From positions 643,950 through 707,949 of the forward strand of contig NC_134026.1 in NCBI RefSeq assembly GCF_964204645.1: a DNA stretch of 64,000 bases, read 5' to 3'. The position numbers and the translations under genes were made by a program. Below the pieces are notes generated by a model. That model did no database searches. It saw nothing but the letters and a program-made list of their open reading frames with translations, and was not told the DNA's origin. Below are positions 1-64,000 of the stretch, in pieces (position 1 is the first letter of the stretch; the number at the start of each line of letters is the position of its first letter). Source of the DNA: Tubulanus polymorphus (Eukaryota; Animalia; Nemertea).

Positions 1-382
1 AAGATGCTTAAATTGAGGAATTTGAGCCAGCAAAACGTCAATACAAATCAATTTATTTGTAATTCTGTTAATAATTGGTTTCCCAACTATGTTGATTGGA
101 TGATGCCTTCTGTTTAAACTTGTGAATGTGATTTCTGATGATCAGTTTTACTACAGTTCATTCAGACCATGAATGTTTTTCATGTTGGCTTCAACATGAA
201 ACAGAACCATAGCCTCTACTTTGGTCTCTAGGCCTAGTCTTGTAAAAGGTTTTGCCAACAAGGTTTAGTAATCAGATGGGCTTGTACCACAACCGATAGT
301 AGGGTTACTGGAGTTAAGTGTTGGCAAATTCAACCCCAATTTGCGAATCGATGAAACATTTCCGTCTCTTTTATTAAACCAG

Positions 383-1810
383 GGGCTGCTTGCGTTGTTG
401 CGAAAAATGAAAGCGAGTCCTTCTAAGGAACTCAAAATTCTTCTGTTGGGACTCGACAATGCCGGAAAAACTACACTGCTTAAGAAGATCGCTTCAGAAG
501 ATGTCAGCCATATCACACCTACTCAGGTATTACCACTTGAAAGCAAGTTTCAGAATTGACTGCTCGTTTTTGGTTTAATGAGGCACCATAAAAACACCTG
601 TGGACCGATCAAAGTTTCTGATTATATAAGAAAGTTAATTGAAGTTTGAGTCCCAGAAAAATGTTCGCTGTTCAAAGTTCACTAGAGATAGGTGTTCACT
701 TCAGGAGGTTTTAGTGTAGTATTCATCGACATATGAATTGCTCTTATTTCAAGAAATTGTATGTTTTTTTATTTCTAGGGGTTTAATATAAAAAGTGTGC
801 AATCGAATGGAATTAATTTGAATGTATGGGATATAGGTGGCCAGAGAAAAATACGTCCTTACTGGAGAAATTATTTTGTAGATATTGATATGTTAGTAAG
901 TATGATGAGTCTCCACAAACTGTCTCTCAAAACCTTTATAAAAACCAAACTGTTCTGTTCCTCATTTCAACCTTTAATCCCAGGGAGCACTGAACTTTTT
1001 TTTGTACTCGGAAAACTGCGCTTTACAAATGACTATTATTATTATTATTAAGACAAGTACAAAACATTTAGATCAAGGAATTTGCATACACGGTCTGTAG
1101 ATATTATAGTGATTTTTCCAGAAAACTAAGAGTGTAATTGTATTTTTTTCGTTATTAGGTGTTTGTGATCGACAGTTCAGATAGAAAACGTTTTGAAGAA
1201 ACAGAATTTGTAAGTAGGAAATATTTAGGAGCCATATTGATATAGCGCTTAGCAATACAAATAAACACTGACGCAATCGTTTGTTTTTGTAGGAGTTGAG
1301 TCATTTATTAGAAGAAGAAAAGTTATCCGGAGTCCCTATTTTAGTGTTTGCCAATAAATCGGATTTACTTACGGCTGCAACACCTAGTGAAATAACCACG
1401 GCCTTATCGCTTTCATCAATCCGTGATCGAAGCTGGCAAATTCAACAGTGTTCCGCTCTGAAGGGAACCGGGCTCAAGGTGAGAATACACGCAGAATGGG
1501 GACGCTATGTCTGACTGGCAATCGAGGATCCACCAGGTGTCGCTAATGTGCTTTCAGACAATGATTCCAGATTTCTTCTTTGATGATCAATTAAATGTGT
1601 CTTTGATTTCTTGAAGTCTACAGATTATGAATCGCTTATTTATGAACACTTCAGATCAATGAGAGTTTATCGGCAAGATTTGCCTAATTTCTCATGTGGG
1701 AGGCTTTTAAAGATCAAATGATCTCCTGAATATATTCAGTTCTTAACTTGATTCTTTTCTTCTTTCTCTAGGAGGGCTTAGAATGGCTTGCAAAAATGGT
1801 TAAAAAGTGA
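383..1810 (+). CDS. ARL3: ADP-ribosylation factor-like protein 3 (ARL3), multi-exon; ATG exon lies upstream of the window
   Basis: Exons ~383-526 ([32 protein letters not shown]), ~779-895 ([20 protein letters not shown]), ~1158-1209 ([14 protein letters not shown]), ~1293-1478 ([19 protein letters not shown]), 1772-1810 ([12 protein letters not shown]). GT-AG boundaries; motifs match the ARL3 subfamily. Confidence 0.93.
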
Positions 1811-3157
1811 TCTAAGGACATTGTTTGATACAAAAAAAACTCAAGAAGAAATTAACGACTCAATAACTGTGTATGTGAAATGCGTTCTAGTGAATCTATT
1901 TTGGTATCTACACAAGGGCTACCAATCTACGATGCACTCACTGAGAGACTACCTACTGGATTAGTGGAAGTTGGCCAATGATGCTGGTTCATCACTTTAG
2001 ATACAATTTGCCCCATTTTTTTTCAAAAATCCATAGAGCTAATTGAATGAAGAATAGAATAGAAACTTAAAAATAAATTGTCAAATAGAATTTTCCTAAG
2101 AAAACATGTTTTAGAAATCCATTATGCTGCAATTGTATCGAAAATGCTGCAGGATTATTCAAAAATTTCTTTGTTTCCTATAAAGGAAAGTTAAGGGAGA
2201 ACATTGAATAATAATTATTTTAGTTTAAAGAGAAGATATGAAAAGAGTTTCTGCTGCATAAATCTGATTACAGGGGTGAGATTGATGTAGAAAATATGAA
2301 TAGAAATTTAAATTTCTGTGAAGAAATATGGAAATTTTCAAAAATGCTGATGATTTTCATGTGCTTTTCTGAATTTTCTCACTGTTTTAAGAAGCACCTT
2401 CATTTAGGCCTTTTGTTTTTGAACTTCCAAAGTCTATCAATTTCATAGACCACAAGTGTCTTTGCTTCTTGTCATTGTGGCAACTAAGCACTGTTTCCTG
2501 TTGCAAGATCAAAGGCTTATTTGTATTCATATTTTGAAAAATTCTTGTGAAAGATTAAAAAATGGCAAAAAAATGACAATGAGAAAATTCTACTTTACAC
2601 CAATCTCATCTGTGTGATTGTGGAATGTGAAATGGATGAATGTTTGTGTCGATTCTTGAATAATATACTTAAGGGTGTTGTAAAATAAATGTGCACCAAA
2701 TCCTGTCTTATCACGTGTTCTTATATAATACAATACTTACCACGACCACCGTTCATAATCAAACCTACACGAAATCGAAATATTTTTTAAAGTATTTACC
2801 TTCATTTTTGTTTGCTGGTGAAACATTTCCTTTTGAGATTCGTCGAAATGATTTCGTATTTCTGAAATATTTTACTTCAATTTATCATCCGTCCAGGTTG
2901 GAGTTTATATCAATAAGAATCCATATGAAAACAATATTTTACAAGATTTGAAATAACCATCTTCGTGAAGTCCATATCCTCGATGAGATTTATCCGTTAT
3001 TTTTTAATCTGCAACGTTTACTGTAGAAATTACAATTGTTTTTTTTTTTTCCTAGTATATGTGCTTGAGAAATCTTCCCACCTTCGTCGAAATTTTAAAG
3101 TTTTGAATATTACGTAGAGGTTTTTTGCCTCAGTTCAGTACAAATGTAAGTAGTATA

Positions 3158-3325
3158 CAGTAGACTCTGGTTATTAGGCAGCCGATTGCCTCGGATTGTC
3201 ATTGCATGCCTCGAACAAAATATTTAAAATTTGCTTATTCCAATTCTTGCAATGACAATCCATTGTTGCTGCGACTCCTCTGAGAAAATTATTCTCGCTA
3301 CATCTCGGACGTGTGGAGTCTTCTG
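3158..3325. mobile_element. Degenerate MITE, same family as 6069-6232
   Basis: Starts TA|CAGTAGACTCTG, ends in degenerate GGAGTCTTCTG; length similar to the 6069 copy. Confidence 0.5.
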
Positions 3326-4501
3326 TTGTATGCTGTGCCTGGAAAATATGTAGCCGTCCAATACTATTAATGTGTTCTATCTGTGAGGATGGTTTATATT
3401 CATCAACTCATTGTACTTATTTATTTACAGTTTAGAACTCTGTTCAGATCAGAATTAATCATGAGCTGCAGAGTTAAACATTTTATCAGAGTCCGAGAGG
3501 ATTTAGGATATCCAGTTGACCCTATCCTCATCCTAATTATGTTGTCCTAAATGATTAAATATTGATTGTTGAAATAAGCCTGTGACTTATTTGTAGAGAG
3601 GACAGAAAGGTTCCTAGCTATCTGACCTGCCCTTATGTACTTATTCATTTCTGATTTTTTGTTCCTTTAACACAATTACCAGTATTGTGCAGCGATACAT
3701 CACTCTTTCTCAGACATTGTAACTTGTCAAATTCCTTAATGTTTATATTTGACTGAATAATAAACAGGAAAAGTCCTAATTTGTGATATGCAGCTCTGAT
3801 GTTTTCTTTCTTGTTGTTCTCCATAAAGTTGTGCATCATTGAGGGATGACCTCTTCACCGTGATAACTGACTACAGAAATAAACTCGTGTCATCCTAGGA
3901 AAATTGAAGCGAAGCCCTAGCACTACAAAAATGGAATTCTGCAAAGGAGCTGATTCTCCATTTGAGAATTTAAATTGCAGCGGAAACTTTATATTTTGTA
4001 ACAACATTTTTATTGGTAAAATTAAAAACAAATATAGCAGGTAATAATAACGATGAACAAAGTAGTTCTTCACAAATTCAATACATGTACAATACAATAC
4101 TTTGCCGTTGCTAATAATAGATTTCAATAAAGTTTCATAAAATGCTATTTGGACAGAACATTAACGTAGAGCAGTGTTGTTTCAATTCAATGAATTCTAC
4201 TAAATTTCACTGTTAACGATATCAAAAGCAGACGGATATGAAACGTTTGAAATACACGTAACCTAGAAATAGGTCAGCCTATAACTTATGGCGTTTAACA
4301 ATTAATATATAGGTGGACAAATTCTCTAGAAATGTTTGAGTTTCTTTTTGATACAAATACTATTCCCCATAATTTCACAATACACATTGAAAGATGGTTG
4401 GTTCTATAACATATAAATACCTAAAGGTTTTACGAAGAGAGGGGTGCAGAAATTCTCTATAGAAATTGATTCAGGATTTTTTGGTTACGGTAGTTGAATA
4501 T

Positions 4502-7500
4502 TTAGACAGATAATTCGTCGACTATAGCTAGTGTATAATCCGTAGTAGTTGAATAGCCTCCCATATCTGGTGTTCTCACCTACAAAACAAACAAATCATA
4601 TATTCAACTTTATGTCCCTGCAGTGCATGCTACAATGTATATCTGTTGAAATAAATTAAACATTTCATAAAAGCGCTGAAATATTGGTTGATGCTGCATC
4701 TATTAAATTAAACTGTGCAAAGATTTACACAACTGTGAATGGAGCATCATTTCTTTTCAGAGAATAATTTGATTCTGAGAACCTCAGCTAAATCATAACA
4801 AAGCATCTCTGAAACTTATATTCAATGGTATGAAAACATGGACCGGGTAGCTATAAATACCTAATAGGTTTATTTCATAATATTCCAATTTCTGCTGGTA
4901 AATTTGATAAAGACAGTTCGGCTAATGCAATCATATTTGTAACCAAAATTGATTAGGTTTAAGCCAATCACGCGCAAGCTTATCGAATAGTCATTTCAGG
5001 CAGATGTGAATTCACAAACAGAAAGCTAAATCATGAATGTAACTGCTAAAATGGTGCAGTCATATTGGTCTCATTTTATACAAGATTTTCCTCAAAGTCC
5101 GGTTCGTAATTTCAACCGTAGATTATTTCTGTACGGATTCCCGTTCGTATATATATGCGGTTACACGGGGAACTGTTTATCGGTAATTGTCATTTTGCGT
5201 CGGAGAATTCGCAGACGATCGTACGCGGTTTACATGACGATGTTAGCGCTCTCCGACTCGTATTGTCTGACCGGTAAATTCATGGGTTGGATCAACGTAG
5301 CGTCGTTTGCTCGCCGAGGTAAACCGACCATCACGTTCCATAGTTACGCCGCCTGCGTCCTACTGGAATATCCGCTGAACGTATTCTTCAACGTCAGCAT
5401 TTTTATGATAGTCGCGATCACCGTAGAACGTTTGGTTATTATAAAATGGCCGTTTTTAGGCCGTAGAATTTGTCAACCCAGGTCAGCGCGAGTGATCACG
5501 CTGGTTATGTTCGTCGTAGCGCTCGTATTAAACTGTATTCAATTCTTTACGATAAACTACGACGTAAAACACGGTTGCCACGCGACGAACGTAACGAATC
5601 CCGTACGCTATATTTTCGCGTTGTCGTTCGCGACTCTAGCGACTTACGGCCCGCTTATAATCATTCTAACAATCAACGTAATAATCGTTGTTTCTATCAT
5701 TCGCAAAAAGTCGATCGGAACGGGTGAAATTCAAACGATCAACGCGACTAAAGTAACAATTACAGTCGTTATCGTATCGTTCACGTTTCTAGCGTTACTA
5801 TTACCGGAAACTATACTCGTTATTTACCAATCGACGAATCCTCATTTAGCGCCGATTCTGTCGGCTATATTCGAAACGACGATGCTTCTATTTTCAATAA
5901 ACTACGCTTGTAACTTTTATCTGTACGTTTTAGTCGGGAACGAAATACGCAAAGAATTCATCGAAATGATCGCGAATATGATGAAATAAATCAATGATAC
6001 TGACGTAATTAGATTATTCAGATCTAAGTACGTATCAGATTAAACTAACGTGTATCAGATACTTGATACAGTAGACTCTGCTTGCCTCATATCTCACAGG
6101 ACCAATAGATACTTAGAGGTTAGAATTGTGGGGCAGTTGGAACAAAGATGGGTCGATCACAATGAATTGAATGAGGAGTAAATTTGTAATATATTGTCAA
6201 ACAATCAACTCCACCATAAACAGAGTCTACTGTATGTACTTCACAGCTCTGAGTATTGAGCTTTCCACTATCAGATTTCATACAATTTGGAAGCTAATCC
6301 CACAAAGACAACTTCAGGTTCTAGTCAAACGAAACAAACGCATAAAACACACCGACATAAGCGCAATGGAAAATTAGGAAATAATACATTACCTTTCCGG
6401 CTTTGATGACTTTCATAATAGAATTCACAATCATATCACTATGAAACTCTAGATGCATATGTTTCAACATGCTAGCAGCACCTAACAACATCGCTGTAGG
6501 ATTAGCGATATCACGACCTACAGCCTGAGCGTATGGATGTCTGGCACCCTAAATAAAAATATCATTTCATTACATTAAAATATTTGAAGATTTTATCATC
6601 GAATGTTTTTTCATCTAATCAATTCAGATGAACACTTACCGGTTCAAATATAGCTACATCGTGACTGTAACTTTCTCCCGGCACTACACCAGCGCCCCCT
6701 ACCAGTCCTGCTGCTAGATTGTCCACGATATTACCGTATAAATTGGGCATCACCATGACATCAAACTGACGAGGGTTTGAAACCAACTAGAAAATAAACT
6801 GTGTATGAATGATCATCATATCTCGAGGCAAATTATCTCCAGAATTATATTATCAATAATCATTACCTGCATACAACAATTATCAATAATCATTGACTCA
6901 AATTCTATAGTTGGGTACAACTTAGAAACCTCAGAACAACATTCCAGAAACAGACCATCACCCAGCTTCCTACAAAATCAGAAATATCCATGAAGCAATC
7001 CAAAAATAATTGTTTGCTTGCAGTAACACCTTACCAAGTTTTCAGGCAGGTAGTTTTTTTGGCCAAATTTCATAATAACGAGTAAAACTTACATGATGTT
7101 AGCTTTATGTACAGCGGTGACCTTCTTACGGTCGTGTTTAGTCGCAAAATCAAAAGCGAACTTGGCGATTCTCAGTGAGTTCGCGCGTGTGATGATCTTC
7201 AATGATTCTACAACTCCTTTAACACTCTACAAAACAATCGAACGAGTTGTAAAATGTCAATATCATGAAAGTTGAAAAACATTTGGAAGAAATGATGATA
7301 AACGCACTTGATGTTCGAGAGCGCTGTATTCTCCTTCAGTCTGTTCACGTATGATGACAAAATCTAGATTCTTATGTCGTGTTTGAACTCCTGGGAGACT
7401 CTTGATTAAAACTACATTCGCAAATAAATCAAGACTTCGCCTGGAAGTAAAATATAATGAGTGTGAAGCAAGGTCCAATTGATACACAATCACAGCAAAC

Positions 7501-9102
7501 TAAGCATCCTTTGTCAGAACAAAGATTATAATTCTTCTGACAATATTTACCTTAATTTCATGTTTAAAGTTTCTAGGATTCCGCCCTGAAATCCTGATGG
7601 TGTAGCTATAATACCCTTTAAACCGACTCGGTTCTTTTGAAATGATTCGACTGCAGTATCGACTTCAGCGCTCTGTACATGCTGTACTTCACTGCAGAAA
7701 AAAAGTCAACAGTCAAATACAGTCCAACTTACGTAAGTCCTAGCTCTTGTATGATACCTAATAATTTACGTGCCTTACGGCAAATGTATTTTTTTATATA
7801 CTAGAATTTTGTAAAACTAACCTCAAGAAAATCTCTTCAAAGTCGACAGGGACACCGGCTGCCGTGAAAACTGTTCTTACACAGTTCATCAATTCGGATC
7901 CGATACCATCACCGGGTACCATGGTAACCGTCTGACGACCTTCCGGTTTAGAAACGGGTTGAGTTGTCGGCTGAATGAAGATGAATAAAAAATTAATTTT
8001 CTTTTTCGCAAACTAGAATATTTGAATGATAGGTAAAATTTTCTAAAAATAGAAAGAAAAACCATGCTCTAGAATAGAAATATCAGAAAACAGGCCTTAG
8101 TTCCACATTTCTGAATTTGATAGTCAGAATTTTTATCTCAAGTGAAAATATCGTAAGACGAACAAATGTTAAACCAATGTCTGTGGAAGTGGGTCCTGAA
8201 TAGATGGGGAACAAGAGGAGAAAAACACTATCTGGATTAGTAATACTACAAACAGATCTATAAATCAAAATATTTGAAATGACACGATAAAATATTGATA
8301 CTGAATTGACAGCTTCTCAGGACGAGATATTGACAAACAAAAATAAACTAAAAACAAATAGATTAGTAGGATGACTGTTTATATATATATATATATATAT
8401 ATATACATACGAAAACAAATATTTAATGATTCTATATTTAACATATTTTTTTACTTCACCTTATCTTGAACCTGATTTATTTAGAAAAATAAACAAATCA
8501 CAAAATATCAATTTTCAATTGAATCTAGCTACACATTACAGAATTGAATGATTTCCTGTAGTAGTTTACTTACAGATGGTGATGATTGGATTGATGATAT
8601 TGATAAAACACGTGTAGCTACATTTTGAATCTGAAAAGAAATGAAAAGTCACAATAGGCCCTATGTCAAAATCATCAGGATGTCAAAATAACACTTCGCT
8701 GATTGGCTTTTTGGGATACATTGATAGTTCCTGGGGATCTTGCAATCATATTCATGTTGCAAGAAAGAAGCAATCAGTAAATGATGACAATGAGCCCTAT
8801 TTAAATTGTTGTAACGGAAATTTACGGTTTTGGAAAGCGGGCTCGAAAACGTATACTAGTCTAAGGGGCTAAATCACACAATTATTGATCGGTTTTTTTC
8901 GGTACATAGTTTGACTTCTCAACTAAAACAGCTCTTTTTGTACCAAATTCAATGACGTCATGGCAATTCTAAACGCATTCTTAGTTTAGAGCTTGATGGG
9001 TGTTTTTCAGGGTGTCACTAATTCTACTATAATCGATGTCCGTACCTGGATATTCTTAGATAAAAGGCGAAAACCTCGAAACATTGGAAATAACGACGCC
9101 AT
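4502..9102 (-). CDS. IDH3B: NAD-dependent isocitrate dehydrogenase 3 subunit beta, mitochondrial (multi-exon)
   Basis: First exon 9102-9046 [19 protein letters not shown] (transit-like). Later exons give [109 protein letters not shown]. Last exon 4579-4502 [15 protein letters not shown]. Confidence 0.93.
5033..5989 (+). CDS. Intronless rhodopsin-class (family A) GPCR, peptide-receptor-like, nested antisense in the last IDH3B intron
   Basis: 318-aa ORF with 7 hydrophobic segments, GN in TM1, LALSD in TM2, TVERL (DRY-like) and [10 protein letters not shown] in TM7. Confidence 0.88.
   Translation: MNVTAKMVQSYWSHFIQDFPQSPVRNFNRRLFLYGFPFVYICGYTGNCLSVIVILRRRIRRRSYAVYMTMLALSDSYCLTGKFMGWINVASFARRGKPTITFHSYAACVLLEYPLNVFFNVSIFMIVAITVERLVIIKWPFLGRRICQPRSARVITLVMFVVALVLNCIQFFTINYDVKHGCHATNVTNPVRYIFALSFATLATYGPLIIILTINVIIVVSIIRKKSIGTGEIQTINATKVTITVVIVSFTFLALLLPETILVIYQSTNPHLAPILSAIFETTMLLFSINYACNFYLYVLVGNEIRKEFIEMIANMMK
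6069..6232. mobile_element. Tc1/mariner-pogo-type MITE
   Basis: Perfect 12-bp TIRs CAGTAGACTCTG...CAGAGTCTACTG flanked by TA on both sides. Confidence 0.75.
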
Positions 9103-9395
9103 CTTGTTTTTGTCAATATAGCTTAATTTGATTTAATTTGTAATAATTTCTAAAGCGCAATTTATAAGTGATTGTAGCGATAAAATGATATTAAAGCACT
9201 GAAGATGATTAACAATATGTCTAACGTTAGCTAGAAGCTACTAGAATAAGCAGAAAATATAGAAATTCAGAATAAATATATTCAATTCAATTCATGGCCG
9301 GAAGTGGTGTCTCCGCCATCTTTGTGTCGCGGAGTTGCATGTGAGCGCTTTTTCGGGAATCATTTGGGTCCTCTGCTTAATACCCGTGTAAAATC
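9103..9395. promoter_or_regulatory. Bidirectional promoter region IDH3B/NUP153
   Basis: Start codons 293 bp apart, head-to-head; ETS/GABP-like CCGGAAGTG at ~9298 and YY1-like CGCCATCTT at ~9314 and ~9097. Confidence 0.65.
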
Positions 9396-12300
9396 ATGTC
9401 AGACGATGGAGTTGGTAAAATGAAACAGAAGAAGTCGCACGGTCACAGCAGTGCTTCAGCTAAACCTTACGACCGGAATAGACACAACAAGGTAACTTTG
9501 TTTTTACGATTCAAATTTCAAAACCACAAACCCGCGACTTTTTCCGGTCGGCCCGCTTACACCAGCAGGACAGGATCAACACGCATGGGATTCAATGCTA
9601 GATCGTTCCATTTTAACTCCATTTGTAGTCGCTGTAGTTTGTTTACAGGTTTCACGAATTCTTGTGGAAATCAGTCATGTCAAATAGGATGTCAATGCAT
9701 CATGTCAGAGAGATGAGATGCCACCGGCCACGGCACCAGCACTCAGCAGGCTCTGTCCCTCTCTGCTCTACTTGGCCCTGTCTGTGTGCCTCCCTAGATA
9801 AACCCTATAATATGCAGCCCCCTGAAATACCAGCATAAAGTGAACATTTCAATTTTCATATTTCAGTCGTTCTTGGGAAGAGTATCTGATACAGTGAGGG
9901 ATATACTATCACCGTCATGGCTTTTAGACGCGGTCAGTTCATTAAAACCGGCAAACATTCCACAACAAACTACAAATAGTCTGCAATATTCAGTAAGTAT
10001 TTCAACTATATTCAATGTAACAGGGTGTGTAACGGCGTTCCTACTAGGTCAGCTAGCGGAAATATTCCCTCACTCATGGCTCAGCGGTAGAGCGTCTGCC
10101 TTGGACGCCAATAGTTCGAACGTCGGGAAGGACAGATATTTCTTCCTGTTACATTCACAATGTAGGCTGGGTTCTTTAGAGAATTATAGAATTCAGCGAA
10201 TTGCCCCGGCCTCCTGTAAGATTCAGGTTATTTGACTAACTTTTTAAACTATTTTCAGCAATTCAATCCTAGTATAGATGTGACAGCTCCGGCTACAACT
10301 GCTTCTAAATCATCAGCATTTCCTTCTACATCGACTGCACTCTCATCACATTCGAGTTTATTGAATCATCGAAATGCTGGTGTATTTTCTGGCAGTAGTT
10401 TCTCTCCATATCAGCCGCGTGATTTCGGTTCTTTCAAACCACGAGGTAAGAGGAGAATATAGCGCGTCATTATTTACTAAACTAGATGTTCTAAGTTTGT
10501 TTTTCTAATAAAATTGTGCCTTTAATATTTGATAACTGATACAAACATTAAATATAAATGGTTTGCTTAGATACATTAAGTACATTATTAGCAATACTTT
10601 ATAAATACGTTGTAAATGAATGTTCTAAATAAGTCCATATCAATCTAGAAAAGGACAAGCAAAAAATAATCTCTGAATCGGTTGGTTGTTACATCAGGAC
10701 CATTTTTCTGCTTTGATTGCCTGTCAATCACGGCAGTGTGTCTAGCTGGACCTGTGATAACAGTTGATTCAAAAATGTGTGTGATAGCACTGCATTTATT
10801 CAGTCCATTTAAATTAATTGGTTCATTCCAGGTGCTAATTAGAACAGACTAATGTTAGGCTTATTGATATGTTTCTCATATATTTCCCTGAATTTCCGTG
10901 TTAAATTGTATTTATTCATGAAGCGTAACTAATTCCCATTTCGTATAACTTCGCTCATTGTTGTGAGTTTATATTATTACTGTTTAGTCTACCCCTATAC
11001 ATAGACCTGCAGTATACGCCGTTAAAACTCATTTTATGGGAAACCATTTTTCAGTTTCTGCTGAAAGCAGACCTTCGGACCCGGAATCTAGTCGTCCGGT
11101 AACTATAGACCAAGCCGATACATCGGATAGTTTTCTATGTCAGAGATCATCACAATTCACTGATGAACCATCGACTAGTGACTTAACGTTTGCAGGTATT
11201 TGACAGTGGATGTTTATATTGGAATCGATCAAATTAGATTTGGATATTTTTTTAGTTTGAATATCGATGTATTTTGTAGATAAAAGTCAACATCTAGAAA
11301 TGAACGGTCCACGTAATATACCAACACCGTACCGTACGCCCGGTCCAGGATTTAAATCATCTTTATTTACACCATTTAGAGTAAGTTGTTGCCCCTAAAC
11401 CCTAACACTACTAACAGTTTCCCAGCTCATATTATTGGAGAAAATCTAGGTTGACGATGGAAGTACTATCATACTAGTAGTATCATCTACTACTAAACCT
11501 TACCCCTAGCAGTGTCATCATAAGTGAATATTTCACGCTATTCAATAGGTGCTGCTATCTTTCAATAGTGATTTGAGCTAAATTACAAAGATACACTGCT
11601 GGTACTGATACTGAACAAACATAGAACCTGTTTTTGTTGTGGACTCAATAATAAACAGTTACTTATCTTGCCCTAGCTGTGGTGTATGGTTAGTGAATAT
11701 TTCACACTATGCTGCTATCTTTGAATAGTGATTTTAGCTAAATTACAAAGATACACAGCTGGGTACAGATACTGATAGAACCTGTTTCTGTTGTCGACTC
11801 AATGATAAACAGTTTGATTGTTTTTCAGAAAACTGATGAAGATACGAGTTCCGGATCAATAGTGAATAGTAGTTTAAACGAGATGTCGCGATTATCTCCG
11901 TATTATCCGGGTAAAACTGTGTACGGTGGATCTTCAACTCATAGAAAAACTAGACTCAAACCTAACAGTCCATATCAGGTACGTAGCAGCCGTAAAACTG
12001 GCTTAGATACGGGTACATTTATATATAATCCTTATAGATTAAGGAAAATTGGGGGAATTCTGGCTCTTTTCTTGAAAATGAAGGAAAAGTCAGGAAGGGA
12101 ATTTTTGTCGTCTTGTTCTTGCTGGTGATGAGTGGAACAATGATCCGTCTCCACTCCAGAATATATCATACATCATAATTTGATTAGGTAATTTTAGATT
12201 TCTGAACCATTTAATAATGATTCACGTTACAGATGGCTGTTCCGTTGAAGCGTGTTACAGCGCGTCCCACGCGAGCATCATCAAACTCAGTCACCAGTTC

Positions 12301-15300
12301 AACAGCTAGAAAAATACTAAATACATTAGAAAGCATGTCGTCAGTACTACAGGTAATCTATTCATTAAACTACCATAAACATTGCAAATATGCCAGGAAA
12401 ACTCAGGGAATTTGACACATTTTACCAAAAACCTGGAAAACTCTGGGAATTTGGATAATGCTATTGACCACATATTTCTTTATCATTACGTGTTTCAATG
12501 AAAATGGAATGAATTGTAACATTCTTAACCTAGAAATGTTGTAATTGTTTTTTAGGATGCGAAGAAAATACCATCGTACTCGGCAACAAATACCTCTTCA
12601 GCATTTTCAGTAAGTTACATGTGTATAATTTGAAGTCTTTCTTATTCAAACTATCTTCACATGCTTAAATCTGTATTATTTATTATTGCACACTTTTAGG
12701 CGGATAGTTATCGTTCCAAGCATACCCCATATAAAAATTTGGTAAGTTCATCGTTACCTAGACTGAATGCAAAGTACACGTCGTATCTACCGGTGATGCA
12801 GCAAATATCGAGAAAAATAAGAGAATTTGTTTGATAGCTTTGAATGTATATTTGTAGGGTCCCCCGGTGAATAGGTTGAACATATCGACTCCTGCATCTC
12901 ACGCCAAAATGTGGCAACCTCCGACTACTGAAAAGGTATCATTTGACAATTCAATTAAGATATATTGCAGCGAAGTACGAGACGTTTCAAATCAGTACCG
13001 GTAATTGGGACGATGAGATAAATCTATCATCATTGTTCCTGTCACTTTGAATCAATGAAATCAAACTGAACCTTCAATAACTGGGACTAATGAGTAATTT
13101 GTTATCTACATAATTTGATGTATATTTTGTAGGTATTGTTTAAAGAGACTCCGCAGTCGTCTAAAGCTTCGAGCGGTAAGATGAGACGAGAGAAAGGTTC
13201 TCATTATTCCGCGAAACGACTCGAGGAGGAAGACCAAGAATTAAATTTACCGGAATTACCAACCGGATTCACTCTGCCTGTAAATAGTAATATCCAATTA
13301 AACATCGGTACTCGATTCAATCATCAGGATACGACAGACGATGATACTCCTCGCAGTCCGACGTTTACGTTCTCGACTCCGATCGAAAAATCAACACCAT
13401 CGAATTCATCGAAGAAAATATCTGATACTAGTGTGGTAAGTGTCGGTGGAAACTTCATTTAACGGTTACTGTTTAGGCTAAACAAAAATGATACCTTGTT
13501 TCTCCGCAGCGGCCGGGTCATTTTAGTAAAATATGATAAAATTTGTAAACAGTTCATTTCTATAGCGGCCGGGTCTGTTATGGGAAAATTGATCACGATT
13601 TTTAAAATAGTAATGTATAGGGTAGATAGGCGGCCGGCCGGGTCAACTTTTAAACTCAGCAGAGCGGAAAAACAAGTTATCAATTTTTTTTAGCCTTATA
13701 TCAGGGTTCTTACAGATCAGGAATATCAGGGAATTCTGTCTGTATTTTTGAAAATCGGGTAATTGTTTTGGTGTCTTGTTGTTGTTGGTGACGAGGAAGA
13801 AACCGCTGCCATTGAGGATCAGGGATTCAAGGGCCCTAGAAATATCAAAGGGATTTAGAAAAACTTGATCTATAACTATATATAATATGTATAGAAAACT
13901 AATGATGATTTTTGCTGCAGGATTTCAAATTCAGCACACCTATACACGTAGAGAAAGAGAATGGAAATGAACCTAACAGCGATATTACTGTACCATCTAC
14001 TAAAACTTCAGGTTTCCTGTTTGGAGCGAAAGGTATGGGCCGTTTCATGATAAAAAAGGAAATAATACCATAACTACTGATTGCCCGTAAATTTGGATCG
14101 TTTATTTTTGTAGCTAAATCGGTTTTGAGTCCGATATCTTCAGAAACTCCGTTGATAATGAAGTCTGGTAGTGTATTAGGTGCATTAAAAAGTGAGTATA
14201 AATTTACATAAAAATAGTTCTTTTTCGCATCAAGTCAATAACCTATAAATCATCTTAGTACAATAGCCCTTACACTCAGACATGGAGAATAGATTATAAG
14301 ATTAAAAAGCTCAATGTATACGACAAAAAAGATTAAAAACAAAATTTATTGAAAAATCAAAAGTCAATATTTTCGATTCCTCTCTAGAAACCATCATCTT
14401 TGAAATTTGTGTATCTTATAAAATGTATGTAAATCATGTATTCATATTTAATTTGTAGCTAATGACAAAAATACTAATGCGATGATGAAACCAGCAAATG
14501 AACTAAAGAAGGGAAGTGTTATGGATATTCTTAAGAAAGGTACGAATCAATCTCTACCAGTATTCAGTTTAATGTTCCATAGTTTTTGACCTCCTTTGTT
14601 TGTGGTTTTAGGAAGCATTGATAATTCATTTGGTGCGAAACCGGCTCAGGTTATAAAGACATCAGGCAGTGTTATGGATATTCTCGGAGCTGCTTCTAAA
14701 CCGGTGAGTTATTGAAAATATTTACTTGTTTTAAATGACAACCTTTCCCGGTAGAAATGACCAAACAATGATTGAGTTCATGAATTAGTTGAATTAATTC
14801 AAAATCAATTACTGTGAGAACTAGGGCAAAGTCACCAGGTTTTTTGAACCATGAAAATTAGTTTCACATGAGAGTAGTGTCTGTGTAAGATAACAAACAT
14901 TCGATTGAATGGTTGATAGGTATTTCATTCGATTTTAAAGAAAAAGTTTCATTTTTCAGAAATCGTCGACTATGATTTCGTTAGCAGATCAATTTAAGAA
15001 ACCGGAAGGAAGTTGGGAATGTAATTCATGTTTGGTCGTCAATAAATCAACAGATAGTAAATGTGTAGCGTGCACAGCCAGTAAACCAGTCGCGGCTGTA
15101 AACTCATCAGTAATCACCAGTAAATCTTCTACCTCGAACAATTCAATATTCAAAACGAACTCAGACATCGATTTACTCGAGCGTTTTAAACCTCCCGCGA
15201 CTAACTGGGAATGTCCGGTGTGTATGATCAGTAATAAATCTGAGGCTATGAAATGTATAGCATGTGAAACGACTAAGCCAGGGGGAGGTGCTAAACCAGG

Positions 15301-18300
15301 GGGAGGTGCTAAACTACCCAGTCTAGGAGATATGTTCAAAAAACAAACTGAAAACAAATGGGAATGCTCCACGTGTATGGTGATGAACGAAAACAGTAAA
15401 ACAAAGTGCGTAGCGTGCGAGGCTAATAAACCAGGAGCACTCCCTCCATTGGGGAAAGAGTTCTCGATGCCAGTTGGAAACTGGGAATGCTCCACGTGTT
15501 TAGTGCCGAATAAATGCGACGTTACGAAATGCGTGGCTTGTGAAACGAGTAAACCGGGATTCGAAGCCAGCAATCCGAACAATAAGAAGTGGGAGTGTCT
15601 GACATGTATGATTTACAACAAGACGGACGCGTTGAAATGTGCCGCCTGCGAGTCGCCTAATCCTAATCCGCCTAAACAACAACAGCAGATCGGGTTCGGG
15701 GATAGATTCAAACCGCCTGCTGATAGCTGGGAGTGCGATACATGCCTCGTGAACAATAAACCCACTAGTGAGAAGTGTATAGCTTGCAGTTCTCCGAGAG
15801 CTGGTAGTCAGGTCACATCAGGTATTTATCGTCTGTTGTTTATTTGAATTTGTTTCTAACCTCTTATGAATCAAATTTGAATTGAACAAATGTTACAAAA
15901 CCCTTCAGGGAACGAGGAATTCTATAACCGATAGTTCATTATATCTTGCAGGTTTTACTAAACCAGTTGGAGGACCTTTCCAATTCAAACCATCGACGTC
16001 TGAGAATAAAACATCATCGCCGTTCGGTGGTTTCACATCTGAGTCGTCCGATTCGACCGGGTTTAAATTACCGGCCTCGACGACTGGTGGATTTTCATTC
16101 AAACCGGCCGCCGTTGATTCCGCGAAATCGATAAATCCGTTTGCTGCGAGTCCGACGAATAATACCGGTTTGAAATTACCGGCTGCGACTGTTGATTCGA
16201 AACCGGTCGGGTTCGCGTTTAATACAACTACAGATACAGACATTACTGTGAAACCTGCTGAAACGAGTGCGGTACCGCCCCGCAACGATAAGACACCGTC
16301 TGCTGCTGTCGTATCGAGCGACTCGTTTAAATCGAGCGAATCTTCAAAACTACCGAGTTATAATGAAGCGGTTAAAACCACGACGACTAAAAACAGCGGA
16401 TTCTCATTCGGAAATACTGAAAATAAAACTGTATTACCAGTCGCAGGGTCGGTATTCGGTTCAGTTGATAAACCAAGCGTTGAGTCGTTCAGTTCAGCTA
16501 GTAGTAGTTTATTCATGTTCGGGGCGCCTAAAGACACTTCAACGCCGTCACTCAGTAAACCGTTAGGGGCTGGCGGTAGTTTTGGAGCCGGTAATCCTTT
16601 ACTCACCGGTGGATTTAAAGCTGCGACCAGCGAGTTTAAACCCACGTCTATCGGAGGATTAGGATCGACCAGTCCCGGTCAGAAGAGGAAAGGTGGAACC
16701 GATGATGAACCACCAACTAAAAAACAAGGATCAGGTAAGATCACAGTATATAAAACATTAGATAATGAATCAGCGATGTACTTTATGAAAGCACCTTATC
16801 AACGGGAAGCTGCAGGTAAATATGTTTTTTGCGTTTTTTTTTTCAGGATTTCAATTTTCTACCGGAGCGTCAGTTGCTGCCCCCAACACAGGTATGGTAG
16901 TCGACCTCGATAATCATATCTGCATTCAATAACTCCTTAACCACTGCATCTCAGGGAATAGTCAGGGGGGAAAAGTCAAATAAAAGTGGCCATCATCATA
17001 TTTAAACTGTGTGCTGATATTATATCTGGTATTTAAGGTGGTATTGTGTTTGGATTACCCTCAGCTGCAGCTAGTTCGACCACCTCCACTGATAAACCCT
17101 CAACCGGTTTATTCACGTTTGGAGTTCCTACGAGCAGCGCCCAGGATTCATCGTCTAACAAACCATCCACCGGTAAGCCTTCAATTCAGTCTCTTGCAGC
17201 AGTTTGAGCAAATCTTATCTGATTTTAACTGCCTGAAATGTTTGTATGATCTATTAAAGTAATAGAGTTTTAACCGATTGTTGAATGTTTTGCGCAGGAT
17301 TTGGAAGTTTTGGTTCTGCGAATCAATCCTCATTCACATTCGGTGCTGTCTCTACGAATGCGGGTTCTACCTCAACGGTTCCAGCTCCGATGTTTGGTTC
17401 TACGTCTGGCCAGTCACAGTCGAATACGTTCAGTTCATCTATACCAGCATTTGGTTCTTCAGCTACTGGATCTACACCATTTGGTTCTTCAGCTACCAGC
17501 TCTACATTTGGTTCCTCAGCTACTGGGTCTACACCATTTGGTTCTTCAGCTACTGGATCTACACCATTTGGTTCTGCAGCTACCAGCTCTACCACATTTG
17601 GTTCCTCAGCTACCGGCTCTACCACATTTGGTTCCTCAGCTACTGGATCTACACCATTCGGTTCGTCAGCTACTGCTCCCATATCATTTGGTAACAATTT
17701 GACTCCGAGTTTTGGCTCTACTACGACAGCAGGTTCTACTACGCCATCGTTTGGATCAGCTACTCCTGCGTTCGGTCAGTCATCCACGCCTGCGTTCGGG
17801 CAGCAGGCAGCCGTTCCTAGTTTTGGATCGAATTCATCTACAACAACTGGATTTGGAGCAGCTGCGCCTTCATTTGGATCAACTGCACCATTGTTTGGAC
17901 AGCAGCAGACGGCACCTAACACCGGTACGTTTGAAATACTCACAAATACACTAATTCATGTGGCGAAATTATTTTTAAACGATTTTGTTTGTGATTCAAA
18001 GTTTTGTGATTCATCAAAAAGTATTTTATGAAAATGTTCAGATCTCTGATATTATTCTGTTTTCTGACAGGTTTTAGCGCTTCATCTGCGTCTGCTAATC
18101 CGGCTAGTATTTTCCAGTTTGGAACACCTCAGGTAATTTGTTCGTAATCTTCAAAATCATCAAAAATAGTATTTTGTGTATTTAATTCTGTCAATGACTC
18201 TTGTGTATTAACAGACAGCTGCACAGCCAGCTGCTGCACCAGCGTCGAATGCAGGATTTAACTTCGCCGTAGCTGCACAGCAACCGAATACTGGAGGTTT

Positions 18301-18866
18301 TAATTTCGGAGCTCAGACTGCTGCACCGAACAGCTTCAATTTCTCTGGTTCAGCCGCTCCCGCTCAGGCTCCGTCATTTGCATTTAAGTAAGTTATCGTT
18401 TACTGGGTTCTAAAACTTCATAAATAATGTCAATGACCGATTTTTGTTACAGTTATTCTGACTTGAATTAGGTACATTGAAGAATGCTATGAAAATGAAT
18501 TCATGCAGCGTACACAAAACTTGAGACCATTTTGTCTCTGAACTTAATAGAACCAGGGCTGTGTTTCACATAGATGTGGAAGAAAAATAGTCCCTGGGAA
18601 CATTTTGAAATTTGTCTGTTATAACCATTGTTTCTCATTGTAACTATGGTGGTTGTTACCCAGATTGAGGATTTACCCCTAGGGATAACTTTGATACTCA
18701 GTCTATGAAACCAGCAGGAATTTGGCTGTTTTGAATGGATTTTAAATGGATCTTGCTAATGCGTTTTGTTTCTATTTGCAGCGCGACACAATCTACTGCT
18801 AATGGCACCGCAACACCTCAACCACGCCGATACAAGAAAGCCGTGAGAAAACTATCCCGCAAATAA
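9396..18866 (+). CDS. NUP153: Nuclear pore complex protein Nup153 (multi-exon)
   Basis: N-term GKMK..KPY..SFLGRVSDTVRDILSPSWL; SPYYPGKTVYGGSS; TARKILNTLESMSS..DAKKIP; six RanBP2-type W-E-C-x2-C...C-x2-C fingers (~15010-15790); FxFG/FG repeats; basic C-terminus RRYKKAVRKLSRK* ending 18866. Confidence 0.92.
10077..10125 (+). mobile_element. tRNA-derived SINE-like fragment in NUP153 intron
   Basis: A-box TGGCTCAGCGGTAGAGC and B-box-like GTTCGAA; no complete cloverleaf. Confidence 0.45.
11524..11814. repeat. Imperfect ~125-135 bp direct duplication in a NUP153 intron
   Basis: GTGAATATTTCAC..GCTGCTATCTTT..AGCTAAATTACAAAGATACAC..ACTCAAT.ATAAACAGTT at 11524-11660 and 11693-11814. Confidence 0.8.
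13476..13695. mobile_element. PIF/Harbinger (Tourist-like) MITE
   Basis: ~30-bp imperfect TIRs GGCTAAACAAAAATGATACCTTGTTTCTCCGC / GCGGAAAAACAAGTTATCAATTTTTTTTAGCC, with TTA target-site duplication on both sides and internal GCGGCCGGGTC repeats. Confidence 0.8.
17450..17690 (+). repeat. Coding ~30-nt tandem repeat (FGSSATGSTP) in the NUP153 FG domain
   Basis: About 7 units of TTTGGTTCYTCAGCTACTGGATCTACACCA. Confidence 0.85.
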
Positions 18867-19640
18867 TCCCGCGCACAATTACATCGTGATGCGTAGAATC
18901 CTAATATTCCTTTAGTATTGAAGTTACATTTCAGACTAATAGAATTCTACCACAAACTGAGGAATGTATATTAACACAAACTGAGGAATGTATATATTGG
19001 AACAGAGTATGATGTATACAGTAATGATCTGTAGGTATATATCCATTCTATAGGCTATTAATTATTGATTAATGAGAGTTTGCGTATTTTTATCCATGAT
19101 TTTCTGCCACTCTTCAGCGATACATGAGTAGAATAGGTTTTACATTCAAAATTCATCGAATCATCGGTGAAAATACCTTTGAAATCAGTAGTATTTTCTT
19201 GATGAATTACGAACCCCTGTCAAATAATCTAAAATTACTATAAATATCTCGCCACATTTAGTTGTATATATTATTGAAAGAATATCAGATTATTTGTAAA
19301 TAGGTGGCGTTACTGGTCATTTTCACTTGCTTGCGTAGAATTCATCTGAGGAAACAACAATTATAAAGATGGCGTGTAAAATGTATAAAGTCTATATAGA
19401 TGTAATTGCTTTATCTCTTGTTAAGAAGAATTATTGTGCATTTTTGAAAATGAAAAAGTATTTGTTGGATTAATGATGTTGTATGAGGTATGAATGGAAT
19501 ATTTACTATTCTTCGAGTTGCATCTGTAAATTCTATTCTCATATTGCAAATTAAGTGGTCTTCATTACCGGAATTGTGCAGGGCTGCGGTCATATTTAAA
19601 CAGTATATTTACTTCCTAGAAATCCCTGGAAATCCAGAAT

Positions 19641-19729
19641 CCAGTTCCACAGTTTTCAGTCTCATGTCAATTGAAAATTAACGAATATAAAACTCTTTAG
19701 AAGTGAATAAGATTTAACTGTTGAACTGG
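19641..19729. mobile_element. Short MITE-like element (related copy ~45331-45423)
   Basis: Ends CCAGTTCCACAGTT...AACTGTTGAACTGG; similar ends recur at 45331-45423. Confidence 0.55.
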
Positions 19730-20824
19730 ACTGTGGCTTCTGAGAAGTTTGATGTTTGAGATTCACGTTGTAGTAACTCTGAGATACTCGAACACGTATC
19801 AAACACGTATCAAACATGTATCGTGGTTTAATTCATTGAAATATTGATAATTTTGTTGTGTTTGTTTTGTGTGTGTGATGCTTCCTTCATTTGACCTGGA
19901 AGTCTCAACTGTGATTGTTTATTTGAATTTGTATTAAATATAAAAAGCTGGTCCTCTTGGCTCATTAAGTATTTCTATCATTCCACATCTGCCTTGATTT
20001 TGATAACGAAATTGTTTTTATATACGTGAGAAGTAAATCGAGCTTCTATGACCAGCTTATTGTGTAAATTATTGTAAATAGTTTAACAAAGTCGAATCGG
20101 CTCATAAATCCTCACCTGCCAGGGTCTGCGTGTGAATATACTTAAATTAAAAATACCTACTGCATTTCTGGCTGATTAAGAACTGGCAAGTGAGGATGAG
20201 ACAGGAATGAGAATTAATGATAATGTATTTATTTCCCTTCGAAACGAGTTTATATATAAATAAATAGAGCGGGAAAATATCGAGAATTTTCGGAAAATCG
20301 TGGGTTAAAGAAAAATACGTTGTCAATAATTGTGGGTTGTTATGATGTGTCATCTTTTTTAAATGAAAAAATAAAGAAGAGAATATTACATTTAATTTAA
20401 TTTTAACCGTTGTCATTCTTTGCGGGCGATGATAGAAGTAAAGACCTACCATTTCTCATGATCACCAGCGTAAATTCGAGATACAAGCTTGTACAGGAGC
20501 CTGTTCAATACTTGCCCCAGGGAATAAATTTGACTGATTTGAGCCTCATCTGTTCTACACATTTATCCCTACACAAACCCAACACGATCGATACGGTGGG
20601 GGAGGGGTGTGATTTTGAAATCAGAAGCCCTTGAATAACTGCGTGGATTTGTATCATTAACTTTGGTTTGAGGAGCATCATATTTGATTTTCAAAACAGG
20701 AATTAGACTTCATACATAGTCATCATTAGTTATCGATGACTGATAAGCTTATCGCACGTGAATGTCCGGCACTGACATATCTGAAACCTGACCTCACTAA
20801 ATCTGTCCAGTTTTTCATATCAAT

Positions 20825-21917
20825 ATGATGAAGCTGTAAGTAATTCGCTAGAAAATTCATCATTCAATTGGAACCTGCTTGACATTACTTTACGTAGATT
20901 TACCCAATCATGGTATTGATGATTTTGCGTTGTTTTTTTCTAGATCATTCTTACTAATCGCACTATCCGCAGTAATTGGATCTGTTGTTAGTCTGGATAA
21001 GACGACCTCATCATCCGACAACAACTTCCCTTCGAAACTCGCTAAACGACTGGCTAACGCACCGATACAGAATCTGCCTAAACCATTGCAATCTGATATA
21101 GCAAAAGAAACAAGGTATCATGATATGAATTCGTGCGGATGATTTTTACTTTATTGCTCCTGATATTCATGCAGTAAACACCGTGTTTGGTTCGGAATTC
21201 TTTCCTCAGTTGTTTCAGTTACTTGCGCTGGTTTAATCATTCGTTTTCTTTTCAGTACATGGTGTTGTGAAATTAACGTAGTGAAGCAGGGTAAACGGTC
21301 AATAGGAACCGCTGCTTATTACCGCACTAAACTATCATATACTGTTTACAAATCTTGTGGAATAGGATCATGGGGCAGTTGTACTGACTATCTTCAACAA
21401 TACAAGTAATTTGAAAAACTACTTTAAACGAGCAACATCGAGATCCTTCTTGATTAAATGTTGTATGGGACCTTCCGAACGTGGCTCATACTTCGTTTTG
21501 TTTTACTCCAAAAAACGATGAAGTCTTTTGGATTTTTTTTTAGGTTAAAGGTGGTCTATGGAATCAAGTATAAATACTTCACGTATAAAGAGCAATGTCC
21601 GACAGAATATCAGATATGTTGTTCCGGATACCTGTTAGTGGCTGGTCAATGCATGTGTAAGTACGATAGAAATCTCGACATCAATCTTTCGTCATTAAAT
21701 ATCTTGCGAAAAAAAAGAACCGTTACATTGTTCCGAAATCATGGACGACATTTTGGTCATCTTTGTCACACGAAACGCAACCTCATTAAGGGTCGCACTA
21801 ATGTTGTTTAAACGAGGAAGGAATTAGTTTATGTCTAATTATCTCATTTCAGCGCTTGAGTGGGTGAAGAAGAATCACAAGAAATTGATGGAACTCAATC
21901 TCATCGGTGCAATCTAA
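20825..21917 (+). CDS. Cluster copy 1: secreted 8-Cys EMI-like protein (subfamily A)
   Basis: 5 exons: MMKL|SFLLIALSAVIGSVVS..LPKPLQSDIAKETS|TWCCEINVV..YKSCGIGSWGSCTDYLQQYK|LKVVYG..EQCPTEYQICCSGYLLVAGQCM|SLEWVKKNHKKLMELNLIGAI*. Confidence 0.85.
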
Positions 21918-22649
21918 TTATCGATGTCTATCGCATAGAATTCTATTAGTATTGACGTAAATAAAGATAATTGTATGTGAACAGAAGAATATTTAGTTAT
22001 TTGTTTAACTTTTCAAGCGGTTTTTATGACCTATTCACGCGGCGGTGAGAGTCGTGGTCAAGCGAAAATGCAAAACCGAAGCTGACTACATACCATTTGA
22101 CGACCAACAGGACCTTACTACCGCATCGATTAGCATGAAAATCACTTAAGATTTTCTCACAATATAACGTTAAACAGGCAATATTAAGAGAGGAAAAATC
22201 GAGAGAAAAAAATTCGAGAGGTTTATTCACAAAGTTGAATTGCTGTCAAGAGCTGCACTTATGGCGTGTTTATCATGTATGAGAGTCACCCGTTTCATAA
22301 GCTGACAATTAAAAGACCCACCGACCCCGATTGTCATCAGCCTACAGGGTTCAGACGGATTTTGTTGATGTACACAGGAGACAGGATTTATTAATTTCAA
22401 GTGTGCCTCTAACACCTGAAAGTCCTCGCTGTCAAATATCGTCACCATGGACCAAGGCGTATCGTATAAACGGTCAATCAATGGTGATAATTTCACAGTT
22501 TATTCACATGTCCGACTCAGTGTGACCGAGATAAGAACTTATCTCGACAAGCAGATCATCGATCGGATAAGCTTTTCTGCGGAGGTGTTATGTCCGGTTC
22601 GGATATAGTGCCCCACCTCAATTTCCATATTGAAAATAGACTTTTAAAA

Positions 22650-24115
22650 ATGCAGCTGTAAGTTAGTGTGCGTGTGAACTGAATCGATGTATATTTAGAC
22701 CTAAAATAACAGATCATCATGATATATTTTTCAATAAGATTGGCTGTAATTGTTCTCACTGGTTTCGCGTTGATATCGGCTGCTGATAATGTGACCGATG
22801 TTGACGCTGGTCAGCAGACGAGCAGTAATTTATTCGGCTGGCTCGCTAAAACATCCATAGACGATTTTCCCGCCGAATTACAAAGAGACATCAGAGAAGC
22901 CGGAGTTATGTAAGTTTCGCTCAAATAATTAGATAAATCAGTGACGTCCAGCTATGACGGCGCGACAAATATTCTTTTAAGGATTTCCTCTCTTAATTCT
23001 TCATCTCTCTGGGGTCAATAGCTCATTAGTTGGTTAGAGTTAACTGATGTATGAATGCTGAAGTATGAATGCTGAAGTGAAGATTGCAATTTGCAATGTA
23101 ACTATGATTTGTCCACCAGTTAACTCTAATACCAACTTTTGAGCAACTGTATCCAGAAGAGAAGTATAGGCTGGGACCTTTTTGATACTAGCATCGATTC
23201 AGCTAAATTATTGTAATATTTCAGATCTCACTGGTGTTGTTCGTTGAAACTGGTGAAATATAAACAGAGTAGTTTTGGAGCAGTCAAGTATTACTCGGTG
23301 TCGCATAGAAAAACTCATTACGGAAAATGCGGAACCTGGGGCTGGTCGAGATGTACCTATCATAAAGTTCACTACTCGTCAGTTCATTTCGAACATATAC
23401 TTTATTCATAGGCAATCGCATTCTAAACTTTTTCGCTCAATACATTTTATTTCTATTGATAAATCATTGCTTTTGAGTTGCAAATAATAGCCAGCAATAA
23501 AGGCATCATTTAAGCTAAAACAAAAAAGAGACTGACCAAATATTCAAAATCACTTGACATCTGATGAATCGAACCCTGGGCCGTCAGCATACGAAGCCAG
23601 ATGACCAACCACTACGCTACTGAACTGGTGTGTAGGGTGGCCTCTTGTACATTCTACTTGACTCGTGGTCAGTGTTGGCGTCACCGCCATTCAGTTGGCG
23701 TCACCACCATTCATTCAGACTTGGTCCAGAAACAGAAGACAGGGCTTGATAAAGAAATCCCCCAAGTCATGTCAGCCTATACAAGAGTTAAGACATAATT
23801 TGGCAGGATATGTAATGAATTTAAATTGTGAATATTATTTGATTTGTAGGAGTAATCACCAATATGTGACCGGGTATTCAAGTGTGAGTTATAAGGAGAA
23901 ATGCCCAGAGAAACACTATATCTGCTGTTCTGGTTATGTACTGGTAGCTGAACAATGTATGAGTAAGTCTTTGTGTACGATCCATTTCAAATACATCCGT
24001 AAGCATTTTCTGGAAATATTCATAAAACACCATGAATTATCTTTTTACAGCCGTCGAATGGGTGAAGGAGCATCACAACGTACTGTTACAATTGAATAAT
24101 GGTGGACATATTTAA
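22650..24115 (+). CDS. Cluster copy 2 (subfamily A)
   Basis: MQL|LAVIVLTGFALISA..DFPAELQRDIREAGV|SHWCCSLKLV..GKCGTWGWSRCTYHKVHYS|SNHQY..EKCPEKHYICCSGYVLVAEQCM|TVEWVKEHHNVLLQLNNGGHI*. Confidence 0.85.
23553..23628 (-). mobile_element. tRNA-derived SINE head in an intron of copy 2
   Basis: Minus strand: A-box TAGCGTAGTGGT (23619-23608) and B-box GGTTCGATTC (23575-23566); stems degenerate. Confidence 0.6.
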
Positions 24116-24449
24116 ACATACCTCCAAACCTACAGAGCTTTGAAACATGACGTTATATCATGACTTGATTTACTTTATGACAAACGTCTCTTGTTCTCAT
24201 TAAAACTTAGAATAAAGTATTTTGAAATCTTGAATGATTTTTAGTTATTCTTTTGTTTTCTCGACTCCCTTTAGTTGGCTACATGTATATTGATAATTCA
24301 ATTTATCCCCCATCGAATTCGATATCTATCCTTAATTGGATATGACGTAGATATTTATATAAAGTGGTCAGATATCTTATCAGTTATTTCTGCGACCGAA
24401 TAGGATACTTTTAATGGTGAGAAGATCGTTTGACCAATTCACGTCTAAA

Positions 24450-25936
24450 ATGAAGTTGTAAGTGACGAAGAGCAGTATTGGAATTGGAAGATTTTGAGGA
24501 TTCTGAACAATTTCCGTTAAGATAATTTTACGGAGCTGAATTTATGAATAATTAACGTATTGTAGGTTACTGAGTTTGGTTGTATTTGTTGTGTTTATCT
24601 ATGTGGTGATTGCGAGTGATCGGGAGGATAGAGAAGTCGGAAATGACCTGGTCGGGTGGCTCGCTAGGACGAAATTACAAGATTTCCCATTGGATTTACA
24701 ACGACAGATTCGAGCCGTTGGAGACAGGTTTGTTCAGTTCCAACCGTATTTTTCTCGCTTTTAAAAAATCAAATAGTTGTATAAGGTATCATTATTCCAG
24801 TACTAAATTCCGGGGCTGAATTGGGGGCCAAAATATTCCTAGGTAACGTTTTGAAATTTTGTTTGAAATATGAAACTCAAGCGCAGTTTATTGATACGTT
24901 ACAAGCGTTACAATGAAAATCCATCCCTGCCATACGCTATTGTAACAAGTAGAAAAACCGTGCTATTGTTTTGTTGTTATTTGTTTTTTGTAGCTCACAT
25001 TGGTGTTGTGCAATAAACGTCATTAAGTACAAGCATAGCACGTACGGTAGAGTGAGATATTACACGACACGACATCGAAACAAACGTTACAAGAAATGTG
25101 GGACCTGGGGCTGGTCTCGTTGTGTCGTCCACGATATAGTTTACAAGTAAATTCATCTATATATATATAGAGAAGTTCAATTCTTAGAGATTTATAGTTC
25201 ATCTGGACATTTTGAACTCAAGCATAGTAGAAATTGTAGAAAAAAGAAACTGATCTTAGTTAGGCCTATTCGTTTGTAGTATATATCGAAATTCTAAAGA
25301 AAGAAATATATTCATACCCTGCTTCCTGGTTTGATGAGATTTAAGAAAAACATCTTGCATTTATTCAAACAGGAAACAAGTCGGATACGCGGTCAAATAC
25401 TCAGCTGTCAGTTTCAAGGAAACTTGTCCAAATCATCATCATACGTGTTGTTCTGGGTACATCCTCGTGGCGCAGCAATGTATGAGTAAGTTGAATGTGA
25501 CAAAATTCATATTTCTACTAATAACCCTGGACATATTGCTGCGAAAAGTATACCGGGATTTTGGTGCTGAATTCGTTAAAAAAACGAGACTTCCCCAGGA
25601 CCAAAATAAGTCGTAATTTTGCTGGAATTGCTTCAACCACAAGAAATTAATAGAAAAAAATCCAATTAGGTTCATTTTCCAAGTATAGATAATGTATTTC
25701 ATTCCTAAATCACATTGTATTGTAATCCTAAATGCTCCTAAATGTCATATTTATAATGTACATCGTCATCAGGTCAGATTTTGTGTGATATATTTCTACA
25801 CTGCAGAAATTGACACTAAAAATGTAATGACACAGATTGAAATCGGTTAATGATATTTATTTATTTTTCAGCCGTTGAATGGGTGAAAGAAAATCACAAA
25901 ATATTAATCGAACTTAAAAATAAAGGTCATATTTGA
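24450..25936 (+). CDS. Cluster copy 3 (subfamily A)
   Basis: MKL|LLSLVVFVVFIYVVIA..DFPLDLQRQIRAVGDS|SHWCCAINV..KKCGTWGWSRCVVHDIVYK|KQVGY..ETCPNHHHTCCSGYILVAQQCM|TVEWVKENHKILIELKNKGHI*. Confidence 0.85.
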
Positions 25937-26246
25937 TTTGTGAATAAATACTGTATTTAAGAAGAATATACACAAAGAATCAATAAAGGTTTATTAAGTA
26001 TTCTATATTGCGATTGAGGAGGAATGACATTACGCAGTCTGCGCCAGCGTCCTATTTCAGAATGATTAGTGGCAAAAATATCGACGATGACACAGCTGTA
26101 GATTTTCCTATATTTCAGTTCCGATTTACTTGAATTTACAGTTCGTTCGTTATCTATCATACACGAAAACAAACAATTGCCGATAAAAAAAACTAAAACT
26201 GTAAAATTTGAATTATTCGAAGCAGGCGAATTTTTCAACGGTCAAT

Positions 26247-27316
26247 ATGTTATTTCGGTGTGTATTTTTGTCCTTGTTATTGACCGTGGTCAGTTGTACG
26301 GAACTGTCATCTGATCGGGTTGACGAGCAGATTGATGAACTCACCGGTTTACCGATAAGACTTGTACGTTACCTGGCCACGGCGGACGTTGAAGAATTAC
26401 CGGATGAAATACAACGAGAAGTAAGGAAGGCCGGAGATAGGTGAGTTTAATATGTAACAATACAAATCACTAGAAAGAGTAAAATCTAACGGCGACAAAA
26501 ATGTGTTCGTGCAATTTACACTAGAATAAAGATAGAGTTGATAGCGATATGTTGAAGAAGATACATTTAAATCTTTCAGAACATTTTGTAATTTCTTTTT
26601 TAATTTATTGCGGAAGGAATTTTATTCGCATTAGAATTGAGTAACTGATTAACTAAACAGAATGAAATTCATGAAACCCAACACATCAATTAACAATATC
26701 TCTTAATATTCGAAAACTTCGGTCGTAAGTCAGAAATGCCTGTTTTCAACGGCTCATATTTAGGAGTGAAAATATTCAAAAATTCAATTTCAGTTCTCAT
26801 TGGTGTTGTCAGAAAGACACCACGCAGATCGTCGTGGAAACTAAAGGGGTACAAAAATACCACCAAGTGACGCATAGACAGAAACGATACAAAAAATGTG
26901 GAACTTGGGGTTGGTCTCGCTGTACCACTTTCAGAGTGCATTATTCGTAAGTGAATATAAAAAAAGATTATGAAAGTGTTTTTTTTTGCCAAGTATCGTG
27001 ATTACTGTCATGAATCATTTCAGGCAAGCGACAGCGTACGGAATTCAATACAGCTCGAAGGTTATTAGAACTGAATGTCCCAATTCTATGGTGGTTTGTT
27101 GTAAGGGTTTCATTCTCGTAGCTGAACAATGCATCGGTAAATATCACCTACAAATTCACCGAGTTACACCTGTTTCCATGTTTCCATGCTTCCGTGCATC
27201 GTGTGGCTTTATTGATCCAAGATTTATTCAAGAATAATTTCTATTTTCCAGAGTTAAGTTTGGTTTACAAACACAAAAATGATCTGTTAAGATTATCTCA
27301 ACTGGGAGCGATTTAA
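26247..27316 (+). CDS. Cluster copy 4 (subfamily A)
   Basis: MLFRCVFLSLLLTVVSC..ELPDEIQREVRKAGDS|SHWCCQKDT..KKCGTWGWSRCTTFRVHYS|QATAY..TECPNSMVVCCKGFILVAEQCI|ELSLVYKHKNDLLRLSQLGAI*. Confidence 0.85.
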
Positions 27317-27647
27317 GTGGATATGTCTCAATAGTTACGATGTAATTCTATTTGAACGCAATAAATAATTGTAACTTGAAACACAACCGAATTTCTGTGT
27401 TTGTCTTTCACCGTGATGACGTGCGGTTCGGTTCTATTAGATTAGTACCACTGCCGTTGGGTTTAGTTCTATATATGGCTTTATCTTAGACTAATGCTTA
27501 GACTCGATAACCACAACCATTAGTGTTTAATCGGTCGGTTCTGATAAAAAATGGGTGTTAATGGTATCAAATTCCACCCAACATTTACAGGATCTCGGGG
27601 ACTGGCATTGTTTCAGCGACTGATCATATTTTAGCTCGTGAATCACG

Positions 27648-28530
27648 ATGATCTTTTTCCCGATTTTCTACACGATTTTGGGCGTCTTCGTTCTGGGCGC
27701 GTCACTGAGCGCAGCGGAATCTGAAGAAAGTCTATCGAATGAAATTCTCGAATTCCTCGCCTCTGCTGAAGTCGAACAATTACCGTTTGGGCTTCAACGC
27801 ATGGTTCGAGCTGCTGGAGACAAGTAAGTAGATGTCGGCAATTCGAATCTGCATTTCAACCAGAAAAAAAACTCTTTTTGATTCACAAATAGTAAAACGA
27901 CTGAAATTTCTTTTCCTCATTGCCTTGACGGTTGCTGCAGTATGAACGATAACTTATTTTCTAAGAGAAAAGTTTGGTTATGATTTCTATATTTCAGTAT
28001 GCACTGGTGCTGTAGGGTTCCCACTACCAAACTGGTTGTTAACAGTCACGGTGCACAGAAATATATACACATCAGTCACCGACGGAAATACTACAGAAAA
28101 TGTGGCACCTGGGGTTGGGGAAGATGCTCTACATATCAGGTGTATTATAAGTACGTCCTAAGATATCACTTGAATTCAAATAAAGTTAATTAGAAGGCCT
28201 AAGGGCTTTATATGACAGTAGTTCCCAAAGTGGTAAAACTATATATTCGTACGTTTTTATTTTCAAGCCAAGGCGTTGCATACCATGCTATGTATAGGTC
28301 TTCGAGTATAGCTATATCCTGTCCGACTCATCACGCCACTTGCTGTCAAGGTTACATTCTAGTCGCTAAACATTGTCTCTGTTAGTATTTTCACTTTCTT
28401 ACCGACCATTTTGATTTCATTACAAACTCATTGATGTTTAATTCTATCCCTTTTCGTTTCAGCGTTGGTTGAAGTGACCAAATACAAGCAAGATCTGTTA
28501 AAACTGCAGAACATGGGCATGCTTGGTTGA
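27648..28530 (+). CDS. Cluster copy 5 (subfamily A)
   Basis: MIFFPIFYTILGVFVLGASLSA..QLPFGLQRMVRAAGDN|MHWCCRVP..RKCGTWGWGRCSTYQVYYN|QGVAY..ISCPTHHATCCQGYILVAKHCL|SLVEVTKYKQDLLKLQNMGMLG*. Confidence 0.85.
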
Positions 28531-29897
28531 ATGAACATATATTCCTTCAATTCAAAAATGAGCTGAACATCATTTTGCAATGAATAATAAACACATTTTA
28601 TTCTGGAATCTTAAGTTTTGCTCATTTCATTTCAATTTATTCAAAGACAGAGATGGATTCACCTCCTATAAAAATGATTCACTGCCAAAGTAACCATTGC
28701 AAGACACGAAGAATTGTCCCAACTATACCACGCCCGTTTTCCAAAGATTTTTCCCAAATTTTCTGCGTTCTTAGAAACAAGACAAAAAAGAATCATCTAG
28801 AAATTAATGAATCGAATCTATCGTTATTGTGAGGAACTGTGAGCTATCAGACTGCTGTCCTATACCGTTATTTCCTGAAACCATCATTTTTATCAATTTA
28901 TCTTATCTGAAACATGATATCTGTGGTAAACAGCTGATAAAATCACATGATTTTAAATGTCTGTAAAAACTATTAGGTACGTATTAACCATCAACCTTTC
29001 GACTGATAGAAAACGTAGTAAAGAACATAGAGACCACCGATCACTTAAACATAGCTTTAGACCCTCCTCAATTCTGTGCTTTGAGTCTGTGAAATCGATA
29101 ATGAAATATCTTTCCCTTTCCTTACTATATTTCACAAGGACCAGTTGAATCTGTCACTCGTAAATCTAAAATTGAGCCTGCAAATCAAACACTCAAAATC
29201 AATGAAATATTGTTTTAAAGTCTATAGTCGCTTCATTCGAAAAGTATTCGTATAAAGAGACCTTTGTATGAAGAAGCATTCGATTCAACACAATAATTAT
29301 AGCTGAAAATGTTGGTTAGTTTCAAAAATATTTCACGAAGAGAATCCTTTGCTTCAATGTTGTTCGATGCAATTGATGAAAATGGCTTTTTAAATATCAA
29401 ATACGTCTCTATTAGATAAGAAAGATTACAAACATATACTGCACATACCAAGCGGTGCTGGGCATATTATAGTTTCATGTTGTTCCCAGATATGAAATAA
29501 AAAAGACAAAACATATTCATATGTAACTGAGTTGATATAAATCTAGAGAGTATGATGTTATTGGAAAGAATGAAGAAAAAAATGACGAAGGATTTCTACA
29601 ATATTTAATCCAATATATCCAGTCAGTAGATTTGGCTGGGCCTCATAATGGATTTTTTATTAATACTATCAAAAACGTACGACAATAATTCCATTATTGG
29701 AGATATAGTTTATAATACTCTTCGTTATCAGATTTACAGGACGAACTTTACATAGTTTTAACTTAATTAACCATAGTGACGATAAGGCTATATCCAGACA
29801 GACCGCTAGATTCCCAGATCACAGTTCCGGAAGAATAGCTTTATTGGTCAGTCTTCAATTCTTGTCTAGATAGTACCATATACTCATCGCCGTTATC

Positions 29898-30903
29898 ATG
29901 AAGTTTATGCTAGCACTTTTTGCCGCTTTTTGTGGCTTCGTCTGGTAAGATCTTTTTAGTAAATGAATTAATATTCAATTCACTAAATTAGAAACTAATG
30001 AATCAACGTTAATAAAAACATACGAATCGAATCTCACAATGTTTCAATCTTTCGCTAAGCGCTCATCGTCAGGGTTTACAAAAATAACTATAGATTTTGT
30101 ATTTTGAATTGATGAGATAATGGTTCATCAAAAAAACACATTTTTGTGAATTATTTTAGTTATGAAGCTGCTAATGGATCGGGTCACTGGTGTTGTACCG
30201 TTGAAGTGAAACCCGAATTTAAAGAGATGAACTACACAAAAGCTGTACCAGACTATAAGCAGATTAAACTAACAGAAACTGTTGGCTATGAAGAATGTTT
30301 TGGTGTTGATGGCGAAAGCACCTACTGTCCTGTGACAAATGAAAAAATCGTGTAAGTTAATTTTGCTGTTTGCTAAAATAGTTCGTATGGTAAAAATTCA
30401 ATGATAATAATTTACGTATTTTGTGGTTTATTTCTACTGTTTCTAGTAACGTGACCCGCTATAGAATCAAACACGTCCATGAACTGAGAGAAATGAAAGG
30501 ATCGTGCCCTCATGATAAACTCGATTGTTGCGATGGATATGTGAAATATAAGGACAACTGTTACGGTTAGTAAATCTACCGTTATCATCGCATAGAAATA
30601 CAATAGATTACTGAATTCAAGTGAAATATATATTCGATATCGTAAGAAGTGTTTTAACACGTTACCAAATCAATATTTGGTCCATCAAAATGTTAGAAAG
30701 TAGGGAGATTATAGTAAAACAAGAAAACAATTTTTGTAGACCAACAAAATTATTTGGTAACAGTAAATATATATTCATATTTTCATTGTTCTCATATTCG
30801 TGATTTCTTAAAAATTGTCACTTATTTTTGTCTTCATTTCATTCTAGGTAATGACGAAATCGAACAAGTAAAATTGTTGGACAGCTTGGGTCTTCTCGGA
30901 TAA
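29898..30903 (+). CDS. Cluster copy 6 (subfamily B)
   Basis: MKFMLALFAAFCGFVC|YEAANGSGHWCCTVEV..EECFGVDGESTYCPVTNEKIV|NVTRY..GSCPHDKLDCCDGYVKYKDNCY|GNDEIEQVKLLDSLGLLG*. Confidence 0.85.
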
Positions 30904-31255
30904 TATGTATTATTTTTTTGAGAAATACACAATATCTACTGGGAAATCATTACATTCTTTCTGTTTATCTCTTGTGGTACATCGGAGAAATTCCAACAAC
31001 TGCGTGACTTATTATACTGCGTTCCTGAGTTGTCTGCATTCTGAACTCCCAACTTCCTTCAAATTCAGTGCCGAAATCCCTTTTTACTTTTCGTAGGAAT
31101 ATTTTTGAGGTCATTGTGCGCAAGCTGAAAATGTAAATGCCAAATAAATTAATTGCATACCACGGAGTTGTCAAACATAACACGTTTTCAAGATAAACCA
31201 AGTGTGTTGATATATTGATGTAAAATGTATGTTGTTGTCAGATAAACAGGTGACA

Positions 31256-32129
31256 ATGATTCGAGAAGTCACGATTTTTTTGTTTTTCTGTGGATTTTTG
31301 TTGCATTTGTCAAATGCACAACAAAATAAACAGTAAGTTGTTTCTTTTAAGAGGATTTGATGTTTGAAAAAATGAACTACCCAATATTGCTGTTAGACAG
31401 TACCTCTCAGAAAGGTGCATCTCACACCCGTCAGAGTGTCAGAGAAATTTGATTGTGGAACAGTTTAACTCAATTACATATCTATTTATCAGGTCGAGAA
31501 AGTGGTGCTGCGATACGATACGGCCATCAATTAAGGAACTGAGAGAGTTAACATACGCTCTCAAAGTCATGAAAACCGTTATTCTTAAAAAGAAGGTCGG
31601 ATATAAAAGATGCCCCGGTCGCCTTTTGAAAAAATGTCCTATCTATGAAGAAGTGAGGAAGTAAGGTTCCAAATTTTTTTTCGTTACACCTGAGGCTGGT
31701 TGCAATAATGAGTCAACCTTTTCCCGAGATTTAAGACCATTTTTAGATTAAGGCTACACCCCAGAATGCTTGCAGAATACTATCGGAATTCCTGCTACGA
31801 TTTTCATGTTTTCCCTACAGACAGGTTCCTCGTTACAAGTCAATGCCTAAAACTGAGCTGACAATTACTCCCGGACAATGTCCTGAGAAAGATTTGATTT
31901 GCTGCGAAGGATACGAAATGTACAAGGGCGAATGTTACGGTAAGGATACATACCAAAACACAATCAGTTTCATACGTTATCATTTAGATATAGATAGCCT
32001 TTATCCGCACTTTAATTGACTTTTTTGATGTTGTTTTTTTGTTCTTTATTCCTTTTTTTTCTATCAGATCCTACAGATATGGACAGCGTAAAGACTCTGG
32101 AATCGTTGGGTTTGCTCGGTATTAAGTAA
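31256..32129 (+). CDS. Cluster copy 7 (subfamily B)
   Basis: MIREVTIFLFFCGFLLHLSNA..|SRKWCCDTI..KRCPGRLLKKCPIYEEVRK|QVPRY..GQCPEKDLICCEGYEMYKGECY|DPTDMDSVKTLESLGLLGIK*. Confidence 0.85.
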
Positions 32130-32396
32130 TTTTGTCAACTATAGAAAATAAAACACGAACATCATCTCTGAGTTTTTGAGCTTTCGTTACATTGGGATTA
32201 TGGCAAGCCCCGTTTGCTTGATTTTTTTATGGCTGGAAATATAGTGGAACAGAATTCACCTACAATCAACAGTCCATATTATTGACAAATGAATTAATAA
32301 GTACTATCACGTAGTTGTCAAAAATAACACATGTTCTACAGATATAGAATGTAGTTATTTAGCAATACATAATTGTTGTCAGATAAACAGTTGACT

Positions 32397-33280
32397 ATGT
32401 TTCGTGAAGTCGTAATTTTTTTGTTTCTCGGAGGATTTTTGTTGCATTCGTCGAATGCGCAAAACACCAGCAATAAACAGTAAGTGGATTTTCAAGGCTA
32501 TTTCTGAACGATTATAAACTTGAACACTTAACTTTGAAACTTAATTCAAAGGTAACTGTTTTTTTTTAAATTTTTTATTTCACACTTGACCCATCCATTT
32601 GAAAAATCACTGAAACTCTGATAATTGGAATCTGCTCGTCTAACAAAAAGGATTTGATTCCTGTATAGAAGATAAACTGAATTGAATTTCATCAACTTGA
32701 AATTGTTTGTGTAAGTAGACCCAGTGTTGTTTATGCTTTGTTTCTTTCGTTTTTAGGGTGAAAAAATGGTGCTGCGCCAAAACACCGAAACCGGTTGAGG
32801 AAAAAGTAACGTTAACTTACGCCCATAAAGTCATGAAACTGGTTGTTATTTACAACATTAAAGAATATGAAAGATGTCCCGGTCGTCTTTTGAAGAAATG
32901 TCCTGTTCTACAAGAAGTGCATCAGTAAGATCAAAATCAATTTTAATGAATGCAATTTCTTGGTTTTGCATAGAATACCTTCATAAAAAGCTCCTTATTT
33001 TTTCATCTCGCAGATATGTTCCTCGCTACGAGGTGAGGCGTAAAACTGAAGTGCTGAAATCCGCCGGGGTATGCGCCGATGAAGATTTGATTTGCTGTGA
33101 AGGATATGAAATGTACAAGGGTGAATGTTACGGTAAGAACGATTTCAAAAACTGAATTTTTCAAGCGCATTAAAAATTCTCCGATGTTGATTTGATAAAG
33201 GAATTTTTTTTTATTTGACAGAACCATCAGCTTTGGAAAATGCGAAAGTTCTGGAATCTTTGGGATTGCTCGGTATCTAG
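32397..33280 (+). CDS. Cluster copy 8 (subfamily B; closest paralog of copy 7)
   Basis: MFREVVIFLFLGGFLLHSSNA..|VKKWCCAKT..ERCPGRLLKKCPVLQEVHQ|YVPRY..GVCADEDLICCEGYEMYKGECY|EPSALENAKVLESLGLLGI*. Confidence 0.85.
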
Positions 33281-33927
33281 CTTGAAATAACTTGTCAACT
33301 AAATAGAAAATAAAACATTATTACAATATTATCTCTAATAGATCGTTTAAATTTGATTTGTTATAAATTCTGGGATTGTGACAAGATCTGCCACAGACGT
33401 AGAATGTAACTCGAACTCTGTAAGACCTTGGAGCAGTCTGATTACTCCAAGGTAAGACGTAGTATCTGTGGAAAACTAGAACGGTATTTAGAATAGGGAC
33501 AAAGACAATGATTATTTTCCATTCATAAGTGTGGCTTTATGTAAACCAAGAGGTACAAAGACATTAAGTCACAAATATGCTCTTCAAACTAAATTCCAGT
33601 TAAGCCCTGCCAGTTCAGGTAAGATCTGAATCTTACTTAAACCTGATATTCACTAATTTTGCCTTTTGAGCATTTATTGTTGTAGGTTTCGGGCTGCAAC
33701 AACTCTCGAACTTACCCTTACCCTTCTACCGATAAGACATCGAAGTCGTGTGTTTGATTTATAATCAGTTGTTTTCTTTCTATATCCGTCATGTTGATTT
33801 ATATATTTGTGTTTGTGCGTCAAGGTAAATATGGAAAATTAAACAATCGATACGTTATCTCATGGGATCTTTTAAAAAGTGAAAAAATGATACTTAGATC
33901 GGGAAATTAGATCGAGATTTGTTGACG

Positions 33928-34654
33928 ATGAGGACACAGATAGTTGTAGCGCTTTTTGTCTGTTTCGCTTTTGCGGTTATAAACACTGTCACCGCGGGTG
34001 AAAGGTTGGTAATCACTTCATAAACATTCTAACGCAACGATCGTGCGGCTTTTCTTCAGATATCTAACCACCATTCTGATAATCGTTGATTTTTGTTCGT
34101 TTTAGCACAAAATGGTGCTGCAATGTGACACCGGAAGTGAAAGAGGAGAAACGTGTGATGTACTACGCGCAGAAGGTGATCGACAGGAAGTCTGTTATTA
34201 GCACTGCTGAATACTTGAAATGCATGGAAAAACATCGCAATTCAAAAGCTTATAAACCATGCGGTACTCCAGTACCAAAATATGTGTATGTATTGGAATT
34301 TCTATCGTCTCTTTGTACCCACAACATTCCAGAAATTGAAAAGTTCAATCAGATACGAAAAATAATCTTGATTGTTCAGCTGAATAATGAATTTCCTCCT
34401 TTCTGTTTGAATCCAGAGCATCGATTCGTTACGTTAAAAAACAGAAAGTTGACAAGGTGCAAGTAAAAGCAAGATGTCCGGAAGAAAATCTGGTTTGCTG
34501 TGAAGGCTATCAGCCACACAATGGCGACTGCTTGGGTAAATAATGAGACTTCGATGATATCCTTTCCCTTGAACATTTTCAGTTCATTTACATCATGATT
34601 GTTTTTCTTGTAGACGCAGAAGAACTCGCTTTAATGTTGGCACTTGGAATGTAA
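33928..34654 (+). CDS. Cluster copy 9 (subfamily B)
   Basis: MRTQIVVALFVCFAFAVINTVTAGES|TKWCCNVT..LKCMEKHRNSKAYKPCGTPVPKYV|ASIRY..ARCPEENLVCCEGYQPHNGDCL|DAEELALMLALGM*. Confidence 0.83.
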
Positions 34655-35063
34655 TTCTTGACAATAAAAACATATATCAATACGAAACGTTTTCTTTTCT
34701 CGTCTTCTTACTTGAAAGGGATGATATTTCTTGTAACTTTCTGCGAGGATGTGAGAATTTGAGGAACAATCTATCCATGAGATGATTTATCAAATGCGTG
34801 GGTATTATATCGCCTATAACTACACGAATGTTTGGTTAATGATACAATATTCATAGATTGTGGCATTGATAAGAACGTGCCAGGAAGAGCTAGCGACGAT
34901 TCACTATATTTATATGAAAAATAGAATAATCATTTATTTATTTAATTTCTTATCACATTCAATGTGTGTCTACGGCGTAACGGAAACAGCTGTGAGCTAT
35001 ACCAGGGTAGATTCCTGCTATTTTCACAGCTAAAATTCAACCAGAAAAATCAAAATCTCTGCG

Positions 35064-36098
35064 ATGAAGATCTTTATTCTTGTTTCTCTTATCATCTGCT
35101 TCGTGGAACTGCAAGCACAACTGCATAAACTCGAGTAAACCTCATTCTAATCATTCCGCTACATTTCATTCGCGGTTTTCTAAATATTTTCCTAAGGCAT
35201 TTTCTTCATTGTAGTACTGAAAAATGGTGTTGTTCGATTGTACCCGAGGACAAGGTGGAAACGAAAACGTATTCGTACGCTAAGAAGACAGAGAAGAAGA
35301 TAATGATCAAAGTAAAGAAAGGATACGAACCTTGCGAACATGAGTACGACATTGAAGGAGAACCTACTGGAATGTCATGTACAGTTTACGAGAACGTACC
35401 GCAGTAAGTTTCTGTTCTTATGATGGAAAATTTGAAGAACCAAATTCGCAGTTGAATTCTCGGTTGAATATGACTCCATTGTTGAAACACATGGGATTTC
35501 TTACAACCTTAACCTGACCATTAGCTGTGGAACCGAATCCAGTAAATGCGGTAACTGCACGTGAATATTTGTTTACAGTACTGTAACAAGGTATAAGATT
35601 GACTGGAAAATTGAAGAGGTGAGGAATCCACAGAGATGTCCATCTGACAAAATGATCTGCTGCGAGGGATATGAAATGTTCAATGGAGAATGTTACGGTT
35701 AGTAGCAGCCCAGCTATACTTATATGTTGGAAAATTGTAACGATGACAAACTACTTTGATTTCTAATGTCTCCATTTTCAAACATTTCATCATCAACAAT
35801 CAGGCAATGACATTTTGAGCTTAGGCTTATAATATCTTCTTATTTTAATAATTTGATGAAATACTGTGTCCTTGTTTGAAACTACTCCTACGTTCAGATA
35901 GAAAGCAAAAAGAGTCGGAAAAGGTTTCTATGTGTTGATGATTCATTTTCCACGATTCGACGATATCCTAGTATAGTTATCATCATTCTCGAATTCATTC
36001 AGAGTGTGTTCTATATCATCTTCTGATCTTATTTTGCAGAACCATCAGAAATCGAGAACGTGAAACTACTGACATCCCTCGGATTGATGACCAAATAA
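35064..36098 (+). CDS. Cluster copy 10 (subfamily B)
   Basis: MKIFILVSLIICFVELQA..|TEKWCCSIV..EPCEHEYDIEGEPTGMSCTVYENVPH|TVTRY..QRCPSDKMICCEGYEMFNGECY|EPSEIENVKLLTSLGLMTK*. Confidence 0.83.
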
Positions 36099-36195
36099 TA
36101 ACAATGTACACGTCGTATATCTATTGATAAAGTTACTTCATGTATCTGTTGTATTCATCAAATGCATTGAATAAATCTATCAAATAAACATCAGT

Positions 36196-37267
36196 TTATC
36201 CAAGTCCAAGGTTTCCTAACATCTCGGCAATCTCGGCGTCTTCTTTCGCTGTGGACAGAAAAACGACGACATATGAGGAAATTGAAAAATTTCACGAAAA
36301 ATTACATGAAGTGTACTTTTTGCCAATCTTAGAGATAAAACATATTTCCGATGCTATACGTGACGTCATAGAACTAGTTCCCAAACATCATATTGACAAT
36401 GGCATGGCAATGGACTGTGACTTTTACTTCAGTTAACCGCTCGCGTTTGATGGTCAATATACCGTGACGTGAGTTCGCGTAAAATGACCACGATTATATT
36501 TGACTTACTCAGACATTGTCCATTGACGTATTTATAACCATCACAACAATGTAGATATTGTTTAGGACAAGGAACGTTCAGGTGAACTTGTTTGGTCACG
36601 TGTTGAATGACGTAACGAGGAACCTGACTGAAAATAGATACAAGCAGCGTCATTTAAAAAAAACCGTTGATAAATGATCGTTGGTGACGATCTTTGAATT
36701 AAACGGCTGGTTGACCTGAAAGTCATACTGGTCTCAAAGGTTCAACAATTTTAACCACGGGACTTCTTAAAATACGGGAATACGATACAAAATATGATTC
36801 AGATATAAAAAATGAAAAAAACAACATTCATAACTTACCTGATATACTCCTTATAAATAGGACAGTCATATTGACCGGGGACTATATCATCTTCACATTC
36901 TTTATATCCTATTATTGATGTCCTGGTTATATTTTTCATGATAAGTTTTGCTTCTGTAATTTGCATCTTCTCAGTTCGTTCCGTCTCGATGCTGCAACAC
37001 CAGCTCCTGTTAAATAGGATAGAATCATAAGCATTAAGATCATAGAATTAGCCGTTAGTTGGCTATAAAGTTAATGGCACTAAAGACTAGTAATTCACTT
37101 TTAAAGATAGCGAAATGATAGAATTGAAAGATATAAAATGATTTTGAATTTAACATCTTGACTTACTGCTCCTTTTTCCCATTATTCTTGTTCGGTTTAG
37201 CCGATGAACCGAGGCAAACTACCGATGTGAATAGAGCTAAAACTAAAACCCGCTTGACCAGTTCCAT
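36196..37267 (-). CDS. Cluster copy 11 (subfamily B, inverted)
   Basis: MELVKRVLVLALFTSVVCLGSSA..|SWCCSIET..KECEDDIVPGQYDCPIYKEYIS|QVPRY..VPCPKQYLHCCDGYKYVNGQCL|TKEDAEIAEMLGNLGLG*. Confidence 0.83.
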
Positions 37268-37676
37268 ATTCAATCATATAATATGAAGTTTAGATGTTTC
37301 TATATAGGACTGTAATTAGACTATCAGTAAACGTTATCAGCAAAATGATATAAACGCGAAAAACTAATTGCTGTCCACTCAATTATAGAATATCCATGTC
37401 TCGTAATGGCTCCATCCAAATCCATAAATAGGTCAAATATTGCTCATCTACTGTTGTTTACCTCAGAAAAGGCAACAGCATTTTGAATAATATGATCTGA
37501 AAACGAAGTGAAAATCATAAAAAGTCAATATGATATATTCACGATTTCACATGAAACTAGACCACAACTAAATAGCTTTTAACGTTATCTTGGTCATAAT
37601 TGATATAAGTGATATAGAATCCTTACCTTTTCAACACATTAAACCACTCGGCGATTTGATGACCAGTGTTCTCAGG

Positions 37677-38976
37677 ATGCAGTTGTCGTTCTACCTGTTA
37701 TTGGTAAATGTTTTAAGCGCAGTTGTAGAAGTTGAAGTAACCAGGAGTTTGTCAGACGATGCTATCGAATTGACCAACCGCAAGTAATCATTACAGATAC
37801 ATCGATTACATTATTTCTGAATATCTCATTTGTTTGTAATAGGATAAAAATTTGTCGGTTTGTTTCCGTGACTGAAAGTATGAGAGATAAAGAAATTCAT
37901 AATAAACTAATTGTGACTAGAGGTTATACAGATGCATCTATGTTTTCGGTGACCATCGTTTATATTCGTTATAACCACCTTTCAACCTGATGAACGATCC
38001 CACAATTGATGATATCTTTAGTTTTACATTTTAACGGTTTCGATAAATCTGAATCTTTTCTTCACAGAAAGGGTAATGATCGACATTTTCGATGATCAGC
38101 ATTTCCGTTTCTCTGTAGCTGAAGTATCATGAATCATAGTAACTGGAAATCATTGTGGAATCGTTCATCATACTGAGAATCAGTTTATCACCGTCACCTT
38201 TCTACTTAACACTTCTATAAAGTAAAATAAGCTAAAATTATTTTCTTGATAGATTTCCTTGATGAATCATTTAGTAATTGCTCCTCGTCTATTCAGCGTT
38301 GGTGTTAACTACTGCTGTAAGAACAGGCCTGTGAATGCAGTTGAGAGAACCCGTGTAACTGCGCGTAAGAAGGCTGAACGATCAGAAGTCCGAATCGGTA
38401 AACAGGACTGTGGATTGTGGGGAATGAAAAATTGCGATAAATATGACTACAAATACAGGTTTGTTACAAGATAGACACCTAACTGTCCTTTTCTCGAAAT
38501 GTATCTTTCTGTGTGTATCATGTATTTGTTATTTGTAAGAATGTAGTATTCATATTCATCTAAACTAGGAGACATTCGTGGCCAATCTAGAGAAACTAAT
38601 GTCCATAAATCTTACATATAGTTGAACGTAGGGTGGAAATACTACCCCATTTTTCTTTTAACAACTCGCAATTATACATTTAGAATGTCTACGTACTATG
38701 AAGTAGAGAGGTACATGGCGACTGTAGACGGTTCATGTCGTAAGGAAGATATAGTTTGTTGTAATGGTTATTTACATATAAAAACTGTCAACAGATGCGT
38801 CCGTAAGTGAAGCTTCCAGGTGTCATGGTTTACGAAATTGATGCCATATATAATCATGGATTAACTATGGATTTCTATCAACTCTTAACATCATTTATCT
38901 CATCTTTTATGAATTCTTTTTTCTTTCATATCTAGTGTTGACGGAATTAGAGAACTTGCTGAACCAACTCGGTTAG
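37677..38976 (+). CDS. Cluster copy 12 (subfamily C)
   Basis: MQLSFYLLLVNVLSA..|VGVNYCCKNRP..QDCGLWGMKNCDKYDYKYR|MSTYY..GSCRKEDIVCCNGYLHIKTVNRCV|LLTELENLLNQLG*. Confidence 0.82.
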
Positions 38977-39388
38977 GCCATCGACTGATGTACGTCCATG
39001 GTTTGGCACACACTGAACATGCTCGCACAGGGTCTAAAGATGAATTCGTTGCCGAACAGAAATACTGAATTGCCGAGCCATACAAAATAGTGGAATTCTT
39101 TATCATAAATCATTTAATTGAATTCTTAACTGATTCCGAATAAAGTAAATTTGTTTAAACATGCATTCGATTATTATGACTGAAAGTCAATGCACAATTT
39201 CAAACTCTCGAACTGAAGCTTTTTTTATTATGTGAATATGCAACATTGGGCAGGAAATTATCGTTAAACGTTTTTTGTTTATCTTTATGGTAATTTTATC
39301 ATGCACTGGTTGTTAAAATTCCCAGCCACCCGTCTACAGTTCAAAACGTTTTGATACTACATCAAAATAATTCGGCATTTGTGGAACT

Positions 39389-40173
39389 ATGAAATTCCTC
39401 GTGATTTTGGCTTTATTTTTGGCTGTCGCCGTGGCCGAAGAAGATGCTGAACGGATGAAACGTTTTCTGTCTTCCAGGCAGTATGATCTCCCATCGGAAG
39501 TATTTCAATTAGCCAAAAGAAGCAGGTTCGTTAGAAATGTCAGCCAGAAAAAAATCAATTTCGTTAACAATTCGTGTCAGGCCTATACTCTTCATGGTCA
39601 ACGATCATTTCAGCAATGGCAATTTCTGTTGTAAAAATCTACCGGTCACCACGGTAACCAAAACACGTCTGGTTAAGAGGGAGAAAGTCGAGAAATCCGA
39701 ACACAAGATCGGCAAACAGGACTGCGGTTTGTGGGGATTGAAAGATTGTGATTTATATGACTTTAAGTACAGGTTCGTTGATATCAGATCAAATCGATTT
39801 TTGAAAATTCATTTATTGAAAGATGATAATTATGAAATGATGATTATAATTGTTTTGTATAGAATGTCGTATTTTTACGAAGTGGAGAATTTCATCACGA
39901 CAGTTGACGGAACCTGCGCTGAAGAGAACATAGTTTGCTGTAATCAGTACATATTTGTGAAACCTCTTACAAAATGTGTCCGTAAGTAAAACAACCGAAT
40001 AAATCTATTTCACAATTTTGCGGAAAATATATTCCTTTCATTATTGCGACGGTGCTTTCATTGAAATACCCAAATTCAATTATCGAATCTTCAGAAATAT
40101 TGATGCTTTGATTATGTTGTGTCTTTCAGTGATGTCAGATCTTGGAAGGATAATAGAAGAACTCGAAGGATAA
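39389..40173 (+). CDS. Cluster copy 13 (subfamily C)
   Basis: MKFLVILALFLAVAVA..DLPSEVFQLAKRSS|NGNFCCKNLP..QDCGLWGLKDCDLYDFKYR|MSYFY..GTCAEENIVCCNQYIFVKPLTKCV|LMSDLGRIIEELEG*. Confidence 0.85.
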
Positions 40174-40387
40174 ATTCTTGTAAAGAACACGTGCTTAATA
40201 AAAAGCTTCGTAAGGAATCATGTTGAAAGATTTTTCAATATATTTTTCTTTGTGATTTTTACTACACACTTTATGGATGTCGGTGTGCCAACTCGTAAAC
40301 CATACGTATTTCGAAAATATATTTTCAAGTAAAAAAATTGTTTATTGACGAATTTTATTAGTGAAAGATGTGATCACATAAAACTAA

Positions 40388-41355
40388 TCAGCCATTCAAT
40401 TTGTCTATGACGCTGTCGAGTTCATCAATAGCTGAAAGGAAATAATAGAAAACAACCTGAATAACGGAATAGACGAATAAGTACCGAGGGTCACACAATG
40501 CATGACCATTCACCAGCTAATACGACTCATGACCTCTGAATACAAGCAATAGATTCTTTAAAGTTTCAGTTTGTTTTGATACACACCGACACATTTGTTG
40601 AGAGCTTTTATGAACATGAAGCCTTCACAGCAAACTTTATCTTGTTCTGCACAACTTTGATCAGTTGGTGCCGCGTATTTCTCGATCGCGTAATACCAGA
40701 ACATTCTGAAACAGTTTTAATACAATCTAATTTCTGCTTTATTTATACTAATACGTCGGAACCACGTGAATTTCTATACCTGTATCTCATAGCATATTTC
40801 GAGCAGACTTCAGTAAAAAACAAGCCACATCTTTCATATCCGGAAATGTAATTCCATTTTTCTGCTCGTCCACGTTTTTCCATACGGGTTTTAATGATTG
40901 GCCTCTTCGGGGCATTCTTACAGCAGAAATTCTCAGAACTTCAATGAAATAAAGAATTAATATGTTGAGACCGGTGTCAACCCAAGAAATAGATTAGTAT
41001 ATATCTTTAAAGCGTTTGTTCCCCGGGGACCGTAACAACGTCTGGTATTCCTTCACCTGTCTGGTTGTCTCCACAGAGATCTCCGTCGCTCTACGATTCT
41101 GTGATAGATCAGATCAGACACTAAGGTTCTTGGCGAAGGTATTCCAGACTATTCGAAAAATGTTCTACTTGAGGATAAACAAGACTATGATGTCAATTTT
41201 TTGCTGTCAATAAAGCGGGGCTCGTTTTAACGAATGAAAATATTGTTCAAATATAGTCACCTTCGTTTTGAAATATTACTCGGTTTTGACGTTTCCCCGC
41301 CATGATCAAATGCTGCTGCTAAACTGAGCAGAACCAGTAGAGTAATACACCTCAT
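40388..41355 (-). CDS. Cluster copy 14 (subfamily C)
   Basis: MRCITLLVLLSLAAA..ISKRS|SENFCCKNAP..ERCGLFFTEVCSKYAMRYR|MFWYY..QSCAEQDKVCCEGFMFIKALNKCV|AIDELDSVIDKLNG*. Confidence 0.8.
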
Positions 41356-41685
41356 TTTACAGATGATTATCTCAGTCTAATGGTCAGATAGTCAATACAA
41401 ACGACTTCATCCGATAGGTGAAATAGCCATATGCGAACATCCGTTATACTGATAAACTGTACAGATTCACACAATGTTGTGAATGCGTCTTTCCCATGTA
41501 TAATTTATAGAATTAGATTAGACAAATTTCATCAATTTCTAAAACCTTCATCAATTTGATGTTCCAAAACCCCTTGTGTTTGTTTTCCGTTCCTTCCCGA
41601 GTTCTTGCCGAGAGGAGAAATAACGATAACGTAGATAATTTCGAGATTTAAAATGATTTTATTTTTTCGTAACTCGATTCTGTAT

Positions 41686-42482
41686 CTATTTGTTGATTTT
41701 GATGAGTCCGGCATCTAAAAGGTCCTTCATAGTGCCGACAAAATCTCCATTTCTCACATCTTCTTTAGCTGCGAATAGTACAAAATAGAACAATAACATT
41801 TCAGACACATCACGTAGAATAGATGAGGAGCTTCAGAAAGATGAAAATTTTCTTACAGATGCAATTCTTGGCGACTAAGATGAAACCGTCACAGCAGGTC
41901 AGTTTGCCTCCCTCGTCCGGACACTCAAACGTTTGTTCACCCTTTACCGTTTCCACGGAATATTTCGGCGCGGTGCTGATAAAATAATATGGAGAAATTT
42001 GGTATGACACATACGATATAGGATAAATATTAGACACATACATTCAATAAGTAACCTGTATTTCATTTCGTAAATCGAACAGCGCTCAAAGCCAAGGTCA
42101 CCACATGATGTGTAACCAGTCTTAACGAGTTGTGAAACTGGAACTATTTCTAGTTTAATTCTTGTCTTCTGAATGGCTTTCGCAGGAGTTCCATTTATAC
42201 AACACCAGTTACTGAAATAAACAGAATATAATTTCGTTTATCAAATGAAACGTGAATTATTCTTACCATTCGAATCAATAGCGAGAGTATTCGAAGATTG
42301 TTTCTGAATACAAACCTGTTGTCTTTTTCCGATCGGCGTTTGCGACTGAAATACTGTCTCGTCGATCTCGGCAAATTAGCCGGATCAAGATTTGCTAATT
42401 GGTCAAGAATATCATCGGTCAGTTCAATCGCCTGAGAAGCGACAATCCCGAAAAATAAAACAAATATTGTCAACTGATTCAT
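41686..42482 (-). CDS. Cluster copy 15 (subfamily D)
   Basis: MNQLTIFVLFFGIVASQA..NLPRSTRQYFSRKRRSEKDNS|NWCCINGT..TSCGDLGFERCSIYEMKYS|TAPKY..FECPDEGGKLTCCDGFILVAKNCI|SKEDV..MKDLLDAGLIKINK*. Confidence 0.85.
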
Positions 42483-42751
42483 CGTCAATATTTCAGTCGG
42501 TAGAACGAAGAATGTTTTTTGGAGTCAGTTGTGCAAAATTGTTATCAGAATTTTAAAATCAGATAAAATTGTGATATGACAGTTCACAGGGTGGCCAGAC
42601 GGAAACCGATCTAAAAACCAAACAATATGATTGATTACATTCTATTCTATCTATAGATGAAAAAATCTTGATATTTGATTTGCAATTATACATACATTAC
42701 GCGAGTATATTCAACATGGAATAAAAAATAGAAAGAATGAATGGTAAGGAA

Positions 42752-42830
42752 TTTCCTAATCAATCATTCCTAATCAACCATTCCTAATCAACCATTCCTA
42801 ATCATCAATTCCTAATTATCTATTCGTAAT
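42752..42830. repeat. Short 14-bp tandem repeat
   Basis: About 5 units of TTCCTAATCAA(C/T)CA. Confidence 0.7.
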
Positions 42831-43215
42831 TCGGATGCGAGCTGGTTTAAGCTGATACGATGTATTCAAGGTCGTTTTGCAGGGAAGTTCAAATCTTGCA
42901 GGAAAATCCTCGCCTCGCCTTTTTCCCCGTTCGATTTTTGACAGGATTCAACCACCAACCAGACCAGTTGGCCTAAACCATGGTCTGTCTGCCAGGACAG
43001 TCAGTAGTAGACAGGAGTTCCTCAGTTTCTATTCAATCAAAGAAAAGCATCGCCATTTGAAAGTATTCAGGAGATTTGTTTATTCGCCGATATTTTTCAC
43101 AAATTTACAGTTTTATATGAGTCAAATCGATGAAATTTTTCTTTTATTTCGATTTTCATCCTTTTCTTAAATGGAAATTCAGAATTTAGTCTACAGCTGC
43201 TTTAGTGTAATGAGT

Positions 43216-44848
43216 TTAGCGGTTTAAAATTCCGAGATCATTCAACTCATTCAACGCGTCAACAAAGTCATCATCTTTCACTGAACTCTTATCTACAATC
43301 GAAACAAAAATATCAATGAAATCAAATGAAAAAAAAAATAACGCTGGTTTCATACGGAAGCCTGATTAGGACAATAATTGGTTTCTATCCGATATCTCAA
43401 ATCACAGAATAGTTTGCGTACATTATCTACGTGTGTCGTTGTAAATATCGTAAGATACAAACATTTATAATCGTGGTCGATCGTGTATTTCAGGTGCAGA
43501 TATTGATATCATTTTTAGGTAACCGCAGCCACTCGTAAATTATGCTTAAGACGACTACAAATAATTCTTACAGGGATCGTTTATGCGCAATCTCTAGATT
43601 GACCATATATAGGTTATCTAATCGGAACATTCTTGAGAAAACCAGTTCTGGCATCAACGACAAAAAGTCACGTTTTTGTTACGTGACGAAGGTATAGTGG
43701 CTTCTTGTACACAAGAACTTCGTGATGAAAAAAGCTATTCTATTTCCTTTTTCCTAGGATATTTCACACCGTTTTAATACTTTTCTGTGAGTTCTCACAG
43801 AAGAAACAAAATATGAAATTTCTGATGAAAATTCATGACTAGAGATATATAAAATTTGAATTTTTGACGGTTGATTAACGATTTTCGTTCTGGCGGATTA
43901 ACGGTCTGGTACATATATTAATTCTGATCTCACCGAGACAGTTGCCCCCGATATTCAGATAACCTTTGCAACATTTGACTTGATTTTCGGGGCACGAGTT
44001 CCTCTGCGGTACATCGACAAACTCAAGCATATATTCAGGTTCCATTCTGAAATTATTCATTATCATATACAAGCGCAATGAAAATATTGGGGTGATCCGA
44101 TAAAAGCTACGTATGGACTGGTCATTTGTTAAATTGTATTCAAGAGAATTACTGAACCATCATCAAAATGGCTGAACCTGAGTCTAAATACCTACCGATA
44201 CTTTATGTCATATACTGAACATCGTTTGTTGCCGATCGCTCCACATTTTCTGTAACCAACTTTTTGAACATCGCCTTTTTGGACTTGATTTACTTTGACT
44301 CTCGTTATTCGCACGATCGTTGCCGGTATTTCATTTATGCAACACCAATGACTGACAATGTATAAAAACCACAACAATAAAGTCATTTTTTCAAAGATTT
44401 CTCAATATTTTCCAATTTCTAAGTGATTAAAACCAGACAGCGATGAATTTTTGGATCACTTTTTGCACAAATTTTTCAAACTTTCCAGACTTATGGATTC
44501 CCATTGATGAAAATCTGTCCGTGTCGTTAAACAATTCAGAGACAATCCGGTAGTCGCAGTCACAGAGAGAAAAACCACTCCAAAAACTGCTTATATAAGA
44601 TGACTTTAAGGATATAGTCGAGACGTCGAAAGAAAACCTTTTCAGACTTGTTTCTCATGCGGGGTGTTTCCTTTTCTTTGTTATAGATTCCGCTGCCTGT
44701 AGATCAATGATTTCATGAGATATCAAAAAAGCGAAATGAAGCAATCGGCGTACTTATCACTTGGGTCGTCATTTTGTCTCTTCGATCTCTTGGCTCCGAT
44801 AGACACAACAAACAACGCGAGGAATACTACCAATACGCGAACATACAT
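43216..44848 (-). CDS. Cluster copy 16 (subfamily D)
   Basis: MYVRVLVVFLALFVVSIGAKRSKRQNDDPSDN|HWCCINEI..RKCGAIGNKRCSVYDIKYR|MEPEY..NSCPENQVKCCKGYLNIGGNCL|DKSSV..ALNELNDLGILNR*. Confidence 0.83.
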
Positions 44849-45236
44849 TTTCAGTATTTGGTAGTTATTCTACAACAAGCTGAATCTCTACTAGTAGCTA
44901 GTTCTCTTTTTTGTCGGAATAAAATACGATTTGTTTTATGTTTTAACAATTCGAACAATGATCGGAGGTTGATAAGTATATTGATGTAAAAATGCGCATA
45001 TGTCGATATGAAAGCGTGAGATATTTCACATTTTTAACACAACGCGAAATTCACTGTTTTTCTAATGATAGATTCAGGTTCACCGGATATTGAAATAAAC
45101 ATCAAACGCTGTCATTGAACTCGTGGACCAATAAAACACACAATTTCATAAAGAAAGAAATTTTCATTTTTTTTTTTCAATTTTATTTCTGCATGTACAA
45201 ACTGAAACGAATCGACTGATTATAGTGTAACACACT

Positions 45237-45767
45237 TTATCCTTTAAATGCATTGATGTTGGACACCAATTTTGAAAGTTCTCGAAAATCTAGAAAATAA
45301 TAAAAGGACATTTAGAACTGATGTTTTTGACCAAGTTCCACGGTTATGAGCTAACATTTCAATAATTGAAAATAAACTAATTTCATCTCACAGTCAAATC
45401 AAAACCCACAACTAAGGAACTGGATGCTTGAATGAAGAACGTCATAACTAAAAACCCTCGTCACATATTTTCACTTACCAACACATTTGTTAATAGATTT
45501 GATAAATAAGTATCCCGTACAACAACTGCGATCTTTTTGTGGACATCCTCTCAAACTAGCTCCATTCCGACAACAATATCTATTATCAGAGCTAAAAATA
45601 GAACAAATTTTATCGTTTAGCAGAAAAAAAAACGTATTAGAAAAATTATACAAGTTCAAGTGAAAATCATGAATCAATCACCTCCGTCTCCTGTTTGTTC
45701 TGTCCTGGCAATCTGCCATCGTGATTAACATAATCGCTATTAAAACCAGAATACCGACGGTTTTCAT
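45237..45767 (-). CDS. Cluster copy 17: stalk-less 6-Cys miniprotein (subfamily C-like)
   Basis: 3 exons: MKTVGILVLIAIMLITMADCQDRTNRRRS|SDNRYCCRNGASLRGCPQKDRSCCTGYLFIKSINKCV|DFRELSKLVSNINAFKG*. Confidence 0.82.
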
Positions 45768-46342
45768 GATTCCAATATTTCAAAAATACCAAAAGAAAGA
45801 GAGCCTCTAACTAATAGCGAGCGGTATTTATGATTGGATTTCATTGTCCAGATGAGAGAGACATGGACAGATATCTGTATGCACATCCGCTATTATCAAA
45901 CAAGCTTCAGTTCATACGTGTTCAACGGTCAAATTCTCATGTAAAATCACACAGAATCGTTGTTTCTGTCAGAATGGACTGATGTTCACATTTCAGCGTA
46001 AGTGGGCGATTTGTTTGTTTGGTTGTATATATCATCTCTTTGCATCCTAAATTTGTCGGTCGGTTGCGTTTCGATGGCATTATAACAATTACTGATTGTG
46101 AAATGTTGAGTATGTGGAATTTTGGAAAACGCTCACCAGAAACTACGGATATTTCATTTACAATTGATTTTATTTGTTGGGTATAAACAATATAAAAATA
46201 TCCATAATACGATTTCAACAACAAAAAATACATATTCTATTTAAGGACGTGAATTTTTTTTGTGATTAATTATATAAAACCCGTTTATAAAAATGTATTA
46301 CACGATTGCGTGTTAGGTATATGTATAATTCATAGCAAATTT

Positions 46343-48415
46343 TCACTGCGCATCATCAGCGCGCACCGGGCTTATTGTTCTATTCGGGAATGTATTCTCT
46401 TTTCTAGGTGTTCCGCAACACGAATCGTCGGAAGTTTCCTCCAGTGTCTCGAGATGTCGCGAGGGTCGCGTCTCGAACTGACACGACTTTGAAAATCGTC
46501 TCAAATCCGAAGTTAGATCTTTGATTATTTCCTCGTAAATATCGCATCCGACTGAAATAGGTCTACGTGACCTGGGCACCGTGTTCAGATCAGTCAGCGA
46601 TCTGGAACGTTTCGAATCTTTGACCGCGGTCCGCTCGTTGCGACACTCGCTTCGCGTATCTAAACCTACTTTACTATAAAAGCACTCGATCGACCGCGAG
46701 ATATCTCGAGATATTTCCGACAATTTTCTATTCATATCTCGAGACGCTAAAGATACATCGAGATAGCTACTATCCTCTCGATCGCTAGAACTAACCGAGT
46801 ATCGTTCGAACTTTCTCGAACCACCGCCGCCATCCGAGTCGTGATAATTCTTGCGAAGTATCGTGCTGCCCATTTTAGGATATCGGGGATAAGAACTGAC
46901 GCTGCGTCTGGAATCTTGTGAAGAATGGCTCAACGTACTGAGATTACTGTTCGAATAACCGTGTTTCATCACGTGCTCGTTATTTAACATCTGTCCACGT
47001 AAAATAGAGGGAATCATACTGACTTTGATATAGTTATCTGAAGCTAGTAAGCGTTCCGGGCTGAGTGGGGGTAACGGTAGGGTATCACGGGTATCACGGG
47101 TATCACGGGTATCACGGGTTTTTCGCTCGGTCTGAACGCGAGAATATGTATTAGATGAAGAATAGCCATCACTAGTGCTCATGGTCGGGACGGAAGTTTT
47201 AGTTAAATAAGAAACTGAAGTGTCGTGACTGGCGAATGAACTGGTCGATGCAGATTTTGAAATCCGTTTATCGTCAATATGGAAATAGTTAGAGTTTGAA
47301 GTCGGTTGGGTGTTCTCGGTTGGAACTCGCGCATCTGACGATTTTGCGCGTAGTTGATCGAAATGAAGCCGCGTTTCATTCTGTTTACTCGAATTGATAG
47401 ATGTATTCGACATCGTCGAGACGGGAACGGTTTGGTGACAAAAACACTTGTAATAAATAAGTTGCGACGCCATAGCAACTATCAGACCTCCGACAACGAT
47501 AGCACCGTATATGAAAAAATTACGAGTAAATGGCGAATTACGTTGATCGAAAATCGTCCATGTCACGAATAAAGTCACGTTTTCTAAAGCCATTATCACA
47601 TAAAAAGACACGAGTCTGTATTTAGAATATTCGCCTATGTCTACGTAAGCGAATATGTACGTATAACCGGCCACTAAATGGACGAGGAAATTGTGATATT
47701 GCGCGGCGTTCTTTTTGGAATAAACTCCCAGAATTTGTAACCAAACGAACATGATGAACCAATGAAGAACGGTAGCCAGAAATATCCAATAACGATAGGC
47801 GATCGCAAATAAACCCAGTACACAAACTCTCGACGATATCTCTCCTAATCTCCAAAATAATTTTAGGATTATCCGAGCGAAAATGTTCATATTGCCGACA
47901 AGACGGGATTCGTGATTTCTGCAATGCGTGGCCAGGCACCAGACTAACGAGACGCAGTCCACGACAAGAGCTGCCAGAATTCTCCAATCGAATACAGCGT
48001 TGAATTGTAATATCAGAAAACAACACGCTATGATCCTCGGAAAACTTCCAGCAAATGCATTTATCAATTGAAGGAAAGATATTTTTTTCATTTTGTCTTT
48101 GGTTTTAGTTTCGTCCGTAGAAACAGTCACGCATCTATAAATAATTCCTAATTGTAACAAATGTGACGTCACTTCAACGACTCGTTGTAAAACGACAGCC
48201 CGTTTCCGGCGCCAATTTCTTCCATCGGCGTAAAACCAATGTAGCGACAGACACTGCATCATGAGTAGGGGTAGAACGGCCAAACCGAGAAATACCCCGA
48301 ACCATACCGTCTGATAGCGAGTGTAGAAAAAATGGCACAGAATCGCGTTCACCGCTAACTGTATAACATGCGTTAAACCAGTGAATGTAGAGAAGCATAT
48401 CGCGTACACAAACAT
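46343..48415 (-). CDS. XK-related protein (XKR/CED-8 lipid scramblase family) with long low-complexity C-terminal tail
   Basis: Multi-TM domain with WFG..LPLLMMQCLSLHWF, HLLQLGIIYR, AFAGSFPR, WRLGEISSRVCVLGLF, HWFIM, FYVIMALEN, YYKCFCH. Start placed at MFVYAIC, just after the acceptor at ~48430; the true N-terminus is uncertain. Confidence 0.85.
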   Translation of the reverse strand: MFVYAICFSTFTGLTHVIQLAVNAILCHFFYTRYQTVWFGVFLGLAVLPLLMMQCLSLHWFYADGRNWRRKRAVVLQRVVEVTSHLLQLGIIYRCVTVSTDETKTKDKMKKISFLQLINAFAGSFPRIIACCFLILQFNAVFDWRILAALVVDCVSLVWCLATHCRNHESRLVGNMNIFARIILKLFWRLGEISSRVCVLGLFAIAYRYWIFLATVLHWFIMFVWLQILGVYSKKNAAQYHNFLVHLVAGYTYIFAYVDIGEYSKYRLVSFYVIMALENVTLFVTWTIFDQRNSPFTRNFFIYGAIVVGGLIVAMASQLIYYKCFCHQTVPVSTMSNTSINSSKQNETRLHFDQLRAKSSDARVPTENTQPTSNSNYFHIDDKRISKSASTSSFASHDTSVSYLTKTSVPTMSTSDGYSSSNTYSRVQTERKTRDTRDTRDTRDTLPLPPLSPERLLASDNYIKVSMIPSILRGQMLNNEHVMKHGYSNSNLSTLSHSSQDSRRSVSSYPRYPKMGSTILRKNYHDSDGGGGSRKFERYSVSSSDREDSSYLDVSLASRDMNRKLSEISRDISRSIECFYSKVGLDTRSECRNERTAVKDSKRSRSLTDLNTVPRSRRPISVGCDIYEEIIKDLTSDLRRFSKSCQFETRPSRHLETLEETSDDSCCGTPRKENTFPNRTISPVRADDAQ

Positions 48416-51400
48416 CGTGAATTTAAATCTGAAAAAAAAAACAAATTCTATTAGAAGAACATTCACTGTAGTATATATCCGTGTTAAACTCAGATTTAAA
48501 AATGACAAATCGCTAGGAAAGAAATGAGTCATGTGAATTTGAATATCCAAGAAACTGGATTTCAAATGCATTTTTAGTGGTGAATTGCAAAAACACAATG
48601 CTTTTTACCTTTCAATTACAGCTTTTGTAACAAACTAAACTAGATTTACGATATTCGGGTATATATTACACGCGGTTCTTTGCTAGTTACTAAAAACACA
48701 CATAACAGGGTTATATTTGAATTAGGTGGCAATATTTGACAAATGTAAACCATTCTCTTTGCCGCGAGCAAAATTGGTTGGAACCTGAAACCAGCTAATG
48801 GAACAAAACAAGAATAGGTTCAATATTTACTCACGGTTTCGTGTGAGCGAAATACTTATAGAATGTGCTATAAAAGTTTAGAAGATTGACTTTATTTGAC
48901 ATATTTCCGCATTTGAGAAATATGTAATTCATATAATTCGTCGTATACATGTACTCAATAAGTGTAAGAATAATGCATAAAAAGTAGTCAAATTTGAACA
49001 GATGTGAGCTAGTTAACATCCAAAAAGGAGACAATAATTTGATTGAAATAAAACTACGAATCTATATTCTAGATTGGCCGTAACAATCAGGCTGAGAATA
49101 TGCAGAAAACAGACAAGAAATATTACCTTCAGCGATAAGATTCCTGTTCATGTTATCGTGGACCTTGATGAGTCCACATTTTCTGAAGTTGATCACTCGA
49201 AGAAACCCAGCTTGGTTTAGGCGACGTCTGGTCCCGTGTTAACGTGGGAACCTCTTTTAGATCATGCTGGTTAACGGTCACGTCTGAATACGAAATCCAC
49301 GGATAAATGTGCATTTGATAATAAACGTAGTTGATATGCAAACAATAGGTATTTAACACCTCAATTTGGAGAATTATCGACGAATGAAAACGTAATAAAC
49401 ATAAGTGCAAAACGATTCTAAGAAAATATCGCTAACGATTCATTTTCCAGGTCGCAGTGGGAAACTTCACGGTCCGTTATGACGTAGAAATAGCTGAATA
49501 GGGAAGAAATTCGCTAATCTTTTTTCTGATGAATGCATTTAGAGGACAATTAAAACTCGATCATGAAACCGGATTTGCCATTTTACACCGAAGATTTCAA
49601 TTCAGAAAAAGTCTTCAGAAAAATATGATCGCATTTCAACACATGCTCCAATCAGAGATTGTATTCATTCATGATTAAGACTTAACTTCATTTGGTTTGA
49701 AACGAAGATTATCTGATAATTCGCCTCATTAGTTATCAACAATATCAATTCCTCTCGTCTGACAAAACAACAAAAATAATCTGTCGTGAATAAAAATGAT
49801 AAGATCTTAAATTGCTTTTTCTGTTTATTGGGTCAACCCGAACCAAACTAATCCCTGTAGAATGTTTGAAAACCGTTTATTCTATCGCATTTTCCTACCT
49901 GGTTATACCGAATAATATCATATTCCACTCCACCACGAGCGCTTTCCGTATTAACTTATATTCGTCGAACTGTCCACGTCAAATAATCCATAATCAATTT
50001 GGTTATTGTGAGATGAATTAATAAATCATAATTTCGTGCCAGTGTCAATAGATAATTACCGCTATTAGGCTAACAGCGGCGGGTACTTGGCACTGAAAGT
50101 AAAACTACAGGACTGTCACGCAAGGATTTCAGTATAACAAGCACTGGCACCGCGTGAAAGAAGAAATTATTTGGAATATAATTGGAACAGTTTATCAGCG
50201 ACAATAGTTCGTTAAAACTGTGAAAAATTTTCTCATGCTGTCGTTCGAATATTTTGACACGCATGCGTGCGAAATACTATTCAGAAAAAGACCAATCAGT
50301 TTGTTATTTATTCAAGACACGATTTCCTCAGACGGTTCTCAGATTTGGGAAAAAAATAGCCGTATCCGTCGTGGTATACTCGTCTTTTTAGACCTTGACC
50401 TGTGCAAGCGATAAACATCAGAATCCTCTTACAGTTCGCTTGATTGTGGGTTTATTCTTCGGTCAGTCGGTTTGAGAAAATCCAACAAAACTAGAGGACT
50501 TAAATTTAACAACTAAACATTTATTTCAAAGCGATTTCAGAGCTTTCATCGAACGTACATTCATTTAGACAAATATTACATTTATCAACATTAATACACT
50601 TATAATCTGAGGGACAAGAAAGAAACTTCACATTTTACCAGTCGGCCAAATCTCTTCCTATATCAGGTACAGTTAGTACCTGTTATACGGTATTTTCTGC
50701 AACTTGCAGCTACCATTCCACCCAGGCTTGTATTCTGTTTAAAGCAATATCAGCTGATCTAAAGTAAATGCATTGCCATGCTTCTGAATTTTTCAAAAAT
50801 GAACTACAATAATCTTTTATGGCAAACCTATCCATATATAGTGATAACTGATGTATGTTAGAATTGTCATGTTTCTCAGGTTCTTCTAAATCTCTGATAT
50901 CACCGGAGGGTAAACTATCTACTCGGGGGACACTGTCCGATGTAATCTCCTATCTCTATAGCTATCATCTCATTTTATTCAGTTTATACAACATCTAGAT
51001 CTATTATGTAGATACTAATAGCACATTCATATAGTACAATATTAACAATTTTGCTTTAATACTTAATAACCATCGTTTTATTTTATTTTACCTCTTTATG
51101 AAATACCAATAGAGGTAGGGGTGAGGGGTAACCCATTCCTGAATTACATCATGTTTTATAAAATATCACAATAGACCGAAAGCCACAAGTAGAAACTACA
51201 TTCATTATCCATTGATAAGTCGTTATTTTGCGCAAAATAAAAACATTTTAAAATATTAGTCTTTAGCAAAACATGCAGTTTAAAAAGAGGAACAAGAAAC
51301 CACACTCAATAAATTCTTGATTTGAGAATATTATATCAATGAGTCTAAAAATTTAAGCAGGGCTTGGTCATTCGCTGGTAAAACTCGCGATGTAAGCTCC

Positions 51401-51448
51401 AGGAGAAAGCGACCAGACCGTGGCAAGTGAGAATGGAAGCAGGTACTA

Positions 51449-51630
51449 CGCAGCGGATCTAGGAAAATAGGAAAGTTAGGGTGTTAATGAAAAGGAAGGC
51501 ATTCCTACTGGATTAGGATGAGTGTTAAATTTATAGGTTTTAACACGATCTCTATCTTGACAATAAGGGAAACCTTGATGGGAAAGCAAGGATCCAGACC
51601 CCTAAACCAACCCCTAGATCCGCTCCAGTA
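51449..51630. mobile_element. MITE-like element just downstream of the FEM1 stop
   Basis: Inverted ends AGCGGATCTAGG...CCTAGATCCGCT. Confidence 0.55.
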
Positions 51631-51684
51631 TCAAGCTTCCAAGAAGCTGCTCATAGGAGTCATCAGCTATGTCAAAGCTTTGCG

Positions 51685-53616
51685 TCAATGCATTTCGATG
51701 AATGGTTTCAGATTACGAGGTATATCTGCATCGGAAAACGTTAACTGATGTTTCCGAATTGCGGCAGCTGCCAAACATTTCAACGATAAATAATCGAACA
51801 CCGCGACCGGACAACCCTGTTTAATCAACTCAACGTAGGCTACTTTCAGTTTGTGATTACACGCGTCGACGTGCGCTCCGTGATCTAACAGATAGGTGGC
51901 GATACCGCTTAAATCAGAATTACCGACGCCGGCGACGGTGTCGTTTTGCATGCTTTCAGCGAGTACGTGGAGTGCGGTATTACCGTAAAGATCGGTAGCG
52001 TTCACGTTTATACCGCATTCTATCAGTATTTTAACGATCGGTAAATTCGGTAGATTCGAACATTGTTCGTGATCGACGGTCGATGATTCCTTGCATAGAG
52101 CCAGGTGAAGAAGTGTTTCTTTCTTCGGCCCGAGAGGTTTCAACGATATCAGCTTGTGAACGAGTTTACGAAATATGAACTTCTCGTCGTCTTTAAGATC
52201 TAACGCGCACAACAGATTCGTTACGTGTAAGAATAAGAGTAAAACCGTATGGAAAAATTCCATATATTGAACGAAATTTGAATCGGACGAATCGGGCATC
52301 AAACGAATCCCGTTTTCGATCTGATCGGCGGCGATCGTTAAAACTTTATAAACGTCCGCGAATTGAATCGAAGTGCGACTAGAAATCGGCAGAACCTGCT
52401 CTTCCAACCAGACCTCCCAGAACAAACGCGTGATCGCGAGTAAATGAATGAAAACGGTTTCCTGCGTGATCGGTTTATAATGCGTGTGACGTATCACTAG
52501 AACGTACGTCCAGATATCGATACATCGTTGATACCGATGAGTATCGGCGTAGACAGCGCCTCGATACATCAACCCGAATGTCGTGTCTTTATGAGTCGGG
52601 CCGAGGATACGTTCTCTGATTAACAGCGCTTGCATGTAAATAGCGTCGGGATTCTGAGCGACGACGTTCAAGTCGTTCTCGTCGATGAATTCGATCGTGT
52701 TCTCGTAAGCCGGATTCGCCGATTTATTCACGAGAAGCGATTTTTCGGTGACGCTCGACGCGAACTGTCGACGCAGCCGTAACGCCTCGCGCCAGAACGA
52801 CAAACCCTTCGGAATATCGTGTTTTTCATCGACGTAATTCGCGCCCATTAATTCGTAAGCTCGTACGATCATGTCTTTATCCGGGTTATTCTTGACGATC
52901 AGATACTCGACGATATCCTCGAATCCTCGCAGCGACGCCGTCTGCAACGCGTCGTCGCCGATTTCATTTTTCAGCGAAACGTCTGATTTGCGTTCGACGA
53001 GGAGTTGAACGGTTTCTAAGCGACCCTCGCGTATCGCGTAATGTAACGCGAGGTTTCCCGAGTTATCTTGAGCGTTCACTTTAGCTCCGTGTTCGATCAG
53101 AAACGTGCACAATTCTACGCTCTGTACCGAATTAATCAAACAAGTTCCACCATTGATGTTCGGTTTATGAATATCGGCGCGGTTTTCGACGAGTAATTTT
53201 ACGATGTCGATGTTCGACATGTAACAAGCGGAACGAACGGGTGTCGATTGGGTGTCAGACATCCCATTTACATCGGCTCCGTGTTGGATTAAAGATTTCA
53301 CCACGTCGACGTGATTAGCTACAGCCGCGCACCACAGAGGGGTAACCATGTGCTTCGAACGATCCTCGGCTACCTCGTAAACGCTGCGCTGCTCGATATC
53401 GACGTCGCATTCATCCAGGAAATAATTCACGAAATGCACGAAACCTTTTTTGCACGCGAGAAAAAAAGGCGTTTTGTCGTGGAATTTCAGCGATAATATT
53501 TTTGTTCGCGTCTTTTTATCCAATGGTTTTAATCGAGCTTTCGTTCGCCACAAGTTGTTCTGATCGACAAAATGCCAGATTTCTTTCATACAAGCGTAAA
53601 GTTCACTGGGCGTCAT
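51685..53616 (-). CDS. FEM1: Fem-1 homolog (ankyrin/TPR CRL2 substrate receptor), single coding exon
   Basis: TPLWCAA..STPVRSACY..GGTCLINSV ankyrin repeats; ALLIRERILGP.H.DT..YRGAVYAD; C-terminal SLKCLAA box. Start inferred at MTPSELY. Confidence 0.9.
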   Translation of the reverse strand: MTPSELYACMKEIWHFVDQNNLWRTKARLKPLDKKTRTKILSLKFHDKTPFFLACKKGFVHFVNYFLDECDVDIEQRSVYEVAEDRSKHMVTPLWCAAVANHVDVVKSLIQHGADVNGMSDTQSTPVRSACYMSNIDIVKLLVENRADIHKPNINGGTCLINSVQSVELCTFLIEHGAKVNAQDNSGNLALHYAIREGRLETVQLLVERKSDVSLKNEIGDDALQTASLRGFEDIVEYLIVKNNPDKDMIVRAYELMGANYVDEKHDIPKGLSFWREALRLRRQFASSVTEKSLLVNKSANPAYENTIEFIDENDLNVVAQNPDAIYMQALLIRERILGPTHKDTTFGLMYRGAVYADTHRYQRCIDIWTYVLVIRHTHYKPITQETVFIHLLAITRLFWEVWLEEQVLPISSRTSIQFADVYKVLTIAADQIENGIRLMPDSSDSNFVQYMEFFHTVLLLFLHVTNLLCALDLKDDEKFIFRKLVHKLISLKPLGPKKETLLHLALCKESSTVDHEQCSNLPNLPIVKILIECGINVNATDLYGNTALHVLAESMQNDTVAGVGNSDLSGIATYLLDHGAHVDACNHKLKVAYVELIKQGCPVAVFDYLSLKCLAAAAIRKHQLTFSDADIPRNLKPFIEMH

Positions 53617-54039
53617 TGTATTATCAGTCGTACAACCTGAAATAGAAAACAGTCGCCCGGTTATAACAGATTCAGTATCTGGTAGTAACTTGCTATTGCA
53701 TTCACTATCAGTGAGTAACAACAGGGATCAAATATGTCAAATGAATCCAATGAATTCAAGCCTTTAAAAACCTAGATCCGAAGGATGTAAAGCTACAGGT
53801 TATTTCATTGACTTTTTCATAATAAAAATTTGATTGACAGACATATTGAATTGAAGATGTGTCTGGAAAGTAATTTTTGTGATAAATTATCTGCATTATT
53901 TCAGTTACAGCTACAATCAATACTTAGATAGAATATTAAATCTTCAACGCACCTTTGATTATCTTAAGCATTTGAGCTTTCGTTTTGTGGAACGCTTCTA
54001 TTATCAATGATTAGCAAATTTCGACAATTTCGGTGCAAT

Positions 54040-54150
54040 TTTTAGCTTAGAGATGACGTCACGGCTTCCCCGGGAATCCCCGAACACGGACTACTGGCTC
54101 GATTGGCTGGCCTGGTGACCGGGTCCATGAGGTGCTGCCCCTATGTAAAT
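54040..54150. promoter_or_regulatory. Probable bidirectional promoter FEM1/CEP44
   Basis: GC-richer island between head-to-head genes, with palindromic CRE TGACGTCA (54054-54061) and inverted CCAAT (GATTGG, ~54101). Confidence 0.55.
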
Positions 54151-54567
54151 CATTAGCGGCGAATATGTGAACTAATGCAACTTCACAATATTCTTACTGT
54201 AGCATGCGAGTAATCGGGGATTTCAAATCGATTCTCAACATTCTCCTTAAAATCAGTTGCCGGGAAATTTGGAAATACTTCAAATAGGAAGGAATTGCGA
54301 TTTGGTAATAAAACTATCTGGATACAAGCAAGGTGAGGTCCTCCTGCAGGGTGTAACTACGGAAAAAAATTATCTCATATGTCACCTAGGGGCTTCCGTA
54401 TGTAACCCATCGTAACCGTCCAAATACTTTCCATTGAATTGACCTGTTCCTTTTTGTCTGTATTTGAAATTTCAGAGGATCAGCAAACATTGTAATTTGT
54501 ATTGTATTGTGGTCTTGGATCCACAAATCAGTCAACGTCAAGAGTTCAGTGTCAAAAATAGAATAAA

Positions 54568-57500
54568 ATGTCTACAGGAGATATCAAAAATAATCTGAGA
54601 AAATTGCAGAGAATGATAGATAGAATAAAGTATGAAGAAGCAGATTACACGGCGTAAGTTGTTTTTTCAAGTCGTGCCCGAATAATACCAAAACTTAAAA
54701 GTCCATAAATCCTAAATGCTGATTTTTAAACCCCTGCTCCACGCATGATTTTATCAAAGTGCCAAATTTTTCTCTGCTGTTAATTTATAGATGGATGTTT
54801 AAACTTCTGCTTGTATTTATTTTAGTCTCGCTCGAGGAGATGCTATTGCTTTCCTAGGCATTTATCACTACTTGTTAATGGACTTCAGCTGTCCAGTGTC
54901 GACTCATATCTCACAGTCATCATTATCTAACGTAGAGATATTCGGCAAATCCGATCTCAAATTCATGGAGGCAGTTTATCGGGTAAATATCTAATATTCT
55001 TTCCTGTTTATGCAAATAATCTTAACAGTTAACAATGAACTCATACTTGGTCAACTTATACCCTTTCTAAGTCTTAACCGCTTCAGTGCTAACTAATTAA
55101 TACCCTATAGTGCTGGAGATAATTTGAAAATTTTGAAAAATTCCACCTGAGTGTGTTGAATAAAGGGAATACCATTATAGTGCGCCTACAACACGGCACT
55201 GAAAGGGTTAATGGACCTAACTATGTTCAACTGTTTAAATTTCTTGACATTTCATGTATCTGGTATTAACAAAAACATAAAAAATACTAGATGTAAAACT
55301 ATATTATCAGAAAAAAAAGGATTTTTTTACAGAAGTTAAAAATATAAGTTGAATCTATTTACAGATAATGCGAGACCTGTTTTCATATAAACCACCTTTG
55401 ACTAAAGAACAGTTTTTTAGCTCGGGCTTCGGCGAACGTAAAGTTATAATGTGTACGGAGATTATAGAAAGGGTTGCCAAGTTACACCAGAAGTTGGCGC
55501 CGAAACCGGTTAGAATAACAAAGTCAGCGGTATGTTTAAAACTCTGGGTTCATTACTAATCCTTGGTTCTTCGAAAACCTAAGGAATTGTTTTCAAGGAC
55601 GGTTTTTCGCTGTAATTTTTAGTCAATTTGTTTAGCTACTCAATATTACCGATATGTAAACATCTTTGAATCTTTCCTTGAAAAATTCTCAAATTATATA
55701 CAATGACTTTTCTAGATTTCTAGAGTGTTTAAGTGTCATTGTTCTTTAGAGTACCTGTCAAGACTCAGTGAATTCACCGAAAAAACCTACAGTCCAAGAA
55801 GGTATTTATATGAGCAAAACAATTCTTACTTTTCGATGCGGTGATTGAAATCATTGTCCCTTTTCCTTTCTTTCGTACTTTTAAGTCGTCCCGAAAAAAC
55901 GCTACAACTCTGGCAAAACTTCTTCGAGAATGGACGTATCCAACTGCAGTTCAGCCTCTTCTAAACTGTCAACTCAAAAGAAATCATCCAGTGAAATGTG
56001 TCTACCTCAAACGACACGAGCTGTTGTTAAAGAGATACCGGTATCAGATGTATCTGAGAGTATCCCGAAACCGGCTCCCGTTTCATATGACGATTCGTTC
56101 AAACATCCAAAAGTCACAACGGCTCCTGTCGTACAGAAAACAGCCATCGTACAGAAATCAAAACCAAATCCCGTTAAAACATACGTCGCTGCAAAAGGCA
56201 CCGCAGGTAAATAAACATGGGTCATTTCATTGTCATGAAACTACAGTTAAATTCTCACGCTTGGGTTTTTGACAAAATTGGAAAAAAATTAAAACCATTT
56301 TTACGAATTCTTAATGTATTTATTGTAATTTATACATGAATCTAGATGCTTGATTCAAATATTTTTTCTTATTTCTATTTATTACAGGAATCAAATTGAA
56401 TATAAATCGTGGTTTTGATGATCATTCAAACAATTTTAGAATGGTACGTGAGTGTTCAATCGTCATTTCAACGTGGACATTTATATCTGAATTAAAGTTA
56501 TTGATATCAACTGCTATAAAAACCATTGATGGCGGCACACTAACCGTGTTGTAACAAAAACATAAGAGAAAGAAATATAGTTTCCTTGAGAAGATGATTA
56601 CGATTAGGTTATAGTAGAAACATTGAATAAGCTATCAGCTCAAGGAAACATTTCAGACTATTCCTTGGTGATGTGTTGATCTTTCTCTTTAGTTTTCAGT
56701 TCTGAATATTGAGTAGATGATTGAATCTGATTTAAACATAGCTTTCATTTCACTCAAATACACACATCACGGCGTCCACGCCCTCCCTCTACAAAAACCC
56801 AATATTTCTATATAAAATTAGTGTGAGATTTAATATAAATGTGATTCCTATTGTTTACTTCTATTTCAGACTGATTTAGCAAATCAAATGGAGAATGTTT
56901 TAGCAAGGATGACATTACTGGAGAATAAAGTAGCTATTATAGAACAGCAGCTGGTTCGTATTCTAATTCAACCACTCTTTATCCTATGTCTACGCGATAA
57001 ACCGTGATAACTAACTGTTTGTTTTACACGTAGCAGGCTACAACCACTGCACAACCTGTACAGAGTATGATAACACCCGAGAAACCAGTAACACCACCTA
57101 AAGCAATCATCAAACAGGCAGCTCCTTGTAAGTTTAGACATTAGTGGTTTGTTCATAAGAAAATGCGCGTTAAACTTTGCTGTTTCTAACTTCCTTCCTC
57201 ATGTGATTTTAAGTATCATGTTCAAACAAGAGACATACTGATTTTGACCCCCAACTGCTTGTACCATTAATGCACCCTACTTTCTTAAGAACAGCCCATT
57301 TAGTCAACTATAGTCAAACTTGGTTTGTCATGTATTTCATATTTTCTCTATAAGATGCACCAGAAACGGTTCCGATCACACCTGACAATCTACTGTCACC
57401 GATCAATGTTTTACCCGCTTGTACCAAACGTAATTCACCTGAAGTTACGATGATAAATAAAGACGTGGATGTCGATGACCATACGTCGAAGAGTTCTAGC

Positions 57501-58028
57501 ACTCCGGAACATTCTCTGTCCGATATCGCCATCGCTAATTTAGACGGCCAACAGAAAATGCAAGCATGGAATATATTGACTCTGTAAGTATTGACTGTCA
57601 ACTTACTGTTGAGACTTATACCTTGCTGGTCAATAACTGAACAAAATTGTAATTTTAAATGACAATGAACTTAATTTTAGTAATCAAGGATTTAGGTGGA
57701 ATAAAGAACTCTCTAACTTAGACTATAATTTCTGCTTTTTAGCTCAGATTTTGCTTAACTGCGACTAATCTTTCCGAGGTCTTGAGTTGGGCGACATTTA
57801 CTGTTCCGGTAAAATGACAAGCGTTGTTAAACTGTCTGTTGTAGCATGAAGAACACTAAAGAGATGCTTTACGGAGGAAAGAAGGAAGATAGAAATAATA
57901 ACGACTGCAATGATAAATGCGAGAATATAATTTCGCAAGATGAACCGTGCGCCGCGGTAGAAGAACCCGTCGATGAACCCGAAATAGACATTAACGGAGA
58001 TCTTAAAATCATCAATGCTCCATTTTGA
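54568..58028 (+). CDS. CEP44: Centrosomal protein 44 (multi-exon; 3' exons approximate)
   Basis: MSTGDIKNNLRKL..LARGDAIAFL.IYHYLL..FGKSDLKFMEAVYRIMRDLFSYKPPLTKEQFFSSGFGERKVIMC matches the CEP44 N-terminal domain; later coiled-coil exon LARMTLLENKV. Confidence 0.85.
55078..55207. mobile_element. piggyBac-like MITE (TTAA TSD) in CEP44 intron
   Basis: TTAA|CCGCTTCAGTGC...GCACTGAAAGGG|TTAA. Confidence 0.7.
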
Positions 58029-58793
58029 AATTTAGATCCGCTCTGATAGAGATTGTAATGTATATAAATTGTATAATTACTGTAGAAATAACTATTTGTT
58101 ATTAGCAGTCCGATTTATGTTCATTTTGTATTCTGCTGGTTCGGAGTAAAGCCATTAATTTAATTTTAATTCGACAATTCAACTTTTCTCGTTATTCCAC
58201 TTAGAAATGAGTAAAATATTCAATCTATTCATTGAAAAACCCTGTATGTGATAAATACCGTTTTTGCTTTCAAATATATTAATCAATAAATTAAGACAGT
58301 GAAATCGTTCATAATTCATATTTGAGGAGTAATCAATCAGATTATTGGATCACATCAAAGTTTTCATCAGGCAAATACGGTTTCATCTCTCGGATTGGAA
58401 TCAACAACTGAGGCTATCCTTACTTTTATAGTTCATTGAAATCAAGAGGAATAAGTGTTTTGAATAAGCAGCCTTTTTTATTTTCATCAGAAACTGACAT
58501 TACCAATTGAATTCGTAATCAAGCATTTTTTACTAACATCCATTTTACTACGATAGAAGTTTGAGTTGTCATACATATACACAAACATTGATATTTAGGA
58601 GGCAGTTAAATACAGGTAAAGCACACAAGCGCACAACTTGATAATAATCTAACGCATTACTTGAAACATGTATAATTTCAACAATCTTTAACATGAGGAA
58701 AGTTATAAGCACTACATATACCGGGTTTATTCCACGGAATCAGTTTTTTAAAAGCACCATGATAGTGGAATTTACACAGTATCAGACTGCTGA

Positions 58794-61700
58794 CTATATA
58801 TCAACTATTGTCACTGATTTTGGCAGTTCTCTGGTATCAATTTGAGGAGTTCTCTTCTCATCCTAAAAGATAATGTATTCACCATAGATGAACATTAATC
58901 AAGTGATACAAATGACCTCATCTATTAATGAAACAAAGATGTCCTGAAAATACCTGAGCAGCTTTTAGTTTCAACATCTCACTTTGGAGTCTTTCAAGAA
59001 TCGCGTAATTCGGTCTGTTTGAACTTGCTTTGTGCTGTAGCGCGGTGACGCCTCTTGTTTCTTCCTGTTTCCAAACGAAATTACGAAAATTGAGTGGAAA
59101 ATCATTGATAAAATCATGAAATGAATTATCGCAGGTATTTTTGAAGTAGTTATTACCATTATAAGAGTGTGATTACGCTGTATATCGCGTCCATACAGTC
59201 TCAATAACGATCCCATTTTACTGATGTGCGGATGCAGTTTCTTAAAATCAACAAGCATCAGTAAATCATAATAGCAGCGGCCGATGAGAAAACGAGAATT
59301 CTATTTGATTTGAATAGTACCTGTAAAATAGCCTGAGCTCCCAACTGTTTTCCCTCTCTCTTATTCTTACATAAAACCTGAATGAATATTAATCACAATT
59401 AGTTAAAAGTCTGAACATTCATCACTAATTGAAGTGTCGATTTCAATCTAATACTCACTGTAGCCGTGTGTTTACCAACAGTCATCGTAAATTCACTCAA
59501 CTTATGTTTCATATTCTTCATTTCAACCTTTATTCCCTTCGTGCCGTCACCAAATCCATAATTTCTATCAAATTAACACATAATACACTTATAATTCACC
59601 CTCTATCGTCGAAAACTCTCGAGATTATTCTAAATTATTTTGACAGTTAATATCGAACCTTTGAAGACATTCGAGAAGTATCTGATACGGACTGGGCTGA
59701 CCTGCTTTATTACACAAATCAAAAATACGTGGATCTTCTATTTTAATCTGATCGAAGAACTGCAGAAAATATAATAAACAGAATTGAGTTTTAGATCACA
59801 CTCAATTAACAGGTTGTTCTTTAGTATGTACAGAATATTATCCTGATTTAAAGCATTAAGTTCATACTGAGAATTGCATTATTGAAACTGAAGAAACTTA
59901 CGGATAAATCTCCTGGTTTTTCCTCCTCAGTTTTATCACTGGTTGCGTTGACTAATTGAGGCATCAGTATAGCTAATGTGTTCTTAGCTGAAATATCAGA
60001 AACACATCAACTAATTCATACACAATTTTACGGCATTTTAGGAGGATTTATGGAGAATCCAACACTAATATAATGAGAAAGATGAAGTATGAAATATTTC
60101 TAAGCTAATAATTATTGATTCAACGTTTCGACTATAACCTAATAGTCGAATGAATGAGATGGATTATTTAGCGATCAATGTTTTAACGAACCTGCTTCAG
60201 CTTTAGCATTTTTCTTACTATTAGCCAAACCGAACCCATATTCGACACCATCCAAAACGACAGTAGCGCTGTAAGGGGTATGAATGTTCTCTGTAATTAA
60301 ACATACACGGTTATCATAGATGAGTCACTCGGGGAAAAGTAAATCTGCCCAAATTTTGTATCCTTACCGAGTTCTTTGAACGTATATTTCGGTTGAACTC
60401 TCATCGACTGTTGGGCGTACTCGTGTAATATACAGACATACGATTTACCGGACGGATTCAAAACAAACTCTGAAAATAAATCAAAATAATCATCACAGTA
60501 TTTCAAAACAAATATCCATATTTGGGGAGAACAATCGACCCCTGCATGCATCTATTCGACTAATTCCTAAACCCCTCCCTGCTGTATATTGCTATATATA
60601 TTTATATATATTACACCTGACGATGATCTCTAGGAAGAGATCGAAACGTCGTGTACTTCGTGTATTTTATATATTTTAGATTGTTCGAATAAATAAATTT
60701 CTTGTCTTAAATTCTTTTAATCTGTAGATAGTGGGTTTTTATCTTATTATCCATTCACCACGTTTGAGTGTGGTTATCGTTCTATATATTGAGCTATTGT
60801 AACTGGTAATTCTACCTTTGCGTTTTTTATTATCGCTGTGATCAACCAGCACTGGACACGTTATCAACTTTGTGTTTTGGGGCTAAAATGATAAAATAAT
60901 CGATGAATAAGAGAGAAAACTAAACACATTCTGAAAGATGAGAATTCTGAGATGTATTATTTACCAGTGAAGGAATGGCAGTGCCGGTAGATGCAGAGGT
61001 CTCCGTTGTGTCAGTTTGTGATTGATGTTTTTTCTTGTATTGATATTTTCTTCTGTCTTTCCAAGTTCTGAAAGTTACAACGAATGCAGTTCACGTACAA
61101 CATTCACGATTTCATAACATTCATAACATAAATATGAATGAATAAAATGCTTACTTGAAACGCTGCACGGTAACCGTCTTGAAATGGAATAATTTCTGAC
61201 AATACTGACGCACTTGAAGCGGTTCTATAAAGACACAAAATGACTGAATAAACAGATTTGTAACATCAATTTTCTCCAAACTCAAAGGATTAAAATACAA
61301 ACCTAAAAGCATTTCTTTTTGTCTTTGTTCGGCTGTCTCCACTTTGATACCAGACGCTATTTTTGGTCTCATATCGGGGGCCGCATTTTTCGGTGTTTCG
61401 TCAGTACTATTTTCATTTTCTGAATTAACGCTGAATTGTTGAACTCCATTCTCTGTTAAATATATAGGATTCTAGTACATATAATTAATATTGAACACAG
61501 AGATATTTGGAATCACAAACACGTTGTTGAACATTTACCAGCCTCTTGTTTTTCCTTATCTAATGCTTTTGTATACTGTAGACATGGAATAGCAGCAGTT
61601 GGTATGGCATGTTTCTGAAATACATATTATACATCATATTCAGACAACTATAAAAATTCAAATACAGACAACTATAAAGTTGACTACAGTCAAGTCGGAT

Positions 61701-63521
61701 CTTTTTGGATCGTGAAAATGTCCGACTTGAGAATGATATTATATATAATTCATATACAGGTTACAGTTGCACAGTCATGATGATAAGAGTCCAAAAGTGG
61801 TCTTAAGACTAAAGACTGGTCTAAACTAGTTTAGATTGGCTTTGAACTAAGATCGTCTTCGACTGGTCTTCAATCTAAGCCATGATTGCAACTAACCCCT
61901 GGGTCAACAAACATCCGACTTAAATTGTCCTAATTGGGTGAAGCCTGCTCCCTGTAAACATGAAATCTAACTTACTCTCGCACTTCCAGGTCCGAGGAAA
62001 TACGGTTTAGAAAGAGATACGACTCGACTTTGTTTGTGAAGATAAATTGGCATTCCACTCATATGAGTAACACTAATCCAACCTTCAGGTAATACTTCAA
62101 ATGGATCATGACCTTTTTCTGAAAAAATTCCATTCGACGATACAGATTTTAATCAATATTTTTGAGTTTGGACATTTAGAAAGAGAAAAGGTATTGGCAG
62201 AGAACGGTTTGATGATTGATATCCGGGTTCTTACTGATCAGAGATCAAGGAATCCAAAATATCCTGATATTTCCCCGACCCTTGACCAAAAGACATCATC
62301 AGTAGGGGCTGTTCCTGATTTTCAAGAACTCAGAATTCTATGAATTTTCTGATTACACCTGATCTGTAAGAACTCTGGATAGACGCATTAAAACTCACCC
62401 ATTAAAACAACTTTAGTTTTTTCAATAGGAAGAGTTGAACCGTCTTCGTTAGTTGTGCTATTATTCACATTGCCGATCGCTGATTCTAACATAGCGTCGA
62501 TTTCTTCGGGATCAACGCCTTCATCGCTATCATCATCATCTTCATCATAATCATCACCTGCATCATCATTCGTCTGATTCTCATCCTCTTCAATGAATGT
62601 CGATTCTAACTCATCCGTAGTTGTATCCTTTTCATCGATACTCATTTCCTGTGATTCAGACTTCACTTCATCATTACATTTCACTTCATCATTAGACTTC
62701 ACTTCATCATTAGACTTCACCTCATTGTTAGTTTTTTCCTCATCACTTGATTTTACCTCATTCACCTCATTGTTAGTTTTCTCATTCACTTCATCGCTAG
62801 ACTTCACCTCATCATTAAGCTTCACCTCATTGTTAGTTTTCTCCTCATTCACCTCATCGCTAGACTTAACCTCATTGTAAGACTTCACCTCATCGTGAGA
62901 GGTAGCGATTTGACTCAAATCTAAAGCGGTTATTTCCGAGATATTCGTTTCATTCAAACTCTCATCTTTTTGATTTTCATCGCGAGATCCGAGTACCATT
63001 GCGGTGATAAGATCGACATCGTCATTTCGATATATCGAGTTATTATCCGAGGACGAATTACGAGAAAGTTCTCGATTCTTATTTCGTGTAAGTTCCTCGT
63101 TGACGTTCTGAATGATGTTCTGTAACGCTAAACAACCCGATTCGGAATCGGCGCGGATTCGTTTCGGGGGCGGCGGCTCGCTCGATGAATCGTCGGGACG
63201 TTTTTTCATTTGTTGTCGTTGATTGACAGATTCCGGTGATACGGAGAGCGGAGGCGGGGTTTCTATATGACGTACTTTACCCGTATCGCCACACGCAAAG
63301 TCCAAACCTTCATTTGACTGATTGGACATTTGCATAGGCAATGGAGGTGCGCTGAAGTTTAGAGGAGATGTTGGCAGAGGTGGATTGAAATTCAGATGAT
63401 CCGGAGATCCGGGTAACGGCGGCGGAGACTGACATATCTCAGTTTCGGGTAGCGGAGGTGGGTGGTTATCGTTATCCGGTATAGGTGGCGTTAGTTCACA
63501 TTCGGTATCACAGAGATCCAT
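58794..63521 (-). CDS. DGCR8: Microprocessor subunit DGCR8/Pasha (multi-exon)
   Basis: [58 protein letters not shown] (WW/Rhed); dsRBD1 [27 protein letters not shown]; dsRBD2 [21 protein letters not shown]; [16 protein letters not shown]; C-term [14 protein letters not shown]. Confidence 0.93.
61758..61901. mobile_element. Palindromic MITE-like element in DGCR8 intron
   Basis: Ends CAGGTTACAGTTGCACAGTCATG / CATGATTGCAACTAACCCCTG; internal AAGACTGGTCT-like repeats. Confidence 0.5.
62223..62377. mobile_element. MITE with CAGGGTTCTTACAGATCAG-type TIRs (related end at 13702)
   Basis: CCGGGTTCTTACTGATCAG...CTGATCTGTAAGAACTCTG; the same terminus occurs at 13702, with a related body near 12025-12135. 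Confidence 0.6.
62660..62895 (-). repeat. Coding 18-nt-based tandem repeat ([17 protein letters not shown]) in the DGCR8 N-terminal region
   Basis: Repeated TAGACTTCACYTCATCAT units translating to EVK(S/L/C)(S/N)D. Confidence 0.85.
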
Positions 63522-63813
63522 GTTTTAAATACACAATAGTCAAATACGTATAGCCTATGTGATTGTTATGCAGTGCTAGATGTAATAGTGAAGAAAAAGA
63601 CTTTATGAAGTACACTTAGACTCCACTAGTACAATGTACATTGCATAGATTTTTTATGCACACTAAGTTCAGCACACTTTATCAGGCTTTAGCTTTCGTT
63701 TCAAATGTCTGAATCCTTTAGTTTCATCACATGGGAACTCGACAATACTGAACTTCATCAAAAACCAAAATTACTGAAATGAGATCAAGGGTGACCATTG
63801 GAAGTTAGTTTAA

Positions 63814-63946
63814 CCCTTTCAGTAGGTCAAATCATTGATGGTCAAACACACTTCGACACATTTAGTTATTAGTTTTTATCTCTATTGAAAGATGGCAACA
63901 CCTGTTAAACACGTGCGTCAACGCGCTGTTTTTTAGTCTGAAAGGG
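63814..63946. mobile_element. piggyBac-like MITE upstream of DGCR8 CDS
   Basis: TTAA|CCCTTTCAG...CTGAAAGGG; ends match the 55078 element, right TSD degenerate. Confidence 0.5.
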
Positions 63947-64000
63947 CCTAACACTGTTTTAGGATAAGATAGCAGTTTAGGCCGCTTTTGTTAAGCACAC

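Follow-up and report, generated by a model that had tools for sequence, protein, structure and literature searches.

The row of cysteine-rich genes in a 64-kb stretch of Tubulanus polymorphus DNA (hereafter the window) raises the question of whether these genes are a nemertean invention or members of an older family, and of what their products might do. The answer depends on the models being genuine genes. Between positions 20,825 and 45,767 we found 17 neighbouring intact models (Table 1), with no internal stop in any translation and with GT..AG introns, as the original prediction had held for these 25 kb. Eleven of the 17 are letter-for-letter equal to database proteins, ten of which are named as uncharacterised Tubulanus polymorphus proteins. 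Genes 4, 5, 10 and 15 were modelled before the matching record was retrieved, and for the other seven identical models the record guided the exon ends. The very short first exons of genes 1-3 (8-11 bases) are modelled, without a database match. All 17 proteins have a hydrophobic N-terminal stretch (best 9-residue Kyte-Doolittle mean 2.4-3.6), a putative signal peptide as judged from hydropathy alone. Three sequence runs over the window are DNA contigs, which cross introns without splice joints and have no bearing on expression.

Table 1. Gene models of the array. Positions are those of the window; exons are listed in the order of translation.
Gene	Subfamily	Length (aa)	Strand	Span	Exons	Record or evidence	Remarks
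1	1	169	+	20825..21917	20825-20835, 20944-21114, 21256-21405, 21544-21656, 21853-21917	model; HMM E 1.6e-33; no identical record retrieved	
2	1	169	+	22650..24115	22650-22657, 22739-22909, 23225-23377, 23850-23962, 24051-24115	model, HMM; no identical record retrieved	weak third donor GTCAGT
3	1	166	+	24450..25936	24450-24457, 24566-24727, 24994-25146, 25373-25485, 25872-25936	model, HMM; no identical record retrieved	
4	1	174	+	26247..27316	26247-26440, 26794-26946, 27024-27136, 27252-27316	identical to P0008 (LOC141900185)	
5	1	169	+	27648..28530	27648-27823, 27998-28150, 28268-28380, 28463-28530	identical to P0009 (LOC141900486)	fold model m72406dec1524
6	2	137	+	29898..30903	29898-29944, 30160-30351, 30447-30565, 30848-30903	identical to P0006 (LOC141899792)	acidic tip
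7	2	141	+	31256..32129	31256-31332, 31493-31660, 31821-31939, 32068-32129	model	youngest pair, with gene 8 (dS 0.57, dN 0.29)
8	2	142	+	32397..33280	32397-32479, 32757-32924, 33014-33132, 33222-33280	identical to P0004 (LOC141900520)	fold model mcfce6c9fafd2
9	2	138	+	33928..34654	33928-34004, 34106-34285, 34417-34535, 34614-34654	identical to P0007 (LOC141900465)	long basic tip
10	2	145	+	35064..36098	35064-35134, 35215-35403, 35579-35697, 36040-36098	identical to P0034	long acidic tip
11	2	146	-	36196..37267	37267-37167, 37006-36839, 36627-36509, 36248-36196	identical to P0005 (LOC141899790)	acidic tip
12	3	142	+	37677..38976	37677-37783, 38297-38458, 38684-38802, 38936-38976	model, HMM; no identical record retrieved	
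13	3	152	+	39389..40173	39389-39525, 39614-39772, 39863-39981, 40130-40173	identical to P0001 (LOC141900224)	
14	3	138	-	40388..41355	41355-41261, 40938-40780, 40705-40587, 40431-40388	identical to P0003 (LOC141900601)	
15	4	174	-	41686..42482	42482-42316, 42211-42056, 41975-41857, 41768-41686	identical to P0010 (LOC141900249)	
16	4	146	-	43216..44848	44848-44754, 44351-44196, 44046-43934, 43292-43216	identical to P0002 (LOC141900494)	
17		83	-	45237..45767	45767-45682, 45591-45479, 45289-45237	hhalign probability 91.8; HMM E 1.4e-8; no identical record retrieved	hairpin-less, 6 cysteines

Could the units be pseudogenes, or exons of a single large multi-domain protein or of a few such proteins? 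Three-domain forms do occur in Owenia, but every unit begins with its own start and hydrophobic leader and ends in its own stop, five lie on the minus strand, 16 of 17 carry AATAAA or ATTAAA within 250 bases of the stop (a count made with no control set), and the 11 identical models each correspond to a single database protein. The coding polymorphisms of genes 1-8 number 11 synonymous and 4 non-synonymous, with a 23% share of synonymous sites, and speak against decay. We consider this reading extremely improbable; the array very probably consists of separate genes for single-domain proteins that are likely to be secreted, as predicted.

The shared cysteine skeleton is confined to the array. 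The core motif C-x5-8-CC-x-[GQ]-[YF]-x6-8-C has 17 matches in the window, all of them inside the array, and 60 order-2 Markov sequences simulated from the region contain none; for the upstream [WYF]CC..C..C motif there are 16, again all inside (null mean 0.02, maximum 1). Genes 1-16 encode eight cysteines in the mature part and have core intron phases 2,2,1. Gene 17, with six cysteines and phases 2,1, lacks C3, C4, both hairpin strands and the middle intron. Divergence between copies is as strong as had been proposed, with pairwise identities among the 17 proteins of 13-60%. All 17 models are matched by a profile built from 50 homologues outside the window (E 4.5e-44 to 1.4e-8), and this profile picks up no additional copies or remnants in the 64 kb; protein records place more family members of this species beyond the array (P0013, P0015, P0018). 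The four predicted subfamilies were recovered, with only a tentative place for gene 17, which forms a long branch.

The array had been taken for a lineage-specific family evolving by birth and death. Word-index searches retrieved Tubulanus proteins only and, on their own, would have wrongly suggested an orphan family. An exhaustive profile search overturned that picture, with 113 representative proteins matching the family. Species names were looked up for 30 matches; 23 were named, and all 23 are spiralian (nemerteans, an annelid, a chiton, bivalves, a bryozoan and Seison). The family is present in at least five spiralian lineages, oyster and scallop among them. We inferred a quick tree of 82 rows, from which 40 partial or non-matching matches were left out, and a careful tree of 16 window genes (gene 17 left out) with 20 named homologues. 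In these trees annelid or chiton sequences join the four subfamilies, and both a clade of nemertean sequences alone (p-AU 2e-5) and one of the window genes are rejected. In the careful tree, gene 11 and P0045 meet on long branches. For 16 of the 17 genes, a non-nemertean protein gives a better score than the other subfamilies of the array do. The spiralian relatives, the cross-phylum scores and the rejected monophyly together show that the family is not nemertean-specific. Duplications within subfamilies 1-3 are local but old, since synonymous sites are near saturation in eight of nine pairs, and dN/dS among paralogues (0.14-0.50 over whole genes) indicates purifying selection. As far as sequences and trees can tell, this is an ancient spiralian family with subfamilies older than the phyla, and not a nemertean venom novelty.

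The family seems to have escaped description. Its members are annotated as uncharacterized in every named source, Pfam holds no family for them, and a literature search, mostly outside subscription journals, gave no description of the family and no papers for six gene or protein identifiers of its members. Among the 37 oyster spiralian-specific proteins of Wu et al. 2020 (PMC7441323), the strings WCC, CCKG, CCNG and CCKD do not occur in the displayed cells (up to 400 characters) of supplementary file 2.

The closest known architecture is that of the EMI domain, to which the original prediction had likened a free-standing module with an extra cysteine pair, and the likeness is borne out. As in EMI proteins (EMILIN/Multimerin, MEGF10/11, Draper/CED-1, EGFL7), the family is probably secreted, starts with an aromatic residue and cysteine, sets a cysteine pair around a hairpin tip, and ends in CC-x-G-[YF] followed by a last cysteine; its core spans two exons, as reported for EMILIN1. 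Unlike EMI, it has W-CC, an additional C-P-x5-CC loop, nine rather than seven residues from CC to the last cysteine, a longer hairpin, flanking helices and an amidation-type end. Nor does the family have the six or seven regularly placed cysteines of EMI: genes 1-16 carry eight, as do 70 of 110 rows (many others being partial), and the six of gene 17 reflect loss of the tip pair. The domain stands alone, as a single copy near the N-terminus of a predicted secreted protein in all 17 window genes, three-copy family forms being the exceptions. The C-terminal EMI consensus WRCCPG(Y/F)xGxxC, as given in the accessible part of PMC3342094, is found in 0 of 110 rows, whether sought strictly or at relaxed EMI spacing, and CC-x-G-[YF]-x6-C, two residues longer, in 54. 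No member tested reaches the Pfam gathering cut-off of PF07546 (25 bits). Below it there are matches in 3 of 7 members (best E 0.22, 9.9 bits, P0004) and in 5 of 61 (best E 0.16), with none in 16 single exons, and no characterised family gave a full-length match. The EMI O-fucose motif C1-x4-[S/T] (PMC11949838) occurs in only 13 of 70 rows, counted from either W-CC cysteine, and is not conserved; a column with 73% S/T lies 11 residues past C2. According to PMC11990869, no crystal structure of an EMI domain exists. Most entries in the two Atlas structure lists are EMI-bearing proteins, at TM 0.25-0.49 and scores under the bar. Hence, EMI is at best a remote relative.

The predicted fold consists of a small six-cysteine base, flanking helices and a two-stranded hairpin. 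In the AlphaFold model of gene 5 (61 sequences, pLDDT 88.5), the strands span residues 69-94 and 100-125 and the tip lies between C94 and C102; the model of gene 8 has the same layout. Predicted strands of 26 residues would measure about 85 angstrom, at 3.3 per residue. Judging from position and not from coordinates, C3 and C4 would form a disulfide at the tip. Conservation is concentrated there, in the pattern C-G-hydrophobic-hydrophobic-G: 51 of 60 rows have the first glycine, the two positions after it are hydrophobic in 74% and 84%, the second glycine occurs in 40 of 58 rows, and K or R precedes C4 in 58%. Among the 70 full-pattern rows, 54 have a tip of length 7, 63 a C4-C5 spacing of 25 or 27, and 58 a positively charged hairpin (median net charge +4), as do 13 of 16 window genes; the stalk sequence itself is unconserved. 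Five of the six subfamily 2 genes depart from the canonical tip or net charge, three of their hairpins being at 0 or -1. The tip presumably resembles the flavivirus fusion loop, and we take the architecture to be reminiscent of the knobs of cattle ultralong antibodies; neither likeness was given any weight.

A sequence search of the PDB gave no match at E up to 10. Fold searches returned generic long-hairpin matches only, which is no proof of a new fold. Among predicted structures, a rotifer secreted cluster and EMI-domain proteins of the MEGF10/Draper/EMILIN kind come closest. The top rows of the fold searches are all long hairpins of pores or rings (lysenin, aerolysin, binary-toxin stems), as one would expect of venom or mucus toxins, for instance small beta-barrel pores with a stem built from the hairpins of several subunits. 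The proteins are also cationic, multi-copy and, by prediction, amidated, and nemerteans secrete cysteine-rich toxins (PMC6410017, available text). None of these matches is significant, though, and only the hairpin aligns (E no better than 0.16, TM about 0.2, Z up to 3.6, rmsd 5-7). The candidate lipid face near the tip, in a register assumed from the tip cysteines, has a mean hydropathy of -0.55 and 1.1 charged residues per row, and exceeds 1.5 in just 2 of 70 rows. Filter feeders and grazers carry the family, under the selective constraint given above. The CC-C-C-C-CC-C arrangement is absent from the frameworks stated in the accessible text of two nemertean mucus proteomes (PMC12846013, PMC11768458; peptides up to 100 residues), and the family motif has no match in the Amphiporus proteome supplement, a file that may hold no sequences. 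We regard toxins as improbable.

Processing signals are frequent across the family. A terminal G[KR]0-4 ends 42 of 70 rows (mean 7.5 and maximum 20 in 2000 shuffles) and only 7 of 17 window proteins; KR or RR lies within 16 residues ahead of W-CC in 25 of 51 (shuffle mean 7.9; 0 of 2000 as high). We infer that the signal peptide is removed, that some members are cleaved at the dibasic site before W-CC, and that the terminal Gly(-Lys/Arg) is converted to a C-terminal amide. Such enrichment far above shuffles, the persistence of four subfamilies across phyla and purifying selection would also suit hormone-, growth-factor- or pheromone-like ligands, whose tip or C-terminal helix would meet one receptor per ancient subfamily. 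A 17-copy array with further copies elsewhere in the species would be unusual for a hormone, as would Xlink fusions, tandem triplication and the variable tips of subfamily 2, and fold searches gave no cystine-knot growth factor (best Z 3.6). We hold a ligand role to be doubtful.

Our preferred reading, which we put forward tentatively and would not yet call probable, is that the proteins are processed and secreted and that the tip of the hairpin attaches them to anionic membranes, by analogy with the perforin-2 P2 hairpin, in defence or clearance. Once secreted and freed of the signal peptide, with dibasic cleavage and amidation in some members, the protein would approach the anionic membrane of a microbe or dying cell electrostatically through its cationic stalk. 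The hydrophobic tip would then insert shallowly, leaving the base exposed for receptor contact or clustering. The conserved tip, cationic stalk and constant hairpin length speak for this reading, as do the processing signals, the EMI-domain neighbours among predicted structures and the Xlink fusions of two homologues; the departures of subfamily 2, the low number of amidation-type ends among the window proteins and the sub-threshold EMI link weigh against it. In subfamily 2 the greasy tip has given way to variable acidic, basic or long inserts that would suit other targets, and gene 17, having lost the hairpin, may retain the base function only. Purifying selection and the four subfamilies shared across phyla would suit a conserved endogenous partner no less than a conserved lipid target. 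Of the roles originally envisaged (venom or mucus, immune, tube), those specific to venom and tubes are weakened by the occurrence of the family in a chiton, bivalves, a bryozoan and Seison and by purifying selection; recognition or defence appears to fit best.

The products might instead be parts of matrix, mucus, cuticle or tube, either fixed-length rods binding matrix proteins or glycans, or fibres joined edge to edge, as EMI and MFAP2/5 in vertebrate microfibrils; this is possible, if unlikely. Tubulanus and Owenia build tubes. The conserved hairpin length would suit such a role, as would a Tyr/Thr/Val-rich face near the tip, three-copy tandem forms (P0011 from Owenia, P0029), Xlink glycosaminoglycan-binding modules fused to two unnamed homologues, and long Pro/Thr/Ser- or Gly/Arg/Gln-rich tip inserts in P0062, P0069 and P0089. 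EMI proteins are matrix proteins whose domains may self-interact (PMC3342094, accessible text), and MFAP2/5, discussed below, are EMI-like. Carriage by the chiton, bivalves, bryozoan and Seison implies no tie to tubes, the window genes lack the repeats typical of structural secretions, and a bulk structural protein needs neither amidation-type ends nor a small conserved greasy tip.

If the tip binds anionic membranes, the family would fill a gap among the soluble recognition or antimicrobial proteins of farmed bivalves and their kin, and would give structural work its simplest EMI-like domain that stands alone. Gene 17, a natural hairpin deletion, and the tip variants of subfamily 2 offer ready-made controls. 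A broader proposal, speculative and rather unlikely, is a spiralian-wide soluble recognition system on a base-stalk-tip scaffold, with four tip classes predating the nemertean/annelid/mollusc split, linkage on one chromosome in Tubulanus and the chiton, and a swappable tip payload (aromatic membrane probe, acidic or basic loop, mucin-like insert, or deleted). If true, invertebrates would have a branch of innate immunity or of efferocytosis that has gone unrecognised, and the proteins would offer a natural scaffold for display.

Among known systems, the nemertean toxins (alpha-nemertides, neurotoxin B-IV, parborlysins, cytolysin A-III), as far as the available texts describe them, share secretion and disulfide richness with the family. 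They differ in size, cysteine pattern and fold, being knottin or helical, and are lineage-restricted where the family is spiralian. The matrix-binding domain of MFAP2/MFAP5 (MAGP) is likewise small, secreted and built of one folded domain that is EMI-like by structure, with little sequence likeness (bioRxiv 10.64898/2026.05.13.724420, accessible text); one homologue faintly matches MAGP (E 0.074). The C-terminal CC is missing from MFAPs and the O-fucose Thr is retained, the reverse of the family, in which the CC is conserved and the Thr position is not. Draper recognises phosphatidylserine and lipoteichoic acid (PMC8092387, available text), and the secreted protein NimB4 depends on phosphatidylserine for its binding to apoptotic cells (PMC8419693, likewise). 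The family resembles Nimrod B in being secreted and multi-gene, and a bridging role would follow by analogy only; NimB proteins consist of NIM/EGF-like repeats, of which none was found in the members tested. The P2 hairpin of perforin-2 (MPEG1), according to the accessible sections of PMC6989145, is disulfide-braced and basic throughout, with a conserved hydrophobic tip on unconserved stalk residues, and binds phosphatidylserine, cardiolipin and LPS. The family has neither a MACPF domain nor the three-fold core of P2, the 45 angstrom given there for P2 is little more than half the predicted length of its hairpin, and the Foldseek match is not significant (E 0.27, TM 0.19). The likeness is one of physical character, and outside subfamily 2 the basic stalk, conserved hydrophobic tip and putative bracing disulfide would make perforin-2 P2 a functional analogue and no more.

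The six-frame scan and exon modelling resulted in 17 gene models (12 on the plus strand and 5 on the minus strand), all of which have an open frame, a hydrophobic leader, and introns bounded by GT..AG. Genes 1–16 share the cysteine pattern [WYF]CC-C-C-C-CC-C and core intron phases 2,2,1; gene 17 is missing two middle cysteines together with their surrounding sequence, as well as the middle intron. All 17 occurrences of the core motif in the window fall inside the array, and 60 simulations produced none. These models and counts confirm the original prediction of a 17-gene array with intact frames, splice sites, leaders, and a cysteine skeleton. Copies are 13%–60% identical to one another. Eleven models are identical to database proteins, of which 10 are named records from the palaeonemertean Tubulanus polymorphus, annotated as uncharacterised. 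Four of the 11 were built before the matching record was retrieved. That the models are non-genes is highly improbable. Positions 20500–33600 are covered at ordinary depth by DNA contigs from two samples and are therefore not an assembly artefact, the best DNA run of this check being possibly the source of the assembly itself.

Features of the window (window-relative positions)
Feature	Position	Strand	Observation
GPCR gene	5030-5986	+	Rhodopsin family (PF00001), single open frame
Left flank of array	~9800-18870	+	Multi-exon; six RanBP2-type zinc fingers (PF00641) and FG-rich repeats; presumably Nup153-like
Array	20825-45767	+/-	Genes 1–17
Deletion polymorphism	21018		Gene 1 exon 2, pro-region; in-frame, 3 bases, 3/3 runs
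Palindromic element	23016-23149		Gene 2 intron; short, high depth, many loose read ends; a probable small non-autonomous transposon
Further loose read ends	near 29042-29438; near 33298-33450		Like the read ends at the palindromic element
Tandem repeat	42753-42830		Between genes 15 and 16; 14-base unit, ~5 copies
XK-related gene	46346-48604	-	PF09815, E 8.6e-48; directly adjoins array
Ankyrin-repeat gene	51688-53727	-	Single long open frame; taken to be FEM1-like
Proline-rich open frame	62391-63524	-	378 residues, no Pfam match

Word-index searches returned Tubulanus proteins alone. When 1.84 billion representatives were searched exhaustively with a profile, 113 proteins matched at E <= 0.001 (63 at 1e-10); most of them have 130–220 residues, a leader, and the same set of cysteines. 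We looked up 30 matches, of which 23 are species-named and all 23 are spiralian (Owenia 8, Liolophura 4, other Tubulanus loci 3, Seison 3, Watersipora 2, Lineus 1, Crassostrea 1, Mizuhopecten 1); this range is a statement on the 23 named proteins and not on the other 73 non-query matches. Atlas clusters with 51 proteins from rotifers and 53 from molluscs (scores 0.83–0.87) are leads only. T. polymorphus has at least 20 family genes, including three database proteins encoded outside the window (P0013, P0015, and P0018), two apparently on the array's contig and one on another.

A carefully built tree (36 rows, 119 columns) groups subfamily 1 (genes 1–5) with proteins of Lineus and Owenia (96/90), subfamily 2 (genes 6–11) with one protein of the chiton Liolophura (97/93, with a long-branch warning), subfamily 3 (genes 12–14) with chiton, Owenia, and other proteins (87/91), and subfamily 4 (genes 15–16) with one chiton protein and others (90/81). 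The four chiton proteins, one for each subfamily, are each recorded on a contig of length 60,359,117, which points to a single chromosome. Constraining the 16 window genes to monophyly was rejected (p-AU 0.0004), as was constraining all 20 nemertean rows (p-AU 2.3e-5), and for 16 of the 17 array genes a non-nemertean protein is a better-scoring match than another array subfamily. The cluster contains four old subfamilies. The stand-alone, secreted, EMI-like character originally predicted was upheld, but its restriction to one lineage was not, given relatives across spiralians and the rejection of nemertean-only and window-only groupings. Selection is purifying at the level of whole-gene pairs: dN/dS is 0.14–0.50 in nine pairs, eight of them near synonymous saturation. 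Among the 40 polymorphisms listed (of 67), 15 are coding, with 11 synonymous and 4 non-synonymous, the latter all in the leader or pro-region.

The AlphaFold model of gene 5 (61 sequences, pLDDT 88.5, pTM 0.62) predicts a pair of helices at the N-terminus, a small base rich in cysteines, one long hairpin (strands 69–94 and 100–125, with C94 and C102 at the tip), and C-terminal helices; that of gene 8 agrees (pLDDT 78.8). The stalk is constant in length (C4–C5 is 25 or 27 in 63/70 rows) and variable in sequence, and the hairpin has a positive net charge in 58/70 rows. The tip, usually C-G-hydrophobic-hydrophobic-G-x-x-[RK]-C, is the part most conserved within subfamily 1 (69%) and, among the mature parts of subfamily 2, the one least conserved (8%); there it is acidic, basic, or, in homologues, enlarged by long low-complexity inserts. 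In one homologue subgroup (P0021, P0036, P0042, and P0043), a further pair of cysteines flanks the tip, for a total of 10–11. Hairpin-less forms recur (gene 17 and the database proteins P0094 and P0077), which makes it likely that the base forms a module sufficient in itself.

A terminal Gly(-Lys/Arg) is present in 42/70 rows (7.5 in shuffles) and KR/RR shortly upstream of W-CC in 25/51 (7.9 in shuffles). Dibasic sites and terminal glycines typify proteins that are cleaved by convertases and amidated in the regulated secretory pathway, as family proteins may be, judging by sequence. Processed signalling ligands are nonetheless an unlikely reading. Slightly less unlikely are matrix, mucus, or tube components; the family includes three-copy forms and fusions to one or two Xlink modules (P0016 and P0019, the latter with an unassigned cysteine-rich domain after the Xlink part). 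Solved-structure searches gave generic hairpin matches alone, to pore stems and rings. Toxins or pore formers are doubtful, since these matches are generic and the hydropathy of hairpin faces in family rows reveals no membrane-spanning hydrophobic face.

We tentatively prefer secreted, soluble hairpin proteins that would bind anionic membranes in defence or clearance, followed in order by matrix, mucus, or tube components, signalling ligands, toxins or pore formers, and non-genes. The XK-related family includes phospholipid scramblases, and this neighbour is suggestive of phosphatidylserine binding, adjacency in an animal genome being weak evidence.

No description of the family was found in the literature, a point on which two nemertean mucus proteome supplements may bear. 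We regard it as an ancient and as yet unnamed spiralian family, whose hairpin proteins are EMI-like and stand alone. No Pfam family reached the cut-off; EMI is the sole recurrent weak match, and EMI-bearing proteins are the majority of Atlas structure rows (TM 0.25–0.49). In the parts of the sources available, the array family differs from EMI in consensus (PMC3342094), cysteine number (PMC3342094, PMC11949838), and O-fucose motif (PMC11949838). The predicted EMI-like layout holds as a resemblance, and the family is probably a remote EMI relative, not a member. As far as the available parts of these papers describe, the perforin-2 P2 hairpin binds phosphatidylserine, cardiolipin, and LPS (PMC6989145), and EMI-bearing Draper (PMC8092387) and secreted NimB4 (PMC8419693) act in recognising such surfaces. 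We favour anionic-membrane binding because of these recognition roles and the P2-like features: the available account of P2 describes a bracing disulfide, a basic unconserved stalk, and a conserved hydrophobic tip (PMC6989145), the same combination as in the array family, where the disulfide is a predicted one.

Follow-up and report, generated by a model that had tools for sequence, protein, structure and literature searches.

The last gene of a paralogue array in the ribbon worm Tubulanus polymorphus encodes a protein that lacks the centre of its family's conserved domain, which raises the question of whether this shortened gene is a decaying copy, an artefact of the assembly, or a live derivative with a role of its own. 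The window analyzed is a stretch of 64,000 nucleotides of contig NC_134026.1, and a preliminary description of it had depicted the gene (copy 17) as a natural in-frame deletion mutant that retains an autonomous, toxin-like or perhaps capping six-cysteine mini-domain. The features needed to follow the argument are these:

20826-45767, both strands: array of 17 paralogous genes; copies 1-10, 12 and 13 on the plus strand, copies 11 and 14-17 on the minus strand, with copy 17 last
40587-40938, minus strand: copy 14, the reference (RefSeq model P0003) and nearest full-length paralogue; exon A 40780-40938, a 74-nt intron, exon B 40587-40705
45682-45767, minus strand: copy 17 exon 1; ATG, hydrophobic leader (about residues 1-20, a signal peptide assigned by eye), short propeptide with a terminal tribasic site; phase-2 donor
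45592-45681, minus strand: copy 17 intron 1; 90 nt, GT-AG, with the phase of the intron preceding exon A elsewhere in the array
45479-45591, minus strand: copy 17 fused exon 2; 113 nt, in which the first part of family exon A continues in frame into the last part of exon B; it carries the six mature cysteines
45546-45569, minus strand: copy 17 linker; eight codons (RNGASLRG) from Cys2 to Cys5, where copies 12-14 have 64 codons and one intron
45290-45478, minus strand: copy 17 intron 2; 189 nt, GT-AG, phase 1 like the post-exon-B intron of the other copies; no hidden stalk exon
45237-45289, minus strand: copy 17 last exon; amphipathic helix, then a terminal Gly-stop that probably signals amidation

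Copy 17 as a whole (45237-45767, minus strand) has three exons with GT-AG intron ends, which specify 83 amino acids in 252 nt with no internal stop. Each of copies 1-16 possesses eight cysteines, 63-76 residues between Cys2 and Cys5, and an intron that separates an exon A of the form W/Y/F-CC ... C-tip-C from an exon B of the form ... C-x6-CC-x-G-Y/F ... C. In copy 17 the introns that flank the middle exon agree in phase with the pre-exon-A and post-exon-B introns elsewhere in the array. The mature part contains six cysteines with the spacing CC-8-C-6-CC-11-C, and a further cysteine is located where the hydrophobic leader ends. The exon structure and the Cys2-Cys5 count, set against the 16 other copies, thus bear out the in-frame loss of the stalk, the tip and one intron, and the absence of the inner cysteine pair with retention of the six outer cysteines is likewise confirmed (six cysteines versus eight). 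The leader (by eye), the tribasic site, the last-exon helix and the terminal glycine are all present as had been described. The claimed replacement of about 55 residues by an eight-residue linker holds for the linker itself, and its size can be made exact, in that 64 residues in copies 12-14 correspond to 8 in copy 17, a net loss of 56. Consistent with this, the two halves of the domain map to opposite ends of the family hidden Markov model, at profile positions 52-62 (0.8 bits, very weak) and 125-145 (16.2 bits), and the same model recovered no orphan stalk or tip exon near copy 17. The deletion breakpoint falls inside the eight-codon linker; it and any microhomology can be placed no more finely because the DNA is too diverged. 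The 54-residue core has a net charge of +6 and a pI of 9.3, and its last helix has a hydrophobic moment of 0.80, the highest among the 17 copies. Judging from these features, the product would be a secreted, protease-cleaved and amidated peptide of about 6 kDa with what are likely to be three disulfides.

A profile built from the 16 exon A pieces recovered seven T. polymorphus RefSeq models, one of them identical to copy 14 across the query, and a profile search of 1.84 billion representative sequences recovered 122 proteins at E-values of 0.001 or better. The 27 of these that were looked up comprise ten from Tubulanus, four from Owenia, two each from Saccostrea and Lineus, one each from Rotaria, Seison, Mytilus, Liolophura and Watersipora, and four without a species; every one is named "uncharacterized", "unnamed" or "hypothetical". 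The family is accordingly found in nemerteans, an annelid, bivalves (oysters and mussels), a chiton, rotifers and a bryozoan. Its signature can be written WCC...C-P...CCxGY...C-helix, and 45 of the 66 full-length proteins of less than 240 residues end in glycine or in glycine plus basic residues. Copy 17 shows the family spacing of the outer six cysteines, the leader peptide and the last-exon helix. Across 79 domains parsed from 76 of 126 proteins the Cys2-Cys5 insert ranges from 23 to 284 residues, and 74 contain two or more inner cysteines; copy 17 has none. Four of the 79 also have no inner cysteine, namely P0117 from Rotaria (insert of 23 residues), P0093 from Saccostrea (40), P0080 from Owenia (48) and P0099 (49), so that its absence in copy 17 is a variant of the family rather than a ground for exclusion from it. 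These are predicted proteins, some of which may be gene-model errors, and P0117 is located on a contig of 1.8 kb. Like copy 17, all four possess just the six outer cysteines, a signal-like N-terminus and a C-terminal helix region; they differ from it in keeping arms of 23-49 residues on a neutral-to-acidic base, copy 17 with its 8 residues and cationic base being the shortest case found. Hence the loss, which had been treated as singular, is not so: the tip has gone repeatedly, and copy 17 is the extreme instance.

Several members display further architectures. In P0014 the family domain is fused to Link modules of the hyaluronan-binding type, and P0016 is a further member with a composite or tandem architecture; P0008 and P0023 are tandem members with two or three domains; and P0066, P0079, P0084, P0092, P0096 and P0108 have Cys2-Cys5 inserts of 102 to 284 residues, some of low complexity. 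P0019 is a T. polymorphus member that is not encoded within the window, and the family therefore has further loci in this species. The literature search found no paper on the family; the supplements of two mucus proteomes (PMC12846013, PMC11768458), which lay outside its reach, might list members. Neither of two family motifs is present in the available part of one supplement of PMC9415933, and the available portions of PMC9132205, PMC8557429 and PMC8419693 contain nothing bearing on the family.

The array itself provides a picture of how the sister copies vary. The 7-residue tip is retained in copies 1-5 and 12-16, and copies 6-11 (30160-37006) have variable loops of 7-14 residues in place of the aromatic glycine-rich tip. 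In copy 13 the intron that separates exon A from exon B (90 nt; 39773-39862, plus strand) is stop-free and in frame within an ORF at 39513-39989, such that its retention would add 30 residues to the arm. Ahead of the 17 start codons, within 250 nt, WGATAR (GATA-type) motifs occur 34 times against 16 expected, a count equalled by one of 5000 random sets, although the motif was picked after being seen and five of the starts were off by one base; this excess hints that the array might share GATA-driven expression. Flanking genes that could serve as synteny anchors include a rhodopsin-family GPCR (5030-5989, plus strand), a RanBP-zinc-finger/FG-repeat nucleoporin-like gene (14939-18031, plus strand), an XK-related gene (46343-48604, minus strand) and an ankyrin-repeat gene (51685-53727, minus strand), which we take to be fem-1-like.

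A model of copy 14 built with 74 sequences (pLDDT 89.4) predicts two strands (residues 43-69 and 75-100) that meet at a tip bounded by Cys69 and Cys77, along with a small base and a final helix at 126-137. According to this model, the part missing from copy 17 is predicted to be a long β-hairpin of about 27+26 residues that ends, in the full-length members, in an aromatic glycine-rich tip. The tip has the consensus C-G-F/L-L/W-G-W-x-R-C, and 41 of 45 cases include an aromatic residue; the arm has a median charge of +4 in 53 outside proteins, and hydrophobic alternation along it is weak. In the full-length members the arm and tip presumably extend to a ligand. The EMI domains of NimA and PEAR1 mediate adhesion, as stated in the accessible part of PMC13076899.

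In P0070 the positions of Cys1 and Cys7 are lost together, as read from the alignment. This joint loss, the pairing at the tip and the disulfide pattern of TGFBIp suggest the connections Cys1-Cys7, Cys6-Cys8, Cys3-Cys4 and Cys2-Cys5. In this arrangement Cys1-Cys7 and Cys6-Cys8 would hold the base and Cys3-Cys4 would close the tip, and Cys2-Cys5 would clamp the foot of the hairpin; what lies between Cys2 and Cys5 would therefore be a removable insert, and in copy 17 the same clamp would close a loop of just eight residues. The previously suggested autonomy of the six outer cysteines as a mini-domain is supported by the four tip-less relatives that carry these cysteines only, and by one confident model among five single-sequence predictions of the copy 17 middle exon (pLDDT 80.8 for the best, 47-56 for the other four).

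Fold and profile searches place the family in the neighborhood of the EMI domain (PF07546; EMILIN/multimerin, EGFL7, MEGF10/11). Like the EMI domain, it is an N-terminal, extracellular, cysteine-rich module ending in CCxG(Y/F)...C, and an extended antiparallel hairpin is likewise predicted for its full-length members. The available text of PMC3342094 describes EMI domains as having about 80 residues with seven cysteines at regular positions and the C-terminal consensus WRCCPG(Y/F)xGxxC. Against this consensus, the family has the CCxG(Y/F)...C element (among 61 outside domains, G is present in 41 and Y or F in 56), and differs in the W-R and the spacing. In place of seven cysteines it has eight (copy 17 has six), with a CC at the N-terminus and one additional C-P cysteine; it occurs as a stand-alone domain, and its last element is an amphipathic helix. 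In copy 17 the hairpin of the EMI domain is wholly missing. Of 74 members, six match the Pfam EMI model below threshold and none passes its cut-off of 25 bits, the highest score being 20.3; exon 2 of copy 17 has no Pfam match, be it to EMI, knottin or other models. In the Atlas, the copy 14 model aligns to a rotifer secreted-protein cluster at a TM-score of 0.65, and the N-termini of EGFL7 and MEGF10/11 at 0.42-0.48, below the bar at which the tool assigns a name. Thus, the family looks like EMI without being filed as EMI. True EMI domains have an extended β-turn structure that is absent from the EMI-like domains of MFAP2 and MFAP5, according to the part of a preprint at hand (bioRxiv 10.64898/2026.05.13.724420). 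The matrix-binding domain of these proteins, likened here by description only, is a shortened EMI-like fold of the kind proposed for copy 17, but has no C-terminal CC, which copy 17 keeps, and is part of larger matrix proteins. Sequence searches of the PDB returned nothing meaningful, and a search of PDB folds with the 37-residue model of the copy 17 middle exon gave no match. The full copy 14 model reached at best Z 3.4 in the PDB (rmsd 4.8, 53 aligned residues) and Foldseek E-values of 0.82 or worse with TM-scores of at most 0.22; these weak matches are long hairpins of a generic kind, found in pores, portals and flagellar rings, and were discounted as evidence for pore formation.

With regard to its descent, a tree on the shared parts groups copy 17 with copies 12-14 (support 94/100), with copy 14 as its nearest relative (84/68), and these four have in common an 11-residue Cys7-Cys8 loop and the terminal glycine. 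The Lineus protein P0036, which belongs to the same subfamily, has a full arm; given this and the nesting of copy 17 with copies 12-14, its short state is derived. An ancestral short state is ruled out, the arm and tip being present in 16 of the 17 copies and in P0036, and an origin from the neighboring copy 16 is disfavored (p-AU 0.02). A loss shared with the oyster protein P0093 is borderline (p-AU 0.053). A tree on which all five tip-less rows go back to one loss is rejected with whole cores (p-AU 0.007 for 37 rows), and is not rejected with the 45 columns that exclude the stalk (p-AU 0.285 for 76 rows).

The retained part of copy 17 differs from that of its relatives in charge. Over 45 aligned columns of the base and tail its charge is +5, while the 75 other rows average -2.15 (SD 2.12) and none reaches +5; that the base and helix of copy 17 are the most cationic of the 76 aligned rows is new here. 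Under a null model of substitutions drawn from the profile such a charge has a P of 0.011-0.029, for a charge measure that was picked post hoc. Compared with copy 14, the charge is shifted upward in eleven of the aligned columns and downward in two, and over the whole base and tail copy 17 has +7 against -4 to +3 in copies 1-16. The four other tip-less proteins show no cationic shift (-6 to -1). Additionally, the two residues preceding the second CC have turned polar in copy 17, with R at these sites in none and S in one of 61 outside domains.

Taken together, we favor, with a probability of roughly 0.45, the reading that copy 17, which arose by a genuine in-frame deletion within the copy 12-14 subfamily, encodes a live mini-protein of cationic character with an affinity for anionic surfaces. 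The genomic deletion removed 56 residues and one intron. In the full-length members the positive charge would reside on the arm, above a neutral-to-acidic base, and after loss of the arm it would have moved onto the base and helix of copy 17. Through this cationic base and amphipathic helix the peptide would attach to surfaces of negative charge, for example microbial membranes or the polyanions of mucus.

A rather less probable explanation is that the deletion is young and struck a working gene, so that copy 17 is an incipient pseudogene or a rare allele whose frame was inherited from its full-length ancestor. The product of copy 17 is absent from the protein collection, at either 27-88 or 89-2000 residues, which is in keeping with such a gene; however, five of the 16 full-length copies were likewise not retrieved as database proteins, against 11 that were, and short ORFs often go unannotated. 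Also in keeping with a young deletion are the position of copy 17 at the edge of the array and its single upstream GATA-type motif, the mean over the 17 copies being 2.0 and the background about 1. In simulations of neutral decay the share of runs with every hallmark intact was 57% at 0.01 substitutions per site, 6% at 0.05 and 0.2% at 0.1. The first figure suits a young deletion, whereas the other two mean that neutral decay would spare the hallmarks only briefly, a point in favor of a live gene; as the deletion is undated, the intact frame could be older than it. When random deletions from exon A to exon B were made in copy 14, 33% were in frame and 8.5% additionally kept the six outer cysteines while dropping both inner ones, an outcome in keeping with a chance event, but, in this simple and post hoc model, a linker of 10 residues or less as well was left in 0.9%, which renders the very short closed loop of copy 17 a rare result. 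The reversal of charge and the longer terminal branch, both specific to copy 17 (0.93 against 0.29 for copy 14), and the recurrence of tip-less members in other phyla also stand against it. Its base profile score (14.4, the second lowest of 16 copies scored) also fits relaxation. Also counting against the favored reading are pN of 0.35-0.46 and pS of 0.53-0.62 between copy 17 and copies 12-14, similar to the values among copies 12-14 themselves, and a relative-rate test that was significant with one of three outgroups (p 0.012, 0.18 and 0.75).

It is also conceivable, if improbable, that family members assemble through the base and the last helix, with copy 17 acting as an arm-less capping or dampening subunit. 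What copy 17 retains is exactly the base and the amphipathic last helix, and its cationic surface would pair well with copies 13 and 14, whose bases are acidic; the tandem members P0008 and P0023 might reflect such an assembly, and EMI domains might self-interact according to a review (PMC3342094, in its available part). Conversely, the retained surface has changed more than those of its sisters and its charge is reversed, which is not expected of an interface between like and like, and in the accessible part of PMC13076899 Drosophila NimA multimerizes without need for its EMI domain.

More improbable still is a venom or mucus toxin directed at animal ion channels or membranes. Nemerteans secrete cysteine-rich toxins, and the size of copy 17, its three predicted disulfides, basic cleavage site, terminal glycine and net charge of about +6 are general traits of peptide toxins; moreover, most mucus proteins of Cephalothrix cf. 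simula have no known match (PMC12846013, as far as its main text goes). Yet copy 17 matches no toxin family in Pfam or among PDB folds, its Atlas feature matches, at 0.82 or lower, are within the range of shuffled sequences, filter feeders, among them oysters, mussels and a bryozoan, commonly carry the parent family, and copy 17 is a single copy with no expansion within the window. The alpha-nemertides, inhibitor-cystine-knot toxins of nemerteans, have the framework C-C-CC-C-C, from which copy 17 departs with CC-C-CC-C, a C-terminal helix and an origin in a hairpin family that is not a knot. In the available part of PMC6410017 they are described as small secreted three-disulfide peptides of ribbon worms, a general likeness to copy 17. 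Alpha-1 is a knot of 31 residues. The label "toxin-like" hence finds no direct support, given the searches, the cysteine framework and the presence of the family in phyla other than the nemerteans, and nothing supports a neurotoxin role; the cationic shift keeps alive the reading as a defence peptide.

Finally, an assembly error that conceals a full-length gene in the animal is very unlikely: no record of the three runs examined, which are contigs and show no joints, spans the junction with 31 letters on both sides (those of X2 and X3 are 151 nt long, and one contains intron 1), but all 119 sampled 31-mers of the region occur in run X1 (a fraction of 1.00, though X1 could itself be the source sample), a second sample contributes a record of 151 nt that is identical to 45550-45700 and covers six of the eight linker codons, no near-identical repeat that could cause a mis-join exists (the best paralogous DNA matches are 75-77% over 44-56 nt), and the junction product is in frame.

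Returning to the favored reading of copy 17 as a live cationic mini-protein, its sequence would give it the features of the cationic disulfide-rich defence peptides, namely small size, net positive charge, amphipathicity and, per the leader, secretion. In its boldest form, which we consider doubtful, this would represent the birth of a cationic three-disulfide defence peptide, in which the arm was cut from an EMI-like protein and the stump recharged, the parents being a large undescribed spiralian family in which a fixed base bears a disulfide-clamped, exchangeable arm (from 8 up to 284 residues), a natural display scaffold. The family is in any case widespread in spiralians and has no Pfam model, and none of the 27 records looked up gives it a name. 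If copy 17 is not expressed, it would be an ordinary deletion within a paralogue array. If it is expressed, it would be a natural experiment in which an arm-less EMI-like base exists beside 16 full-length paralogues, and would illustrate a one-step route from a larger secreted protein to a small disulfide-rich peptide with a new cysteine framework.
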